64,000 bases of DNA from contig NC_057724.1 of the NCBI RefSeq assembly GCF_004010195.1, positions 12,902,417 to 12,966,416 of the forward strand, written 5' to 3'. This document shows positions 1-64,000 of the stretch, one piece after another (the stretch's first letter is position 1; each line of letters starts with the position of its first letter). The notes beneath the pieces were generated by a model that was not told the origin of the DNA, did no database searches, and saw only the letters and a list, made by a program, of their open reading frames with translations. The DNA comes from Chiloscyllium plagiosum. Lineage: Eukaryota. The translations under genes were made by a program, and so were the position numbers.

Positions 1-51
1 CAAGTAATTATCTTACATATGTTACAGCTGCAAATTTGTCTTCTCTTTCAG

Positions 52-644
52 ATCACTTTTCAAATGGTCCTTTAGTTAATGGTCATGGAATACATACTTC
101 TGCAAAGAGGAAGGCGATGAGTGATTCAGAGGAAAGTAGCTTAGAGAATCCAAACATGGGGGAGATGGATGGCATTGCACAATTAGGTAGCAATGCATCA
201 GCTAAATCTGGCCCAGGGTCTGAAAGTGGTTCAGAGTCTGCTCCTGGATCAGATAAAGACCACATTGAAGGAGATCACGATTATAGCAAGGCTGTGAGAA
301 GGAAAACAACAAGGAAAGGAAATATAAAAAGCAAAGTAGTGAGGAGGAGGAGGCGGAGGAGGAAACGCTTCAGATTTTCAATACCAGCGAATAAATATAA
401 ACGGGCAAAACTATTAGATGATTGGTTTGATGAAGACGAATTGTGTGTAGATCGATTGAATAAGTGCTCCACAATTAGAACTAGAAACCAAGGTAGAAGG
501 ACGGTTTTATACAATGATGACTCTGATGATGATGGCTTTGTCCCAGCTGGTGAACGTCTAAACCTTGGCATGTCAAGATCGGGAAGAATGCGACGAATGA
601 CAGAAAAGGCTAAGGCAAGTCATTTAATGGGATGGAGTCACTGA
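52..644 (+). CDS. BRWD3: Last coding exon of bromodomain and WD repeat-containing protein 3
   Basis: C-terminus RTRNQGRRTVLYNDDSDDD...LNLGMSRSGRMRRMTEKAKASHLMGWSH* closely matches the recalled BRWD3 C-terminus (…[23 protein letters not shown]). Polypyrimidine tract plus AG acceptor ends at 51 (ttgtcttctctttcag|at, phase 1). Stop is followed by two more in-frame stops (TGA TGA TAA, 642-650). Confidence 0.9.
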
Positions 645-1834
645 TGATAAAAGCAGAGAACATTTCAAACTGAACTTATTACATTCGTACTGCAGGGATA
701 TGATATGCACAACACATTTATTAATTTATGCGATGGGGTTGGGGGGAGCTGGTGTGAAGGGAGCCTTTTGTTGTGGTGCTGATCTCATTATCAAAATGCA
801 CTTCAGTCTTCCAAACTTGCTTACCATCTGCAGAATCCAACCTCAAAGGCGGTGTAGCCTTAATATATTTAAAGATTTCTCTGAAGCCACTGATGCGCAA
901 ACTCACCAACAGTTATGTAATAGGAAATACTCATCTATTTGCCGTAACACCTTGAACATACCTGGGCAGTGTTCCTGATCTTTCGCTTTTGATATGTCGA
1001 ACACAGAATTTGTTTCAATTCTAGCCATAACCTCTTAACCATACAGTAATAAGCCTATCCAAGTTTTTGCACAGTTCTTCCTGTCTCAGTGGCAGCTATT
1101 AAAGGTTTACAGTATGAATATAATTTACACTAATTATGATTATGACTTATTTGATCTGCACTGGCTTTTTTCAAAAATCAGGATTGAATTGTAATATATG
1201 TTACATATGTTAACTTGTTTTTATTTTGAAGTTGAATTTAACTTCACTGGTAGATTTTGTCTTCCGGTGATGGAAATAATGAGCAAATAATGATTGGTGC
1301 CTTTGTAATATGCTGAATTTAATTTAAATACTTGAGTGATATTGATAATGTTTTGCTTTAACTCTGTACAAGTTGAGGAATATGGATTTCAAGCATTCTG
1401 AAATGCTTTTCAAATGTTTACACCCTTCAACATTGCAACATTTAAAAATACCTGTATTTTGTGTTTTAGCTTTTATGAATTAGCTATTTTATTGGCTTTC
1501 AGGCCCATATTTTGTATGCCGTCCTCCTTCAGCAAAAAAAAACCAGCAAGAATTGTTTCATTGCTGACAATGCTATTCTTTGCTTATCTTTGTAATGTGA
1601 CATATCTGATTTAATGTCACTTGTCAGGAGGCAGACCTTGTAATGGTGAATGACCACATCTAGAGCATCAACCAACAAGAAAATCTTTATAGTTTTTCCA
1701 AGAACTTGGATATGACTTCAAACTGCTTTCCATCAAGAAAAGATTCCTAAGTCACTGTATGCTTTGCCTGCATAGCAGTTCTAGTTTCCCTGTCTTTTTG
1801 TCTCTCTCTCCTTTCCCTGTCAGTGTGTGTCTCT

Positions 1835-2334
1835 NNNNNNNNNNNNNNNNNNNNNNNNNNNNNNNNNNNNNNNNNNNNNNNNNNNNNNNNNNNNNNNNNN
1901 NNNNNNNNNNNNNNNNNNNNNNNNNNNNNNNNNNNNNNNNNNNNNNNNNNNNNNNNNNNNNNNNNNNNNNNNNNNNNNNNNNNNNNNNNNNNNNNNNNNN
2001 NNNNNNNNNNNNNNNNNNNNNNNNNNNNNNNNNNNNNNNNNNNNNNNNNNNNNNNNNNNNNNNNNNNNNNNNNNNNNNNNNNNNNNNNNNNNNNNNNNNN
2101 NNNNNNNNNNNNNNNNNNNNNNNNNNNNNNNNNNNNNNNNNNNNNNNNNNNNNNNNNNNNNNNNNNNNNNNNNNNNNNNNNNNNNNNNNNNNNNNNNNNN
2201 NNNNNNNNNNNNNNNNNNNNNNNNNNNNNNNNNNNNNNNNNNNNNNNNNNNNNNNNNNNNNNNNNNNNNNNNNNNNNNNNNNNNNNNNNNNNNNNNNNNN
2301 NNNNNNNNNNNNNNNNNNNNNNNNNNNNNNNNNN
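1835..2334. other. Assembly gap (500 N) within CT-rich low-complexity sequence
   Basis: N run flanked by (CT)n-like tracts. Confidence 1.
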
Positions 2335-3229
2335 TCTGTCTCTCCCTCTCCCTCTATTTATTTCCCTCTCTTTCGTTTTTTTGCTCTTCTCTCCATCCTG
2401 AGGTTAGTAAATCCACAATTAGAGTTTAAACTGTTGGAATTGGATTGAAAATTGGACTAATGCCTTTCAACAGTGAAGAAATGCTTTGGGCGGTCTTGAA
2501 TCTGAAGTCTTATTCTCCCAAATAAAGTATTTTCTTCATTTGTAATGTAAATCTGCGCTTTAAAAATTATTTTTTACAAACTAAGTACACTTTAAAGCAT
2601 TATCATATTTATTTATTTTATGGCTGGTTTCTGTTCACATTTGACTCATCATTTTCTGTTTGTATGTATGTGAGTACTGAGCTTGATACATGAAATACCT
2701 GTTGTTTATATAGAGAGAACCAGCTATATTATGTTAATGTTCTGTAGGGAGAAGAAAATGATTACACGATTTTCTGAGAAAATCTTAATGTTATCGGTGT
2801 ATGTGAATACACCTTAGCAAATTCTACTAATTGCTTTTTCCCTGCAGTTTGCATATGACATTAACTTGACAGAGGTGCTGTAAAATTGTTTAAATGATTT
2901 TTCATGCAAAGCATTTCACTAAAGTTGCTTGAGGAACAATAACTTATGCAATCAAAGGTTGTACGGGGCAAATCTGTAGTCCTGTTTATTTTTCTACAGA
3001 ATCTGTGCATTGTGCACATGGCTTCATTATTTTGTATAAATTATACAAATCTTTATAAATCTTGTTTTTTGTAAAATGGCCTAATTATGTCCGCACAATC
3101 AAAGGTTCAGTCTTGAGTACATTTTAAAAATGTATATTGCTCACAGCAAGTGTTGAATTGCAACTCTAGTGAAATGCCTTTATTAATTATTCTCCAAAGA
3201 TTTGATGGTAGGAAGGTACTTTTTGAGTT

Positions 3230-3257
3230 TGTGTGTGTGTGCGCGCGCGCATGTGTA
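3230..3257. repeat. (TG)n(CG)n alternating purine-pyrimidine microsatellite
   Basis: tgtgtgtgtgtgcgcgcgcgcatgtgta. Confidence 0.9.
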
Positions 3258-4607
3258 ACCTTTCCTGTCTATAAGATCATGCAGCATATTTCTTTTCTAA
3301 TCTGTGAAGAAAACATTGTATTAACTTCTTTCAGTCCTTGCTGCCAATTTGAGCCAAAATCTCCAGGTAGGTGATTTACACATGGACCAGATTGCAACAG
3401 TAAATTGACTTTCAGGGGACATGATTTCATCAAATTGTTAATTTTGGTGGCAGTCTCTATTTAGAAATGTACCCATATAAATATATTTTAAGAAGTCAGC
3501 ATTTCAGGGATTTTTCTTGCCTTTTGGGCAGACCAAATGTAATGTTGATATGCAATGATTTACTGTGAGTTACAGTTGACCATTTTTATACTGTAAAAAG
3601 TGTAAATATGTAAGCTTTTGTTTATAAAATAGTTATTACACTTACATTCACAATGGTGTGAGTTCTTATTTGTTGAATGAATTGTTTTTCCCAAAACTAC
3701 CATTAGTTGTGTTTCTATTTTCCTGTTGCTGGATTGTACTCATTTTACAATCTTAGTCTCTACTTCTATCACCTCCATTTCTTAAAATGCATGGATTTCA
3801 AAATCTTTGGCTTGGATATGTATAGCAGTACACCTGTAAATGGTAGTTTGGCCAAGGGGAAGGAGATGTTAACAAATCATTTGTAGGTCCAGTATCGAAC
3901 AGGATTGGGAGTGGATGTGGGTGTCAGTGGTTGGTTGATGGTTGTCTTCCAACCCTCAGTCCTGAGAGCATTCTCCTGTCTGACAGCTTTAGGAGAGAAG
4001 TTCTGTGTCTACTCTCTGCTACCCAAACCTGGACGAACCTCTGTTAGCTGTCATTTGGCCACTATTAAATCTGAAGAGGTTACCAGCCTCTTTAAATATT
4101 TAAATTGCTTACCTGGCTTCCTGAAGTGGTTGACTGCCTGTCCGTTGTGCCATTTGTCAAAAGTGGAACCAGGGCTGCTGTTCTTTTATCATGTGCCTAA
4201 CGTCTCACTGAGCCTATTCCCTTGACCCATCTTCAGAGCCTCCATTTAAAAAATCTACTTATTTCAGCCATATTTTTGGTCACGTTGTAATTGTCTCTTT
4301 GCTGTGGGACATTTTACTTCAACAGTGCAGTCAAAAAGCAAATTGATGATTGATCCAAAAACCTTTTTAACTTTTGCTTCCTGCAAATATGAAGGCATTA
4401 AAATGAAACTGACCACATTCCATATTCTGAAAGATTTGCAGCTTTTTAAGTCAAAATGGAAATTAGATCAATATTTCATTCTGACTTGACATTTGCATAG
4501 CACTCAAGCTGTCTTCGAATGTAATAACATCGATTAGATGTTTTCATTTTTTTTGCAGTTAGTGACATGAGCTGATCTCTACTTTCTGAAAACTAATTGA
4601 AAATTAG

Positions 4608-5180
4608 TGTTATGATCCCTGTGGAGACCAATATCTTATATTAAAGAAATGCATGCTTTCAGTAATCAAAAATATCTCTCTGATTTCAATTTTTAAATCT
4701 TACAAACAAAATTTTAAAAACAAAAATAAAGCAGTATTTGCTCACCATGATTTTAGTAGAGAAAATATACTCTAAATTACGGACAGAAAGCCAATTAACT
4801 TTAAAAACCTGAAACTCCCCTCTTTTGGTTATATTTCCACTGTCATTTAAAATAGACTGTGAATTTAATAGACACTTGTTCTGTAGGTGCAAGTCCAAGA
4901 TGATTCTTTGCTCCAAGGAGCTTGCTTCTTTTCCTTTCCAGTCAAGTAGCAGCCATGCAGCTCCGAGGCAATGGCATTTTGCCCTTGGTTTATTTAGTCA
5001 GTGTGTGAGCTCATATCAGCATTCTGCATGGTGAACAATAAATATTTCTGATTCTGTCCCTGGTCTGCCTTTTCTAGCCCTGGCCTCCAGTTAAATTGTT
5101 AACCCACAAATCCATATGTCTCTAGCCAAACCTCTACCCCTTCCTTAAAGTTGCCATACTAAGAGACAAGACTTATATCA
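4608..5180. mobile_element. Possible solo LTR
   Basis: TGTTATG...ATCACA termini and plausible size; no clean TSD seen. Confidence 0.25.
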
Positions 5181-5299
5181 CACATTATTGGTGGTGAAGG
5201 CGAAAAGCCCTCTGTTTTGGCACCAGTCCAAATCGGGTTAGGTCAACATATTTTTTGACTCCATGCGAATCCTTGCCACTTATGTGAGATTGTGTGTGT

Positions 5300-5361
5300 G
5301 TGTGCTCAGACTTACACACACACCAATTCTCAGTGTGCTCAGACTTACACACACACCAATT
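5300..5361. repeat. 29-bp direct tandem duplication
   Basis: gtgtgctcagacttacacacacaccaatt at 5300-5328 and 5333-5361. Confidence 0.9.
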
Positions 5362-5724
5362 GACAGGTTTACGATTTCATCCTCCTTGTGGTGTTTTACC
5401 CCTTTTTCATTTCAATGGAATTAACAGAAAAAGGTGAGGGAGAGCAGCTACTTGGAATTTTCTTTTGTTACTTCCATACAGAAGGGCATGATGGGTGCTA
5501 GCTTTTTAAAGGCTGGATGTTTCTGCTGTATTGCTCTTAGCCAAAGCTTGTAGCCACCTGTTCAGCAACCAATCAAATGTTTGTTACTGTGCTGAACCCA
5601 CAATAGTCAGGATGAAAAACCAGAAACCACAGAGTGTGCACAAGCAGCGCTGTTCTATCTGGAATGCTCCCTCACTGCTTGAATCATTGCAGCTACACCT
5701 CTCTACACAAATTAAAGCTGGCCA

Positions 5725-6836
5725 AGAAGTAACAAAGAGGATTGATGAGGGCTGAGCGGTGGATGTGATCTATATGGACTTCAATAAGGCATTCAACAGG
5801 GTTCCTCATGGGAGACTGGTTAGCAAAGTTAGATTTTGTGGAATACAGGGACAATGAGCCATTTAGATACAGAACTGGTTCGAAGGTAGAAGACAGGGTG
5901 GTGGTGGTGTGGGGCTGCTTTTCAGACTGGAGGCCTGTGACTGGTGTACCATAAGGGTCAGTGCTGGGTCCTCTACCTTTCATCATTTATATAAAAGATT
6001 TGGATGTGAACATAGGAGATATAGTTACTAAGTTTGCAAATGACACCAAAATTGGAGGTGAAGTGGACATCCTCAATGGGATCTTGATCAGGTGGGCCAA
6101 TGGGCTGAGGAGTGGCAGATGGAAATAAATGTGAGGGGGGAGTGTTGCTGAACAAAGTGCAGGTTCATAGTTTCTTGAAAGTAGAGTTGCAGGTAGGATA
6201 GTGAAGAAGGCATTTGGTATGCTTTCCTTTATTGGTCAGAGTATTGAGTATAGGAATTGGGAGGTCATGTTGTGGCTATACAGGACATTGGTTAGGCCAC
6301 TTTTGGAATGTTGCGTGCAGTTCTGGTCTCCCTCCTGTAGGAAGGATGTTGTGAAACTTGAAAGAGTTCAGAAAAGATTTACAAGAATGTTGCCAGGGTT
6401 GGAGGATTTGAGTGAGAGGGGAGAGGCAGAATAGGCTGGGGGCTGTTTTTCCTGGAGTGTTGGAGGCTGAGGGGTAACCTCATAGAGATTTATAAAATCA
6501 TGAGGGGCATGGGTAGGATAAATAGACAAATTCCTTTCCCTGGGGTGGAGGAGTCTAAACTAGAGAGCATAGGTTTAGGGTGAGATGGGAAAGATATAAA
6601 AGGGACCTAAGGGACAACGTTTTCACGCAGAGGGTGGTACGGGTATGGAATGAGTTGCCAGAGGAAGTGGTTGAGGCTGGTACAATTATAACATTGATGA
6701 GTATATGAATAGGAAGGGCATAGAGGGATATGAGCAAGTGCTGGCAAATGGGATTAGATTAGGTTAGGATATCTGGTCGGCATGGACAAATTGGACCGAA
6801 GGGTCTATTTCTGTGCTGTACATCTCTATGACTCTA
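5725..6836 (+). mobile_element. 5'-truncated CR1 LINE with internal deletions
   Basis: RT remnants (VDVIYMDF.KAF, GSVLGP, LYRTLVRPLLECCVQFWSP) and CR1 3' tail ...ctgtacatctctatgactct. Confidence 0.9.
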
Positions 6837-8108
6837 AAACCATAAGCCATCCTTTTTGTAAAGAAATAAATTCTCATTAAACAGTTCTTTTCAGTTGTAT
6901 GAAACCAGAGAAAATGCTGATTACAATGTGTGGTAGACATAATTTGCTCAGAATGCACAGATTCCCATCTTTAGTTTTGGATACTGAAGAATTGTATGCC
7001 ATGCTGATTCACCAGAATTGCAGCTTGGTTTAAAAGTTTAAATTATGAATAATGGGTTGCGTAAACTTGTATTACTTTCAGAGTGGAAAACTGAAGATCA
7101 ATCTGAAAAAGGTTGCTAAAATGTTAAAAGTTGGGTGGAGAAATGCTTTCTTTTGGGTAATTAAGAATATGGGGACATGATTTTGATATACTCTGACCAA
7201 CTCTGGAGGGAAGTGGAGGTGGACTCTTTCCCTCTTTTCTCCTACGCCTCCCCCACACCGCACACGCGAACACAAAAAAATGGAAATCCAGGACTTTTCA
7301 CAAAGAGCAGTGGATACTGGAACAAAAGCAGCTTTGAAAGCAGAGCAACAGATTTGCTTTAGATATTTTAGTTATCTAGGGAGCTGGAACAGCAGGAGGC
7401 AAATATATTTGAAGTATCGAACACTTACCATGCTGTCAAGTGACTCATGGAAAAAGCTCCAGGGGATTGAATGGCAATTCCTATATGCATCTTGAATACA
7501 TCAATCGTCCCAAAAATGCACCGAATCAGGTTGATTTAAAAGTCAAAAATATGTAAAATTGGAAAAGGCTAACAATACATGGCATCAATGGAAAGGAAGA
7601 TGGCTTACTGCTAGGATGTTTGCTCCTAATCCAATTCTATGCAATGAAATGCATCAGGTCGAAGGTCAGCTATTTTGTCTTGGCTTAGGAGTCTGTTGGC
7701 AATCTTTACATGTTGGTAGGACTGAGAGAAACTTGAAGAAATTAGTATAGATAGAGGTTCCGAGTGGTATGGCAAGCTTAAATATAGATAAATCTCCAGA
7801 TGAAATGTCCTCCACCTGTTGACTGAAGCAAGGGAGGAAGTAGCAGAGGTGCTGCCAATTTTCAGTTTCTCTGTGGCCACAGAAGAGGTGGACTCGAGGA
7901 CAGCCAATGTGGTAGTTATTCGAGAAGCAAGCAAGGGATTAACCAGGAAATTACAGACCAGTCAGTTTAACTTCTGTAAAACTATTGGAAGTAATTCTGA
8001 GGGACAGAATAAATCTGCATTTAGCTAGGCAGAAATTAATTAATTAGCCAGTGTGGTTTTGTTAAGCAGACATCCCAACTGGCAAACTTGGTGAAATTCT
8101 ATAGTAAC

Positions 8109-8272
8109 TGTAAATGCCAGAGGAAACATCACCGAAGTGCTTCACAGGAGGCTCCCAAGCACTGAGGATGTCACCTTGACAGGGGACGAAACGTCTGCAA
8201 AACAAATCCCCAGCTCGGCGAACAGAACCACAACAACGAGCACCCGAGCGACAAATCTTCTCACAAACTGAG
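8109..8272 (+). mobile_element. Short Penelope-like terminal repeat (pLTR) insertion, family A
   Basis: Same sequence as 34913-35103; flanked by TAGTAAC direct repeats (8102-8108, 8273-8279). Confidence 0.75.
8159..8198 (+). ncRNA. Minimal type-I hammerhead ribozyme motif, intact core
   Basis: gca-CTGAGGA-t-gtcacc-ttgaca-ggggac-GAAAC-GTC-tgc: CUGANGA and GAAA boxes, stem II, palindromic ACGU stem III, GUC cleavage triplet, 3-bp stem I. Confidence 0.7.
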
Positions 8273-9387
8273 TAGTAACCAGGTATGTAGATGAGGAATA
8301 TATTTGATGTAACCTAGTCTGAGGTCAGCAAGGATTTTTGATAAAAGCCCATGTGAGACTGGGAAATGGGATACAAGGAAATATGGCCAATTGAGTCCAG
8401 AATTGCTGGAGAGGCAGGAAGCAAAGGGTAATGGTCAAGGGGTGTTCTTGTGACTGGAAGCCTGTGTCCAGTTGGGTTCTGCAGAGATCAGTGTTGGGGC
8501 CCTTGCTGTTTGTAATCTATACATATATAAATGATTTACACTGGAATATCAGAGGGATGATCAGTATGTTTGCAGATTGTATGAAAATTGGTAGGGTGGA
8601 TAAGTAGTGAGAAGGATAACTGTAGACAACAGGAAGCTCTAGATGGGCTGATCAGTTGTACATGGGATTCAATCCTGTTAAGTGCGAGGATTAGGCAGGG
8701 ACGAACAAGGCAAGAGAATACATGATGCACACTAGGACTCCGTGGAGCACCGGTCAGAGGGATTTGGAGTACGTATCTACCAGTGGGAGTAACTATTGCG
8801 TCTTATGGGCAGGTCTGTGGGCTGATTATCTTTTGGCAGCTTTTACACAATTTTGCCTACGACATTGTTGGTCTTGCCTCCAATCTGGCCTCGCCAGAAA
8901 CTGCAGTAGCAATTGATGCTGGTTGACCAAAAGACCTGGAGGAAAATAAACATCAGATGGCTGAGAGATACACTGTAGTGTTGGTTGTTGCTTTCGAATT
9001 GCAAATAAATGGTTTTAATAACCTATTTTAGCCCAGATGGGGCGCATTCTGGAGGGGAAAAAAACCCCTCCCTGCAGGTACGTACATAGTAGTGATCTGC
9101 GAAAGGTACTGATGCAACATAGGATCCTGCAAGACCATCAGTGCTGGTAAGATATGTCAACACAGACTGAAGAAAGACCAGGAGACTTTATTTCCTATGC
9201 AGACTTGGATCTGGGAGTCAGCTCAAGGACCAAACACCATAATAGATGCTGACTTGCTTATTATTGGCCCTACCAATATAGAAATGTTAATCTTTTATAA
9301 CTGTAGCTGTCACGATTGAGGTAGAACTAATCCAACTGAAGTCTGTAACATTAGTATCACGCTGAAATGTCTGATACAACGGTGAAG

Positions 9388-11262
9388 TGAATTAAATTTA
9401 TTGTCACGTACTGAGGCGCAGTGAAAAGCTTTGTCTTCTGAGCAATACAGACAAATCACATAGTTAAGTAGCATAGATAAATAATAGGTAAACAGCGGCA
9501 AAAACAAAAACACAAGTACAGGTGAATGTTAAGAGTTTGTGAGTGCATTCAGCATTCTAACAACAGTAGGGTAGAAACTGTTTTGAAACTGCTGGTGTGT
9601 GTGTTCAGGCTTCTGTACCTTCTCCCCAATGGTGGAAGTTGTAGAAAAACATTGTCAGGGTGGGATGGATCTTTGAGAATGCTGGTGGCTTTTCCAAAAC
9701 AGCAGGCCTGGTAGATGGATTCTATAGATGGGAGACTGGCCTTTGTGATTGTCCAGGCTGAGTTCACCACGTTCTGTAACTGTCTCCGATCTTGAATAGT
9801 ACAGTTGCCATACCAGGTAGTGATACATGCAGACAGAATGCTTTTGATAGCGCACCTATAAAAGTTGGCAAGGGTATTTGCCTTCATGCCAAATTTCCTC
9901 AGCTGCCTGAGGAAGAAGAGATGATGTTGGGCCTTTGTAACCAGTGTGTCCACATGAAGAGTCCAAGAAAGCTTTTTGTGGATGACCACTCCCAGGAGAT
10001 GACACTCTCCACTTGTTCCACCTCTGTGCTGTTAATGTGTAGGGGGCTATGAGTAACATCCTGCCAAAAGTCAATAATGAGTTCCTTGGTTTTGCCAGCA
10101 TTGAGAGCTAGGTTGTTCTCAGTGTATCATTTTTCCAGGTCTTCCACCTCCCATCTGTAGTCTGTTATGTCGCCGTCTGCGATTCGACTAGCTATGGTGG
10201 TGTCATCAGCGAACGTGTAAATGGCATTAGTCTGGTATTTAGCGACGCAGTCATGGGTATACAGTGAGTACAGTGGGGGGCACTCCTGAGGGCTCCGATG
10301 TTGACTGTTAGTGAGGATGAAATATTGTCCCCAATCTTCACTGATTGTGGCCTGTGGGTAAGGAAATGGAGCATCCAGTTGCAGAGAGTAGGGCTTAGTC
10401 TGAGATCACTAAGTTTAGTAATCAGTCTTGAGTAATCAGTCTGTAGTCCATGAGTAGGGTTCTTATGTAGCTGCTCTTGGTGTCAAGATGTTCTAGGGAG
10501 GAGTGAAAGGAAAGTGTTATGGCATCTGACATGGATCTATTGGTCCGACAGGCAAATTGGAGTGGGTCAAGAGTAGTGTGGAGGCTGGAGTTGATAAATG
10601 CCATGACCAGCCTTTCAAAGCACTTCATGACCACTGAAGTTAGGTCCACTTAGGCACAGGGATGATGTTGGCCCTCTTGAAATGGGCAGGGACAGTGGCC
10701 AGCTGCAGGGAGAGGTTGAAGATGTCTGAGAAGACCTCTATCAGTTGCACTGCCTGGTACTCCCGTCTGGTCCCATCGCTTTCCTAGGATTCATACGAAG
10801 GAAATCTGGTCTGACCTTTGTGCAGTGACTCTTGGGATAGGTTCGTTCGGACTTATCGGAATGCGAGTTTCCTTTCTGCCGAAATTCTGCTCAAAATAAG
10901 CATAGCAGGTGTTGAGACGATCTGGGAGGGATAGGTCATCTGCTATCTTGGAATGTCTCTTTTTAGAACCTGTGATGCCATTCAGTCCTTGCCATAGTCA
11001 CCGGGTGTCTATCTGGGTCTCTAGTTTGGATCGGTATTGGTCCTTGGCTGTCTTAGTGGCTCTGCAAAGGTCATTCTTGGATTCCTTATTTGCATGGGTC
11101 TCCTGTTCTGAAGGCCTCATGTCTGGTTTTTAGCAGGTTCTATATGTCCTGATTCATCCAGGGTTTCCTGTTGGGGAACACCCGGATTGACTACTTTGGT
11201 ATGCAGTCCTCCACACACTTGCTGATAAAGTCTGTGATGGTGGTAGCATACTCATCCAAAGT
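9388..11262 (-). mobile_element. Rex1/Babar-clade LINE, 5'-truncated and frameshifted
   Basis: Minus ORFs LTSVVMKCFERLV...LDPLQFA.R.NRS..DAI and LFFLRQLRKFG...LANFYRCAIKSILSACITTWYG (Rex1-type RT and C-terminal region). Confidence 0.85.
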
Positions 11263-12229
11263 GTACATTGAGCCTGTGACTATTGAGCCATCTTAAGACC
11301 ATACCACTGGAAGCGAGGTCGTGATACATTACCCCACTGCAACTCCTTTCAACAGGTACCTTTCATGTACACCATTATACAGACAACATCAAGCATTAGA
11401 AGTAGATGATCAAAATGCAAAAAAAGCATGCTATAGTCCGCTTTTGTGGAAAATGTAATGGCAGTGGGTTAGCCAAATAACCAGGCTCCTTTGCATGTTC
11501 TATGTGCGAGTTAATGGTTATAATATAAATTGGTCTCGACCAACGTAAACACTATAGAAATGATGTGTTGTGCAGCCAGAGACAATTGGAAACTTTAACT
11601 AAGACTGGACCAGGAAGGAGAGCATATACATGGATGGGGGAAGAAACAGTTGCTTTGCCCATAAGGACAACAATTTGCTTGGGTGCAAATTTAAGATCTC
11701 AAGCATCCTAACCACAAAGACAGGAAAGCAAATCTTGGATAAATGTAGAGCATTGCAGAACATCCTTAAGTTTGCCCAGTTGCCATCATCTGACAAGATT
11801 GGTGCAGATAGCTTTTGAGGATGTTCCCCAGGATGATAACTGATGTCCAGGAATCAGTCATCCAAGAGCTGTTAAAGGACTGTTCATCCTCCAACCAATA
11901 TCCCTAAATGTCAGGACATCGATGACCAGTTATTTCCAGTAGAAGAGTTATTAAGCAAGAGGTTTGATCCCAAGGTCAAGGCAGGGGCTGGTGGAGTAAT
12001 AACTGGAGGCGAATTGAGTAAAATTAAATTCCAGGCCAAGAGATCAGAATTCAAGAAAATCTAAACAATCTGACAGAGCAAAGAATGTTGGTGCAAAGAC
12101 GCAACTGGAAAAGGAAAAGGATGTTCAGAGAAGCTCAAATACTTTATAAATGCAATGGATGGTGGTGGTGGAATAGGCAGTGTCTGGGCTCAGCTCAGGG
12201 TTTGCCTTTTCCATCCTCCTCTTTTCAAT

Positions 12230-12860
12230 TTTTTTTTTTTTTAGAAAACTTGCTTTGTTGTAAGTGTCAATGGTGGGATTGGAGTGTTGCAGCAGCTGAG
12301 GGCCTGAAGTGGGGCGGTCAGGGGGCTCGGTGCAGAGCGAGATGACGAGTGGGTGGTGGTCCCAGAGTGGAGGAAATGGCTTTGGGGATGGTGGGACAGC
12401 TAGTGGTCAGCTGCTCAGGGCAGAGCGGGATGGTCAACAGGCGTGGCAGTGGAACTGGATGCTTGGTAGGCCTGCAGTGGAACCTGGTGGGATGGGGGCG
12501 CAGAAGTAGAGTGGGCCGGCAGGCTGGGGCCCAGTGCAGTCTACCTGTCTCAGACTGCGGTCAACAGCTTGTGAGCCTGTTTGGGTACACTTAGTGCAGT
12601 GGAAAGGCCCCAGAATAAGAGACTTCAGGCTATAGAAGGACTGTAATGTTAATCTTAACTTTTTTATTTCTTTATTTTCCTAATTAATACTATGAAAATC
12701 TAATGTAAAACTTTTAGCTATTTTCTTTTTTTTCTCTACTTTGTACCTAAACTATTTTAGTACCTAAGATTTCTAACTATGTACTTAGTATCTACGATGG
12801 CACCGTATGTGGTGACATTGTACATTTTACACTGTGCTCCTGTACATTTGTACTAATTCT
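12230..12860 (+). mobile_element. Unclassified G-rich non-autonomous repeat
   Basis: Abrupt G-rich block followed by a T-rich segment with repeated tacctaa-like units; no coding signal. Confidence 0.3.
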
Positions 12861-13159
12861 AAAAGTCAGTTAGCCTGGCAGATTGTGGGGGCACCATCCA
12901 AAATGAACTTGAACTTAATTTCACGTCTGGACACTCAGTGCTGAATAATAAGGCAAACATTAGAAAATGTACGAAATAATTTGGTCAGAGACAGTATGTA
13001 CAATTAATATGCCACATAGAGGACGAAGAGGTAGACAAAGTTGTCATAGATTCAGATAAAAGGAGTGTGGTAGGTCCAGATGAAATGAGAAATGAAACCA
13101 GATGAAATGAGGTCCAGCATTCAAGTTATCCATAAACAGGATGCCAAATGTGTACCTCA

Positions 13160-13290
13160 GCTCTTCTCCCTGTGGTGGAAATCATGCACAATTCCATATT
13201 CATTCAAAAAGTGTTGAATTTGCCTACAACTGAAGACCAGGAACTTATCAGAAATATTGATAACTGGAGGCCCATCACAATTTTAATTAT
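13160..13290 (+). mobile_element. L1/Tx1-like RT fragment
   Basis: Translates to ...RNIDNWRPITIL (NWRPI[S/T]L motif). Confidence 0.4.
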
Positions 13291-13299
13291 TTTGCAAAT

Positions 13300-13990
13300 G
13301 TTTTGTCCCCCTTACCGGGTGACATCTTCAGTGCTGTGTAGCTCTGCTGGTGGTGGTGTTGTTGTGATCTGCCCAAAACTTTTATGGTTCTGTCTGTCAT
13401 GGCAGATGGTTCTATTTCTGGTTTTGAACCGTAGTGGACTGGAGATGGGGTCTATTTCAACATGGTTGTTGATGGCACCAGTGGATGAATACCAGACCTC
13501 CAGGAATTCTGTAGTTTGTTTGTCTGTCTCCGTATCATAATGTTGTCCCAGTTGAATTGATGTCCTTCATTGTCAATGTGTATTGACATGAGGGAGAACT
13601 AGTTTTGTTTTGTTGCAAGTTCATGCTCATGTATTCAGGTGGTGAGCTTCCTACCCATTTGTCCTATATAATGTTTCTCACAGTTGCTGCATGGTATTTT
13701 CATATTACATTCGTCCTGCATGGTGTGGCTGGGGGTCTTTTGTGTAATATAGTAGATGGCAAAGTGTGCCAGTGGGTTTGTGTGCTGTCATTATTCCCAG
13801 AGGATGTAGGAGTTTTGTAGTCAGTTCTGAGACATTTCCAATATAAGTTGGGTGGTCAGTGTGATGAGATGCACAGTGTCCTAAAAAAAGAGGAACGTTT
13901 ATACAAAGTATTGGCTAATAGTGGGTACCCTCGCAGCTTCATCTGTCAATGCCTAGCATACAAAACACCAAGAAGATGAGCATATTTGGT
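13300..13990. mobile_element. Degenerate Penelope-like fragment with internal inversion
   Basis: Minus-strand GIY-YIG-region remnant related to 22753-23000, plus a plus-strand piece (LYKVLANSGYPRSFI). Confidence 0.55.
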
Positions 13991-14825
13991 CATTTTTGTT
14001 GATCTGCCATTGTGTCAGTGGTACAAACTTGATTTTTTTTTTGGCCAGACAGTCCTGAACGCTTTAATTGAAGGGGCGTTTACTAAGTCAGTCAGCATCT
14101 GAGTTATTTAGAGAAATCTTACTCAAGCCCTTTGCAGCAGCAACTTGTGACAAACGTGTCAATTCACTTTGGAATTTCAGTGTGCACACCATGCTTGAAG
14201 TCTGTTAATCCTGAAGTTAATGCTTACCTTGAGCTGGCCATCCAGTACTCTCCAGATCTTTGGATTCTTTTGTCATTCATGGAAAGACTGGATGTATTAA
14301 TTCTGCAAAGCCTGTCTATTACCGTATGAGCAAATAATATTCAGAGATCTCTGGACCTGTTTATCGATTGTTCAGCAAAAATAAAAGGCTGTATGTGTTG
14401 CTTAAGAGGCTGCAATTCGGCCGAAATAATATTCGCTGACTCATCCAAAATTAAATGTTTGCCTTCCATCTGACATTAAAGGTTTTTGGATTTTATTATT
14501 GACGTAGCATGAAGAGCCATGTGTTTCATTCTTTGATTTTGTTTTGCTTTGCATTTAATTTTCACTGCAGTGCTTTATACTAAGTTTAATTCAGGCTATT
14601 TAAACAATACAGGCCTGTAGTAGCAAGTTTCAATCACCCAATGGTGTTCGCATCAAATCAGGTATGACTGCATCATGCAAACTTACTCTGTTCTGGCACT
14701 GGTCAGATGACTCAAAGTGACAGTGAGCTGATCTCCGCATGTAGATAGCTTGGGTATTAGTTTAAAAAAGCCAGCCCTTTGTATATCCAAACCCAAGATG
14801 ATGGTATTGTATTGTCTCACAACTA

Positions 14826-15637
14826 ATATGCAGTATACCTTGAAGAGACATGCTAATGACACTATGGTTGTATCATTGCATGACACCTGAATATCTAAAG
14901 GTTTCCATCACCATCATGACAGGGCTACTTGAAACATGACACACTTTTAATGTTTTAGAAGTTGTAAGTTTGATCAGGATGTTGCTGCACTTAAGCAAAG
15001 AGGAGCCATTGACTAATCTTTAATGCTATCAGAGGCTTTTGACTTTTAACTGGAGAAGCAAGCTATTTGTTTTTCAAAATAGAGACAAGGTTTCTGGTTT
15101 GATAATAGGTAAACCTGCTATCTCTTAGTTGTTGGATTTGTAAATTTGTACAAACTCAAATTGGTGTTGTTCCAAATAGTTTGAAGTGCATGGCTGTTGT
15201 CTAGCTGATCTTGAGTGAGGATTCCTTGTGTCTGGCCAGAGAACTTGTATTCTTTTAGAAACAACTACTGCTCCTTATCACTGTCCTGCTAGTATGATCT
15301 GCTATCATGTTGTTGACCTATTTGCTTTCAGGATATAGTGTATATTGCCACCTCGCTGTTATCTTGAGTAACGTCGGAACCAAATATGTGTAACACATTT
15401 GAAGATTTGACAGATATTTATTATAGTTCCTGTGGTATGCATATATTATAGTCACAAGTCCTTCAGTCTCTGAGCTAGTATCAAGCTATTTGATTACAAA
15501 CATCACACTTCCATCAGCCTGTCATGTTTCAAGTAGTGCTCGTATGATGGTGATGGAAACCTTCAGATATTCAGGTCTCCATGCAATGATACAATGATAG
15601 TATCATTAGCATGCCTCTTAAAGGTATACTGCATATT
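14826..15637. mobile_element. MITE-like element with ~115-bp imperfect terminal inverted repeats
   Basis: 14826-14941 is the approximate reverse complement of 15520-15637; the ORF track shows IVSLACL(F/L)KVYCI on both strands. Confidence 0.6.
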
Positions 15638-15961
15638 TGAGAGTCATAGAGGTGTACAGCATGGAAACAGACCCTTCGGTCCAACCCATCCATGCCGATT
15701 ATATATCCCAACCCAATCTAATCCCACCTGCCAGCACCCGGCCCATTTCCCTCCAAACCCTTCCTATTCATATACCCATCCAAATGCCTCTTAAATGTTG
15801 CAGTTGTACCAGCTTCCACCACTTCCTCTGGCAGCTCATTCCATACACATACCACCCTCTGCGTGAAGAAGTTGTCTCTTAAGCCTCTTTTATATCTTTC
15901 CCCTCTCACCCTAAACCTATGTCCCCTAGTTCTGGACTTCTCCCACACCAGGGAAAAGACT
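15638..15961 (-). mobile_element. CR1 3' fragment
   Basis: SRTRGHRFRVRGER...WNELPEEVVEA...FKRHLDGYM plus CR1 tail. Confidence 0.9.
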
Positions 15962-16814
15962 TAGGTGGTTTAAAATGAAAAGATTCTTGCCTTTATCAAA
16001 ATGCAGCTCATCCCATGGTAAATTACATTGGTATAATGAAAACTGGTGTGCAGACTGAGGAAATCTAGCTAGTGGTTCTATTGACTTCAAGATTCAAACT
16101 TCTTTTCCAAATTCAAGCTTTTATGACATCAGGTTGGGCATGGCTTGATGTAGTCTTTAGCATTAACCATTTCAGAATCATTTGCTGATACCACAACGCA
16201 ATGTGGATCTTTGATCCTCTTTCTCACATACCCCAATGAGGTTGGGGCTGAATTGTTGCTTCTATTTGTCTTAGGAGTAGTCGCAAGGCCCATCTCGCTC
16301 CTTTTGTTAGTTTGGAAATTACTGCTTGTAAAGTTCAACTGGAAGTGTCATACTGTCACACAACCACTACAGTGTTTTGTTGAGACATACTGCAGTAAGA
16401 AATACTATAACATGTATTGTTTCCCAGTCACCCTGAATAACATCAATGTTTGTTTTTACTGCACTTTCATCAAATGCGTGTTGACTATATCCTTTCTGAA
16501 TTTGTGCTACTCTCATTTATTTTTCTTAAATCCAGCATTTAAAAGCAAATTACTTTTTCCAAATCATTTTAGTGGAAAAATGTTCAATAAATCCAGAAAT
16601 TAATGGCATAAGATATTGAACATTAGCTACATTCAAAGAATGAGTAATTATGATAAGTATAATTAGTTATTTCAACTTGCAGTGGCATGTGAATTGTTGT
16701 TGACCGGAATTGCCCAAAGAAATGAATCTCAAGCATGAGGAGAATCAAAGTGACATCCTGCCTGACTCATATACTGACTAATCATTCACAGATAATGTAT
16801 ACTAAGGACAGGTT

Positions 16815-17900
16815 TCCAATATTCCAATTATCCCCTCGTGACTGATTACTAAACTTAGTGATCTCAGACTAAGCCCCACTCTCTGCAACTGGATCCTCAG
16901 TTTCCTGACCCACAGGTCACAATTGGTGAAGATTGGGGACAATATTTCATCCTCACTAACACTCCAACACTGGAGTGCCCCAGGGGTGCGTACTGAGCCC
17001 CCTACTGTACTCATTGTATACCCATGACTGGCGCCAAATACCAGACTAATGCCATTTACAGGTTTGCTGATAATGCCACCTTAGTCGGTCAAATCTCAGA
17101 TGGCAATGAAACAGATTTCAGACAGGAGGTGGAAGACTTGGAAAAATGATGTGCTCAGAACACCATAGCTGTCAATGCTGGCAAAACCAAGGAACTCATT
17201 ATTGATTTTCAGCGGGATGGAGCTTCCTCTCCCCCCAACCCTGCCAAACACGCATGCGCGCACTAACAGCATAGAGGTGGAACGAGTGGAGAGTCTCAAG
17301 CTCCTGGGAGTGGTCATCCACAACAAGCTTTCTTCGACTCTTCAGGTGGACGCACTGGTCACAAAGTCATCTTCCTCAGGCATCTGGGGAAATTTGGCAT
17401 GATGGCGAATACCTTTGCCAACTTTTACAGATGTGCCATCGAGAGCATTGTGTCTAGATGTATCACTACCTGGTATGGCCACTGTACCATTCAAGATTGG
17501 CGATGGTTACAGAGAGTGGTGAACTCTGCCTAGACAATCACAAAGGCCAGCCTCCCATCTATAGAATCTGTCTACTAGGCCCGCTGTTATGGAAAGACTG
17601 CCAGCATTCTCAAAGATCTTGGCCATGTTTTTCAGCATCCTGTACTATCGGGGCGAAGGTACAGAAGCCTGAACACTGTGTTTCAAAACAATTTCTACCC
17701 CACTGTTGTTAGAATACTGAATGCACTCTCAAACTTTTAACATTTGCCTGTACCTGTGTTTTTGTTTTTGCCACTGTTTACCTATTATTCATTTATCTAT
17801 GCTACTTAATTATGTGATCTGCCTGTATTGCCCGGAAGACAAAGCTTTTCACTGTGCCTCAGTGCATGTGACAATAAACAATAAATTCAAATCAATTCAT
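16815..17900 (+). mobile_element. Rex1/Babar-clade LINE 3' portion
   Basis: Reverse-complement homologue of the 9388-10430 region; ...VERVESLKLLGVVIHNKLS... Confidence 0.85.
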
Positions 17901-18879
17901 TAAAACTATTTGAGAGCCAGATTTGACTGTACCAATGAAGCCGTCATTGTAGCGTGGGCTTTGTCAATGGTTTCCCCCCTGTCTTTCCATCCCCGCCTCC
18001 CCCCTTCATCTTAGAGAAGTTGAAAAAGGAGGAGAGGTGGGAAAGAATCATGTCAAATTTGTAAGAATGAAGTTGTGGATCTGGTCCTTGCTGTTAACAA
18101 ACTTGCAAAAAAAATGATAAGTTTCTTATAATCTTGTTAATGTTTTTTTAGTATTTTCTGTTACCTATTATTCAAATTCCCAAAAAGTTATCTCTAACCA
18201 TGAAATAAATCATTCACAATTGGATTGCGGTTGGAGATGTCAGGCATTGCCCTTGTATTTTGAAAAATGGGTTTGGGAATTTAATCTACTTTTGATCATG
18301 TAAATATTAACTTCAAACAAGGAACTCAATAGCTCACAAGATCTGGAAAGATCAGCAATTACTCAAAGTTGGTGTCATCATTCACATAATGGAAAGACCT
18401 GAGCTATTGTGAGCTTTCAGAACTGCACTCGTATAATGTCATGCTTTGACATATGCTAAAAATATAATTGCTGCTTTTAAATTTCCTCAAACCCCATTTC
18501 ACTCCTTCCAATCAGATTTCTGTCCCATCATTGCAGCAAAAAGGATCTTAATCAAAGGTCTCAATGATGCTAAGTCTGGTCCGTGATGAATTACTTCCTC
18601 TCTACAGTCTTTATTATGGACCTTCACACCACTTCCCTCTTGTACCAGTCATCCATTTCCCAGCTCATTTGAGCTATCCTAGTGTGGCTTCATTGCTCCC
18701 TTTCCAAATATAACCAGATCAACTTTGCTAATGTCCTCTGCACCTATCTCTCATTACGCTCAATCATAAGCTGACTTTCTGAACCCATATTCTCCACATC
18801 ATAAAAATACTTATCCTTAATCACTCAGGCTGAGGCAGAAATGGTAATCGATCTGGTTGAAATTATCACGCATGATTTC

Positions 18880-19190
18880 ATTGAATCATAGAACCTCCAC
18901 AATATGGAAGCAGGCCATTCGGCCCATAGCACACCGACCCTCGGAGTATCCCATCCTCTGACCCTATCCCTGTAACATTGCATTTCCCATGGCTTATCCA
19001 TCTATACTGCACACCCTTAAACACTGTGGGGCAATCTAGCATAGCCAATCCATCTTATCTGCACATTTGGACTGTGGGAGCACCCAGGGGAAACTCGTGC
19101 AGACACAGAAAACTGCAAACTCCACACAGACCGTTGTCTGAGGGTGGAATCAAACGTGGGTCCTTGGTGCTATGGTTCTATAATCACTAG
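18880..19190 (-). mobile_element. Degenerate HE1-like V-SINE
   Basis: Reverse-complement similarity to 42679-42998 (tctgtgtggagtttgca... core and CR1-like tail). Confidence 0.75.
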
Positions 19191-20099
19191 TGTCAACTCT
19201 AAACACAATCATTCCAATGGCTTTTCACATTTTATTTACTCCAGTGCATTTATCATCCTGACGTAATTGCAAGCTTGCCCCTAACTTGTCATAAAATACA
19301 AACAAAATAGAGTGGATCTTAATGTGAAATGGGGTTCTATTGCACTTAACAGGAAAAATGTGTCTGTTTTTATTTTAAACAAAGGACTAAGGGTGGTCTG
19401 GTTAAATGGAAGGATTTGATTGGATAGGTGCAGAGATGTTTCCACGTGTGGGTGTGACCAAAATTCACAAATGTATTATAAATGTAAATATGTATTGGTA
19501 CAAAATAAACCAGAAAAGGTAGCTGGGCCATGGCTAACAAGGGAAATTAGAGAGAGTATTATATCCAAGGAAGGGGTATATAAGTTAGCCAAAGAAATAC
19601 AGCAACCAAGTATGGAGTTGTGCTTCTCTCATCCTAGTACCTACATATATGTAGGAAGTGGAGTGATTCAGAACAGATAGAGAACACTACATGTGCCAGA
19701 TACTCGCTACTTGGGTTGCAGAAAATGACAAGATTCAAAAAAGCCCATCTTACTGTGTCCTATAAAGACACACACACCCCTGCTTGAAGAACACACAGGG
19801 CAGGTGGCATTTGGGAATCCGTGCTGTTGCTGGGGCATGGTCTCGAAGGATAGAATCTTCTCACTCCATTCACTTTCTCTGCAATCTCAGTTAGGATCAT
19901 AATCCATAGTTTGGGAATTGCTACCATAAACAGTAGATGAACATGCATAGATCCATTTTCGAAAACAAAACCCCAACTTAACCCCACGTAAGAGAAAGGA
20001 ATAGGTATTAGCGAGTTTTGATAATTTTCATAGGATCAGATGAAGGATCGGAGGAGGTTTGAGCAGAGTATAAAATTGCAGGCCTAATTATCTTTTTTT

Positions 20100-20230
20100 T
20101 AAAATTTGATTTATTATTGTCGCGTGTACCTAGGTTATAGTCAGAAGTTTTGTTTTGTGTGCAGTGCAGGTAGATCATTCCATGCAAAGTGTGTAAGGGT
20201 AATAGCACAGAGCAAGGAATACAATATTGT
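20100..20230 (-). mobile_element. Rex-like LINE 3' tail fragment
   Basis: atttattattgtcgcgtgtacctagg...; similar to 32575-32670. Confidence 0.5.
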
Positions 20231-21502
20231 TGCTAAGTACAAGTACTTTGTGACTCAAAATTGATGTCAAATCCTGAGCTGCTGTTTTCTATCGAGACAC
20301 AAGATGGCAGCATCATACCTGAGAAACTGTGTATTACCCCGTAGAATGAATCTGTCACAATAGGAACCATTCTCCTTCCCTCTTTGTGTGGAACACCATA
20401 TACCTGACCTTCAATTTGCAACAGTGATCAGCATGAGATTAATGTGTATGAAATTAAACTATCACTTTGTTCCTTTTGAGAGTTTGGTACTTTGAAATGC
20501 TATGTTTGCTGAGCCCAATGAGTTCCAGCTACTGACATGAATCTTTCTTAAAACTGTCATGTCATCTGCTCTTTCTCTTAAAAATATGAAAGATGAAATG
20601 AGAAAGTTCCATGTTATTTTAATCTTCAAATAGACCGGCTGTGGAAAACCATGCGACAAAATGGAACTAATTAAAACTTGCATTTATATTTAAAAGGTAT
20701 CAAAGCACATCAGAAGGTGGTGCACTGAGGTATGTATGTAATTATGTTTGGGCCATTACCTTTTCTGAGTATGTAATTACTTTATCATCTGTTTGAATGG
20801 AAACATGTTTTTCATTTCATTAAACAGCCAAGTCTGTCTGATATTACACTGTGTCACGTAGGATATAATTATAGCAGGATATGCACAATAATAAGTGGAA
20901 CTTTCCTTATAAAGACTTGCAAGTGCTTCAAATAACTTTTGGAATTATTTGCAACTGCAAGCATAAGGAAAAGACTTTGCATTTAATTTCTCTATGATAA
21001 GAATTATATTTTAACTGTAGGGTATCTTGGATGTGTTATCTTCAGAATTGTAATGTTAGCGGCTGCTTCTCAACCCTTGCAGGATTGACCAACTTTGGAC
21101 AGGGAAATATGTCACTTGATGAGCATTGAGTTATGATATCAAGAGCATCTTTGGACAAGCTGATGAAGTCGGAGGATCAGGATCAAAATTGCCTTCAAAA
21201 TGTTCACTAGCTTCATGAATTTCATTTGTTTGTGGCTTAGGTTAGCTGAATGGCTTGGGGGTGTGCATGGTTACAGCCATTGGCTGCAATATAATCAGAC
21301 TGAAGGATGACAGTAGGGAGCAGATGTACTCACTGCTCTCTTCCCAAATGCTCTGCAGGATAGGCTCAGAGGCACAATCGCAGATCTTCTGAATTCCATC
21401 AAATTATCCCTATTTGGGGCAACTTAATTATTATCATAGAAACGTGGGACAGATTAGTTAGAAGCTGAATGTTTCCAGAAATTTGATTGAGTTTGGAATA
21501 AT

Positions 21503-21620
21503 TTTGATGAAGGCTCGTTGGACTTGAAATGCTAACTCTGTTTTTCTCTCCACAGATGCTGCCAGAACTGCTGGGTTTCTCCAGCGATTTCCATTTTTGT
21601 TTTAGATTTCCAGCATCTGC
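21503..21620 (+). mobile_element. Degenerate PLE terminal repeat, family C
   Basis: ...aactctgtttttctctccacagatgctgccag...tttccagcatctgc; decayed hammerhead remnant at the start. Confidence 0.6.
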
Positions 21621-21699
21621 TTTATTTGACTTCTAATTCAGTTTCTTCCTGGACCATATAATCGGATTTCTGTTGCATGTTTTGCTCAGGTTAAGGGTT

Positions 21700-22100
21700 T
21701 CTGTTTGGCAGGACTTGCGCTTGCTCCAGTGTCTGACTTGAAATGTGAAAGTTGCCCATTGACATAAATCTCTGTATGTCAAAGTGTCTGATTGGGATCA
21801 CTGATCTCCCCAGGGAGATTGCTTTCACGTGAAGATTGTTCCATTTCATGTATAGCTTTGTGTACAGTTTTATGCTTTTTCAGAATCAGTGTTCTGTTTA
21901 CACGTCTTCTGACAATGACCTATTTTCTTGCAGTGTAAACATTCCTTTAAGGAGTAGATATTGATCACACCGATGAAAGTTTTGTTTTACTGCAACAGCA
22001 TGAACAGGCACTTCAGACATCATCCAGTTGCCTTCCCAGCTGTAACCTCTCCCCCTTTAGATTTCCTCTGTCTTACTCTTAAAGATATGAATGAATTCTA
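21700..22100 (-). mobile_element. Ancient LINE RT relic (RTE-like?), possibly extending to ~23800
   Basis: Minus-strand remnants GKATG(x)D and NGQLSHFKSDTG.. in the expected order (cf. GKAPGxD and F....GVRQG). Confidence 0.35.
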
Positions 22101-22579
22101 TAGAATTCCTCTACCGAGGTTTCTGGTCCCCTCTGACTATTCATCTGTTCTCTGTCTGGACCTCCTTTTGTTAACTGGCTTTCTCCATGGTGGTGATGTC
22201 GTCTTTTGACTGTTGCAAATCTGACAAAGCCTCATTAGCAACCGAGATGGTCCAAGCAGTCTACAAATCTTCATATTCTCAACTCTCAACTAATCTTTAG
22301 AGGTCATTGAATAAAATCATCTCATGTTTAAGGAGGATTCTGTGAATCATGTTCTTTGCTGAACGTTACTCTTTCTGAGATTGAAGTAATTATCAAAAGC
22401 TTTTAGAGTTTTATGAAGTTTGTTTACAACTACTTTAACTCCTGGTCAAGCAATTATATCATTCTCTGCATTTACAAATTGTATAAAGAAATATATTGCT
22501 GTGTTCTGCTTCAGTCTTGTCTAATTGTAAGCAATCTGTATATTAAAAATTGTCTCCTCCATGTTGTCCTAGGTCTGTG

Positions 22580-23190
22580 AGCGAGTTTTGAGAAGATTTG
22601 TAGCTCAGGTTGAGGTTCTGGATGAAAGTTTGCTCGCTGAACTGAAAGGTTCATTTTCAGATGCTTCATCATCATACTAGGTAACATCAGTGAGCCTCTG
22701 GTGAAGCACTTGTGTTAGTGACCCACATTCTACTTGTGTTTAGGTTTCCTTGTACACTACGTTGGACAAACAGGCAGAAAGCTAGCCACCAGGATGCATG
22801 AACACCAACTGGCCACAAAAAGACATGACCCTCTCTCACCAGTATCCTTACATACAGACAAGGAAGGACACCACATCCATCCTAGGACAAGCCAAACAGT
22901 GACACACGTGAGAATTCCTAGAAGCATGGCATTCCAACCAGAACTCTATCAACGAACACATTGACTTGGATCCCATCTCCCACCCTCTGAGGAAAAGAAC
23001 AGGAAATGACATCACAGGAAATAACATCGCCACAGGAAACTGCATCACCAACCCAAGGAAACCTAAACACAAAAGTTGAAAGCGGGTCACTAACACCAGT
23101 GCTTCACAGGAGGCTCAATGATGATGTTACTCAGTATGGTAATGAAACGTCTGAAAATGAACCTTCCAGCTCAGCGAGCAAATTTCCATC
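22580..23190. mobile_element. Penelope-like element: inverted pLTR, GIY-YIG endonuclease remnant, pLTR
   Basis: YVGQTGRKLATRMHEHQLATKRHD (GIY-YIG YIG-box region). 22620-22752 is inverted relative to 23055-23190. Decayed hammerhead at 23118-23151 (ATGATGA...GAAACGTC). Confidence 0.85.
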
Positions 23191-24511
23191 CTGGCCCCAA
23201 GTCTATGTTTAATTTGATGCAAAGGTTGCTGGTGTGTTTGTACGTTAAAGAATAAATAGATTCTTTAGATCTCCTGTGCCAATTTTAATCTTGTCCTCTT
23301 AGGATTAAATTGCTTTTCTTCTGAACCTCTGCATCATTCACCATCTGAATAGCTTTCTCTAGAAATAGAACTATAATAAATCTGACAAGACTTATCAATA
23401 TTGCCCACAACAATCCAGTCTCTTGAGTTCTGTCTTAAGTAGTTATAGTTATATCTCTTCATTGTAAGTATCATCAATGAAAGCAAGTCTGGTTTAATGT
23501 AGATGCTGCAGTCTTTTGTTAAATCTTGCTCTTTCCGGAATGTAAGTTTTTATGATGTTTAAGTAATCAGTGAAGCATTTTAATACATTCTTGAATTTAT
23601 TTGATATTTCATTGTTCTTTGGGGAGCAATAACATCACCTGTTATTGTCTCAATTCTGTACAAAAGGATATTTACTTGTTCAGCTTTTGCCTTGCTATCC
23701 AGTTTAGAAGTTATTTTGTACCCTAGAAGTTGTATTCTCAACGTCCGGTTTTATGTCTCATATAAAACGTTCCTGACTATTACTTTTATGTACTATCTCT
23801 ATTGTAACTTCCTTTATATGATCAGTTACTTTATCATTTTTAAAATATTTATTTAGCAGCAATGGTGTTTCTCATGCTGGAGATTTTCTCATGCTTCATG
23901 GCTGTAATGAAAATTTTCCCGATGTTTCAGAGCTAACTTTGACTCCTGCTTTGTTCCCTTTATTTCCCAAAATAACTTGGTAATAGACCAGAATTCTTTA
24001 CTACTTTCAATTAAGTAATGCTGATCTGCTTTGAGAGTCTAGGACTCCGGGCTCTCCTTTCCCAGAATATGAATGGCTTTACTTTCATGGACGACTTAGT
24101 TTTGACTCAGCAGCTCTGTTTCATGGTATCCATATGCTTTCATGCGTGTGTAATCAGAGTTGCAGCATTTTTAAAATTGCAGCTCTTTGAGCTGGAATTG
24201 TTGCGCTGTTTCACGTTTTCCCTGTTGTACAAGGAATTTTGGGTTCTGATCCCACAATCCTCAACATCTGATCAGCTTACTAGTTCATCTTGGACCTGTG
24301 ACCACTGCCTTGTGAGGCAAGCTCACCTCTACCTCAGCGCTACAGAACACTTCAATGTGTCATCTGTCAGGTCTGAAATGCTTTCTGCATCATGCTCTGA
24401 ATTATTCTTCTGTCCTGAATGCAGCCAGAAGGTATTTTGAGGATAGCTGCCAACGGCAGTTTCTTATTACGAGCTCTTTTTTTGATTTGAAGGTCCAAAG
24501 CCTGATCTCTT

Positions 24512-25090
24512 CAAAAACAGAAATTGCTGAAAAAAGCTCAGCAGGTCTGGCAGCATCTGTGAAAAGAAATCAAAGTTCATGTTTCGGGTCTGGCAACCCT
24601 TCCTCAGAACTGATATAGTAGCTAGGAAGATGTCAGTTTTATGCAAAATGATAGGTGGGGATAGAGACCAAAGGGAGAACAGTTAGACAGACAAAGGAGT
24701 TGATAACGAGCTGGCTAGGAGGTGAATAGATGTTAATGGAGACCGTTAGTGACTAACAGTAGGTAGTGTGCAATTGCAGACTGGCCTTTAATAAGGCCTG
24801 GTGTGTGCGGGTAGGGCCTTGGACATGCAGTTCAAGACCTAAAAGTTATTGAGTCCAGAAGGCTGCAGGGTCTCCAAGCAGAAAATGAGGTGTTGTTCTT
24901 CCAGCTTATGCTGAGCTTTACTAGAGCACAGCAGCCAGCCTGCAACAGAGATGTTGGCCAGGGAACTAGGATGGTGTGTTCAAGTGGCAGGCAACTCTAA
25001 GCTCAAGGTCTTTTTCGCAGGCAGATGTAGATGTTCTGTGAAATGGTTACCCAGTCTATGCTTTTTTTCTCCAATGCATAGGAGACCATA
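24512..25090 (-). mobile_element. Penelope-like 3' fragment, family C
   Basis: pLTR at 24512-24612 with hammerhead-like CTGAGGA-a-gggtt-gcca-gaccc-GAAAC-ATG (mutated triplet), followed by endonuclease C-terminal remnant (EEQHLIFCL). Confidence 0.7.
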
Positions 25091-25799
25091 TTTGTTTCTG
25101 ATTTATACCATCTGCAGTTCTTTTAGTTTTTAACCTGATATCTCTTTGGAGGCAGCATTTAGAAATTGTGTTGGACGCCATTGCTTATTAGGTTGTGGCA
25201 AGGGTCCCTCTGTTGTTACTGTGTTTAGAGGGCATCTTTTATACCCAAAGCAATATGGCATGAATGAGGGAATTCACTATTCTGATCTCGCTAGAAGAAT
25301 CTTGTTGAGTAAACAATAAAGTTTATGGCGTTACTGCAACTTTTAGCAGATATCATGAATATGACCTACATGGCTAAAGTGACTGTTAGGAGCACTGGAG
25401 CCTTAACTCTGTTTCCTAATAGCTCCTACTTTATATCATGAGGACTTGGTGGGAGAGCAATTACAATGGTGGGAGCCTATTGCTCAGAATCAATTATAAA
25501 TCCTTTTGATGCCATATAAAACACCCAAAATTGCAAAAGAACTTAGTGACGTTTAGCAAAGAAAGTGCCAATATTCTGGTGATTTGGTCTGAGCTAAGAA
25601 GTTGCAGAGCGCTTTTCCAAAGGGCAAAGTGGAGGGCAGCAGCAAGTGGGTCAATCTAAGTAGGTTCATGTCGGTAGATGACAGAAGTCACAGAATGGTT
25701 ACACACGATCTACATTCGATGGTTTAAGATTTCATGACTGCAACTATTTGTATATTATATGAACATGACCCCACTGAGACTGTTCGGAGTGCACAAACA

Positions 25800-26050
25800 T
25801 CGCGTCTATCTGCTACATGTTCCTTCTCCGCATACCTCGACATGGTCCTGTCCGCCTTAGTCCAAGAACTCCCCACCTACGTTCGGGACACCACCCATGC
25901 CCTCCACCTCCTCCATGATTTTCGCTTCCCCGGTCCCCAACGCCTTATCTTCACCATGGACATCCAGTCCCTGTACACCTCCATCCCCCATCACGAAGGA
26001 CTCAAAGCCCTCCGCTTCTTCCTTTCCCGCCGTACCAACCAGTACCCTTC
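25800..26050 (+). mobile_element. Young Penelope-like reverse transcriptase fragment running into a gap
   Basis: Open, C-rich frame: SAYLDMVLSALVQELPTYVRDTTHALHLLHDFRFPGPQRLIFTMDIQSLYTSIPH (PLE RT DxxSLYTxIP motif). Confidence 0.85.
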
Positions 26051-26332
26051 NNNNNNNNNNNNNNNNNNNNNNNNNNNNNNNNNNNNNNNNNNNNNNNNNN
26101 NNNNNNNNNNNNNNNNNNNNNNNNNNNNNNNNNNNNNNNNNNNNNNNNNNNNNNNNNNNNNNNNNNNNNNNNNNNNNNNNNNNNNNNNNNNNNNNNNNNN
26201 NNNNNNNNNNNNNNNNNNNNNNNNNNNNNNNNNNNNNNNNNNNNNNNNNNNNNNNNNNNNNNNNNNNNNNNNNNNNNNNNNNNNNNNNNNNNNNNNNNNN
26301 NNNNNNNNNNNNNNNNNNNNNNNNNNNNNNNN
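26051..26332. other. Assembly gap (282 N)
   Basis: N run. Confidence 1.
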
Positions 26333-26404
26333 GAATATAAAATTAGGATAATGTGATTAGTTGAAATTTCTTTTTGAATGTGCAAGTATCAAATACAATG
26401 GTGC

Positions 26405-27025
26405 ATAGGATTAAGGTGAGACGGAAATGTTTAAATGAGATGCCTGAGGCAAGAATTTTTTTTATGTAAAGAATAGAAAGTGCCTTGGGAGATTGTAGAA
26501 GCAGAAATGTTAGCCAAGTTTTCAAGTGACATTTAGACAGACATCTGAACATATAGCGAGTAGAGCAATATGAGCCATTTGCAGGCAGATGGTATTCGAC
26601 TGGAATAACATCATGGTCAAAAAGGCCATGGTGAGCACTAATGTATTTTCTAACTTTCAGGCAACTACCCTGTCAAAACCCTTTGGAATCTTGAATGTTT
26701 CATGAAATATTTCACACATTCTTCTCAACTCCAATGAGTTCAAACTCAATCCAATCATGATCTTCTCGTTAGCAAAGCCCTCGATTGTGAAGATCAGTCT
26801 AGTGAACCTTCTCTCGCCTGCCTTCAATGCAATTATTCTGTTCAGAATGTTCTGGGTGTGGTCTAACTCGTACCTTGTATAGTTTCAGCAACACCTCCCT
26901 GTTTTTATTCTCCATTCCCTTTGAAATAAATGCCAGCATTTGATTTGCCTTCTCCACTACCCATGGAACATGTAAGCAACCTTTTTCAGATTGATACACA
27001 AGGGAATCCCAAAACCCTTTGAGCA
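26405..27025. mobile_element. Old CR1 fragments in both orientations
   Basis: Plus-strand 3' tail remnant 26405-26630; minus-strand KANQMLAFISKGMENKNREVLLKLYK. Confidence 0.65.
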
Positions 27026-27195
27026 AATACTCTGAAACCAAATGGTGTTAGCCTGACAGTAAGTTTGAAATGTGCTGAAATGTATTAGAAAGGATATGAC
27101 AATCAAGAATAACAGGACTCTTAGAAACAATGGGAGATATGTTTTATAAAAGATATTTCTTTCTATGAGCCAGTTTGATTTTATTTGTTGGAGAT

Positions 27196-27425
27196 CACCC
27201 TCACCTTGACCTCTTTCCACCTATCGCATTTCCGACACCCCTCCCCCAAGTCCCTCCTCCCTACTTTTTATCTTAGCCTGCTGGACACACTTTCCTCATT
27301 CCTGAAGAAGGGCTTATGCCCGAAACCTCAATTCTCCTGTTCCCTGGATACTGCCTGACCTGCGCTTTTCCAGCAACGCATTTTCAGCTCTGATCTCCAG
27401 CATCTGCAGACCTCACTTTCTCCTT
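27196..27425 (+). mobile_element. Penelope-like 3' end/pLTR, family B
   Basis: Near-identical to 50920-51037; hammerhead CTGAAGA-a-gggc-ttat-gccc-GAAAC-CTC at 27302-27329 (stem III mutated). Confidence 0.8.
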
Positions 27426-28109
27426 CCTTACTCTGGCCAAGTCCCTCGGTATTATCACAGTGGGTGGTACCTGACACACTCTATCCATTGTTAACTCTTC
27501 CAGACCTATTTTCACCAGGTCTGACAGAGTTTACCACACAGTGGGAATAGATTTTGTCACTTGTCTCCAATAAAAATGAACTAACCAAGCAACTATTTGA
27601 TATTTTTAAAAGGAATGTATTTTTAACTAAACTTCAGAGTTAAATTCTTTTGTTTTTATTCCTCCTCAGATTTGAGATACAGGTCACAGAAATCGTACAT
27701 TTTAAAACCATTTAGGTGAAAGTTCACCAATCCAACCTGGAGTGAAATCCCAACCTGGAATGAAACCCCTCAGAAGCCAATTGACCTGACACCAAAGTTT
27801 TGATCTATTTTATCACTTTGTTGTCAATTGTATTTAATTACATTTGTATTGAATATGAAAGTGCAAACTAATTACTGCTCAACAAATCTTTCTCTTTGCT
27901 GTGTAGAAGCAGACAGATTTGCAGATTACTCTGTTTCAATCAATTAGATTCAATACTTTTCACAACATCCATAGACATAAGTATATACTAAAAAATTACA
28001 TCTCACCATTACTTTTTTTGTTCATTTGAAAAGGGAGGCTTGTTGCTCTCTAAATGAATTCATGAATTCCTTGCAGTAAGATTAATGATCTGTAAAACTG
28101 AATTGCAAT

Positions 28110-28280
28110 GTCCAGTTGAATCAAGACAGTAACAACATTTAAAAGACATTTGAACAGGTAGATAGATAGGAAACATTTAGAGGGGTATGGCTCAGGCAAA
28201 TAGGGCTAGTTCAGTTCGGGAAACCTGGTCGGCGTGGACAAGTTGGACTCTAGGATCTATTTGCATACTCTCTGACTCTG
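28110..28280 (+). mobile_element. CR1 3' tail fragment
   Basis: acatttaaaagacatttgaacagg...ctctctgactct. Confidence 0.65.
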
Positions 28281-28382
28281 AGATGTGACATCAGGAGAAT
28301 TCCTCAGCCTCACTGCCAGGCTTTCAGATTGTTCGCTATCAATGGCACGGGGATGTCCTGGATTCACTATCCATTGGGGTCA

Positions 28383-28632
28383 GGCCAGGGATAGGAGTTG
28401 ATCCTGTGCAAGACACATGACCGCAATGAGAGACTTGTGTGCATTATCTTGGCAGACAGGGATAAGAGCTTGATCCTTATCCTTAGGAGACACACACTAA
28501 TCCGTATAGGAGACAGGAATAACAGACTGATCTGAATCCATAATGGGAGAGTGCGATAAGAGACTGATCCATATGGGAGATGGGGTCAAAAGACTGATCC
28601 ATGTTTCTTTGGGGAGAGGGATAAGAGATGGC
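28383..28632. repeat. Degenerate ~30-bp minisatellite
   Basis: Recurrent unit resembling gggagacagggataagagactgatccatat. Confidence 0.65.
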
Positions 28633-28644
28633 TACATGACCATA

Positions 28645-29410
28645 TTAAAAATCTCTCAACACCAGGTTATAGTCCGACAGGTTTATTTGGAAACACTAGT
28701 TCTAAGAGCGCTATTCCTTTGTCAGGTGGCTAGTGAGGCAGGATCATAAGACACAGAATTTATAGCACAAGACCGTAGTGTCATGCAACTGATACACTAT
28801 ATTGAACAAACTTTGATTGCTGTTAAGTCTATCACCTTTTAGAATGAGTTGCAGGTTTCAGTTCATTAATCTGTAAATCCCAGAACTACTTTCAAGTCAC
28901 ATTCCTGAGATAATTTAAGATTTCATTTTAAAAAAGTGATGTCGCAGCTCAGTTAATGCTGAAAGGTGTGAGGTTAGAGTCAGTCTGTATCCCAATCTTG
29001 AGTCAGATTGGTTCTATTTCCAAAGTGGGAATTTATAAAATGTTACATGGATTGACTGCCTGCAGCTTCTGTGCTTTTTGAGCAAAATAAAATGCATCTG
29101 CAAATACACATTCACCCCATAGACTTGTGTGCACATGCATGTGAGGGAGAAGAGTGTGTGTGTGTGTGTGTGCTTGGTAGAGTGTGTGCGTGAGTCTGAC
29201 GGAGTATAAGCCAGTGAGAGGGTGTGTGTGTATGAGAGAAGGTCTGCGTGAGTATGTAAGGGGTGTGTGCGCGAGCATCTGTGTGAGTGTAATGGGGTTT
29301 CCTGTAGTGTGACATGAACCCCAGGTCCTGTTGAGGCCACCCTCATAGATATCGAACTTGACAATCGGCTTCTGCTCGGTGACTGTGCGTTGTGTATCCC
29401 AAAGTCCACC
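28645..29410 (-). mobile_element. Penelope-like 3' fragment, family D, with (CA)n-rich 3' region
   Basis: Endonuclease C-terminal remnant (QRTVTEQKPIVKFDIYEGGLNR); terminal repeat homologous to 58548-58630. Confidence 0.6.
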
Positions 29411-31025
29411 GAGACAGAGATCTAATACAATTCAAGGCTGTACTGGAGGCAGGGATTAAGGATGCAAAATTCAGTTTCATTTCTAGCATTGGAAATGGAA
29501 GGCTGTCATGTTCCTGATTGTGCCTTCAGCTGTTTCCAGCGTGAGGGGATATTATTTTGAGGCAGGCTTTGAAATCAACTAAACTCATTCAATCACCACA
29601 GCAAACAGCCCACTGCTGCTGTAATCCCCCACTTTTTAAATTTGGACCAAGCAGGTCTGCAGAGAAAATTTGCTTATCATTCACCAAAGATCGCATGTGA
29701 GATAAGTCTTTCACTTGCTTTATTTAACATACCAGGCACTCAACTTGCAGGTAAAGTAATTTTGGAAAACGTTGCTTTGCAAAGTATCTGGAAGAACACT
29801 TGAGTGCTTTCCAGGTGCTGGCTAGAATTCTTGGTTTTGACAGCAAGTGCTGCTCTGCCCTTTCAGGGAAGGCAGAGAATTAGGTAGAGTGACCATAAGT
29901 CTGCAACTGAAGGAGAATCTCTGGTTAGGAGTATGGCATTGAGATGGACAGGGACAAGAGAGAGGGGGAAGATCTGCATGATGACCTCCCCTGATTTGGA
30001 CTGAGATTCCTCTGTGCTCCTTGACAATCACGGGAAGCTGCTAGTCAGGCCTTGGAGGGTGTCCAGCAGTGCATTTCAGTACGCCTCTGTCATCTGTGTT
30101 CCCTGCAACAAGACTCCTCAGCGAGCTCAACCACCAAGAAACTGGATTCCAAACCATCCTTTACCAGAGTCTGGGGTAGAAGGTGGGGGAGAGCGAAGAG
30201 CAGAATCTCAGCGGATAGTCTGAGGAAGAATGTGAAGCAAGAAGTCAATGGTGCCTTCATCTCAAACTCATTCTTCATGCTCAATAAGAAACCGGCATTG
30301 ATCGAAGAGTTGAGAGGGGCATATGATGGTCATATATGGTCATTAATGTTCTCAGCAGTACTGATAACATTGGCTCTGTCTCAGCCAGCCCTGAGATGTG
30401 AAAAACTATCTCCCTGGTGTGGCTCGGGTGCTGTTTTCCCTCACCACTTACATTCAGCTCACTTCTATGTGCTACATTGTTCCGCAAGGGAAAAGGTGGA
30501 ATGGCAATGATTGGGTTGGCCTATGTTTGGGTGATGTGCTGCCCCTAACTGGGAGTTTGTAGAGGCAGTGAGAACTGAGAGAGAGGCTAGCAGCACTGGT
30601 ACATGTTGGACATGAGTCAGCAGGACCTGGTGGATCAAAAGGTAGGAGATATCATGGAAAAGTACATTGACTGACATTGATCAAAAGTGCAAGGTCATTA
30701 AATGTCTGGCTTTGTTGTCAGCTCTTCAGGAAGTGGACCTCTTTGGCTATGTACTCTTCATTTCTTTATGGTTGGTTTTGTGAGTTTTCTCACACCAATC
30801 CCCCCCCCCCAAAAAAAAAGTAGGACAATGAAATCTTCCCTCTTGTCCACCTCTAGCATCAAGATCTCTAGCACTGCATGTTTAATCTTGGAACACTCTT
30901 ACTGACATGGCATTCCACTTGTTTATTATTGTAGCAGCAGTATCCATCAGCATTTAATGAGTTAATGCAGCTTTCATTGAAGAAGGGACAGACTGTGTTT
31001 AAGGACGGAAGGCTGGCTTCATTAT

Positions 31026-31120
31026 TCGCTGCTCCGTGGATGCTGCCTGAACTGCTGTGCTCTTCCAGCACCACTAATCCAGAATCTGGTTTCCAGCATC
31101 TGCAGTCATTGTTTTTACCT
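31026..31120 (+). mobile_element. Very short PLE 3' terminal insertion with 12-bp TSD
   Basis: TGGCTTCATTAT at 31014-31025 and 31121-31132; body ggatgctgcctgaactgctgtgc...ccagcatctgcag. Confidence 0.85.
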
Positions 31121-32142
31121 TGGCTTCATTATGTACTATCTGTTAAAGCTACTTGACTCCCTGCTGAGCACAAAGACTGCCAGCAGGGAGGAAATGTTTC
31201 GTCCTACACAACATGACAAAAGTTGCTTGCTGCTACTTCTATTGAAGCCAAAGAATTGTGTCCTTTGTGCCTGAAAAATGCTGCAAGGCAATTTTAGTCC
31301 GAGACTTTCTGTTCTTTTCCTATTTCGCTGTGGCTCACGGTAACAATTTTGAGATTCTGATTGTCGAGTTCAAGGGAAAAGCTCATAATTACTTTCTTGT
31401 TGTAGTAGAGTTGGACAAGAAATGATAACTTCCATTCCTAAAAATGATTAACAAAAATGTGATCAACTGGTGGGTACAAAGCTGAAAATGTTCCTTGTGC
31501 ATATTCAGGTTTAGTCACTGCCTTTAATTTATAAAATAAGAATCCATAAGAAAATCCATGAATTAACCTTTTTCCCCCAGAGTCAAGCATGCAAAAGTTG
31601 ATCCCAGATGCCACTTTTAAACAATGATCCAAACTTGTCTCGACACTTCTGCTGTTAAGTCACCATAACTCTGCAAATTTGCACAGACAAGGTCTCAGTC
31701 TCAGTTCTACTGACACTACAGTAACCCAGTGACAGAAAAAGATTCAGGGCTATCAAATGTATTTTCGAGCAAGGTAAAGTAAACATCTCTTCACAGCAAC
31801 GTTCCTTGCTATCTGTCATGATGTCAACTGGTTGAGAAACCTGTTGATAAGTTGGAAACCTGGCAGATGCCCAGATGTATAATTTGGATTTGTTGATCCA
31901 AAAAAGGATTTCCTGGCTGTTCGCAGAAGTAATAAAGGAATTGATACCAACGGTGTGATTTGCTGAATGCGGTACAACTGTAGAACTGAAAAATGAAGTG
32001 GCTAGTGATTACTCTGTGATTTAAGTCTTCTATGGGGAGTGGTGTTACACCACACCAGCAGCTCCAGAAAGCCTTTTTTCCCTCTCATCTGTGTAGGTTT
32101 ATCAAGACCACTCCAAGCAAGGTGTTAACAAATTGTTGACCC

Positions 32143-32348
32143 CAATGTTCTTTACACAGAGAGTTGTGAGAGTATGGAATGTGTTGCCAGCAGCAGTTGT
32201 GGAAGCAAGGTCATTGGGGACGTTTAAGAGACTGCTAGACATGCATATGGTCACAGAAGTTTGAGGGTGCATACATGAGGATCAGTGATCGGCACAACAT
32301 CGTGGGCTGAAGGGCCTATTCTGTGCTGTACTGTTCTATGTTCTATGT
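32143..32348 (+). mobile_element. CR1 3' fragment, second subfamily with (ttctatg)n tail
   Basis: FFTQRVVRVWNVLP...; tail ctgttctatgttctatgt; homologous to 56277-56387. Confidence 0.85.
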
Positions 32349-32679
32349 CCCAGTGAGCAATAAAGGGAAGGATTTACAGGCTGTTCTGCTGTTATGTGAC
32401 AGTTCCGTTCCTTTGCGACCTTGCACTATGAAAAACCACTAAAAAACCATGCAGAAGATTGCTATAAAAAATCTCTATATACATTCAATAGAAAGTTTGC
32501 ATTATCCAATTCATCAATTGCATTATACCAATTCGCATTGACAAAATGTGTATTATGCCAGAATAACCTGTATTTGATTTAATTTATTATTGTCGTAAGT
32601 ACCTAGGTGCAGTGAAAAGCATTGTTTTGCATTCATTTCCGATAGATCATACCATATAAAGTGCATTAGGGTAATAGAG

Positions 32680-32867
32680 CGAGGAAGAATGTGGTGCTGG
32701 AAAAGCATAGCAGGTCAGGCAGCACCCGAGGAGCAGGAACATCGACGTTTCGGGTAAAAGCCCTTCATCAGGAATTCCTGCTTCTTGGATGCTGCCTGAC
32801 CTGCTGTGCTTTACCAGCACCACACTCTCGACTCTGATCTCCAGAATCTGCAGCATTCGCTCTCGCC
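32680..32867. mobile_element. Inverted PLE pLTR pair with 8-bp TSD
   Basis: TAATAGAG at 32672-32679 and 32868-32875; imperfect inverted arms. Confidence 0.8.
32741..32774 (-). ncRNA. Minimal type-I hammerhead ribozyme motif, intact core
   Basis: Minus strand: ttc-CTGATGA-a-gggc-tttt-accc-GAAAC-GTC-gat. Confidence 0.6.
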
Positions 32868-34102
32868 TAATAGAGAGTTACGGCTGCAAAAAGAGGGAGG
32901 TCGATATTTAATTTGAGCAGTCCATTCAGAAGTCCAATAACAATCAATTAGAAGCTGTTCTTGAATCTGTAGGTATGTACATTTAAGCTTTTGTCTTCTG
33001 CCTGATGGAAAAGATTATAACTCGGTTGGGAGGGGGTTTTGTTTATGTTAGCTGTCTCTCTGATGGTGTCAATAGCTTGCATGATGCACTGGGCTGTGTT
33101 CACCACTCTCTGTAGATTCTTAAAGACCTGGCAGAGAAGTTGCCATACCAAGCCGTAATGCATCCGATAGAATGCTTTCTATGGTACATCTGTAAACATT
33201 GGTACCTGTCTTTATGGACATGTAGAATTTCCTTAGCCTCCTGAAGAAGTGATGGCATTATTGTGCTTTGTTGACTGTTGCATCATTGTGGGAAACAACC
33301 CAGATTCTGGTTGTCTGTTTGTGGTGCAGGCATCCAGACACCAGGTAAGCATGGGATAAGGCTTGGTTACGATGCCCCTGAGTATCATTTAGCTGAAACT
33401 CGCATATGAAAACAGGTCTCTTGATGAAGTGCTGTTGGGTTGCTCAGCCCAGCATTTACTGAGGAGTACGATTGTTGAGATATCTGTTGCCGTATTTTCT
33501 TCAACAGTAGGCTGTAATGATTCTGCCAATGAGTAATTGTGGCAGAGGGACACAGAAAATGGGTTAAAATTATTAGGTAGCTAATGAAGGCAGTAATTTT
33601 CTTCCATTACAATATGGACTACATGAATCCTCTTGGGGAACATTTTGTCACTAAAATCCTACAACAAGAATCTACAATCAATTTTTGGCTCACATCTGCA
33701 AAACTCTTAACTTAACATTGATTTTGGACCATTCCATGACAAATGAATGGATTTTGAGGGAGGCTATAGCTTTGTTGGCTCATTACCAGAGTCTTTGCCA
33801 CTGACTGCACTTTCTTTGCTGATATGCTTTTAGAACATAAATTCTGACTAAACCTCTATTGATGTTGTCATCAGTGACAAAAAAATCATTTATAGTTTTG
33901 GGATAATTTATATTTCAATCTAAGGAGTTCCTTTTTACATCAAAAAACATGTTCTGATAGCATCATCAGAATGTTCTGTTCTCCACTCTTCAGATGCTGA
34001 ATTTTCTTTGCATTTATCTGGCTTTACTATTTCCTTATTTGGAGGGATACAAAACTGGCAATTTGATGCTATCAAAGGAAAATGCAACTTTCAAATGTAC
34101 GG

Positions 34103-34270
34103 AAACACAAATTGCTGGAGAAGCTCAGCAGGCCTGGAGCAACTATTCTGAAGGAGGCTCACCAGATCCGAAATGTTAACTCTGCTTTCTTTTCACAGAC
34201 GTTGCCAGATCTGCTGAGTTTCTTCAGCAATTTCTGTTTCTGTTTCAGTTTCAGATATCCAATATCTACT
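34103..34270. mobile_element. Degenerate inverted PLE pLTR pair, family C
   Basis: aaattgctggagaagctcagcagg... versus ...ctgctgagtttcttcagcaattt; decayed hammerhead between the arms. Confidence 0.65.
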
Positions 34271-34912
34271 GTTCTTAGTTTTATTTTAAATGCGCTCCTA
34301 GCTTTCAATTTGCATTTTGATTTTCTAATTACTGTAACACCGTCCTGTTTGTAAACACAAAATAAAACACTTTTATTTTACCGAGAAAATGAAACAAATT
34401 TTTCATGGCCACTGTTGTGGAAGTGGAGTATGTTTACAATTGAGCAATTAGATAAGAGGTCTGAGACCAATTCTATGCAGTGTCTGTGAATTCTGGGAGA
34501 CCTGTATGGAATTGTTGTGAAGAGGTCACTGTTGCTTTATCAATACATGTTAGAATGCGATAGTGAGCAACCTGTTCACTCCTCAATCTGACCCTAGGCA
34601 TTCAATACGCTATTTTCTATCACTTGTAATAGTGTAGCCACCTATTCATTATTTCATGTTTTGAGGAGCTTCCTGTCTGTGCTTGTTTCATTTGGCATTG
34701 ATAGATTGAACCCATCCATAAATAGTAATAACCAGGTATGGTGCTGCCACTGTTACAAGCCTAGCTGACGTTATCATTGGACAAGTCAAACTCTAGACTT
34801 CGATATCTGGCTTGATATTTTGTTGTTTTTTTAATGAGGTGGTGTCTCACTGAAATGCAAGCGCACAATGCTGTAATTTCAGTTTGAACAATAAAACATA
34901 AATTTATTATGC

Positions 34913-35103
34913 CAAGTTTGTGAGAAGATTTGTAGCTCGGGTGCTCGTTGTTGTGGTTCTGTTCATCGAGCTGGGAATTTGTGTTGCAGACGTTTCGTCC
35001 CCTGTCTAGGTGACATCCTCAGTGCTTGGGAGCCTCCTGTGAAGCGCTTTATAAATGCCAGAGGAAACATCACAGAAGCACTTCACAGGAGGCTCCCAAG
35101 CAC
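34913..35103. mobile_element. Inverted PLE pLTR pair, family A, with 9-bp TSD
   Basis: TTATTATGC at 34904-34912 and 35104-35112; gtgcttgggagcctcctgtgaag is inverted with cttcacaggaggctcccaagcac. Confidence 0.85.
34986..35025 (-). ncRNA. Minimal type-I hammerhead ribozyme motif, intact core
   Basis: Minus strand: gca-CTGAGGA-t-gtcacc-tagaca-ggggac-GAAAC-GTC-tgc. Confidence 0.7.
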
Positions 35104-35869
35104 TTATTATGCAAAAATATGAAGGTAAAATAGAATAAGTTAAATTATTCGCATGTAAAACAAATTTAAGCATTTCAAAACACAAGGTAAAAATATAATC
35201 CCATTAATCCGAAAGCACCCCTTTACAGTACGCACAACAGAGAGAGTTCTATTCTCTATCAACCCTGTAGGACTTACTTTAGCTGTAGTTTTAACTCCCA
35301 GTCTTGGGAATCTGATGACATGTTACTGGAACTTCCATAGAACTCAGCTTAAACTTTCTCAGTTTCAAATAGCACCTTTGGGTTTACCCAAATATTTCTG
35401 GTTTAGGTCTTTTTTTTTGTGTGAAGTCCTTACACTGTGGTAACTAATTTCAACAATTTTAAACTGTCTTCTCCCTTTCTCAGGAGCGATTGCTTGGCAT
35501 GTCTAGTTTGAGTTAAGAACCTTGCAGACCTTCTAAAACTAAAATCAAAAGATGCTTTGTTTCCAAGCTGTAGGTGTTACACTTTATCAAACAAGAACAT
35601 CAGTCTCTGACCTTCCAGCTGAAACATCTAATGCACAACTGCTTACCTTGTTCACTAGTAAAACTTTGCTAAAGTAAATGGGAAAGCCCATTACTCTCCA
35701 GGAAGCTGTTTTCTCTCCATGTTTACAAGAAGTCACCATAGCTACAGAAATACTTAATGGTAATTATTAAAACCCTACAGATACACACAAACCCCATATA
35801 TTACTAGTTTAAAATTCAAAACAACTGATATTAATATATTTTAAAATCTCACACATTTCATAACACCCA

Positions 35870-36402
35870 AACAAGTAGGGTGCCAGACGAGTAAGGGTAA
35901 GGATACCATGGTACAAGTTGGCAATGCATTGGTTCGGGTAAGTCAATGTGGAGAGGAGAAATGTCTAGCTGGTGAGGTTGTAGGGCTTTTGAGTCTGGTG
36001 GCAGTGATGGGTCATGTGGAGGAAGGAGGTTGGTGGTCAGGTATGGAAGGTGTCAGGTTGGATACCTGGGCCAGCAGGGGTTTTTGTTCCAATGGATAGA
36101 GTAGGCTGGCAGGCAGGTTAGGGGTAGAGGTATGGGAACGGGGTCAGGAGTTTTATAAACTGCTGAATTATATGTTAAGGCTGTATGGTTTTAAGCTCCC
36201 GAGGTGGAAGATGAGGTGTTCTTCCTCCAGTTTGCGTGTGGCCTTATATTGATGGTGGAGGAGGCCCAGGATGGACATGTCATCAGGTGAGTGGGAAGAG
36301 GAGTTGAAATGGCTGGCAACCAGGAAGTGGGGTTGACTTGGAGCGTACGGATTGTAGGTGTTCCCTGAACCAGTCCCTGGGTTTACGCTCTGTCTGTCCG
36401 AT
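35870..36402 (-). mobile_element. Older Penelope-like fragment
   Basis: gaagatgaggtgttcttcctccag (LEEEHLIF, minus strand) shared with the other PLE copies. Confidence 0.55.
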
Positions 36403-36603
36403 CAGAAAATCTGGGCTGTTGTTGCTATCTATTTAGAAAATTGAGACCTAACTTTAACTTGAAGTTTTGAGTTATGTTTATACTGTGCACCTCCAGTCAG
36501 CAAATAATTTAGGTTGATTCCTTGGACATGTTACTTAGATGTCAGAGTATCATGTGGGTACTTTAATAGCTGCCAATGGGGCAGTTTCTTAAAAATACAC
36601 ACA

Positions 36604-36943
36604 GATGTGAGCATTTCTGGTTAGGCCAGCATTTATTGTCCATCCCTAATTATCCAAATGGCAGTTGAGAGTCAACCACATTGCTGTGGGTCTGGAGTCA
36701 TGTGTAGGTTAGATCAGGTAAGGGTGGCAGTTTCCTTCCCTAAAGGACATTAGTGAACTAGATAGGCTTTTCCCAACCATCAACAATAGTTTCATGGTTA
36801 TCATTAGACCCTAATTCCAGTTTCATCATTTGAATTCAAATTTCACCATCTGCAGTGGTAAGGATTCAAATCTGGATCCCCAGGACATTAGCTGAGTTTC
36901 TTGATCAATAGTTTAGTAATAATACCAATAGACATTACCTCCC
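36604..36943 (-). mobile_element. SacSINE1/DeuSINE-like tRNA-derived SINE
   Basis: Reverse-complement homologue of 52947-53271; tail shared with the LINE at 43465-44266. Confidence 0.7.
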
Positions 36944-38084
36944 ATTACTTGTTGATGGACTTAACGAGATGTTGGATAATGAGCATGAATGAAAATATAA
37001 TCAGAAGCATGCGAAAGACTAGCAGACCTTCTGAAGTGTCTTATTAAATGATCTTTAATATAGTTTAGTATTAATTTGTGGATGATTTTACTGCAGGATA
37101 TTTTTAACTTTCTTCCGCAAATTTTTATCCCATTTGTGAATCCATTACTTGTAATTTAACTACAGGATCAGTGATAACATGTTCTCAAAAATCAGCCTCT
37201 GCCTCTGTGAAACAATCAACAGGAATGTCATGGATCACAGGTTGATTTCTACTCCCCAGCCCACATCTCTACTCACTGCTGCCTTAGGAGGTAGAAGTAT
37301 TCTATCTTTTCAAGTTTTAGTAGTCTTCCCCAAACACAACTTAGCGGTTGTTTCATTACTGCCAGTGCTCTCTATGCCTGATAACTTCTCACCAACATCA
37401 GCTAGCTAACTGAATCAGTATTCCATTTCTCCAAAACTGGCTGCTCTGTCCTTAATTGAAATCTATGAATTCCTGTGACTGTAGCAGTTACAACACTGCA
37501 TTATAACCCCCTATGTCTGTCAGTCTGATGAATATATCAGTATCTTCCCCAAAGGAGTCACCAAGGCGAGGTTAGGAATAAATATGCATGTCACTCCTGT
37601 GCTGAGATGTTTGAACTGAAGCATTTCTCTGAGTTGCACAAATGAAGTTTAGTTCATCAATTTACAGAGACTTTAATGTGCTGCTTTGACAAATCTTGGG
37701 ATTCCAATGCAGGGAGCTAAAATAATGCTTACCAAACTTTTGAATGCACAGAATTCCAAAACCGGCACCCCTGCAATTAGAGAGTGCCTCATTGAACCCA
37801 GTAGCTTTTAAAACAAGATATGAATTCTTACATGACCACAATTAATCTCTCAAGATTTTGTATTGTCAACCAACTATGAAAGAATATGCCCCGCTAACCA
37901 AGTAACCATAAACACCATACTACGTTTATACATGCTCTCAGCAAATGTGTTCGTTTCTGACTATGTGCCAGACTTCTTCCAAAAATTCAACAGGCTCCCT
38001 CATCTCTGCAGTACCTGAGCAAATAGAATCATGGCTTCCAGCAGAAAGGCACCACATGACAACTCCTGGATCTTTTCAGCTCAA

Positions 38085-38607
38085 CAGGATTTATGTCTTC
38101 AAACTGAGAATCTGTTTTCCCTCCAAACCTTTCTTATTCATTTACTCATTCAAAAGTTTTTTAAACATTGTAACAGTACCTGTATCCACACACCAACCAA
38201 TCTCTATCTGAAAAAAGGTACCCCTTGTCTTTTTAAATCTTTCCCTTCTCACCTATGCCCCCTGGTCTGGAAATTCCCCACTCTAGGGAAAACACACCTA
38301 TTATTCATCTTCTCTATACTCCTCGTGATTTTATAAACCTCTTAAAGGTCAACCCTCAGCCTCCTATGCTCCAGAGAGAAAAAGTCCCAGGCTATCCTGC
38401 CTCTCCCTAAAACTCAAACCTTCCATTCATGGCAACATCCTGGTAAATCTTTTGCTGAACCCTCTCCCAGGTTTATTATCCTTACCATTACAGGGTTGAC
38501 AGAACTGGATACTGTACTCCATAAGAGGCCTCACCAATGTCCTGTACAATTCCAACGTGACTTCCCAACTCCTATACTCAAACGACTGAGCAATGAAGGC
38601 AAACAAG
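38085..38607 (-). mobile_element. CR1 3' fragment
   Basis: LYRTLVRPLMEYSIQF...KRFTRMLP. Confidence 0.8.
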
Positions 38608-39623
38608 TCTGGGACTCTGTTCCATTGGGCCTGTTTCTGGGTAAAACGCAGCGTGTTTACCATCACATGCTGCTTTATCTTAAATGAAAGGAGACAGTTT
38701 AAAACAAAAACAGCTTCTAATGTCTTCTACTCATAATTAACATATAAATATAAATAGCAATCAGCTTCCTAGACTCAGAAGAGGCTGGCATAACAGGGTT
38801 TATGGAGCCATGCATAGACCTGAGTGCTCAGACTGAGCATCCCTGTCCCACTACAAACAAAGAATGGAAAGCCTACTCTGGAGAAGGTCCATGTATTTGT
38901 TTGGCAGTTCTGCAGCTTTCCAGCCTCTGCCAGTGTTTACTGTTTTTATTACATTTTTTCAGTGTCCACAGTACTTTGTTTTTATGAATTTGCAAAGGGT
39001 GAACGATCAACTCCACAAACCATCTCTGTCAAAGGATAGAAGATGGTGCTGCAGTGTGGTAAGGTGACACTGGAGTTCTAAAGCCTAATTCGTCAGTGGA
39101 GTTCAGCTTCTTAAGCAATATTAAAAATCTGTTGTTGCTGCTTTAACTCCATTCAACAATCAAAACCTGCTAATAAAAGAAAAATATTTTTACTGTTTCT
39201 TATCATGATGCTGAATTTGTGAAAGTTTTCATTATGGCTGGCTGAGCCATTGCTGAAAGGAACTCTATTTTAGGTGTTCCAGTACTAGTTTGGACTCTCT
39301 GAATACGATTTAACATGTGGCGGGAGGCTGCTTGGCTAAACAATGTAGTTTGTTATTGAAAGATCAGCAAAAGTTTGAACATAAGTGGTCAAATTTATCC
39401 TGTGGTCAGATAAATTGACTAATACTCCTTCAGTGTTCATCTCTTATATTGTAGATAGGAGAATTGGGAAAAGAAAGATTTTTTTTAATAGAGCACTTTA
39501 TTTAATCTCTGGCATCCCAAAGTATTTGATGGCCAACAAAGTATTTTTTTGAAGTGTGGTCACTGTTGTTACTTACGAAAGCATAGCTCTGACTGAATTG
39601 TTTACCACATGTTTTCAATAATT

Positions 39624-41015
39624 ATAGAGGGTGGTGGTGGAGGATTGTTTTTCAGACTGGAGGCCTGTGACCAAAGGAGTGCCACAAGGATTGGTGCTGG
39701 GTCCACTACTTTTCATAATTTATATAAAGTCTTTTCCCTGGGGTGGGGGAGTCCAGAACTAGTGGGCATAGGTTTAGGGTGAGAGGGGAAAGATATAAAA
39801 GAGACCTAAGGGGCAACTTTTTCACGCAGAGGGTGGTACGTGTATGGAATGAGCTGCCAGAGGATGTGGTGGAGGCGGGTACAATTGCAACATTTAAGAG
39901 GCATTTGGATGGGTATATGAATAGGAAGGGTTTGGAGAGATATGGGCCGGGCACTGGCAGGTGGGACTAGATTGGGTTGGGATATCTGGTCGGCATGGAC
40001 AGGTTGGACCGAAGGGTCTGTTTCCATGCTGTACATCTCTATGACTCTATATAAATGATTTGGATATGAACACAGGAGATATATTTAGTAAGTTTCCAAA
40101 TGACACCAAAATTGGAGGTGTAGTGGACAGCGAAGAAGAAGACTTCAGATTACAACGGGATCTTGATCAGATGGGTCAATGGGCTGAGAAGTGGCAGATG
40201 GAGATTAATTTAGATAACTGTGAGGTGCTGCACTTTGGGAAAGCAAATCTTAGCAGGACTTTTACATTTAATGGTAAAGTCCTAGTGAGTGTTGCTGAAC
40301 AAAGTGACCTTGGGGTGCAGGTTCATAGATCCTTGAAAATAGAGTCACAGGTAGATAGGATAGTGAAGGTGGTGTTTGGTATGCTTTCCTTTATTGGTCA
40401 GAGCATTGAGTACGGAGTTGGGAGGTCATGTTGTGGCTGTACAGGATGTTGGTTAGGTCACTGTTGGAATATTGCGTGCAATTCTGGTCTCCTTCCTATC
40501 GGAAAGATGTTGTGAAACTTGAAAGTGTTCAGAAAAGATTTACAAGGATGTTGCCAGGGTTGGAGGATTTGAGCTACAGGAAGAGGCTGAACAGGCTGGG
40601 GCTGTTTTCCCTGGAGCATCAAAGGCTGAGGGATGACCTTATAGAGGTTTATAAAATCATGAAGGGCATGGATAGGGTAAATAGACAAATTCTTTTCCCT
40701 GGGGTGGGATCCTCCAGAGCGAGAGGGCATAGGTTTAGGGTGAGAGGGGAAAGATATAAATGGAACCTAAGGGGCAACTTTTTCAAGCAGAGGGTGGTAT
40801 GTGTATGGAATGAGCTGCCAGAGGAAGTGATGGAGGCTGGTACAATTACAATATTTAAAAGACATCTGGATGGGTATATGAATAGGAAGAGTTTGGAGGG
40901 ATATGGGCCAAGTGCTGGCAGGTGGGACTAGATTGGGTTGGGGTATCTTGTCGGCATGGATGGGTTTGTTTGGTGAGAAGGGTCTGTTTCTGTGCTGTAC
41001 ATCTCTTTGACTCCA
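39624..41015 (+). mobile_element. CR1 LINE, 5'-truncated, interrupted by a nested CR1 3' fragment
   Basis: RT remnants (DTKIGGVVDSEE, LEYCVQFWSP, WNELPEEV) and 3' tail. Confidence 0.9.
39729..40047 (+). mobile_element. Nested CR1 3' fragment with TATATAAA TSD
   Basis: TATATAAA at 39721-39728 and 40048-40055; host RT sequence resumes after the insert. Confidence 0.9.
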
Positions 41016-42678
41016 TCTGAGCACAACATTATCGTTCTGAATCTGGATATGAATCATTTTAATTTACAGTCAAACATGCTCACGTTGAAAGGTGACAGCT
41101 GTGGCTTCTGCAGTCTACCTGAAAGATTAACTCTGGCCTGTTATAGCAGTGCTACCACAGCAGAAACTGCAGTGTTAAGTAAAATATATAACTTTGATAA
41201 AGTATTGTCTGCAGAACTGCAACGTTCTCAATCCTGTTCCTTTAAATCCAAATGTTGCAACATTCATGTTCTCTCCCATGATAATTGAGAGTAGGTGCCC
41301 CTTCCTTTGTTAATTGTTCTGTCAGGTAGCTAATGCAATGCTTGCTTTATAAGAACTCCCAACATCAGGCTCACAGACATGAGCATTCAAGTGCTTGCCT
41401 CGGCAGTAAATGTGAACTTCCGATATACATCCAAAGTAACTGAAAGCTAAAGACAAAAGGTGTTTACAGTACCTGCAGAAAATACTTCCAATTAACTGGA
41501 GCAGGGTGACATAGAAAGTACCCATCTGTTAAAATGAGCCTAATGTACTGTAATATTGTTATAGTGTAGACTTGGAGACGGACCGCTGGTCAGTAGCTGC
41601 TCTGGAGTGACAGTTATTGAATTCATTTTGAAGTCTGCTGAATAAGCTAATCCCAAACGGTTCTAATTGCTTAAAGATTTCAACAGTGCTGAAGATGATT
41701 ATAGAATAAGACATTTTTTTAAACAATATAATTCCACACTCCAAACACCTACTTTTGTAGGAAGCACACTCGACTTTACGAAACGTTGTTTATGTTGGAA
41801 ATGAAACAAGCTGATGAAGCTTTCCTTCTTTTGTAGATCAGGACAGAGTTTCAAGAATGCAAAATTTCACAGGGAGCAACAATACATACTGCATTTAAAA
41901 AAAAAAGACAAGTAGTGTTGGTTTGCAAGTGGAGCCTAACTGATCACGTTGTTATCATTGAGAATGTAGCAGTGAGCAACTACCTCTCAAGTTTTTGTTT
42001 AAAATCCAAAAAGGGAATTAAACGCTCATCAAAGTGTTGTCATGGGGAGTACACTAGGGAATAACTCTCCCTCGTGCTGCTTTTTGTTTTCTAAGTTAAT
42101 AAAAGTGCAGTGCCTAGATATGTCCATTTGTGCAAATAGTGCAAACCATATGCTTTTGTTGTAGTAGTTGAGCTGCATGACCCTAATCTGCTGCAGGGAA
42201 ACTGCCAGGGATCACTAAGTATTCTCAGATGGTAGTCGGCTGACCTGTCACTTTTAACATGGTGGGAGAAGGCTCTTAATTGGCCTGAGGTGATCATGGA
42301 CTGTTGCTGAGCTTAATTCCTTGCTTTCTCTCCCTATTTTATATATCCCACAACCCCACCCCCCTACCCAGTCGCTTAGCCTGTCCTTAGAGGGATGGTG
42401 AAATGTACTTTGTAGGTGGACTTATCAGGCAAACAAAAATATATTTGCTTGAAGAAAACCAATGACTTCAATACTTGTGGAGAAGGAATGGGCAGAGTAA
42501 GGTGGGGGAAACTTTGGATGTTTGGTCAATAGAGGGTCCTGCTGAGTTCACCATCGACTGGCCTGGGAAGCTGGAGGTGGTAGGTGATTGTTAACCATCT
42601 TAGAAATGCTCCCAAGCAATCAGAATATTTAGGAGTTTGTATCAGCCTTGTCTCCCATTGTATCTATTGTGCCGAATT

Positions 42679-42998
42679 GGGGCGGCACGGTGGCTCAGTG
42701 GTTAGCACTGCTGCCTCACATCACCAGCGACCCAGGTTCGATTCCAACCTCAGGCAACTGTCTGTGTGGAGTTAGCACATTCTCCCCGTGTGTGCGTGGG
42801 TTTCCTCCGGGTGCTCTGGTTTCCTCCAACAGTCCAAAAATGTGCAGGTCAGGTGAATTGGCCATGCTAAATTGCCCACAGTGTTAGGTACATTAGTCAG
42901 AGGGAAATGGGTCTGGGTGGGTTACTCTTCGGAGGGTCGGTTGGGACTTGTTGGGCCAAAGGGCCTGTTTCCACACTGTAGGGAATCTAATCTAATCT
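42679..42998 (+). mobile_element. Full-length HE1-like V-SINE (tRNA-derived)
   Basis: Pol III A box TGGCTCAGTGG (42691-42701), B box GGTTCGATTCC (42735-42745), V-domain-like core (tctgtgtggagtt.gcacattctcccc...gggtttcctccgggtgctc), CR1-like tail ending (aatct)n. Confidence 0.9.
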
Positions 42999-43464
42999 TA
43001 ATATCAATGCTATTGAACCCAATGGACAAGTTTGATTTAAGATTTTGTTTGAATCTACTGATTTCATCAAAATTGATTCTGACTAAATTTTCTAAGAAAG
43101 TTCTAAGATAACAGAGCAGTGGCACCACTGAATGATATTTGAGCTTGGCCTAAGTAATGCATAAAGGACCCATCAGATATGAGAATATAGGAATTACACT
43201 TTGATGGGTAGAAGAAGGGGGTTGATAAGGTAATATTCCCCAGTACACTTTTGAAGGTTAGAAGAATGAATGCATTAGGTGGAGTCAATGAAGAGTAGAT
43301 TCTGACTGAATTGAATAAATGAATGGGTTTTTTTTGCTGCTTTGAATTGTATGTGGTTTAGTTGGTGAACAAATGGCTAGCACTTTGCTGTGTAAGTGCC
43401 GGGTGAAGACCATCTTCAACCACAGAGAATTTAACCATATACTCTTCTGTCTAAATGGCATAAA

Positions 43465-44266
43465 TTAGGAATATGATGGAATATTCCTTACTTACCTGGA
43501 ATGCGGCTCCAACACTCGACAGCTGAGATACCTAGTCTAATAACTGATAGGAGATATCTTTGGACATTCAAAAGATGGAGTGTCAGCATTGCTGTGGAAA
43601 GATGGAGCGTCTGTGAATGTGTGAGCAGTATTATGGATCCTCCCTGACAGTTAAAAGTAGTACAGAATTGTTATTAGCACAGAAAGAGGTGATTTGGCCC
43701 ATCTTGTCAGCACTGACTCTCCAACTGAACAATCACTTAGTGCCAGTCTCCTACCTTATCTTGGTAATGCTGCATACTCTTCCTTTTCACACAATAGTCT
43801 AATTCCCTTGTGAATGCTTTGATAAGCACTCAAGAAGCTTGACATAATCTAGGACAAAGAAAACTTTTTGATATTCCATCTACCACCTCCAAACACTGAC
43901 TTCATCTACCACTGACACACTGTCCTGTCATTTATAATATGCCCCATAGCACCTCTGCGTCCATTGACATCACTTTCCAAGCCTGTCATCCCTACCACCT
44001 TGAACAGCAGAAGATGCACGGGAACATCATTCCTTACAATCCCACTGCAATGCACATGCCGTCCTGCCTTGGAACCATATGTCTGTTCTTTGCTGTCACT
44101 GTCGAAATCCTGGGACGTACTCTGTAACAATACTGCGGCTGTATCTATCCCCTGTAGACTGTAGCAGTTCATGAAGGTGGCTCACCACCGCCTTCTCCAG
44201 GACAATTAAGGATGGACAATAATTGCTGGCCTCACCAGTGATGGTCACATCCTGAAGACAAATGAA
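43465..44266 (+). mobile_element. Old CR1/L2-group LINE 3' end (likely partner of the SacSINE1-like SINE), interrupted by a duplicated segment
   Basis: Tail gcagttcatgaaggtggctcaccacc...caattaaggatggacaataattgctggcc...cacatcc shared with SINEs at 36604 and 52947. Confidence 0.65.
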
Positions 44267-44870
44267 AGTACTTGCCTGAGTCAAAAGGTGCTACCGTCAA
44301 TTCCATTCCTTCTTTTGTGCCAACTTGGATTTATGGTTAAGTTATTGCTGTAAGAGGGTGTGTTCTCATTGTTAAATTGGCAAGTTCAGATTTACAGTTA
44401 GTTTGGTATTACTTAAAGTAGTTATAGTACTTCATTATGGACAGGACATATTGGAGTTATTGAAGTGACCTCTATAATAATGTATTTTTCTTTTCTGTCT
44501 GCTCATGTTTGGTTGGTGTTCGATTTGATGGGTGGTGCCTGCCTGAATCTAGAGGATCACTGTTGGGTAATCAGGTGTTTAAAAACTTGTAAGTACCACT
44601 CGACAGCTGAGATACCAAGTCTAATAACTGGTAGAAGATATTTTGGAAAGATGGAGCACCTGTGAATGTGTGAGCAGTATTATGGATCCTCCCTGACAGT
44701 TAAAAGTAGTACAGAATTGTTATTAGCACAGAAAGAGGTGATTTGGCCCATCTTGTCAGCACTGACTCTCCAATTGAACACTCAGTGCCAGTCTCCTACC
44801 TTCCCTTGGTAATGCTGCATACTCTTCCTTTTCATACAATAGTCTAATTCCCTTGTGAATGCGTTGATAA
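43513..44870 (+). repeat. Dispersed direct duplication: 43513-43825 copies 44597-44870
   Basis: Long identical blocks (e.g. ctgtgaatgtgtgagcagtattatggatcctccctgacagttaaaagtagtacagaattg...) with scattered substitutions and a ~35-bp indel. Confidence 0.95.
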
Positions 44871-45492
44871 AACCTACCTCCATCTACCACATTCTCAGGC
44901 AGCGCATTCCATGCCTTACGCACTTGCTGCATGCTAAGTTCTCTTTTTGTGTATTGTGTTTGCTTCTTTTGTCAAAGACTTGAAATCTGTGCTCTCCTGT
45001 ATACAATCTTATCGTGTGTGGTTATAGTTTTCCCCAAACTACTCTGACTAGGAACTTGTTTTGTTTTAATTCCGTGAAAAACACCAAGACCTGTCCTTTC
45101 CACTCACCTCCCTCTGCTGTTGTTAATGTCCAATAGCTGGGAGATGAATAAGTGGGTGTGTTAACTCAAATCTGCTCAACAATTACTCTACTGACCCATC
45201 CCCAGCTGTGTCTGCAAAGGGGTGAAGTTGACCATCTGTTTCAGTCCTGTGGGTCAGCCCTGCTGTGCAAGTAATTCAGGCGCAACCAATTCTATTTGCT
45301 TTGAAATAGTTGGTTTTTAGCCGAAGAACTAAAAGGGTGCAGTTACAAGGTTGAAGGTGAAAATGTGATGAGGTGAGGATGGAATAAGATGGGAAAGCAT
45401 GGGAGAAGTGAGAGTGAGAGGATGGCAGCTTATGTGCATGAGAATGATGGAATTTGAGGGAAGTGTTGGCATGGTTTGGGCAGATGAGATGA

Positions 45493-46180
45493 TGGAATAG
45501 ACAATAGGTGCAGGAGTAGGCCATTCTACCCTTCGAGTCTACACCACCATTCATTATGAACATGGCTGATCATCCTTAATCAGTATCCTGTTCCTGCCTT
45601 ATTCCCATAACCCTTGATTCCACTATCCTTGAGAGGTCTATCCAACTCTTTGTTAAACGAATCCAGAGACTGGGCCTCAACTGCCCTCTGGGGCAGAGCA
45701 TTCCACACAGCCACCACTCTCTGGGTGAAGAAGTTTCTTCTCATCTCTGTCCTAAATGGTCTACCCCGTATTTTTAAGCTGTGTCCTCTGGTTCAGAACT
45801 CACCCATCAGCGGAAACATGTTTCCTGCCTCCAGAGTATCCAATCCTTTAATAATCTTGTACGTCTCAATCAGACCCCCTCTCGGTCTTCTAAACTCAAG
45901 GGTGTACAAGACCAGTCGCTCCAATCTTTCAGCATAGTCCCGCCATTCCAGGAATTGACCTCGTGAACCTAAGCTGCACTCCCCCAGTAGCCAGAATGTC
46001 TCTCCTCAAATTTGGAGACCAGAACTGCACACAGTACTCCAGGTGTGGTCTCACCAGGGCCCTGTACAGCTGCAGAAGAACCTCTTTGCTTCTATACTCA
46101 ATCCCTCTTGTTATGAAGGCCAGCATGCTATTAGCTTTCTTCACTACCTGCTGTACCTGCATGCTTACCTTCATTGACTG
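45493..46180 (-). mobile_element. Young CR1 LINE 3' portion, third subfamily
   Basis: MQVQQVVKKANSMLAFITRGIEYRSKEVLLQLYRALVRPHLEYCVQFWSP. Confidence 0.9.
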
Positions 46181-46776
46181 GTCAAAATGTGTCAAAATGG
46201 AATGTATGCAAGAAACAAAAGAGGGATATGAATGGTTCTTTATTGTTTTGAATTGTGTGGTGCAACATTAGAACAGCAAATTCTGGTGTCTTTGTTTCAT
46301 GCAATCACATTACCTCCTGCTTCTTTTCCCTGTAAAATTGGACTATCAATATCTCAGAAAGCAATCATTTGCTGTAAAATAAATTGGCATCAGCAATAGT
46401 GAAATTAACTATTAAAATAGAAGTTATTCACTCTTCTTTCCTGCAAAACCAGGTAAACCTTAAATGATTGTAACAAACTTCAGGCCAAGAAAATACACTG
46501 AGCCTTAAACAGTAATGCAAACATGCTCATTGTAGAGCCAAATTTGGTCCTTATTACGCATCCATTTTTATCATTGTGAAACTTTCAGCACTTAAATTAC
46601 ACAGTAATTAGGTTAACTCACTCTATAACAGCTTCTGAATATGCTGCCATTTTGTTTCATCACTCCAGTTTGATTGTACCCCCCCATGCTCTTTTGACTC
46701 CTGCCTTTCATGTTATTGCTCAAGCTGCAGAAACCTTCAAATATTTGCTGTTTAATTAGTATATTTAATCAATTCA

Positions 46777-47011
46777 TGAGTCAGTATGGATTTATGAAGG
46801 GGAAATCATGCTTGACTAATCTTCTGGAATTTTTTGAGGATGTAATTCTGAAGATGGACAAGGGAGATCCAGTGGATGTAGTGTACCTGGACTTTCAGAA
46901 AGCCTTTGATAAAGTCCCACATAGGAGGTTAGTGAGCAAAATTAGGGCGCATGGTATTGGGGGCAAAATACTGACTTGGATTGAAAATTGGTTGGCTGAC
47001 AGGAAACAAAG
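46777..47011 (+). mobile_element. CR1 RT 5'-truncation end
   Basis: SQYGFMKGKSCLTNLLEFFEDV...VDVVYLDFQKAFDKVPHRRL. Confidence 0.9.
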
Positions 47012-47939
47012 NNNNNNNNNNNNNNNNNNNNNNNNNNNNNNNNNNNNNNNNNNNNNNNNNNNNNNNNNNNNNNNNNNNNNNNNNNNNNNNNNNNNNNNNN
47101 NNNNNNNNNNNNNNNNNNNNNNNNNNNNNNNNNNNNNNNNNNNNNNNNNNNNNNNNNNNNNNNNNNNNNNNNNNNNNNNNNNNNNNNNNNNNNNNNNNNN
47201 NNNNNNNNNNNNNNNNNNNNNNNNNNNNNNNNNNNNNNNNNNNNNNNNNNNNNNNNNNNNNNNNNNNNNNNNNNNNNNNNNNNNNNNNNNNNNNNNNNNN
47301 NNNNNNNNNNNNNNNNNNNNNNNNNNNNNNNNNNNNNNNNNNNNNNNNNNNNNNNNNNNNNNNNNNNNNNNNNNNNNNNNNNNNNNNNNNNNNNNNNNNN
47401 NNNNNNNNNNNNNNNNNNNNNNNNNNNNNNNNNNNNNNNNNNNNNNNNNNNNNNNNNNNNNNNNNNNNNNNNNNNNNNNNNNNNNNNNNNNNNNNNNNNN
47501 NNNNNNNNNNNNNNNNNNNNNNNNNNNNNNNNNNNNNNNNNNNNNNNNNNNNNNNNNNNNNNNNNNNNNNNNNNNNNNNNNNNNNNNNNNNNNNNNNNNN
47601 NNNNNNNNNNNNNNNNNNNNNNNNNNNNNNNNNNNNNNNNNNNNNNNNNNNNNNNNNNNNNNNNNNNNNNNNNNNNNNNNNNNNNNNNNNNNNNNNNNNN
47701 NNNNNNNNNNNNNNNNNNNNNNNNNNNNNNNNNNNNNNNNNNNNNNNNNNNNNNNNNNNNNNNNNNNNNNNNNNNNNNNNNNNNNNNNNNNNNNNNNNNN
47801 NNNNNNNNNNNNNNNNNNNNNNNNNNNNNNNNNNNNNNNNNNNNNNNNNNNNNNNNNNNNNNNNNNNNNNNNNNNNNNNNNNNNNNNNNNNNNNNNNNNN
47901 NNNNNNNNNNNNNNNNNNNNNNNNNNNNNNNNNNNNNNN
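47012..47939. other. Assembly gap (928 N)
   Basis: N run. Confidence 1.
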
Positions 47940-48869
47940 AAATTCCAGAAGATTAGTCAAGCATGATTTCCCCTTCATAAATCCATACTGACTCATGAAT
48001 TGATTAAATATACTAATTAAACAGCAAATATTTGAAGGTTTCTGCAGCTTGAGCAATAACATGAAAGGCAGGAGTCAAAAGAGCATGGGGGGGTACAATC
48101 AAACTGGAGTGATGAAACAAAATGGCAGCATATTCAGAAGCTGTTATAGAGTGAGTTAACCTAATTACTGTGTAATTTAAGTGCTGAAAGTTTCACAATG
48201 ATAAAAATGGATGCGTAATAAGGACCAAATTTGGCTCTACAATGAGCATGTTTGCATTACTGTTTAAGGCTCAGTGTATTTTCTTGGCCTGAAGTTTGTT
48301 ACAATCATTTAAGGTTTACCTGGTTTTGCAGGAAAGAAGAGTGAATAACTTCTATTTTAATAGTTAATTTCACTATTGCTGATGCCAATTTATTTTACAG
48401 CAAATGATTGCTTTCTGAGATATTGATAGTCCAATTTTACAGGGAAAAGAAGCAGGAGGTAATGTGATTGCATGAAACAAAGACACCAGAATTTGCTGTT
48501 CTAATGTTGCACCACGCAATTCAAAACAATAGAGAACCATTCATATCCCTCTTCTGTTTCTTGCATACATTCCATTTTGACACATGGGCAGCCAAGTGTC
48601 AAATACCAGCCAAAACCATAAAGGGGTTTGCCTCTTGACTGTGGGGTGAGGGGTGAGGTTCACTCAGTTAGAACCTGCCTTCTTATTGTTGTATTGATGT
48701 TTTTTTTTCCCATCCCCAGGTAATGATCATGAAAATATACTCCAGTACTTAGTTTCTCCTCCTACTTGCCAAATCCAAGAAAACAAGTGTATGCTCCAAA
48801 CTTTCATGCTATAAAATATCCAACGGTACAAATAAAGACCTCCAAACTCCAAAGGTCCATGCCCCTTCT

Positions 48870-49225
48870 ATGAATATGAAAGCTTCTTATTGGAGTTTTA
48901 AAATCCCTCCAAACGTTGCCCTTCCCTTCTACATAAACTCTCCTATCCTTCCCTAACCACTGAGATCCCTCTCTCCTGTTCTGGCCTTTTGAATATCGCT
49001 GGATATCATTGTCCCACTATTGTTGACTATGCCTTAAGATAGCAAGGCCCCACGATCTGAAATTCCCACTGTACTCCTCCCGGTTCATCTTTAAGACTTC
49101 CTATAATCTATCTTTGTGTCTAAGCTTTTGGTCACCTACTTTCATATCACTTTTAGTGCTTTGGTGTCAAATGTAATTAAATAATGTTCCTGTGATGCAA
49201 TGCGGCATTTTAATATGTTAACCGC
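48870..49225 (+). mobile_element. Ancient L2-like LINE 3' remnant
   Basis: Pyrimidine-rich decayed pattern (gcc..ag...caaggcccc...tctgaaattccc...ctttaagac...cttttggtcacct). Confidence 0.4.
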
Positions 49226-50829
49226 TCAAGTTGTTATTTCAGGAGAAAACTGCTCACCATCAAAGGTCAGAGTGTTTAGTTGTTTTATTTTCATTCTGTG
49301 ATTATCATAATAAGTACATTTTCTGAGTATTTTCAATATATAATTTCAAATCCGTATTCCACTCACGTCATCTCCCAACAGGTGACTAGGTGACTCACCT
49401 AGCGATCTGTGCTTTGGGCATGTTTAATTACCCAGAGATTTTACATATTAAAGTATGGAAATTGAGTTTCTTATTGCTCATCTGATGTACGTCTGCTGTA
49501 TCTGAGGCTCTCCTGGTCTCATTCCAGTGTTTCTTTTTTGGCATCACTTCATCTCTCAGCATTATTCTTTAATTGCTTCATTCTTGTAGGTTTCGTTCTT
49601 TCCTGGCTGATGACTGTCTCTTTTTGGTTCAGCATTTTCATTTGTCATAAGGGTCAATTATACTGTGTGAAGTGAAGCAGATCAAGTGACTCATCACTGT
49701 TTTGTATTACTGGTTCATCTTTAGTAAACCTTATTTATTCATACATTCGTTCAAAGATCCTATTTTTTTTTGTTGCTAATGGGAAGATTAATCTGCCCTT
49801 TCCATTTTCAAAGCCTGGAGTTTCCTAAGGGGGTGGAAGGTAAAATTACCTCCAAAGAGGTGTCTGTTTTGCCATTGTTGCAAAAAGCTCAAGTATTCTC
49901 TTGATCTTATCACATTACATCCAAACTCACTATGTGCTTAAATTGACACAAATCAACAGCATAAAGCAGTGAAATCAGAGATTAAGAAAATACCAAACAA
50001 GTATGTTTCATCTTTAAAACTTTATATTTGAAGATTCAACTCATTATTTTTGTTCAGTATGTTTCAGAACCTGCAAGGGGGTGGGGGGGTGGGAGTACAG
50101 TTTTTTTTTCGTGTGGGGAGTGAGGTATTGTATTTTTATTGCTTAATAACTTGCATGTTAAACATTGTTAAAAGGAGACCAGAAGTTGAAAAGTTTTGTC
50201 TTGCAATCTTCAAAACAAGGACACAAGAACTAGACTTGTGGGGAGTGGGGGAGAAAAAGAGAAAATATTTGACCCAACATGAGAAGAGGGTGCTAATTGT
50301 TCAGGCCATCATTGATATAGAGAATATAGCAAGAGACATTAACTGTCAATCTTAATTCGCAGACCAGACTGTTCGATTCTGATTGGTCAGTGCATTGCCA
50401 TGGGGATGCAGCAGAGTACTGTTGTCTCCATCACCTCTTCCTTTGAAATTGGTGCAATGCATGGGTGCAAATTAAGGATCAGAAAAATCATTGTTTCTGC
50501 TCACATTGCTCATTTTCCCACAGATTGACCTAACTATTCGAAAGTTGGGACATGTGGATAGAGATTTATTCAGGTGGTTGGTTTGATGAGCAGATTCAAA
50601 AGATGAAGGAAATGTGGCCATGTGGTGATAGGCCCATCTAGATACCATTAAATCCTATGTGATATCAGTGAAGACACTGTGACTTCAGTGGTCATGTGTT
50701 GCTGTTCTACAAAGACATTTGGCTCTCTCCAGCTTGGACTTTCCACCTCCTCCATAGCTTTAACATGTGCAATGTATCAATAACAGTCATTAAGAAGCCT
50801 GGCTTCAGAGTTTAACCTTACCTAAAGAA

Positions 50830-51037
50830 GCTGAAAATGTGTTGCTGGAAAAGCGCAGCAGGTCAGGCAGCATCCAGGGAACAGGAGAATCGACGTTTCG
50901 GGCATAAGCCCTTCTTCAGGAAGGGCTTATGCCTGAAACGTCGATTCTCCTGTTCCCTGGATGCTGCCTGACCTGCTGCGCTTTTCCAGCAACACATTTT
51001 CAGCTCTGATCTCCAGCATCTGCAGACCTCACTTTCT
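50830..51037. mobile_element. Palindromic PLE pLTR insertion, family B, with 14-bp TSD
   Basis: CCTTACCTAAAGAA at 50816-50829 and 51038-51051; arms 50829-50914 and 50920-51005 differ at one base. Confidence 0.92.
50888..50922 (-). ncRNA. Minimal type-I hammerhead ribozyme motif, intact core
   Basis: Minus strand: ttc-CTGAAGA-a-gggc-ttat-gccc-GAAAC-GTC-gatt. Confidence 0.7.
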
Positions 51038-51965
51038 CCTTACCTAAAGAACCCATGCAAAGATCCAATCACAGCAGTCCTGCATGTAAATCATTAAGTG
51101 CTAAATTCTATATCCTTGTAAGCCATGGCACTTATTTGCACTTGGGTTTTGTGTGGACTTTGGACACCAGTGCAGAGAAAATGCCAGGACTGGGATTTCA
51201 GCGATGGCTTTGTTTCTGAAATGTTGCCTTGATATTGATGTACAATTGCTTAATGCATCTAAATGCAATATCTCTCCCTAGTCTCTGACAGACGTATTAA
51301 ATCATCAGTTTAAATACACTAAAATAATAGACAGGCATTTCACATCTTAGATATAATCTCTTGGAAAGCCAGTATCCCACGCAGATTTCAGGAACCATGT
51401 GAGGATTCAACACAAAAGAGAATGTACTTGATACAGAAGATATTCATTTTTAAAAAATCAGACCAGTCCATACAGATTACCAAAGAATATAAAACACTGA
51501 TATACAGCATAATGTACTTCTTTGGCTAAGGACTACTGACCAGCTATATGTGCATGCCAATTGGCATGGCCAGGCAAGGCATAGATGCTGTGAGCATGCT
51601 AAGAGAGCAAGCAAGCAGCTTGGTCACTTGGTCCAATCTTTCAGCTGGGAATGTGTTTCCACTCAAAAAGTGTCCCTTCTGCAGGCTTTCAATGCTAGTT
51701 CCAATGTAACTTGCATTACAAGTCTATGTTTCATGAGTGTGCTGCAAGATCGATCAACAAATCCCAAAGTGTCAAATTATCGCAAAACAATGAAAGCAAT
51801 GATAATCTCATTAATACTGCCAATTTCAGATCTTTTATAATAAGTTCAAGATTTAACATAAAGAACATGTGTGGGTGAATCTTGTAGGGTCTTGGGTGTT
51901 TGGCAAATGCTGGATTCCAATGTCTTTGGATGTGGGTTGTGTGTGTTGATAGCTATAGATTGTGC

Positions 51966-52069
51966 TTATGCCCGAAACGTCGATTCTCCTGTTCCCTGGA
52001 TGCTGCCTGACCTGCTGCGCTTTTCCAGCAACACGTTTTCAGCTCTGATCTGCAGCCCTCACTTTCTCC
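51966..52069 (+). mobile_element. Short PLE pLTR 3' insertion, family B, with 14-bp TSD
   Basis: GCTATAGATTGTGC at 51952-51965 and 52070-52083; truncated inside hammerhead stem II. Confidence 0.9.
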
Positions 52070-52946
52070 GCTATAGATTGTGCCCAGAGTTGCTGTTTGG
52101 TCATGTGCAACATGGAGGTCCTTTATAGCAAGTGGTGAGCTAAATTTGCAAGTAGCTGCCCTTATTTCCATATCCAAGATTTCTCGACATCTAGCAAGTT
52201 TGGTGCATTTGGTAAGTTAGCCGAGTATTAATGAGACAGGTTAGGCTGTTAACCAGATATGTAACAAGTAATAATCACCCCTAAGTGTCAACAAGCTGCT
52301 GCCGAGTGAGAATCTTGCATCACCAATAGTCAAAAGCATGAGAGATAGGACAAGCTGCTCCTGACATCGAGATGGGTCTTGTCAGACTAATTGTCCAACT
52401 CTAGAACACATCCCACCATAGGCTGCTTTGCTTAGACCCCTATAAGATCCTGTTCCTCATATACGTTTGGTTAAATCTTTAACTCTTCGTGAAAGCTTAG
52501 TTATTGGCAGTCCTAATGCGATCATTCCCATTCCTTTCATTGTTTTACTATAATTTGAGGCTTGGGTATTGATATGACATGATCTGGGAGAGCTGGAGAC
52601 CATACATATACGCTGAAAAGTATGTATATTTAGGCAGAGCTTATGTCTAAGATCTTCACTGGATTTATTAAATGGGCATTAGAGAGGCATACCACTCAGA
52701 TTGATTTAAGATAAAATTGAACAACTACCTTAAGGGAAACTGATTAATGGTTAAGAAAGGCAACTTGGTAGGAATGTAGATGAGGCGTCATTACTGACCT
52801 TGGGATTTTCCACTTCTTGAGCCAAGATTTCAGAAATAGTAACTGCAACGTGACTGAAATTGATCACTTCTCTTTGAAATATAATTGGCCCTGTTTATTC
52901 GTAGAAGAGACAGTTTATGTCCAACCTGTCAGATATACAAATATTG

Positions 52947-53271
52947 AGGGAAGGCAGTAGCATAGTGATAATGTCACTAGACTAGTACTCTAAGACCATG
53001 GGGAAAAGGGGTCTAATCCCACCATGACAGATGGTGAAGTTTGAATACAAAGTTTTTAGAAAAATCTAGTATTAATTAGAACCTGTCTTGTTCAGAAGTG
53101 ACCTTCAAGGCAGGGAATCTGTCATCCTTAGACCATCTGCCTTACATGTGACTCCAGACCCACACCAATGCTGTTGACTTTTAAGTGCCCTCTGAACTGG
53201 TGTAGCAAACCACTCGACGGCAATTATCAATGCACAACAAATGCTGTTCCTGGCAGTGACGCTCACATCCC
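52947..53271 (+). mobile_element. SacSINE1/DeuSINE-like SINE
   Basis: Decayed tRNA-like head (ggcagtagcatagtgataatgtcactagactag), core gtgactccagacccaca, tail cacatccc. Confidence 0.7.
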
Positions 53272-53861
53272 TAGATTGACTGACTACAAGAAAAGGTGCC
53301 CTTTAAGGAAGAACCCCATTTAATATGTGAAATTTGAAAAATGATCACAGATGTTTGCCACTATCTGTGCCATCTTTGTGCTGAATCATTCATCGTGAAA
53401 ATGAAAAACAGAAGTGTAGAATGTGACTGTTGCTTGCATTAATACCACCTTTCCTAATCTTGCTTGATTTCATTCCTAATTGATTTACTGTGAGTGAGTG
53501 ATGTGGTGACATTGCTTTAATAGGTTTTATTTTCATTTTATTTTCCGTCTCTGTGGAGAATGAGTGAATAATATGTCCTATGTACCATATGTGGATAGTT
53601 TTGGCTTCAACAGGTGACAAAATTACAACTTAAGACGACAAGTAAATTAACAATTAGCAAAAACTGCTAATTGTTGTAGGGGCTTGTGGTTTTCAGTGAT
53701 TCAGATTCCCTGCAGCTGTTTGTTTTTCATCAAGTGAGGAGTCAAACTGGAATTCCACATTGCAACTTGAAAACAGCATTTGCTTCGGTAAAGCTCAACA
53801 AATGCTGATCTAAATTAAAGCGCATGGTACAAACTGTCAGCACAAATGTAAGTTGCTCAGT

Positions 53862-54157
53862 ACTGCCCTCATGAGCTGTCCCACCTGTCAATCTTCCTTC
53901 CCACCTATCTGCTCCACCCTCCTCTCCGATCACCTTTACCCACACCTCCATCCACCTATTGCACTCACAGCTACCTTCTCCCCAGCCCCCCACCCCACTT
54001 ATCTCTCCACCGCTGGAACTGGGGTAAGTTGGGGGGAAGGGGAAATGAGGAAACTGGTGAAGTCCACATTAATGCCGTGAGGTTGAAGGGTCCCAAGGCA
54101 GAAGATGAGGCGTTCTTCCTCCGGGTCTGGTGGTGAGGGAGTGGTGGTGGTGGAAAC
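53862..54157. mobile_element. Internally inverted Penelope-like fragment
   Basis: Plus part homologous to the reverse complement of ~63160-63290; minus part encodes EEERLIFCLGTLQPHGINVDF. Confidence 0.7.
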
Positions 54158-54382
54158 CCAGTATCTGCTTGTAAATTCAACCTGTTGATAGATAACATTT
54201 TCCACTTAACTTCAAACACCCTTTTGTTTGGGAACAGATAATAAATTGCGGGCCCATATTCTAGACAGAGAATGCATTTGCTGTTTTTTCCTGAAATAGC
54301 AACCATAGGAAATATGCACACCTTGTTCTTTTAATCTAAACTGCTTCCAAAAACTTAAAGTAGGATACTTGCACTGCTTATG

Positions 54383-55490
54383 GAGTCATAGAGATGTGCA
54401 GCATGGAAACGCACCCTTTGGTCCAACTCATCCATACTGACAAGATATCCTGAATTAGGTTATCGGTTAGCTCACTGAGCCGATGGGTTTGTTTTCTGAC
54501 GTTTTGTCACCTTGCAAGTCAACATCATCAGTGAGCCTCTGGTGAAGTGTTGGTGTCCTGTCCAGCTTGCTGTTTATCTGTCTTAGTTTGTTGTGTTGGG
54601 TATGTCATTTCTGGTTCTGTTTCTGAGAGGGTGGTAAATGGGGTCCAGATTTAGCTGTTTGTTAATGGATTCCTGGTTTAAATGCCAGGCTTCTAGGAAT
54701 TCTCGCATGTGTCTATGTTTGGCCTGTCCCAGCTTGGATGCATTGTCCCAGTCAAACTGGTGTCCCTCTTCGTCTGTGTGCATCATCCTGGAACAAGCCA
54801 AACAAAGACATGTGTAGGAGATCCTAGACGGCTGGCATTCAAACCAGGAAACCATTAACAAACATAAAGATTTGGACCTCATTTATAACCTCTCAAGAAC
54901 AGAACCAGAATGATGTCACCCACCACAACAAACTAAGACACACAAATAGCAAGCGGAACTGGACACCAGAACTTCACCGGAGCCTCACTGATGGTGACGA
55001 AGCATCTGAAACAAACCTTCCAGCTCAGCGAGCAAGCTGACAACCTGAGCTACAAATCTTCTCCAAAATCTTAACTATCCCAAATCAATCTAGTCCCATT
55101 TGCCAGCATTTGGCCCATATCTCTCTTAATCCTTCCTGTTCATATACCCATCCAAATGCCTTTTAAATATTGTGATTGTACCTGCTTCCACCACTTCTTC
55201 CTCTGGTAGATCATTCCAAACATGCACCACCCATGCATGAAAAAGTTACCCCTTAGGTCCCTTTTAAATCTTTCCCCTCTCACCGTTAAACCTATGCCTT
55301 CTAGTTCTGGATTCCCCTACCCTGGGGAAAAGACCTTGACTATTCATTCAATCCATGTCCCTCATAATTTTATAAACTTCTTTAAGATCACCCCTCCGCC
55401 TGCAATGCTCCATGGAGAATAGCCTCCAGCCTTGGCAGCATCCTTGTAAATCTTTTCTGAACCCTTTCAAGTTTCACAATAACTTTCCTA
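54383..55490 (-). mobile_element. CR1 3' fragment split by a PLE insertion
   Basis: Tail 54383-54456 resumes at 55076 (tatcc...aat on both sides). Confidence 0.8.
54457..55075. mobile_element. Inverted Penelope-like element with GIY-YIG C-terminal remnants on both strands
   Basis: HTDEEGHQFDWDN...REFLEAWH...INKQLNLDPIYHPL on minus and a homologue on plus; decayed hammerheads in both termini. Confidence 0.8.
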
Positions 55491-56276
55491 CAGCAGATGT
55501 TGTATTGGCAATTCTAAAATTACTTATTTATGAACAAGTTATTGCTAACCATTACAGGAAGGGATTACTGAAGTTTATACTTGCTGGAAGAATGAAATTT
55601 TTAAGATTATCAGAAATTTACTGTTGATAAAGCAATGTAACAGGTATATTGAAAACTGAAATATTTTCAATATTACTGCTGGAAGTTGTGGTTGTGTTTT
55701 AAGTAATCTGCAATAATCTTACAACACCACAATAGCTCTTTTCCATGTGTTTGGATATTTTCTGTAGGTGCTGGACACAGCTCTGATTTTAAACATCAGG
55801 TATTCAATGATAAGTTTCTGTTTGTGTGCCGTGTATAGACCTTTTACATGGATACTGGGAATTTTAGATCTATTTTTGTTATGCGGTTACCCAAGTAAAC
55901 AATAGTTGGATTTGTAGAATTGGAAATTTAATTTTTTATCCATGCCTGTTTTTATTTTTGTAAATGCATGAAAATTTTTGTAAGCATGTTTGGTTTTAAT
56001 TCATGATTGAGCGGGTTTTGTAATGGTGATGAACATTTTAAATGCAGATATTCAGAGTTTGCCTTTTACTAGCGGAAGCCTAGGTTTGCTTGCATAGCTA
56101 ACTTCTGAAATGGAAGAAACATTGTTGGATACAAGACACTGGCGTTCTACACAATTTGAATTTTTACAAATGGTTAAATTTTTATGTGTAGTGTGTAAAT
56201 GCTTCTGTATGTGTGAATTTCTAATTAGAATATTTACATTTTGATATTTACTCTGGATGTACCTTAAAATATATAG

Positions 56277-56387
56277 ATAGAACATAGAACAGTACAGCAC
56301 AGAACAGGCCCTTCAGCCCACGATGTTGTGCCGACCACTGATCCTCATGTATGCACCCTTAAATTTCTGTGACCATATGCATGTCCA
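56277..56387 (-). mobile_element. CR1 3' tail, second subfamily
   Basis: Reverse complement of ~32240-32348. Confidence 0.85.
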
Positions 56388-57180
56388 GGAGATGGGTTTT
56401 TAAATATGACAATCATTTTAAACTTGTGTGTATAAGCTTGGTGTGAATTGTATTACTTATGTATATTTGGAGGTTTTCATATTGGAGTAGTCCAACTTCC
56501 AAGAGCAAATTTTCGCCTTTTTATTGATTGCCATTTGAATTTGTCTATTTGTTTGTTGTAATGATAAAGAAAGGTTTTTGAATTCTTATGGATTTCAATT
56601 CTTATTTATGGCTTAAGAATTTTTAATTTTATGATGTACGTGTATATATCGGATCTTTGAACACAGTATATTCATTTCTACATTCAGGTTGTTGAAAGAT
56701 GTGGCCACAATTTGAGCAAAGATTGTTTTTCTCACTGGGCGATCTTGTACTTGAACCATGAATTCCATTTGCTGTGATTTGTAGATACACTGACGTAAAT
56801 AGATTTTGTTTGCTAAGTAAACAGTTCTCTTTCACTCAAGATTGGGATAAGGAGTGCCTCGATTAACAGACAAGGAGGAATTCCGTCCCTCTAGAGGTCA
56901 CTAGACTTTGCAGTTCTCTATGCTGGAACCTGGAAGAGGCTGGATCAGTGAATATAGACTGTACAAATAGAGGTTCTTTAGTTTAGGGACCCAGGAACAG
57001 AGACTGTGGAGTATCTGTGCTCAAATCTTTGAAGATAGAAGGGCAGATTAAGAAAGTGGTTAAAAAAAATGCAGATCACCCACTTTATTAACAGAAACAT
57101 AAAAGCAAATTATGGTGAACCTCTATAAAACAGCAAGTATTGTGTGCACCACACTTCTGGAAAGATGACAGCTTAAAGGA

Positions 57181-58193
57181 GAGTCATAGTCATAGAGATG
57201 TACAGCACGGAAACAACTCATCCATGTTGATCAGATATCCTAACCTAATCTGGTCCCATTTGCCAGCACTTGGCCCATGTCCCTCTTAGTCCCTTACTAT
57301 TCATATACCCATCCAGATGCCTTTTAAATGCTGTAATTGTACCAGCCTCGACCACTTCCTCTGGTAGCTCATTCCATACACGCACCACTCTCTGTGTGGA
57401 AAAAGTTGCCCTTTTGGTCCCTATTAAATCTCCTCCCCCTCACCTTAAACCTATGCCCTCTAGTTCTGGACATGAACTAGGAAAAAGATCTTGTCTATTT
57501 ACCCTATCCATGCCCTTCATGATTTTATAAACCTCTATAAGGTCACCCCTCAGCCTCTGACACTCCCGGGAAAACAGCCCCCAGCCTGTTCAACCTCTCC
57601 CTATAGCTCAAACCCTCCAACCCTGGCAACATCCTTGTCAATCTTTTTTGAATCCTTTCAAGTTTCACAATGTCTTTCCTATAGCAGGGAGACCAGAATT
57701 GAATGCAGTATTCCAAAAGTAGCCTAACCAACGTCCTGTACAGCCACAACGTGACCTCCCAACTTTTATACTCAGTGCTCTGACCAATAAAGGCAAGGAA
57801 ACTAAACACCTTCTTCACTATCCTATCTATCTGTGACTCCACTTTCAAGGAACTATGAACCTGCACCCCAAGGTCTTTTTGTTCAGCAACACTCCCACTT
57901 ACCATTGAGTATATGAGACCTGCTTTGATTTGCCTTTCCAAAATATAGCACCTCACATTTATCTAAATTAAACTCCATCTGCCACTCCTCAGCCCATTGA
58001 CCCATCCGATCCTGATCCCATTGTACTGAGATAACTTTCTTCGCCATCCACTACACCTGCAATTTTGATATTGTCTGCAAACTTAATAACTATACCTCCT
58101 ATGTTCACAACCAAATTGTTTATATAACTGATGAAAAGCAGTGGACCCAGCACTGATCCTTGTGGCACACCACTGGTCACAGGGCCTCCAGAC
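57181..58193 (-). mobile_element. CR1 LINE 3' ~1 kb, inserted in older plus-strand CR1 debris
   Basis: TSGVPQGSVLGPLLF...KFADNIKI; LEYCIQFWSP. Confidence 0.9.
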
Positions 58194-58547
58194 TGGGCCC
58201 TGCAAAAGAGAATGATAAGGATCCTTTCAGCATCGAGGAACTGTTTTTGTAGATAGATTGATGAAGTTGGGCTTGCTTTCCAGGAAATTTTATGTATTCA
58301 AAATCAAGGAGGGTCTAGTTACAGTAGAGAATATTTTCATTGGTGGAGGAGAATCAAAAGACGCTAACTTATTGTGTGGGGAAAAGTGATATGAGGAAGA
58401 ACACAGTTAGTGGTTAGGATCAGTATGCAATGATTGAGAGTGTGGCCAAGGCAGGGTAAATCAGGAATTTCAAAGACAAATTGGAATAGGGAGCTAAAGA
58501 GACAAAATGTACAGGTCTATAAGGAGGGGGTTAAAACAGTAGAAATA

Positions 58548-58645
58548 GCTGAAGGAGCAGCGCTCTGAAAGCGAGTGCTTCCAAATAAACCTGTTGGACT
58601 CTAACCTGGTGTTGTGATTTTTCACTTTGTTACACCCCATCCAAG
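58548..58645 (+). mobile_element. PLE terminal repeat fragment, family D
   Basis: tgaaggagcagcgctctgaaagc.agtgcttccaaataaacctgttggact; inverse homologue of 28645-28730; truncated hammerhead-like stem II plus GAAA. Confidence 0.6.
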
Positions 58646-59034
58646 ACCAGCTCCTCCACGTTAGACATAGCTTAGTTGCTCGTGGAGAGAGCCGGAATGA
58701 ACATGTTGGCCATTTGGTCTCTTTCAAAACTGCAGCCATTCTATGGTTAGATGTACTTAAAAGTTACAACATAGAAACTGGTCTTTGGTAGCTGTTGATA
58801 ATTCTGTTGTGTACAAGATTCCTCCCACATTGTTTCACCTAAGCCCCTGCCTGAATGTCCTTTTGAAGGGTATCACCATGGTTTCAGTAAGCTGGAAGGC
58901 TGATTGTGTGAAACGTAATGTGCTACTTTCGCCTCCTCAGGTTCAGGAGGTTCTGACACCAACTTAAAATAAGTTTGAAAGAAAATTGGGACTTAGATTA
59001 CTTTAGAGCCTGAAAATGTGAGATCTACTCAACG

Positions 59035-59041
59035 TATAAAA
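59035..59041 (+). promoter_or_regulatory. Candidate TATA box upstream of the syntaxin ORF
   Basis: TATAAAA ~270 bp upstream of the ATG; motif only. Confidence 0.2.
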
Positions 59042-59308
59042 GTCTTTCTCAGGGAATAGGGTGGATGGTAGTCCAGGTTTGATTTCAATTCAGTAAATCC
59101 ATACCATTTTTGGTGTATGATTCAGCCCATTATGTACATATCAAGGCATCATGTGATAAAGGGAGAACAAAGGGCTGCTTAAAATTGGGTGTTGGCTCTA
59201 ACACACAAGTATTTGGCACTGGATGTGGAAACAAATCAGCTACAGAAACCAGACGATCCACTTTAGGAAGTTCACTCCTTGGCCAGAAAGTCCAGAAGTC
59301 AGTGAGAA

Positions 59309-60190
59309 ATGAAGGACAGGTTGGATGAGCTAATGAGAGCTGCAGAGGCGGAGAGTGCGAACAAAGTGCTTGGTGGAATTGATAACCCACTGTTTGAAGA
59401 AACAAGGGTCAGCAAATTTGACCCATTTTTTAATGATGTTTCAGCCATTTCCTCAAACATTAACAAGCTGGAAAAGCTGGTTTACGGTATCCAGAGGAAA
59501 CAAGCAAAGGTGCTTTGTGGGACTGAAAGTGACAGCATATCCAAGGTAAAGCAAAGCCTGAAAGATGCAAAGTGTGAGTTTACTCGTGAGGCCAAGAACG
59601 TGCAGTCACAGCTGGATGCGATGAAATTCGAGCTTTCTCAGAAAGTGAACAATGCCCAGCTGTCGGTGGAGTACAGAATCCGGCAGTGCCAGTTTAACAC
59701 GCTGGCAGCCCGTTATCGGGACATCCTGTCTTCTCACTACACGAAAGAAATAGAGTACGTCAGTAAGTTGAAACAGCAAATCATTCGACAGACTCAGCTG
59801 GCGGGCTTGCAGCTCCAGGATGAGGATATTGACCATTTGGTGGAGAAACCTGCAGCCCCACAAATTGTGGGCCGGGACCTGGAGGTCCTCAAAGCCAAGC
59901 AGCATCTGGCTCTTGCCCACCAGCGCCAGAAACAACTGCTGCTGCTCGAATCTCAGATCGCTGAACTTCATGAGCTCTTCCTTCACTTTGAGGTACTGGT
60001 AGCCGAGCAGCAAGAGATTGTGAACAGCATTGAGTACAATGTAATGCGCACCGTCGATTATGCCACACATTCAGCAGATCATGTCAAAACTGCAGTAAAA
60101 TATCAAAAGAAATCTCGAGTGACTGCAGCTGCAGCAGTGGTATTGAGCCTGTGTGCCTGTGCACCATGCATTGCAAAGTTGTCATCTTAA
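59309..60190 (+). CDS. Intronless plasma-membrane-type syntaxin (Qa-SNARE; STX1-4/11/19-related, orthology unresolved), 293 aa
   Basis: N-peptide MKDRLDEL; Habc-like region with RIRQCQFNTL (cf. RIRKTQHSTL) and IIRQTQLAG (cf. IQRQLEITG); SNARE motif LESQIAELHELF...LVAEQQEIVNSIEYNV...AVKYQKKSR. In-frame TGA at 59303 fixes the start; no disruptions. Confidence 0.92.
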   Translation: MKDRLDELMRAAEAESANKVLGGIDNPLFEETRVSKFDPFFNDVSAISSNINKLEKLVYGIQRKQAKVLCGTESDSISKVKQSLKDAKCEFTREAKNVQSQLDAMKFELSQKVNNAQLSVEYRIRQCQFNTLAARYRDILSSHYTKEIEYVSKLKQQIIRQTQLAGLQLQDEDIDHLVEKPAAPQIVGRDLEVLKAKQHLALAHQRQKQLLLLESQIAELHELFLHFEVLVAEQQEIVNSIEYNVMRTVDYATHSADHVKTAVKYQKKSRVTAAAAVVLSLCACAPCIAKLSS

Positions 60191-60854
60191 ATACAATTGC
60201 ACAGGTCATGGTTTCTCAGGCTGTTGTTTTGGACCCTAATAGTACTCTGGATTACCTATAGCCACTCTAACCTGCAACAGCCCCCACTGTTCATGTGGAT
60301 CACTGTATGTCTATCCTCGGATCTATGTATGTTACTGACTTGATGGCACGTTATTTCTGTGTCTGTGTAAACTGAAGACATAGCAGTGGCTTATACAATA
60401 GAGTCTGGTAATGTTCATGTTTTCAGCAGTAGCCCTGCATGTCAGTATTCATTTTGGGTCCCAGAGGATACTGGCTGGGGATTTGACTCACTGTGGACTT
60501 TGTGGTCTGTGCTTGTATTAATCTGGGAATTGTTTCCAGTTGGACAAATGTGAAAAACACCAAACAATTCAGCGATACCTGTACTGTCATTTTTAAACCA
60601 TGCCTAAGGGGTCATTTTTATATTGCTGATGGTTTCTCAGAGTTAAAATAGAGTTTCTTATCTATTTTGAAGGTGATTTTCATCCACTTCGGAGTTTGCT
60701 GGCAACATTTCTAAAATAATAACAGCCACCTTTTTCACTTCACCTTCTCATATCTGTCCTAAACATTTGCCAGTCCTCTTCACTGGTAGATCACTTGCTT
60801 GCTGCTGCGCACTGCTACACAGCTTTTAGAAGCTCTGCAAAATTGCATCTCCTT

Positions 60855-61200
60855 TCAATCTCCAGATGTGGGCATCACTGACGAGGCCAGTGTTTACGGT
60901 TCATTCCTCATTGCCCATAAGAGGGGGATGGAGCTTTGTTTTCTAAAAACAAGTGCAGTCTTGCAATGCTATTCATTTGGGTTGTTACAAAATTTTAACT
61001 CGGTAACAATTGAGGAACGGCAGTGTGTCCAAGACAAGATTGTCTTGTCTTGGAATGGTACTTACAGATGATGATATTGTGATATATCTGCTCCCTTTCT
61101 TTTTGGTAGGTGATAGAGGAATAGAATATGTGAGCAAAGCGAGGTAAAAAGACAGTAGAACTGAAGCTTTGTAATTTGCCACGCGTACCCAGTGCGATAC
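60855..61200 (-). mobile_element. Decayed LINE 3' tail, same family as 43465-44266
   Basis: gatgtgggcatcactgacgaggccagtgttta... Confidence 0.55.
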
Positions 61201-61505
61201 CTATCCATTACAGCAAACTTTGTTTTTAACTCTCATTAAACTGCCAAAAATTATATACCTCAAATACCGCAAAGTTTATTGTACTATTCTGTCCATTTCT
61301 TTTAATTTTCAAAATTTATTTGCCTCCATGTAATTGTACTTGTTCAGTCCAATGACTACATGAAATATCAACAATTGATTCAATTTCAGTTTCTCCTCAA
61401 ATGCCACTAGTAGTCAGTTGAAGGTGTGAGTGAAAAGGCTGTTTGCCAGTAAGTTTTAGTTAAGGCAAATTTGCATTATTATTTAAAAAAGTGATTTATG
61501 CTGCA

Positions 61506-61726
61506 AATAAATTTATGCTGCCGGCATTATGTTTCTATTACTCAGTGTATGTTTTTAACATTGATTATGTGGACTTCTTGATTATCTGGAATATTTGATC
61601 AACCAGCATACCCCTGGTTCCATAAGTGGGGTAAATCAAATGTTTGCTGCACGCATAAAAGATTTTACGTGTGTACACATCTTTTCTATGTAAAAATTTA
61701 TTTGTGTAATTTGTGATGGAAATAAA
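61506..61726 (+). terminator. Candidate polyadenylation signals for the syntaxin gene
   Basis: AATAAA at 61506 and 61721; the second is followed by GT/T-rich sequence (ttttctgttgttatt-like). Confidence 0.4.
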
Positions 61727-62999
61727 TGTAAGCTTTCTGTTGTTATTGAAATAGAGTTATGCTCTTACCAGGAGAGGTATTTTTATGTTGTGACCAGTTG
61801 ATATAGAAAATGTCCACTTTGAAAGGAATTTATAATCAAAATGTCAAGGTAGAATTGCTTGACAAAATAAAGAGGCAGGGGGGATGGGAGGTGCTGGCTG
61901 TTCCACATCTTTAGCTGCCCAGCACCCATTAATCTTGCTTCATTGTGCACTACTCTTGAGTTTTCATGTACTAATACCAAAGAGAATTTTAAACAATACT
62001 TTTCCCTTTTGCAATTTTTCAGAGTTGTCGGGAGCTGCTAGTACTAGTAAAAATGAAATTCGAGCTGCTTTAAGTCACGTTGCAGTCAGAAACAGAAGTG
62101 ATTAGTATAGCAGATATTTTCTGGTTCAAATAACTTTGCATCCAATCTGAATGTGAATTAGGTCTCGCAGGCAATCTGTTAATTCACTAAGAAGAGTTCC
62201 TAAAAAGCCACTTTTCTTCTACTGTGTGTGTGATGACATGAAACACATGATGACAATCCATTAAATATGGCTTTATTGCAAAAATATACTTTACTCCAAT
62301 CCCCTAAGTACTAAAAATGGGATTCAGGTTATTTGGTTATTATTAATCAAAGACTGTTAGAATAAGAATGGAAGAATGTGATCCCAAAATCGGAGGAAAT
62401 CTCTTGTAATAGAAATAATATTCAACTGTTTTGTCACTGTGACCTTGTGTATAAGTCTGTAATCTAACAATGTGTGAACTGTGTAATTAATAATATAAAA
62501 GCTAAAGATACCTTTGTCTACATGTCACTAACTGATAATTTGTGTGTTAAATTTTGCAGATATATTTGAAGTATTGAGTGCCTAATGGATGAAATGATCT
62601 TAAAGATAATGTATTGGAAGAAAAATACCTTGGGCTCACTTGAAAGGCATTTGGATATTGCAGTGAAGAGGAATATAGTTTTGTATGGAGGTATAATCGA
62701 GATGGTACAAGTGTCATCTGTACTGTGATCACAGTCGCTCCTCTGTCATGGTATCAGATGCAATAGAACTGATACTTGTGTTAGTAAAAAGTGGACACTG
62801 GCATTTGGGACACTACCTCTTATTAATGACTCTGAGTTGATTTGAAACAACCCCGCCCAATTTAAGCATAAAGGTTGCAGCACACTTTCAGAATTAGACA
62901 ATTGTGCTGTGCTCTTTTTTTTTCTGAATTCCCATTAATTTCAAAACCTATCTGACTTATAAAACTATCCCTCTTCATCAATCTTGACCTTTCTGCAGT

Positions 63000-64000
63000 T
63001 AGGAGAGAGTGAGGACGAGAGTGGCGATCAGAGTCGAAGAGTGTGGTGCTGGAAAAGCACAGCCAGTCAGGCAGCATCGAGGAGCAGGAGAATTGACGTT
63101 TTGAGCTTAAGCCCTTCATTAGGAATGAAGGTTGTGGCCCAAGAGGACTGAAAAATAAATGGGAGAGGGGTGGGGCTGGGGGGCGAAGGTAGCTGGGAAT
63201 GCGGTAGGTAGATGTAGGTGATAGGCCGGAGAGGAGGGTGGAGCAGATAGGTGGGAAGGAAGATGGACAGGTAGGACAGTTCAAGAGGGTGGTGCTGAGT
63301 TGGAAGGTTGGATCTGGGATAAGATGGGGGTGGGAGGGGAGATGAGGAAACAGGTAAAATCCACAATGATCCCGTGTAGTTGGAGGGTCCCAAGGCGGAA
63401 GACGAGGCTTTCTTCCTCCAGGTGTTGGCTGGTTAGGGTTTGGCGATAGAGGAGGCTCAGGACTTGCATGTCCTTGGTGGAGTGAGAGGGGGAGTCACAG
63501 TGTTTGGCCAAGGGGCAGTGGGGTTGTTTAGTATGTGTGACCCAGAGATATTCTCTGAAATGTTCTGCAAGTTGGCATCCTGTCTCCCCAATGTAGGGGA
63601 TATCACATCGAGAGCAATGGACACAGTAGAGAGGATCCTTTTGGGGCCTTGGACAGGGGTCAGGAGGGAGGTGTAGGTGCAGGTTTTACACTTCTTGTGG
63701 TGGTAGGGAAGGTGCTGGGAGTGGAGGGTGGGTTAGTGGGGGGCATAGAGTCATTGAGGGAATAACCTCTCTGGAATGCAGATGGGGTGGGGAGGGAAAC
63801 ATATCACTGATGGTGGGGTCTGTTTGTAGGTGGCAGAAATGGCGGTGAATGATTCAATATACCCAGAGGTTGGAGGGGTGAAAGGTGAGGACCAGGGGTG
63901 TTCTGTCCTTGTCGCGATTGGAGGGATGGGGTTCAAGGGACGAGGTGTGGGAAATGGAGGAGATACGCTGGAGGGCATTGTTGACCACATGGGAGGGGAA
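63000..64000 (-). mobile_element. Penelope-like element 3' portion, continues beyond the window
   Basis: pLTR at 63000-63130 with decayed hammerhead; GIY-YIG remnant (LEEESLVFRLGTLQLHGI..DF); G-rich plus strand. Confidence 0.85.

What the first reader, a model, noticed from the sequence alone, without database searches (positions are those of the whole stretch)
8159..63130. Minimal hammerhead ribozyme motifs recur in the termini of several Penelope-like families
Seen: CUGANGA-(N)-stem II-GAAAC-GUC with intact cores at 8162-8195(+), 32744-32771(-), 34989-35022(-) and 50892-50919(-). Decayed versions occur at ~21503, 23118, 24578-24607, 27302, ~28700, ~34146, ~54500, ~58550 and ~63100. The families share little flanking sequence and have different stem II helices (gtcacc/ggggac; gggc/gccc; gggtt/gaccc; ggagc/gctc-like), yet keep the catalytic boxes and a palindromic ACGU in place of stem III. 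Established: PLEs and retrozymes carry minimal type-I hammerheads thought to cleave as dimers, so the class is known. Inference: this genome holds very many latent self-cleavage sites from multiple PLE lineages, and these shark variants may be uncharacterised. Stem I is only 2-3 bp in these copies, so activity is uncertain.
Basis: partly seen in the sequence, partly recalled or inferred. Interest (0 to 1): 0.7.

Follow-up and report, generated by a model that had tools for sequence, protein, structure and literature searches.

The report
Penelope hammerheads heading capped shark transcripts
These motifs are an already described kind of tiny hammerhead RNA motif (predicted to self-cut) in the end repeats of Penelope-type jumping genes; this genome holds about 190,000 exact cores, and in the commonest family many copies begin just before the motif, often after one extra G, so they are likely DNA copies of the capped, uncut front of the element's RNA.

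Summary
Observation confirmed: four exact cores at the stated places, none in 100 shuffles. They sit in pseudo-LTRs of at least four Penelope-like lineages with RT and/or GIY-YIG sequence upstream. Genome-wide there are 138,322 ACGU-type and 52,621 AGCU-type exact cores (controls 619, 382). Family majorities covary (68 of 72 pairs canonical), but genomic copies decay neutrally. The class is published (PMC4209133). Beyond it: of 100 B1 copies picked by a downstream anchor, 39 start 1-6 nt before the core, 95 span the cut site and 1 starts at it; copies starting at -4 carry a preceding G in 40 of 59 informative junctions against 7 of 45 at -3. This likely marks a capped transcription start at the base of stem I and copying of uncut RNA. 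RNA reads show no ends at the cut site. Cleavage was not tested. The scan found the same reading many times on other DNA of this and other genomes. New members of a known kind, with a testable mechanistic clue.

The parts
8162..8195 (+). Intact minimal hammerhead, family A1 (Poseidon-like); AUG at the first pair of stem II; in a 5'-truncated pLTR+tail copy 8111-8269
   Evidence: 93.7% to L064; 7-nt TSD candidate at 8102/8273; frame matches N-terminus of shark PLE protein P0002
34989..35022 (-). Intact minimal hammerhead, family A1; copy 34914-35049 with inverted 5' piece 35051-35104, 9-nt TSD
32744..32771 (-). Intact minimal hammerhead, family B (Neptune-like); arm starts at -4; head-to-head insertion 32684-32872, 8-nt TSD
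50892..50919 (-). Intact minimal hammerhead, family B1; one arm of a head-to-head insertion 50829-51040 with 14-nt TSD; the other arm (50915-50942, +) lacks the first core letters
27302..27329 (+). B1 core with G16.2 changed, in a longer 3'-end copy 27194-27424
51964..51981 (+). B1 copy starting inside stem II (copy 51964-52069, 14-nt TSD)
63095..63122 (-). Decayed B-type core at the 3' end of a PLE fragment 63027-64000 with RT C-terminus and GIY-YIG endonuclease upstream
23118..23151 (+). Decayed A2 core downstream of GIY-YIG remnant 22737-23010; inverted partner 22583-22741
54498..54531 (-). Decayed A-type core downstream of GIY-YIG remnant 54604-54780; inverted partner about 54975-55070
13297..13331 (-).
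24578..24607 (-). Decayed family D core (gggt/accc, majority H17=U) downstream of EN remnant 24830-25084
21504..21533 (+). Decayed family D core
34148..34177 (+). Decayed family D core with inverted arm 34103-34144
28697..28725 (-). Decayed family C core (AGCU palindrome type), copy 28645-28878
58550..58574 (+). Family C copy starting inside the core, to about 58651
25743..26051 (+). PLE reverse transcriptase fragment of B type, cut by an assembly gap
   Evidence: 72% to shark PLE protein P0121

Best explanation
These are minimal type-I hammerhead motifs in the pseudo-LTRs of at least four Penelope-like retrotransposon lineages, and the dispersed copies are short, neutrally decaying end-fragments that were reverse-transcribed across the predicted cut site, in the commonest family likely running off the capped 5' end of an RNA that likely starts 4 nt before the catalytic core. 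Shown: PLE context, covariation between families, neutral decay within families, pile-up of 5' ends at the base of stem I, G excess at the -4 junction. Inferred: the G records the cap; the fold was selected in the source elements because it cuts when two RNAs pair through the 4-nt palindrome, likely helped by the element's protein as in the anole element; in family B such a cut would remove the cap and first 32 nt, about 137 nt ahead of the AUG, and so would work as a late or dose-dependent off-switch rather than as the step that makes the template.
For: EN ends 62 nt (A) or 157-193 nt (B) upstream of the core in many loci; RT homologs carry PF00078 and some PF01541, best hits 83-93% shark proteins; CxxxxCxxC linker before GIY-YIG in B and C. 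68 of 72 pairs canonical over 9 subfamily majorities, shuffle mean 39.8, 0 of 10,000; 30 of 32 for four lineages, mean 18.5, 0 of 10,000; includes ACGU to AGCU. Neutral decay. B1 5' ends: 39 of 100 at -6..-1, 22 at 0..+11, 27 long, only 2 between -43 and -7 (one indel, one gap), 1 at the cut site. G before a -4 start: 19 of 28 unique flanks, 21 of 31 inverted non-templated joints, 7 of 9 joints with exactly one extra base; at -3 starts 6 of 21 and 1 of 24; Fisher p 1.2e-7. An untemplated G as a cap trace is described for L1 (PMC9341517, passages). Family C has TATAAA at -38 to -41 in 11 of 14 long copies and G before all 3 short copies starting at -8 or -6. In the anole Poseidon element the hammerhead is protein-assisted, dispensable for insertion in vitro, and uncut RNA is the main template (PMC11167929, parts 1-2 of 4 read).
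Against: No direct 5'-end data: the one RNA run that mapped shows no start pile-up (single-cell poly(A) library, 2% read, weak test). Where a TSD was found, the G lay inside it in 5 of 6 cases, so target preference or microhomology could contribute. B2 copies that continue into the ORF mostly extend upstream of -4 or start inside the motif (3 of the 4 with a detected core run well upstream, one starts at about -2). The pile-up is weak in B2 (about 58 of 100 long, by eye) and absent in A1 (27 of 30 extend beyond -38). The minimum-energy folds of monomer and dimer are not the catalytic fold. Cleavage untested.
Confidence: 0.72

Rival explanations
1. Same PLE origin, but the 5' pile-up is not a transcription start: reverse transcriptase or a 5' exonuclease stops at the base of stem I, or joining favours microhomology with ATT-like target ends.
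For: -4 is also the last pair of stem I in B; G often lies inside the TSD (5 of 6); many joints are inverted with microhomology; the anole enzyme prefers ATT targets (PMC11167929).
Against: A single extra G appears at inverted joints where no target DNA is involved (7 of 9) and not at -3; TATA box at the fitting distance in family C.
Confidence: 0.15
2. The short copies are a self-propagating non-autonomous family (retrozyme- or SINE-like) rather than by-products of full-length elements.
For: 73 of 100 B1 copies are about 130 nt or shorter; identical inverted joints recur at different loci.
Against: Short copies match the ends of long RT/EN-bearing copies; joints vary widely; no tandem hammerhead arrays in the window; copies starting at -4 lack the upstream -30 element.
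Confidence: 0.07
3. The dispersed motifs are working cleavage sites that cut host pre-mRNAs and shape the transcriptome.
For: About 191,000 exact cores; 2,058 reads from host-embedded copies on a 256-nt B1 stretch, 95% running on into unlike sequence; 47 of 74 B1 copies still have intact boxes. Earlier AI notes report U6 fusions at the cut site (not confirmed here).
Against: Neutral decay; no read ends at the cut site; monomers were inactive and multimers weak in vitro for related motifs (PMC4209133); inverted pairs form long hairpins.
Confidence: 0.06

Closest known systems
Minimal hammerheads (min-HHR) in pLTRs of metazoan Penelope-like elements, Cervera and De la Pena 2014 (PMC4209133; parts 1-2 of 4 and part 2 of supplementary file 2 read; file 1 not searchable)
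   Same: Core boxes, one unpaired base before stem II, G10.1-C11.1, palindrome instead of stem III (CG, GC, AU variants already in their alignment), stem I of 2-5 bp, many solo and opposite-strand copies, several families per genome.
   Different: No shark in the text read or in file 2; about 191,000 exact cores here against about 4,000 (coelacanth) and 9,000 (Xenopus) there, by a different search; their model has cleavage making the template, whereas here copies span the cut site and start at the motif's 5' edge.
PAc, Poseidon element of the green anole, Frangieh et al. 2024 (PMC11167929; parts 1-2 of 4 read)
   Same: Family A has the AUG at the start of stem II, an AC-rich stretch downstream and two alternative 3' ends about 35 nt apart; uncut RNA as main template; no RNA ends at the cut site.
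   Different: Families B, C, D have other layouts (B: AUG about 165 nt after C3); a run-off end with extra G is not described in the parts read.
Non-LTR retrozymes (Li, Clavereau, Pollet 2026, bioRxiv 10.64898/2026.07.22.740005; parts 1-2 of 5 and passages read)
   Same: Non-coding, PLE-derived, type-I hammerhead; one chondrichthyan was sampled there.
   Different: Defined as tandem arrays with a hammerhead in each unit; here copies are solo or head-to-head.
Penelope of Drosophila virilis (PMC2377424; passages read)
   Same: Transcription starts inside the pLTR, upstream of the hammerhead.
   Different: TATA-less promoter and a 75-bp intron 46 bp after the start, ending at helix I; here the inferred start is at helix I itself and family C has a TATA box.

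Membership tests
min-HHR of metazoan PLEs | CUGANGA and GAAA-N-N-U-H boxes | tested here: met
min-HHR of metazoan PLEs | Unpaired base before stem II and G10.1-C11.1 | tested here: met
   U in A, A in B/C/D; II.1 is G-C in 7 and G-U in 2 of 9 majorities
min-HHR of metazoan PLEs | Palindromic 15.2-16.2, no stem III loop | tested here: met
   CG in 5, GC in 2 of 9; TG and CA in the two oldest families, as expected from CpG decay
min-HHR of metazoan PLEs | Covarying stems I and II between families | tested here: met
   68 of 72 canonical, 0 of 10,000 shuffles
min-HHR of metazoan PLEs | Located in pLTR of an RT + GIY-YIG element | tested here: met
   A and B: RT and EN; C and D: EN only seen
min-HHR of metazoan PLEs | Self-cleavage as dimer | not testable with these tools
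   No assay; folding does not favour the catalytic form
Neptune-type PLE (families B, C) | Zn-finger-like CxxxxCxxC linker between RT and EN (definition from 10.1101/2021.04.23.441226, passages read) | tested here: met
   L075 and L081, L329; not seen for D
Neptune-type PLE (families B, C) | RT groups with labelled Neptune references | not tested
   No labelled references at hand; hits are unnamed marine invertebrate PLE proteins
Penelope/Poseidon clade (family A) | No Zn linker; RT groups with Poseidon references | tested here: inconclusive
   PAc-like layout and flatworm top hits; linker region not seen intact; no tree
Non-LTR retrozyme | Tandem units each with a hammerhead | tested here: not met
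   No such array in the window; not tested genome-wide

The most novel reading that the evidence does not exclude
In shark Neptune-type Penelope elements the hammerhead is the capped first 32 nt of the mRNA. Tens of thousands of genomic stubs are strong-stop-like run-off copies that map this start to the base, and the ribozyme is a dimer-gated self-decapping switch that silences the element's own RNA when it is abundant instead of making the template.
Probability: 0.35. Interest if true: 0.68.

Novelty: new member of a known kind. Interest (0 to 1): 0.42.

Why it matters
The role of PLE hammerheads is an open question (stated as unclear in 10.1101/2021.04.23.441226, passages read). A genome with about 190,000 cores gives a fossil record of which RNAs were copied: uncut, and in B1 likely capped 4 nt before the core. 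That gives exact predictions for 5' RACE and for in vitro assays with purified element protein. The motif class itself is not new, and the dispersed copies look like inert debris.

Tried and rejected
Rfam scan of the window: no hammerhead, only weak miRNA-like hairpin hits. Pfam on window and locus fragments: only a weak RVT_1 hit (E 0.0055) in 1 of 5 locus proteins, none for the two window PLE fragments; PDB sequence search empty. Footprint of cleavage in family A1: 67 genome-wide copies with joints near the cut site; by eye 13 start at +1 (5 of them at a palindrome, some duplicated loci), 7-9 each at -3, -2, -1 and +2, 2-4 each at +3 to +6: broad and weak, at most about 1% of copies; inconclusive. 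Automated 5'-end calls for B2 were spoiled by subfamily differences and not used; family D regex found nothing and C3 was out of register (redone). No RNA holder listed for the window's unique gene; run X10 gave 0 laid reads, no test; host gene structure not resolved. U6 fusion lead: no Rfam hit in 20 loci, 19 of them with A1 joints near the cut; the whole-genome check was not possible. Paper searches for shark PLE hammerheads or capped run-off copies found nothing relevant; most subscription papers and Repbase/Dfam are not covered.
Full report
Observation. The four intact cores are at the stated coordinates; 100 shuffles gave none. All nine decayed sites are real and five more were found. Rfam does not detect them.

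Families. A (long stem II, U before it): A1 at 8162 and 34989, older A-types at 13297, 22655, 23118, 54498, 54985. B (GGGC/GCCC): 27302, 32744, 50892/50915, 51964, 63095. C (GGAGC/GCUCC, palindrome AGCU, cut triplet CUA or CUU): 28697, 58550. D (GGGU/ACCC, majority H17=U): 21504, 24578, 34148.

PLE context. In loci from this genome the A endonuclease ends 62 nt before the core and an RT frame lies upstream. B has RT (YIDD), a CxxxxCxxC linker and GIY-YIG upstream, and an AUG about 165 nt after C3 in 5' copies. C has linker and GIY-YIG upstream. D has an EN remnant upstream in the window. RT homologs are PLE-like proteins, best hits 83% (A) and 93% (B) from a bamboo shark. Clade names (A Poseidon-like; B, C Neptune-like) rest on layout and linker, not on a tree. 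Window copies are 5'-truncated, often with an inverted arm and 7-14-nt TSDs, as described for PLE insertions (10.1101/2021.04.23.441226, passages).

Numbers. Exact ACGUC cores: 69,314 + 69,008 = 138,322, reversed control 619. AGCUH cores: 26,341 + 26,280 = 52,621, control 382. Together about one per 19 kb of 3.56 Gb. B pattern 91,790, A1 pattern 5,727. CpG-decayed copies are not counted. Published vertebrate figures are about 4,000 and 9,000, by another method (PMC4209133).

Selection. Across 9 subfamily majorities 68 of 72 positions in stems I, II and III pair; shuffles give 39.8 on average and never reach 68; with one family per lineage 30 of 32 against 18.5. Subfamilies are related, so the four-lineage figure is the fairer one. 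Within families, copies chosen by a downstream anchor decay equally in and outside the core: B1 18/740 vs 33/1332, A1 5/290 vs 9/754, B2 5/220 vs 3/374; CpG sites 8-13%; intact boxes in 47 of 74, 16 of 29 and 12 of 22. So selection acted on source elements, not on the dispersed copies.

Which RNA was copied. I fetched tiles around 95 of the first 100 listed B1 anchor matches; they held 100 anchored copies. 5' ends: 27 long, 39 at -6..-1, 22 at 0..+11, 12 further in; 95 span the cut site and 1 starts exactly at it. Position -4 is the A of a TCATTCC sequence (initiator-like; consensus recalled) and the last pair of stem I. For copies starting at -4 (4,711 genome-wide) I analysed the first 90 listed, 83 distinct joints: G precedes in 55; 19 of 28 with unique flanks, 21 of 31 inverted joints with non-templated letters, 7 of 9 with exactly one extra letter. 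Control, copies starting at -3 (5,245; first 72 listed, less two in stretches not fetched for this set; 63 distinct): G in 9; 6 of 21 and 1 of 24; Fisher p 1.2e-7. An untemplated G is a described trace of cap copying in L1 (PMC9341517, passages). Against: G lies within the TSD in 5 of 6 cases with a TSD; B2 shows a weaker pile-up (by eye); A1 none; 5' pLTR copies of B2 often extend upstream, which tandem read-through RNA would explain but which does not confirm the start.

Cutting. Not shown. A1 joints near the cut site are rare and broadly spread (by eye). In RNA run X9, 2,058 reads lie on a B1 stretch, both strands, 95% running on into unlike sequence, with no place where many molecules begin or end; likewise on window 48600-64000. 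These libraries are a weak test. Energy minima are not the catalytic fold, and the head-to-head copy at 50829-51040 is one long hairpin. Published related motifs: inactive as monomers, weak as multimers (PMC4209133); protein-assisted and dispensable for insertion (PMC11167929). Earlier AI notes report U6 fusions at the cut site in this genome; I could not confirm this.

Mechanism. Most likely the element is transcribed from its pLTR with the hammerhead at or near the capped 5' end (B1, probably C); the protein primes DNA synthesis 65-100 nt past the cut site (two 3' ends), runs to the cap, and often does so on both target strands, giving head-to-head stubs. The ribozyme, kept by selection, would cut only as a dimer or in the RNP, removing the cap; that step is inferred.

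Verdict. New members of a known kind at very high copy number, with a testable clue about the template. The same reading was reached by this scan many times on other DNA; my note of it predates those look-ups, and they are not independent evidence. My paper searches found no report of shark PLE hammerheads or of capped run-off copies; supplementary file 1 of PMC4209133 and the bioRxiv supplements were not seen and may list chondrichthyan motifs.

Noticed in passing
window 59306-60190 (+): Intact 294-aa single-exon syntaxin/SNARE ORF (PF00804, PF05739); resembles STX19-type genes (recalled). Host gene layout not resolved.
   Followed up: partly
L185 (G000:C17:1792878): A1 copy with a run of about 8 extra T exactly at the predicted cut site; single case, slippage or RNA tailing.
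   Followed up: no
G000:C21:33061898: A1 copy lacking almost exactly the hammerhead core.
   Followed up: no
window 46187-48585: 646-nt perfect inverted repeat around an N gap; probably an assembly artefact of a CR1/L2-like LINE.
   Followed up: no
window 9473-10432 and 16835-17796: Inverted pair of an RT-bearing repeat 82-92% alike; ORF 9549-10031 hits ALKBH8_N.
   Followed up: no
B1 and B2 long copies, -36 to -31 from C3: TTTTAT in 28 of 32 B1 and TTATCT in 23 of 34 B2 copies at the same place, about 30 nt before the inferred start.
   Followed up: partly
PMC4209133 supplementary alignment: The shrimp PLE motif shares the CUA triplet and the CAC/GUG stem I of shark family C.
   Followed up: no
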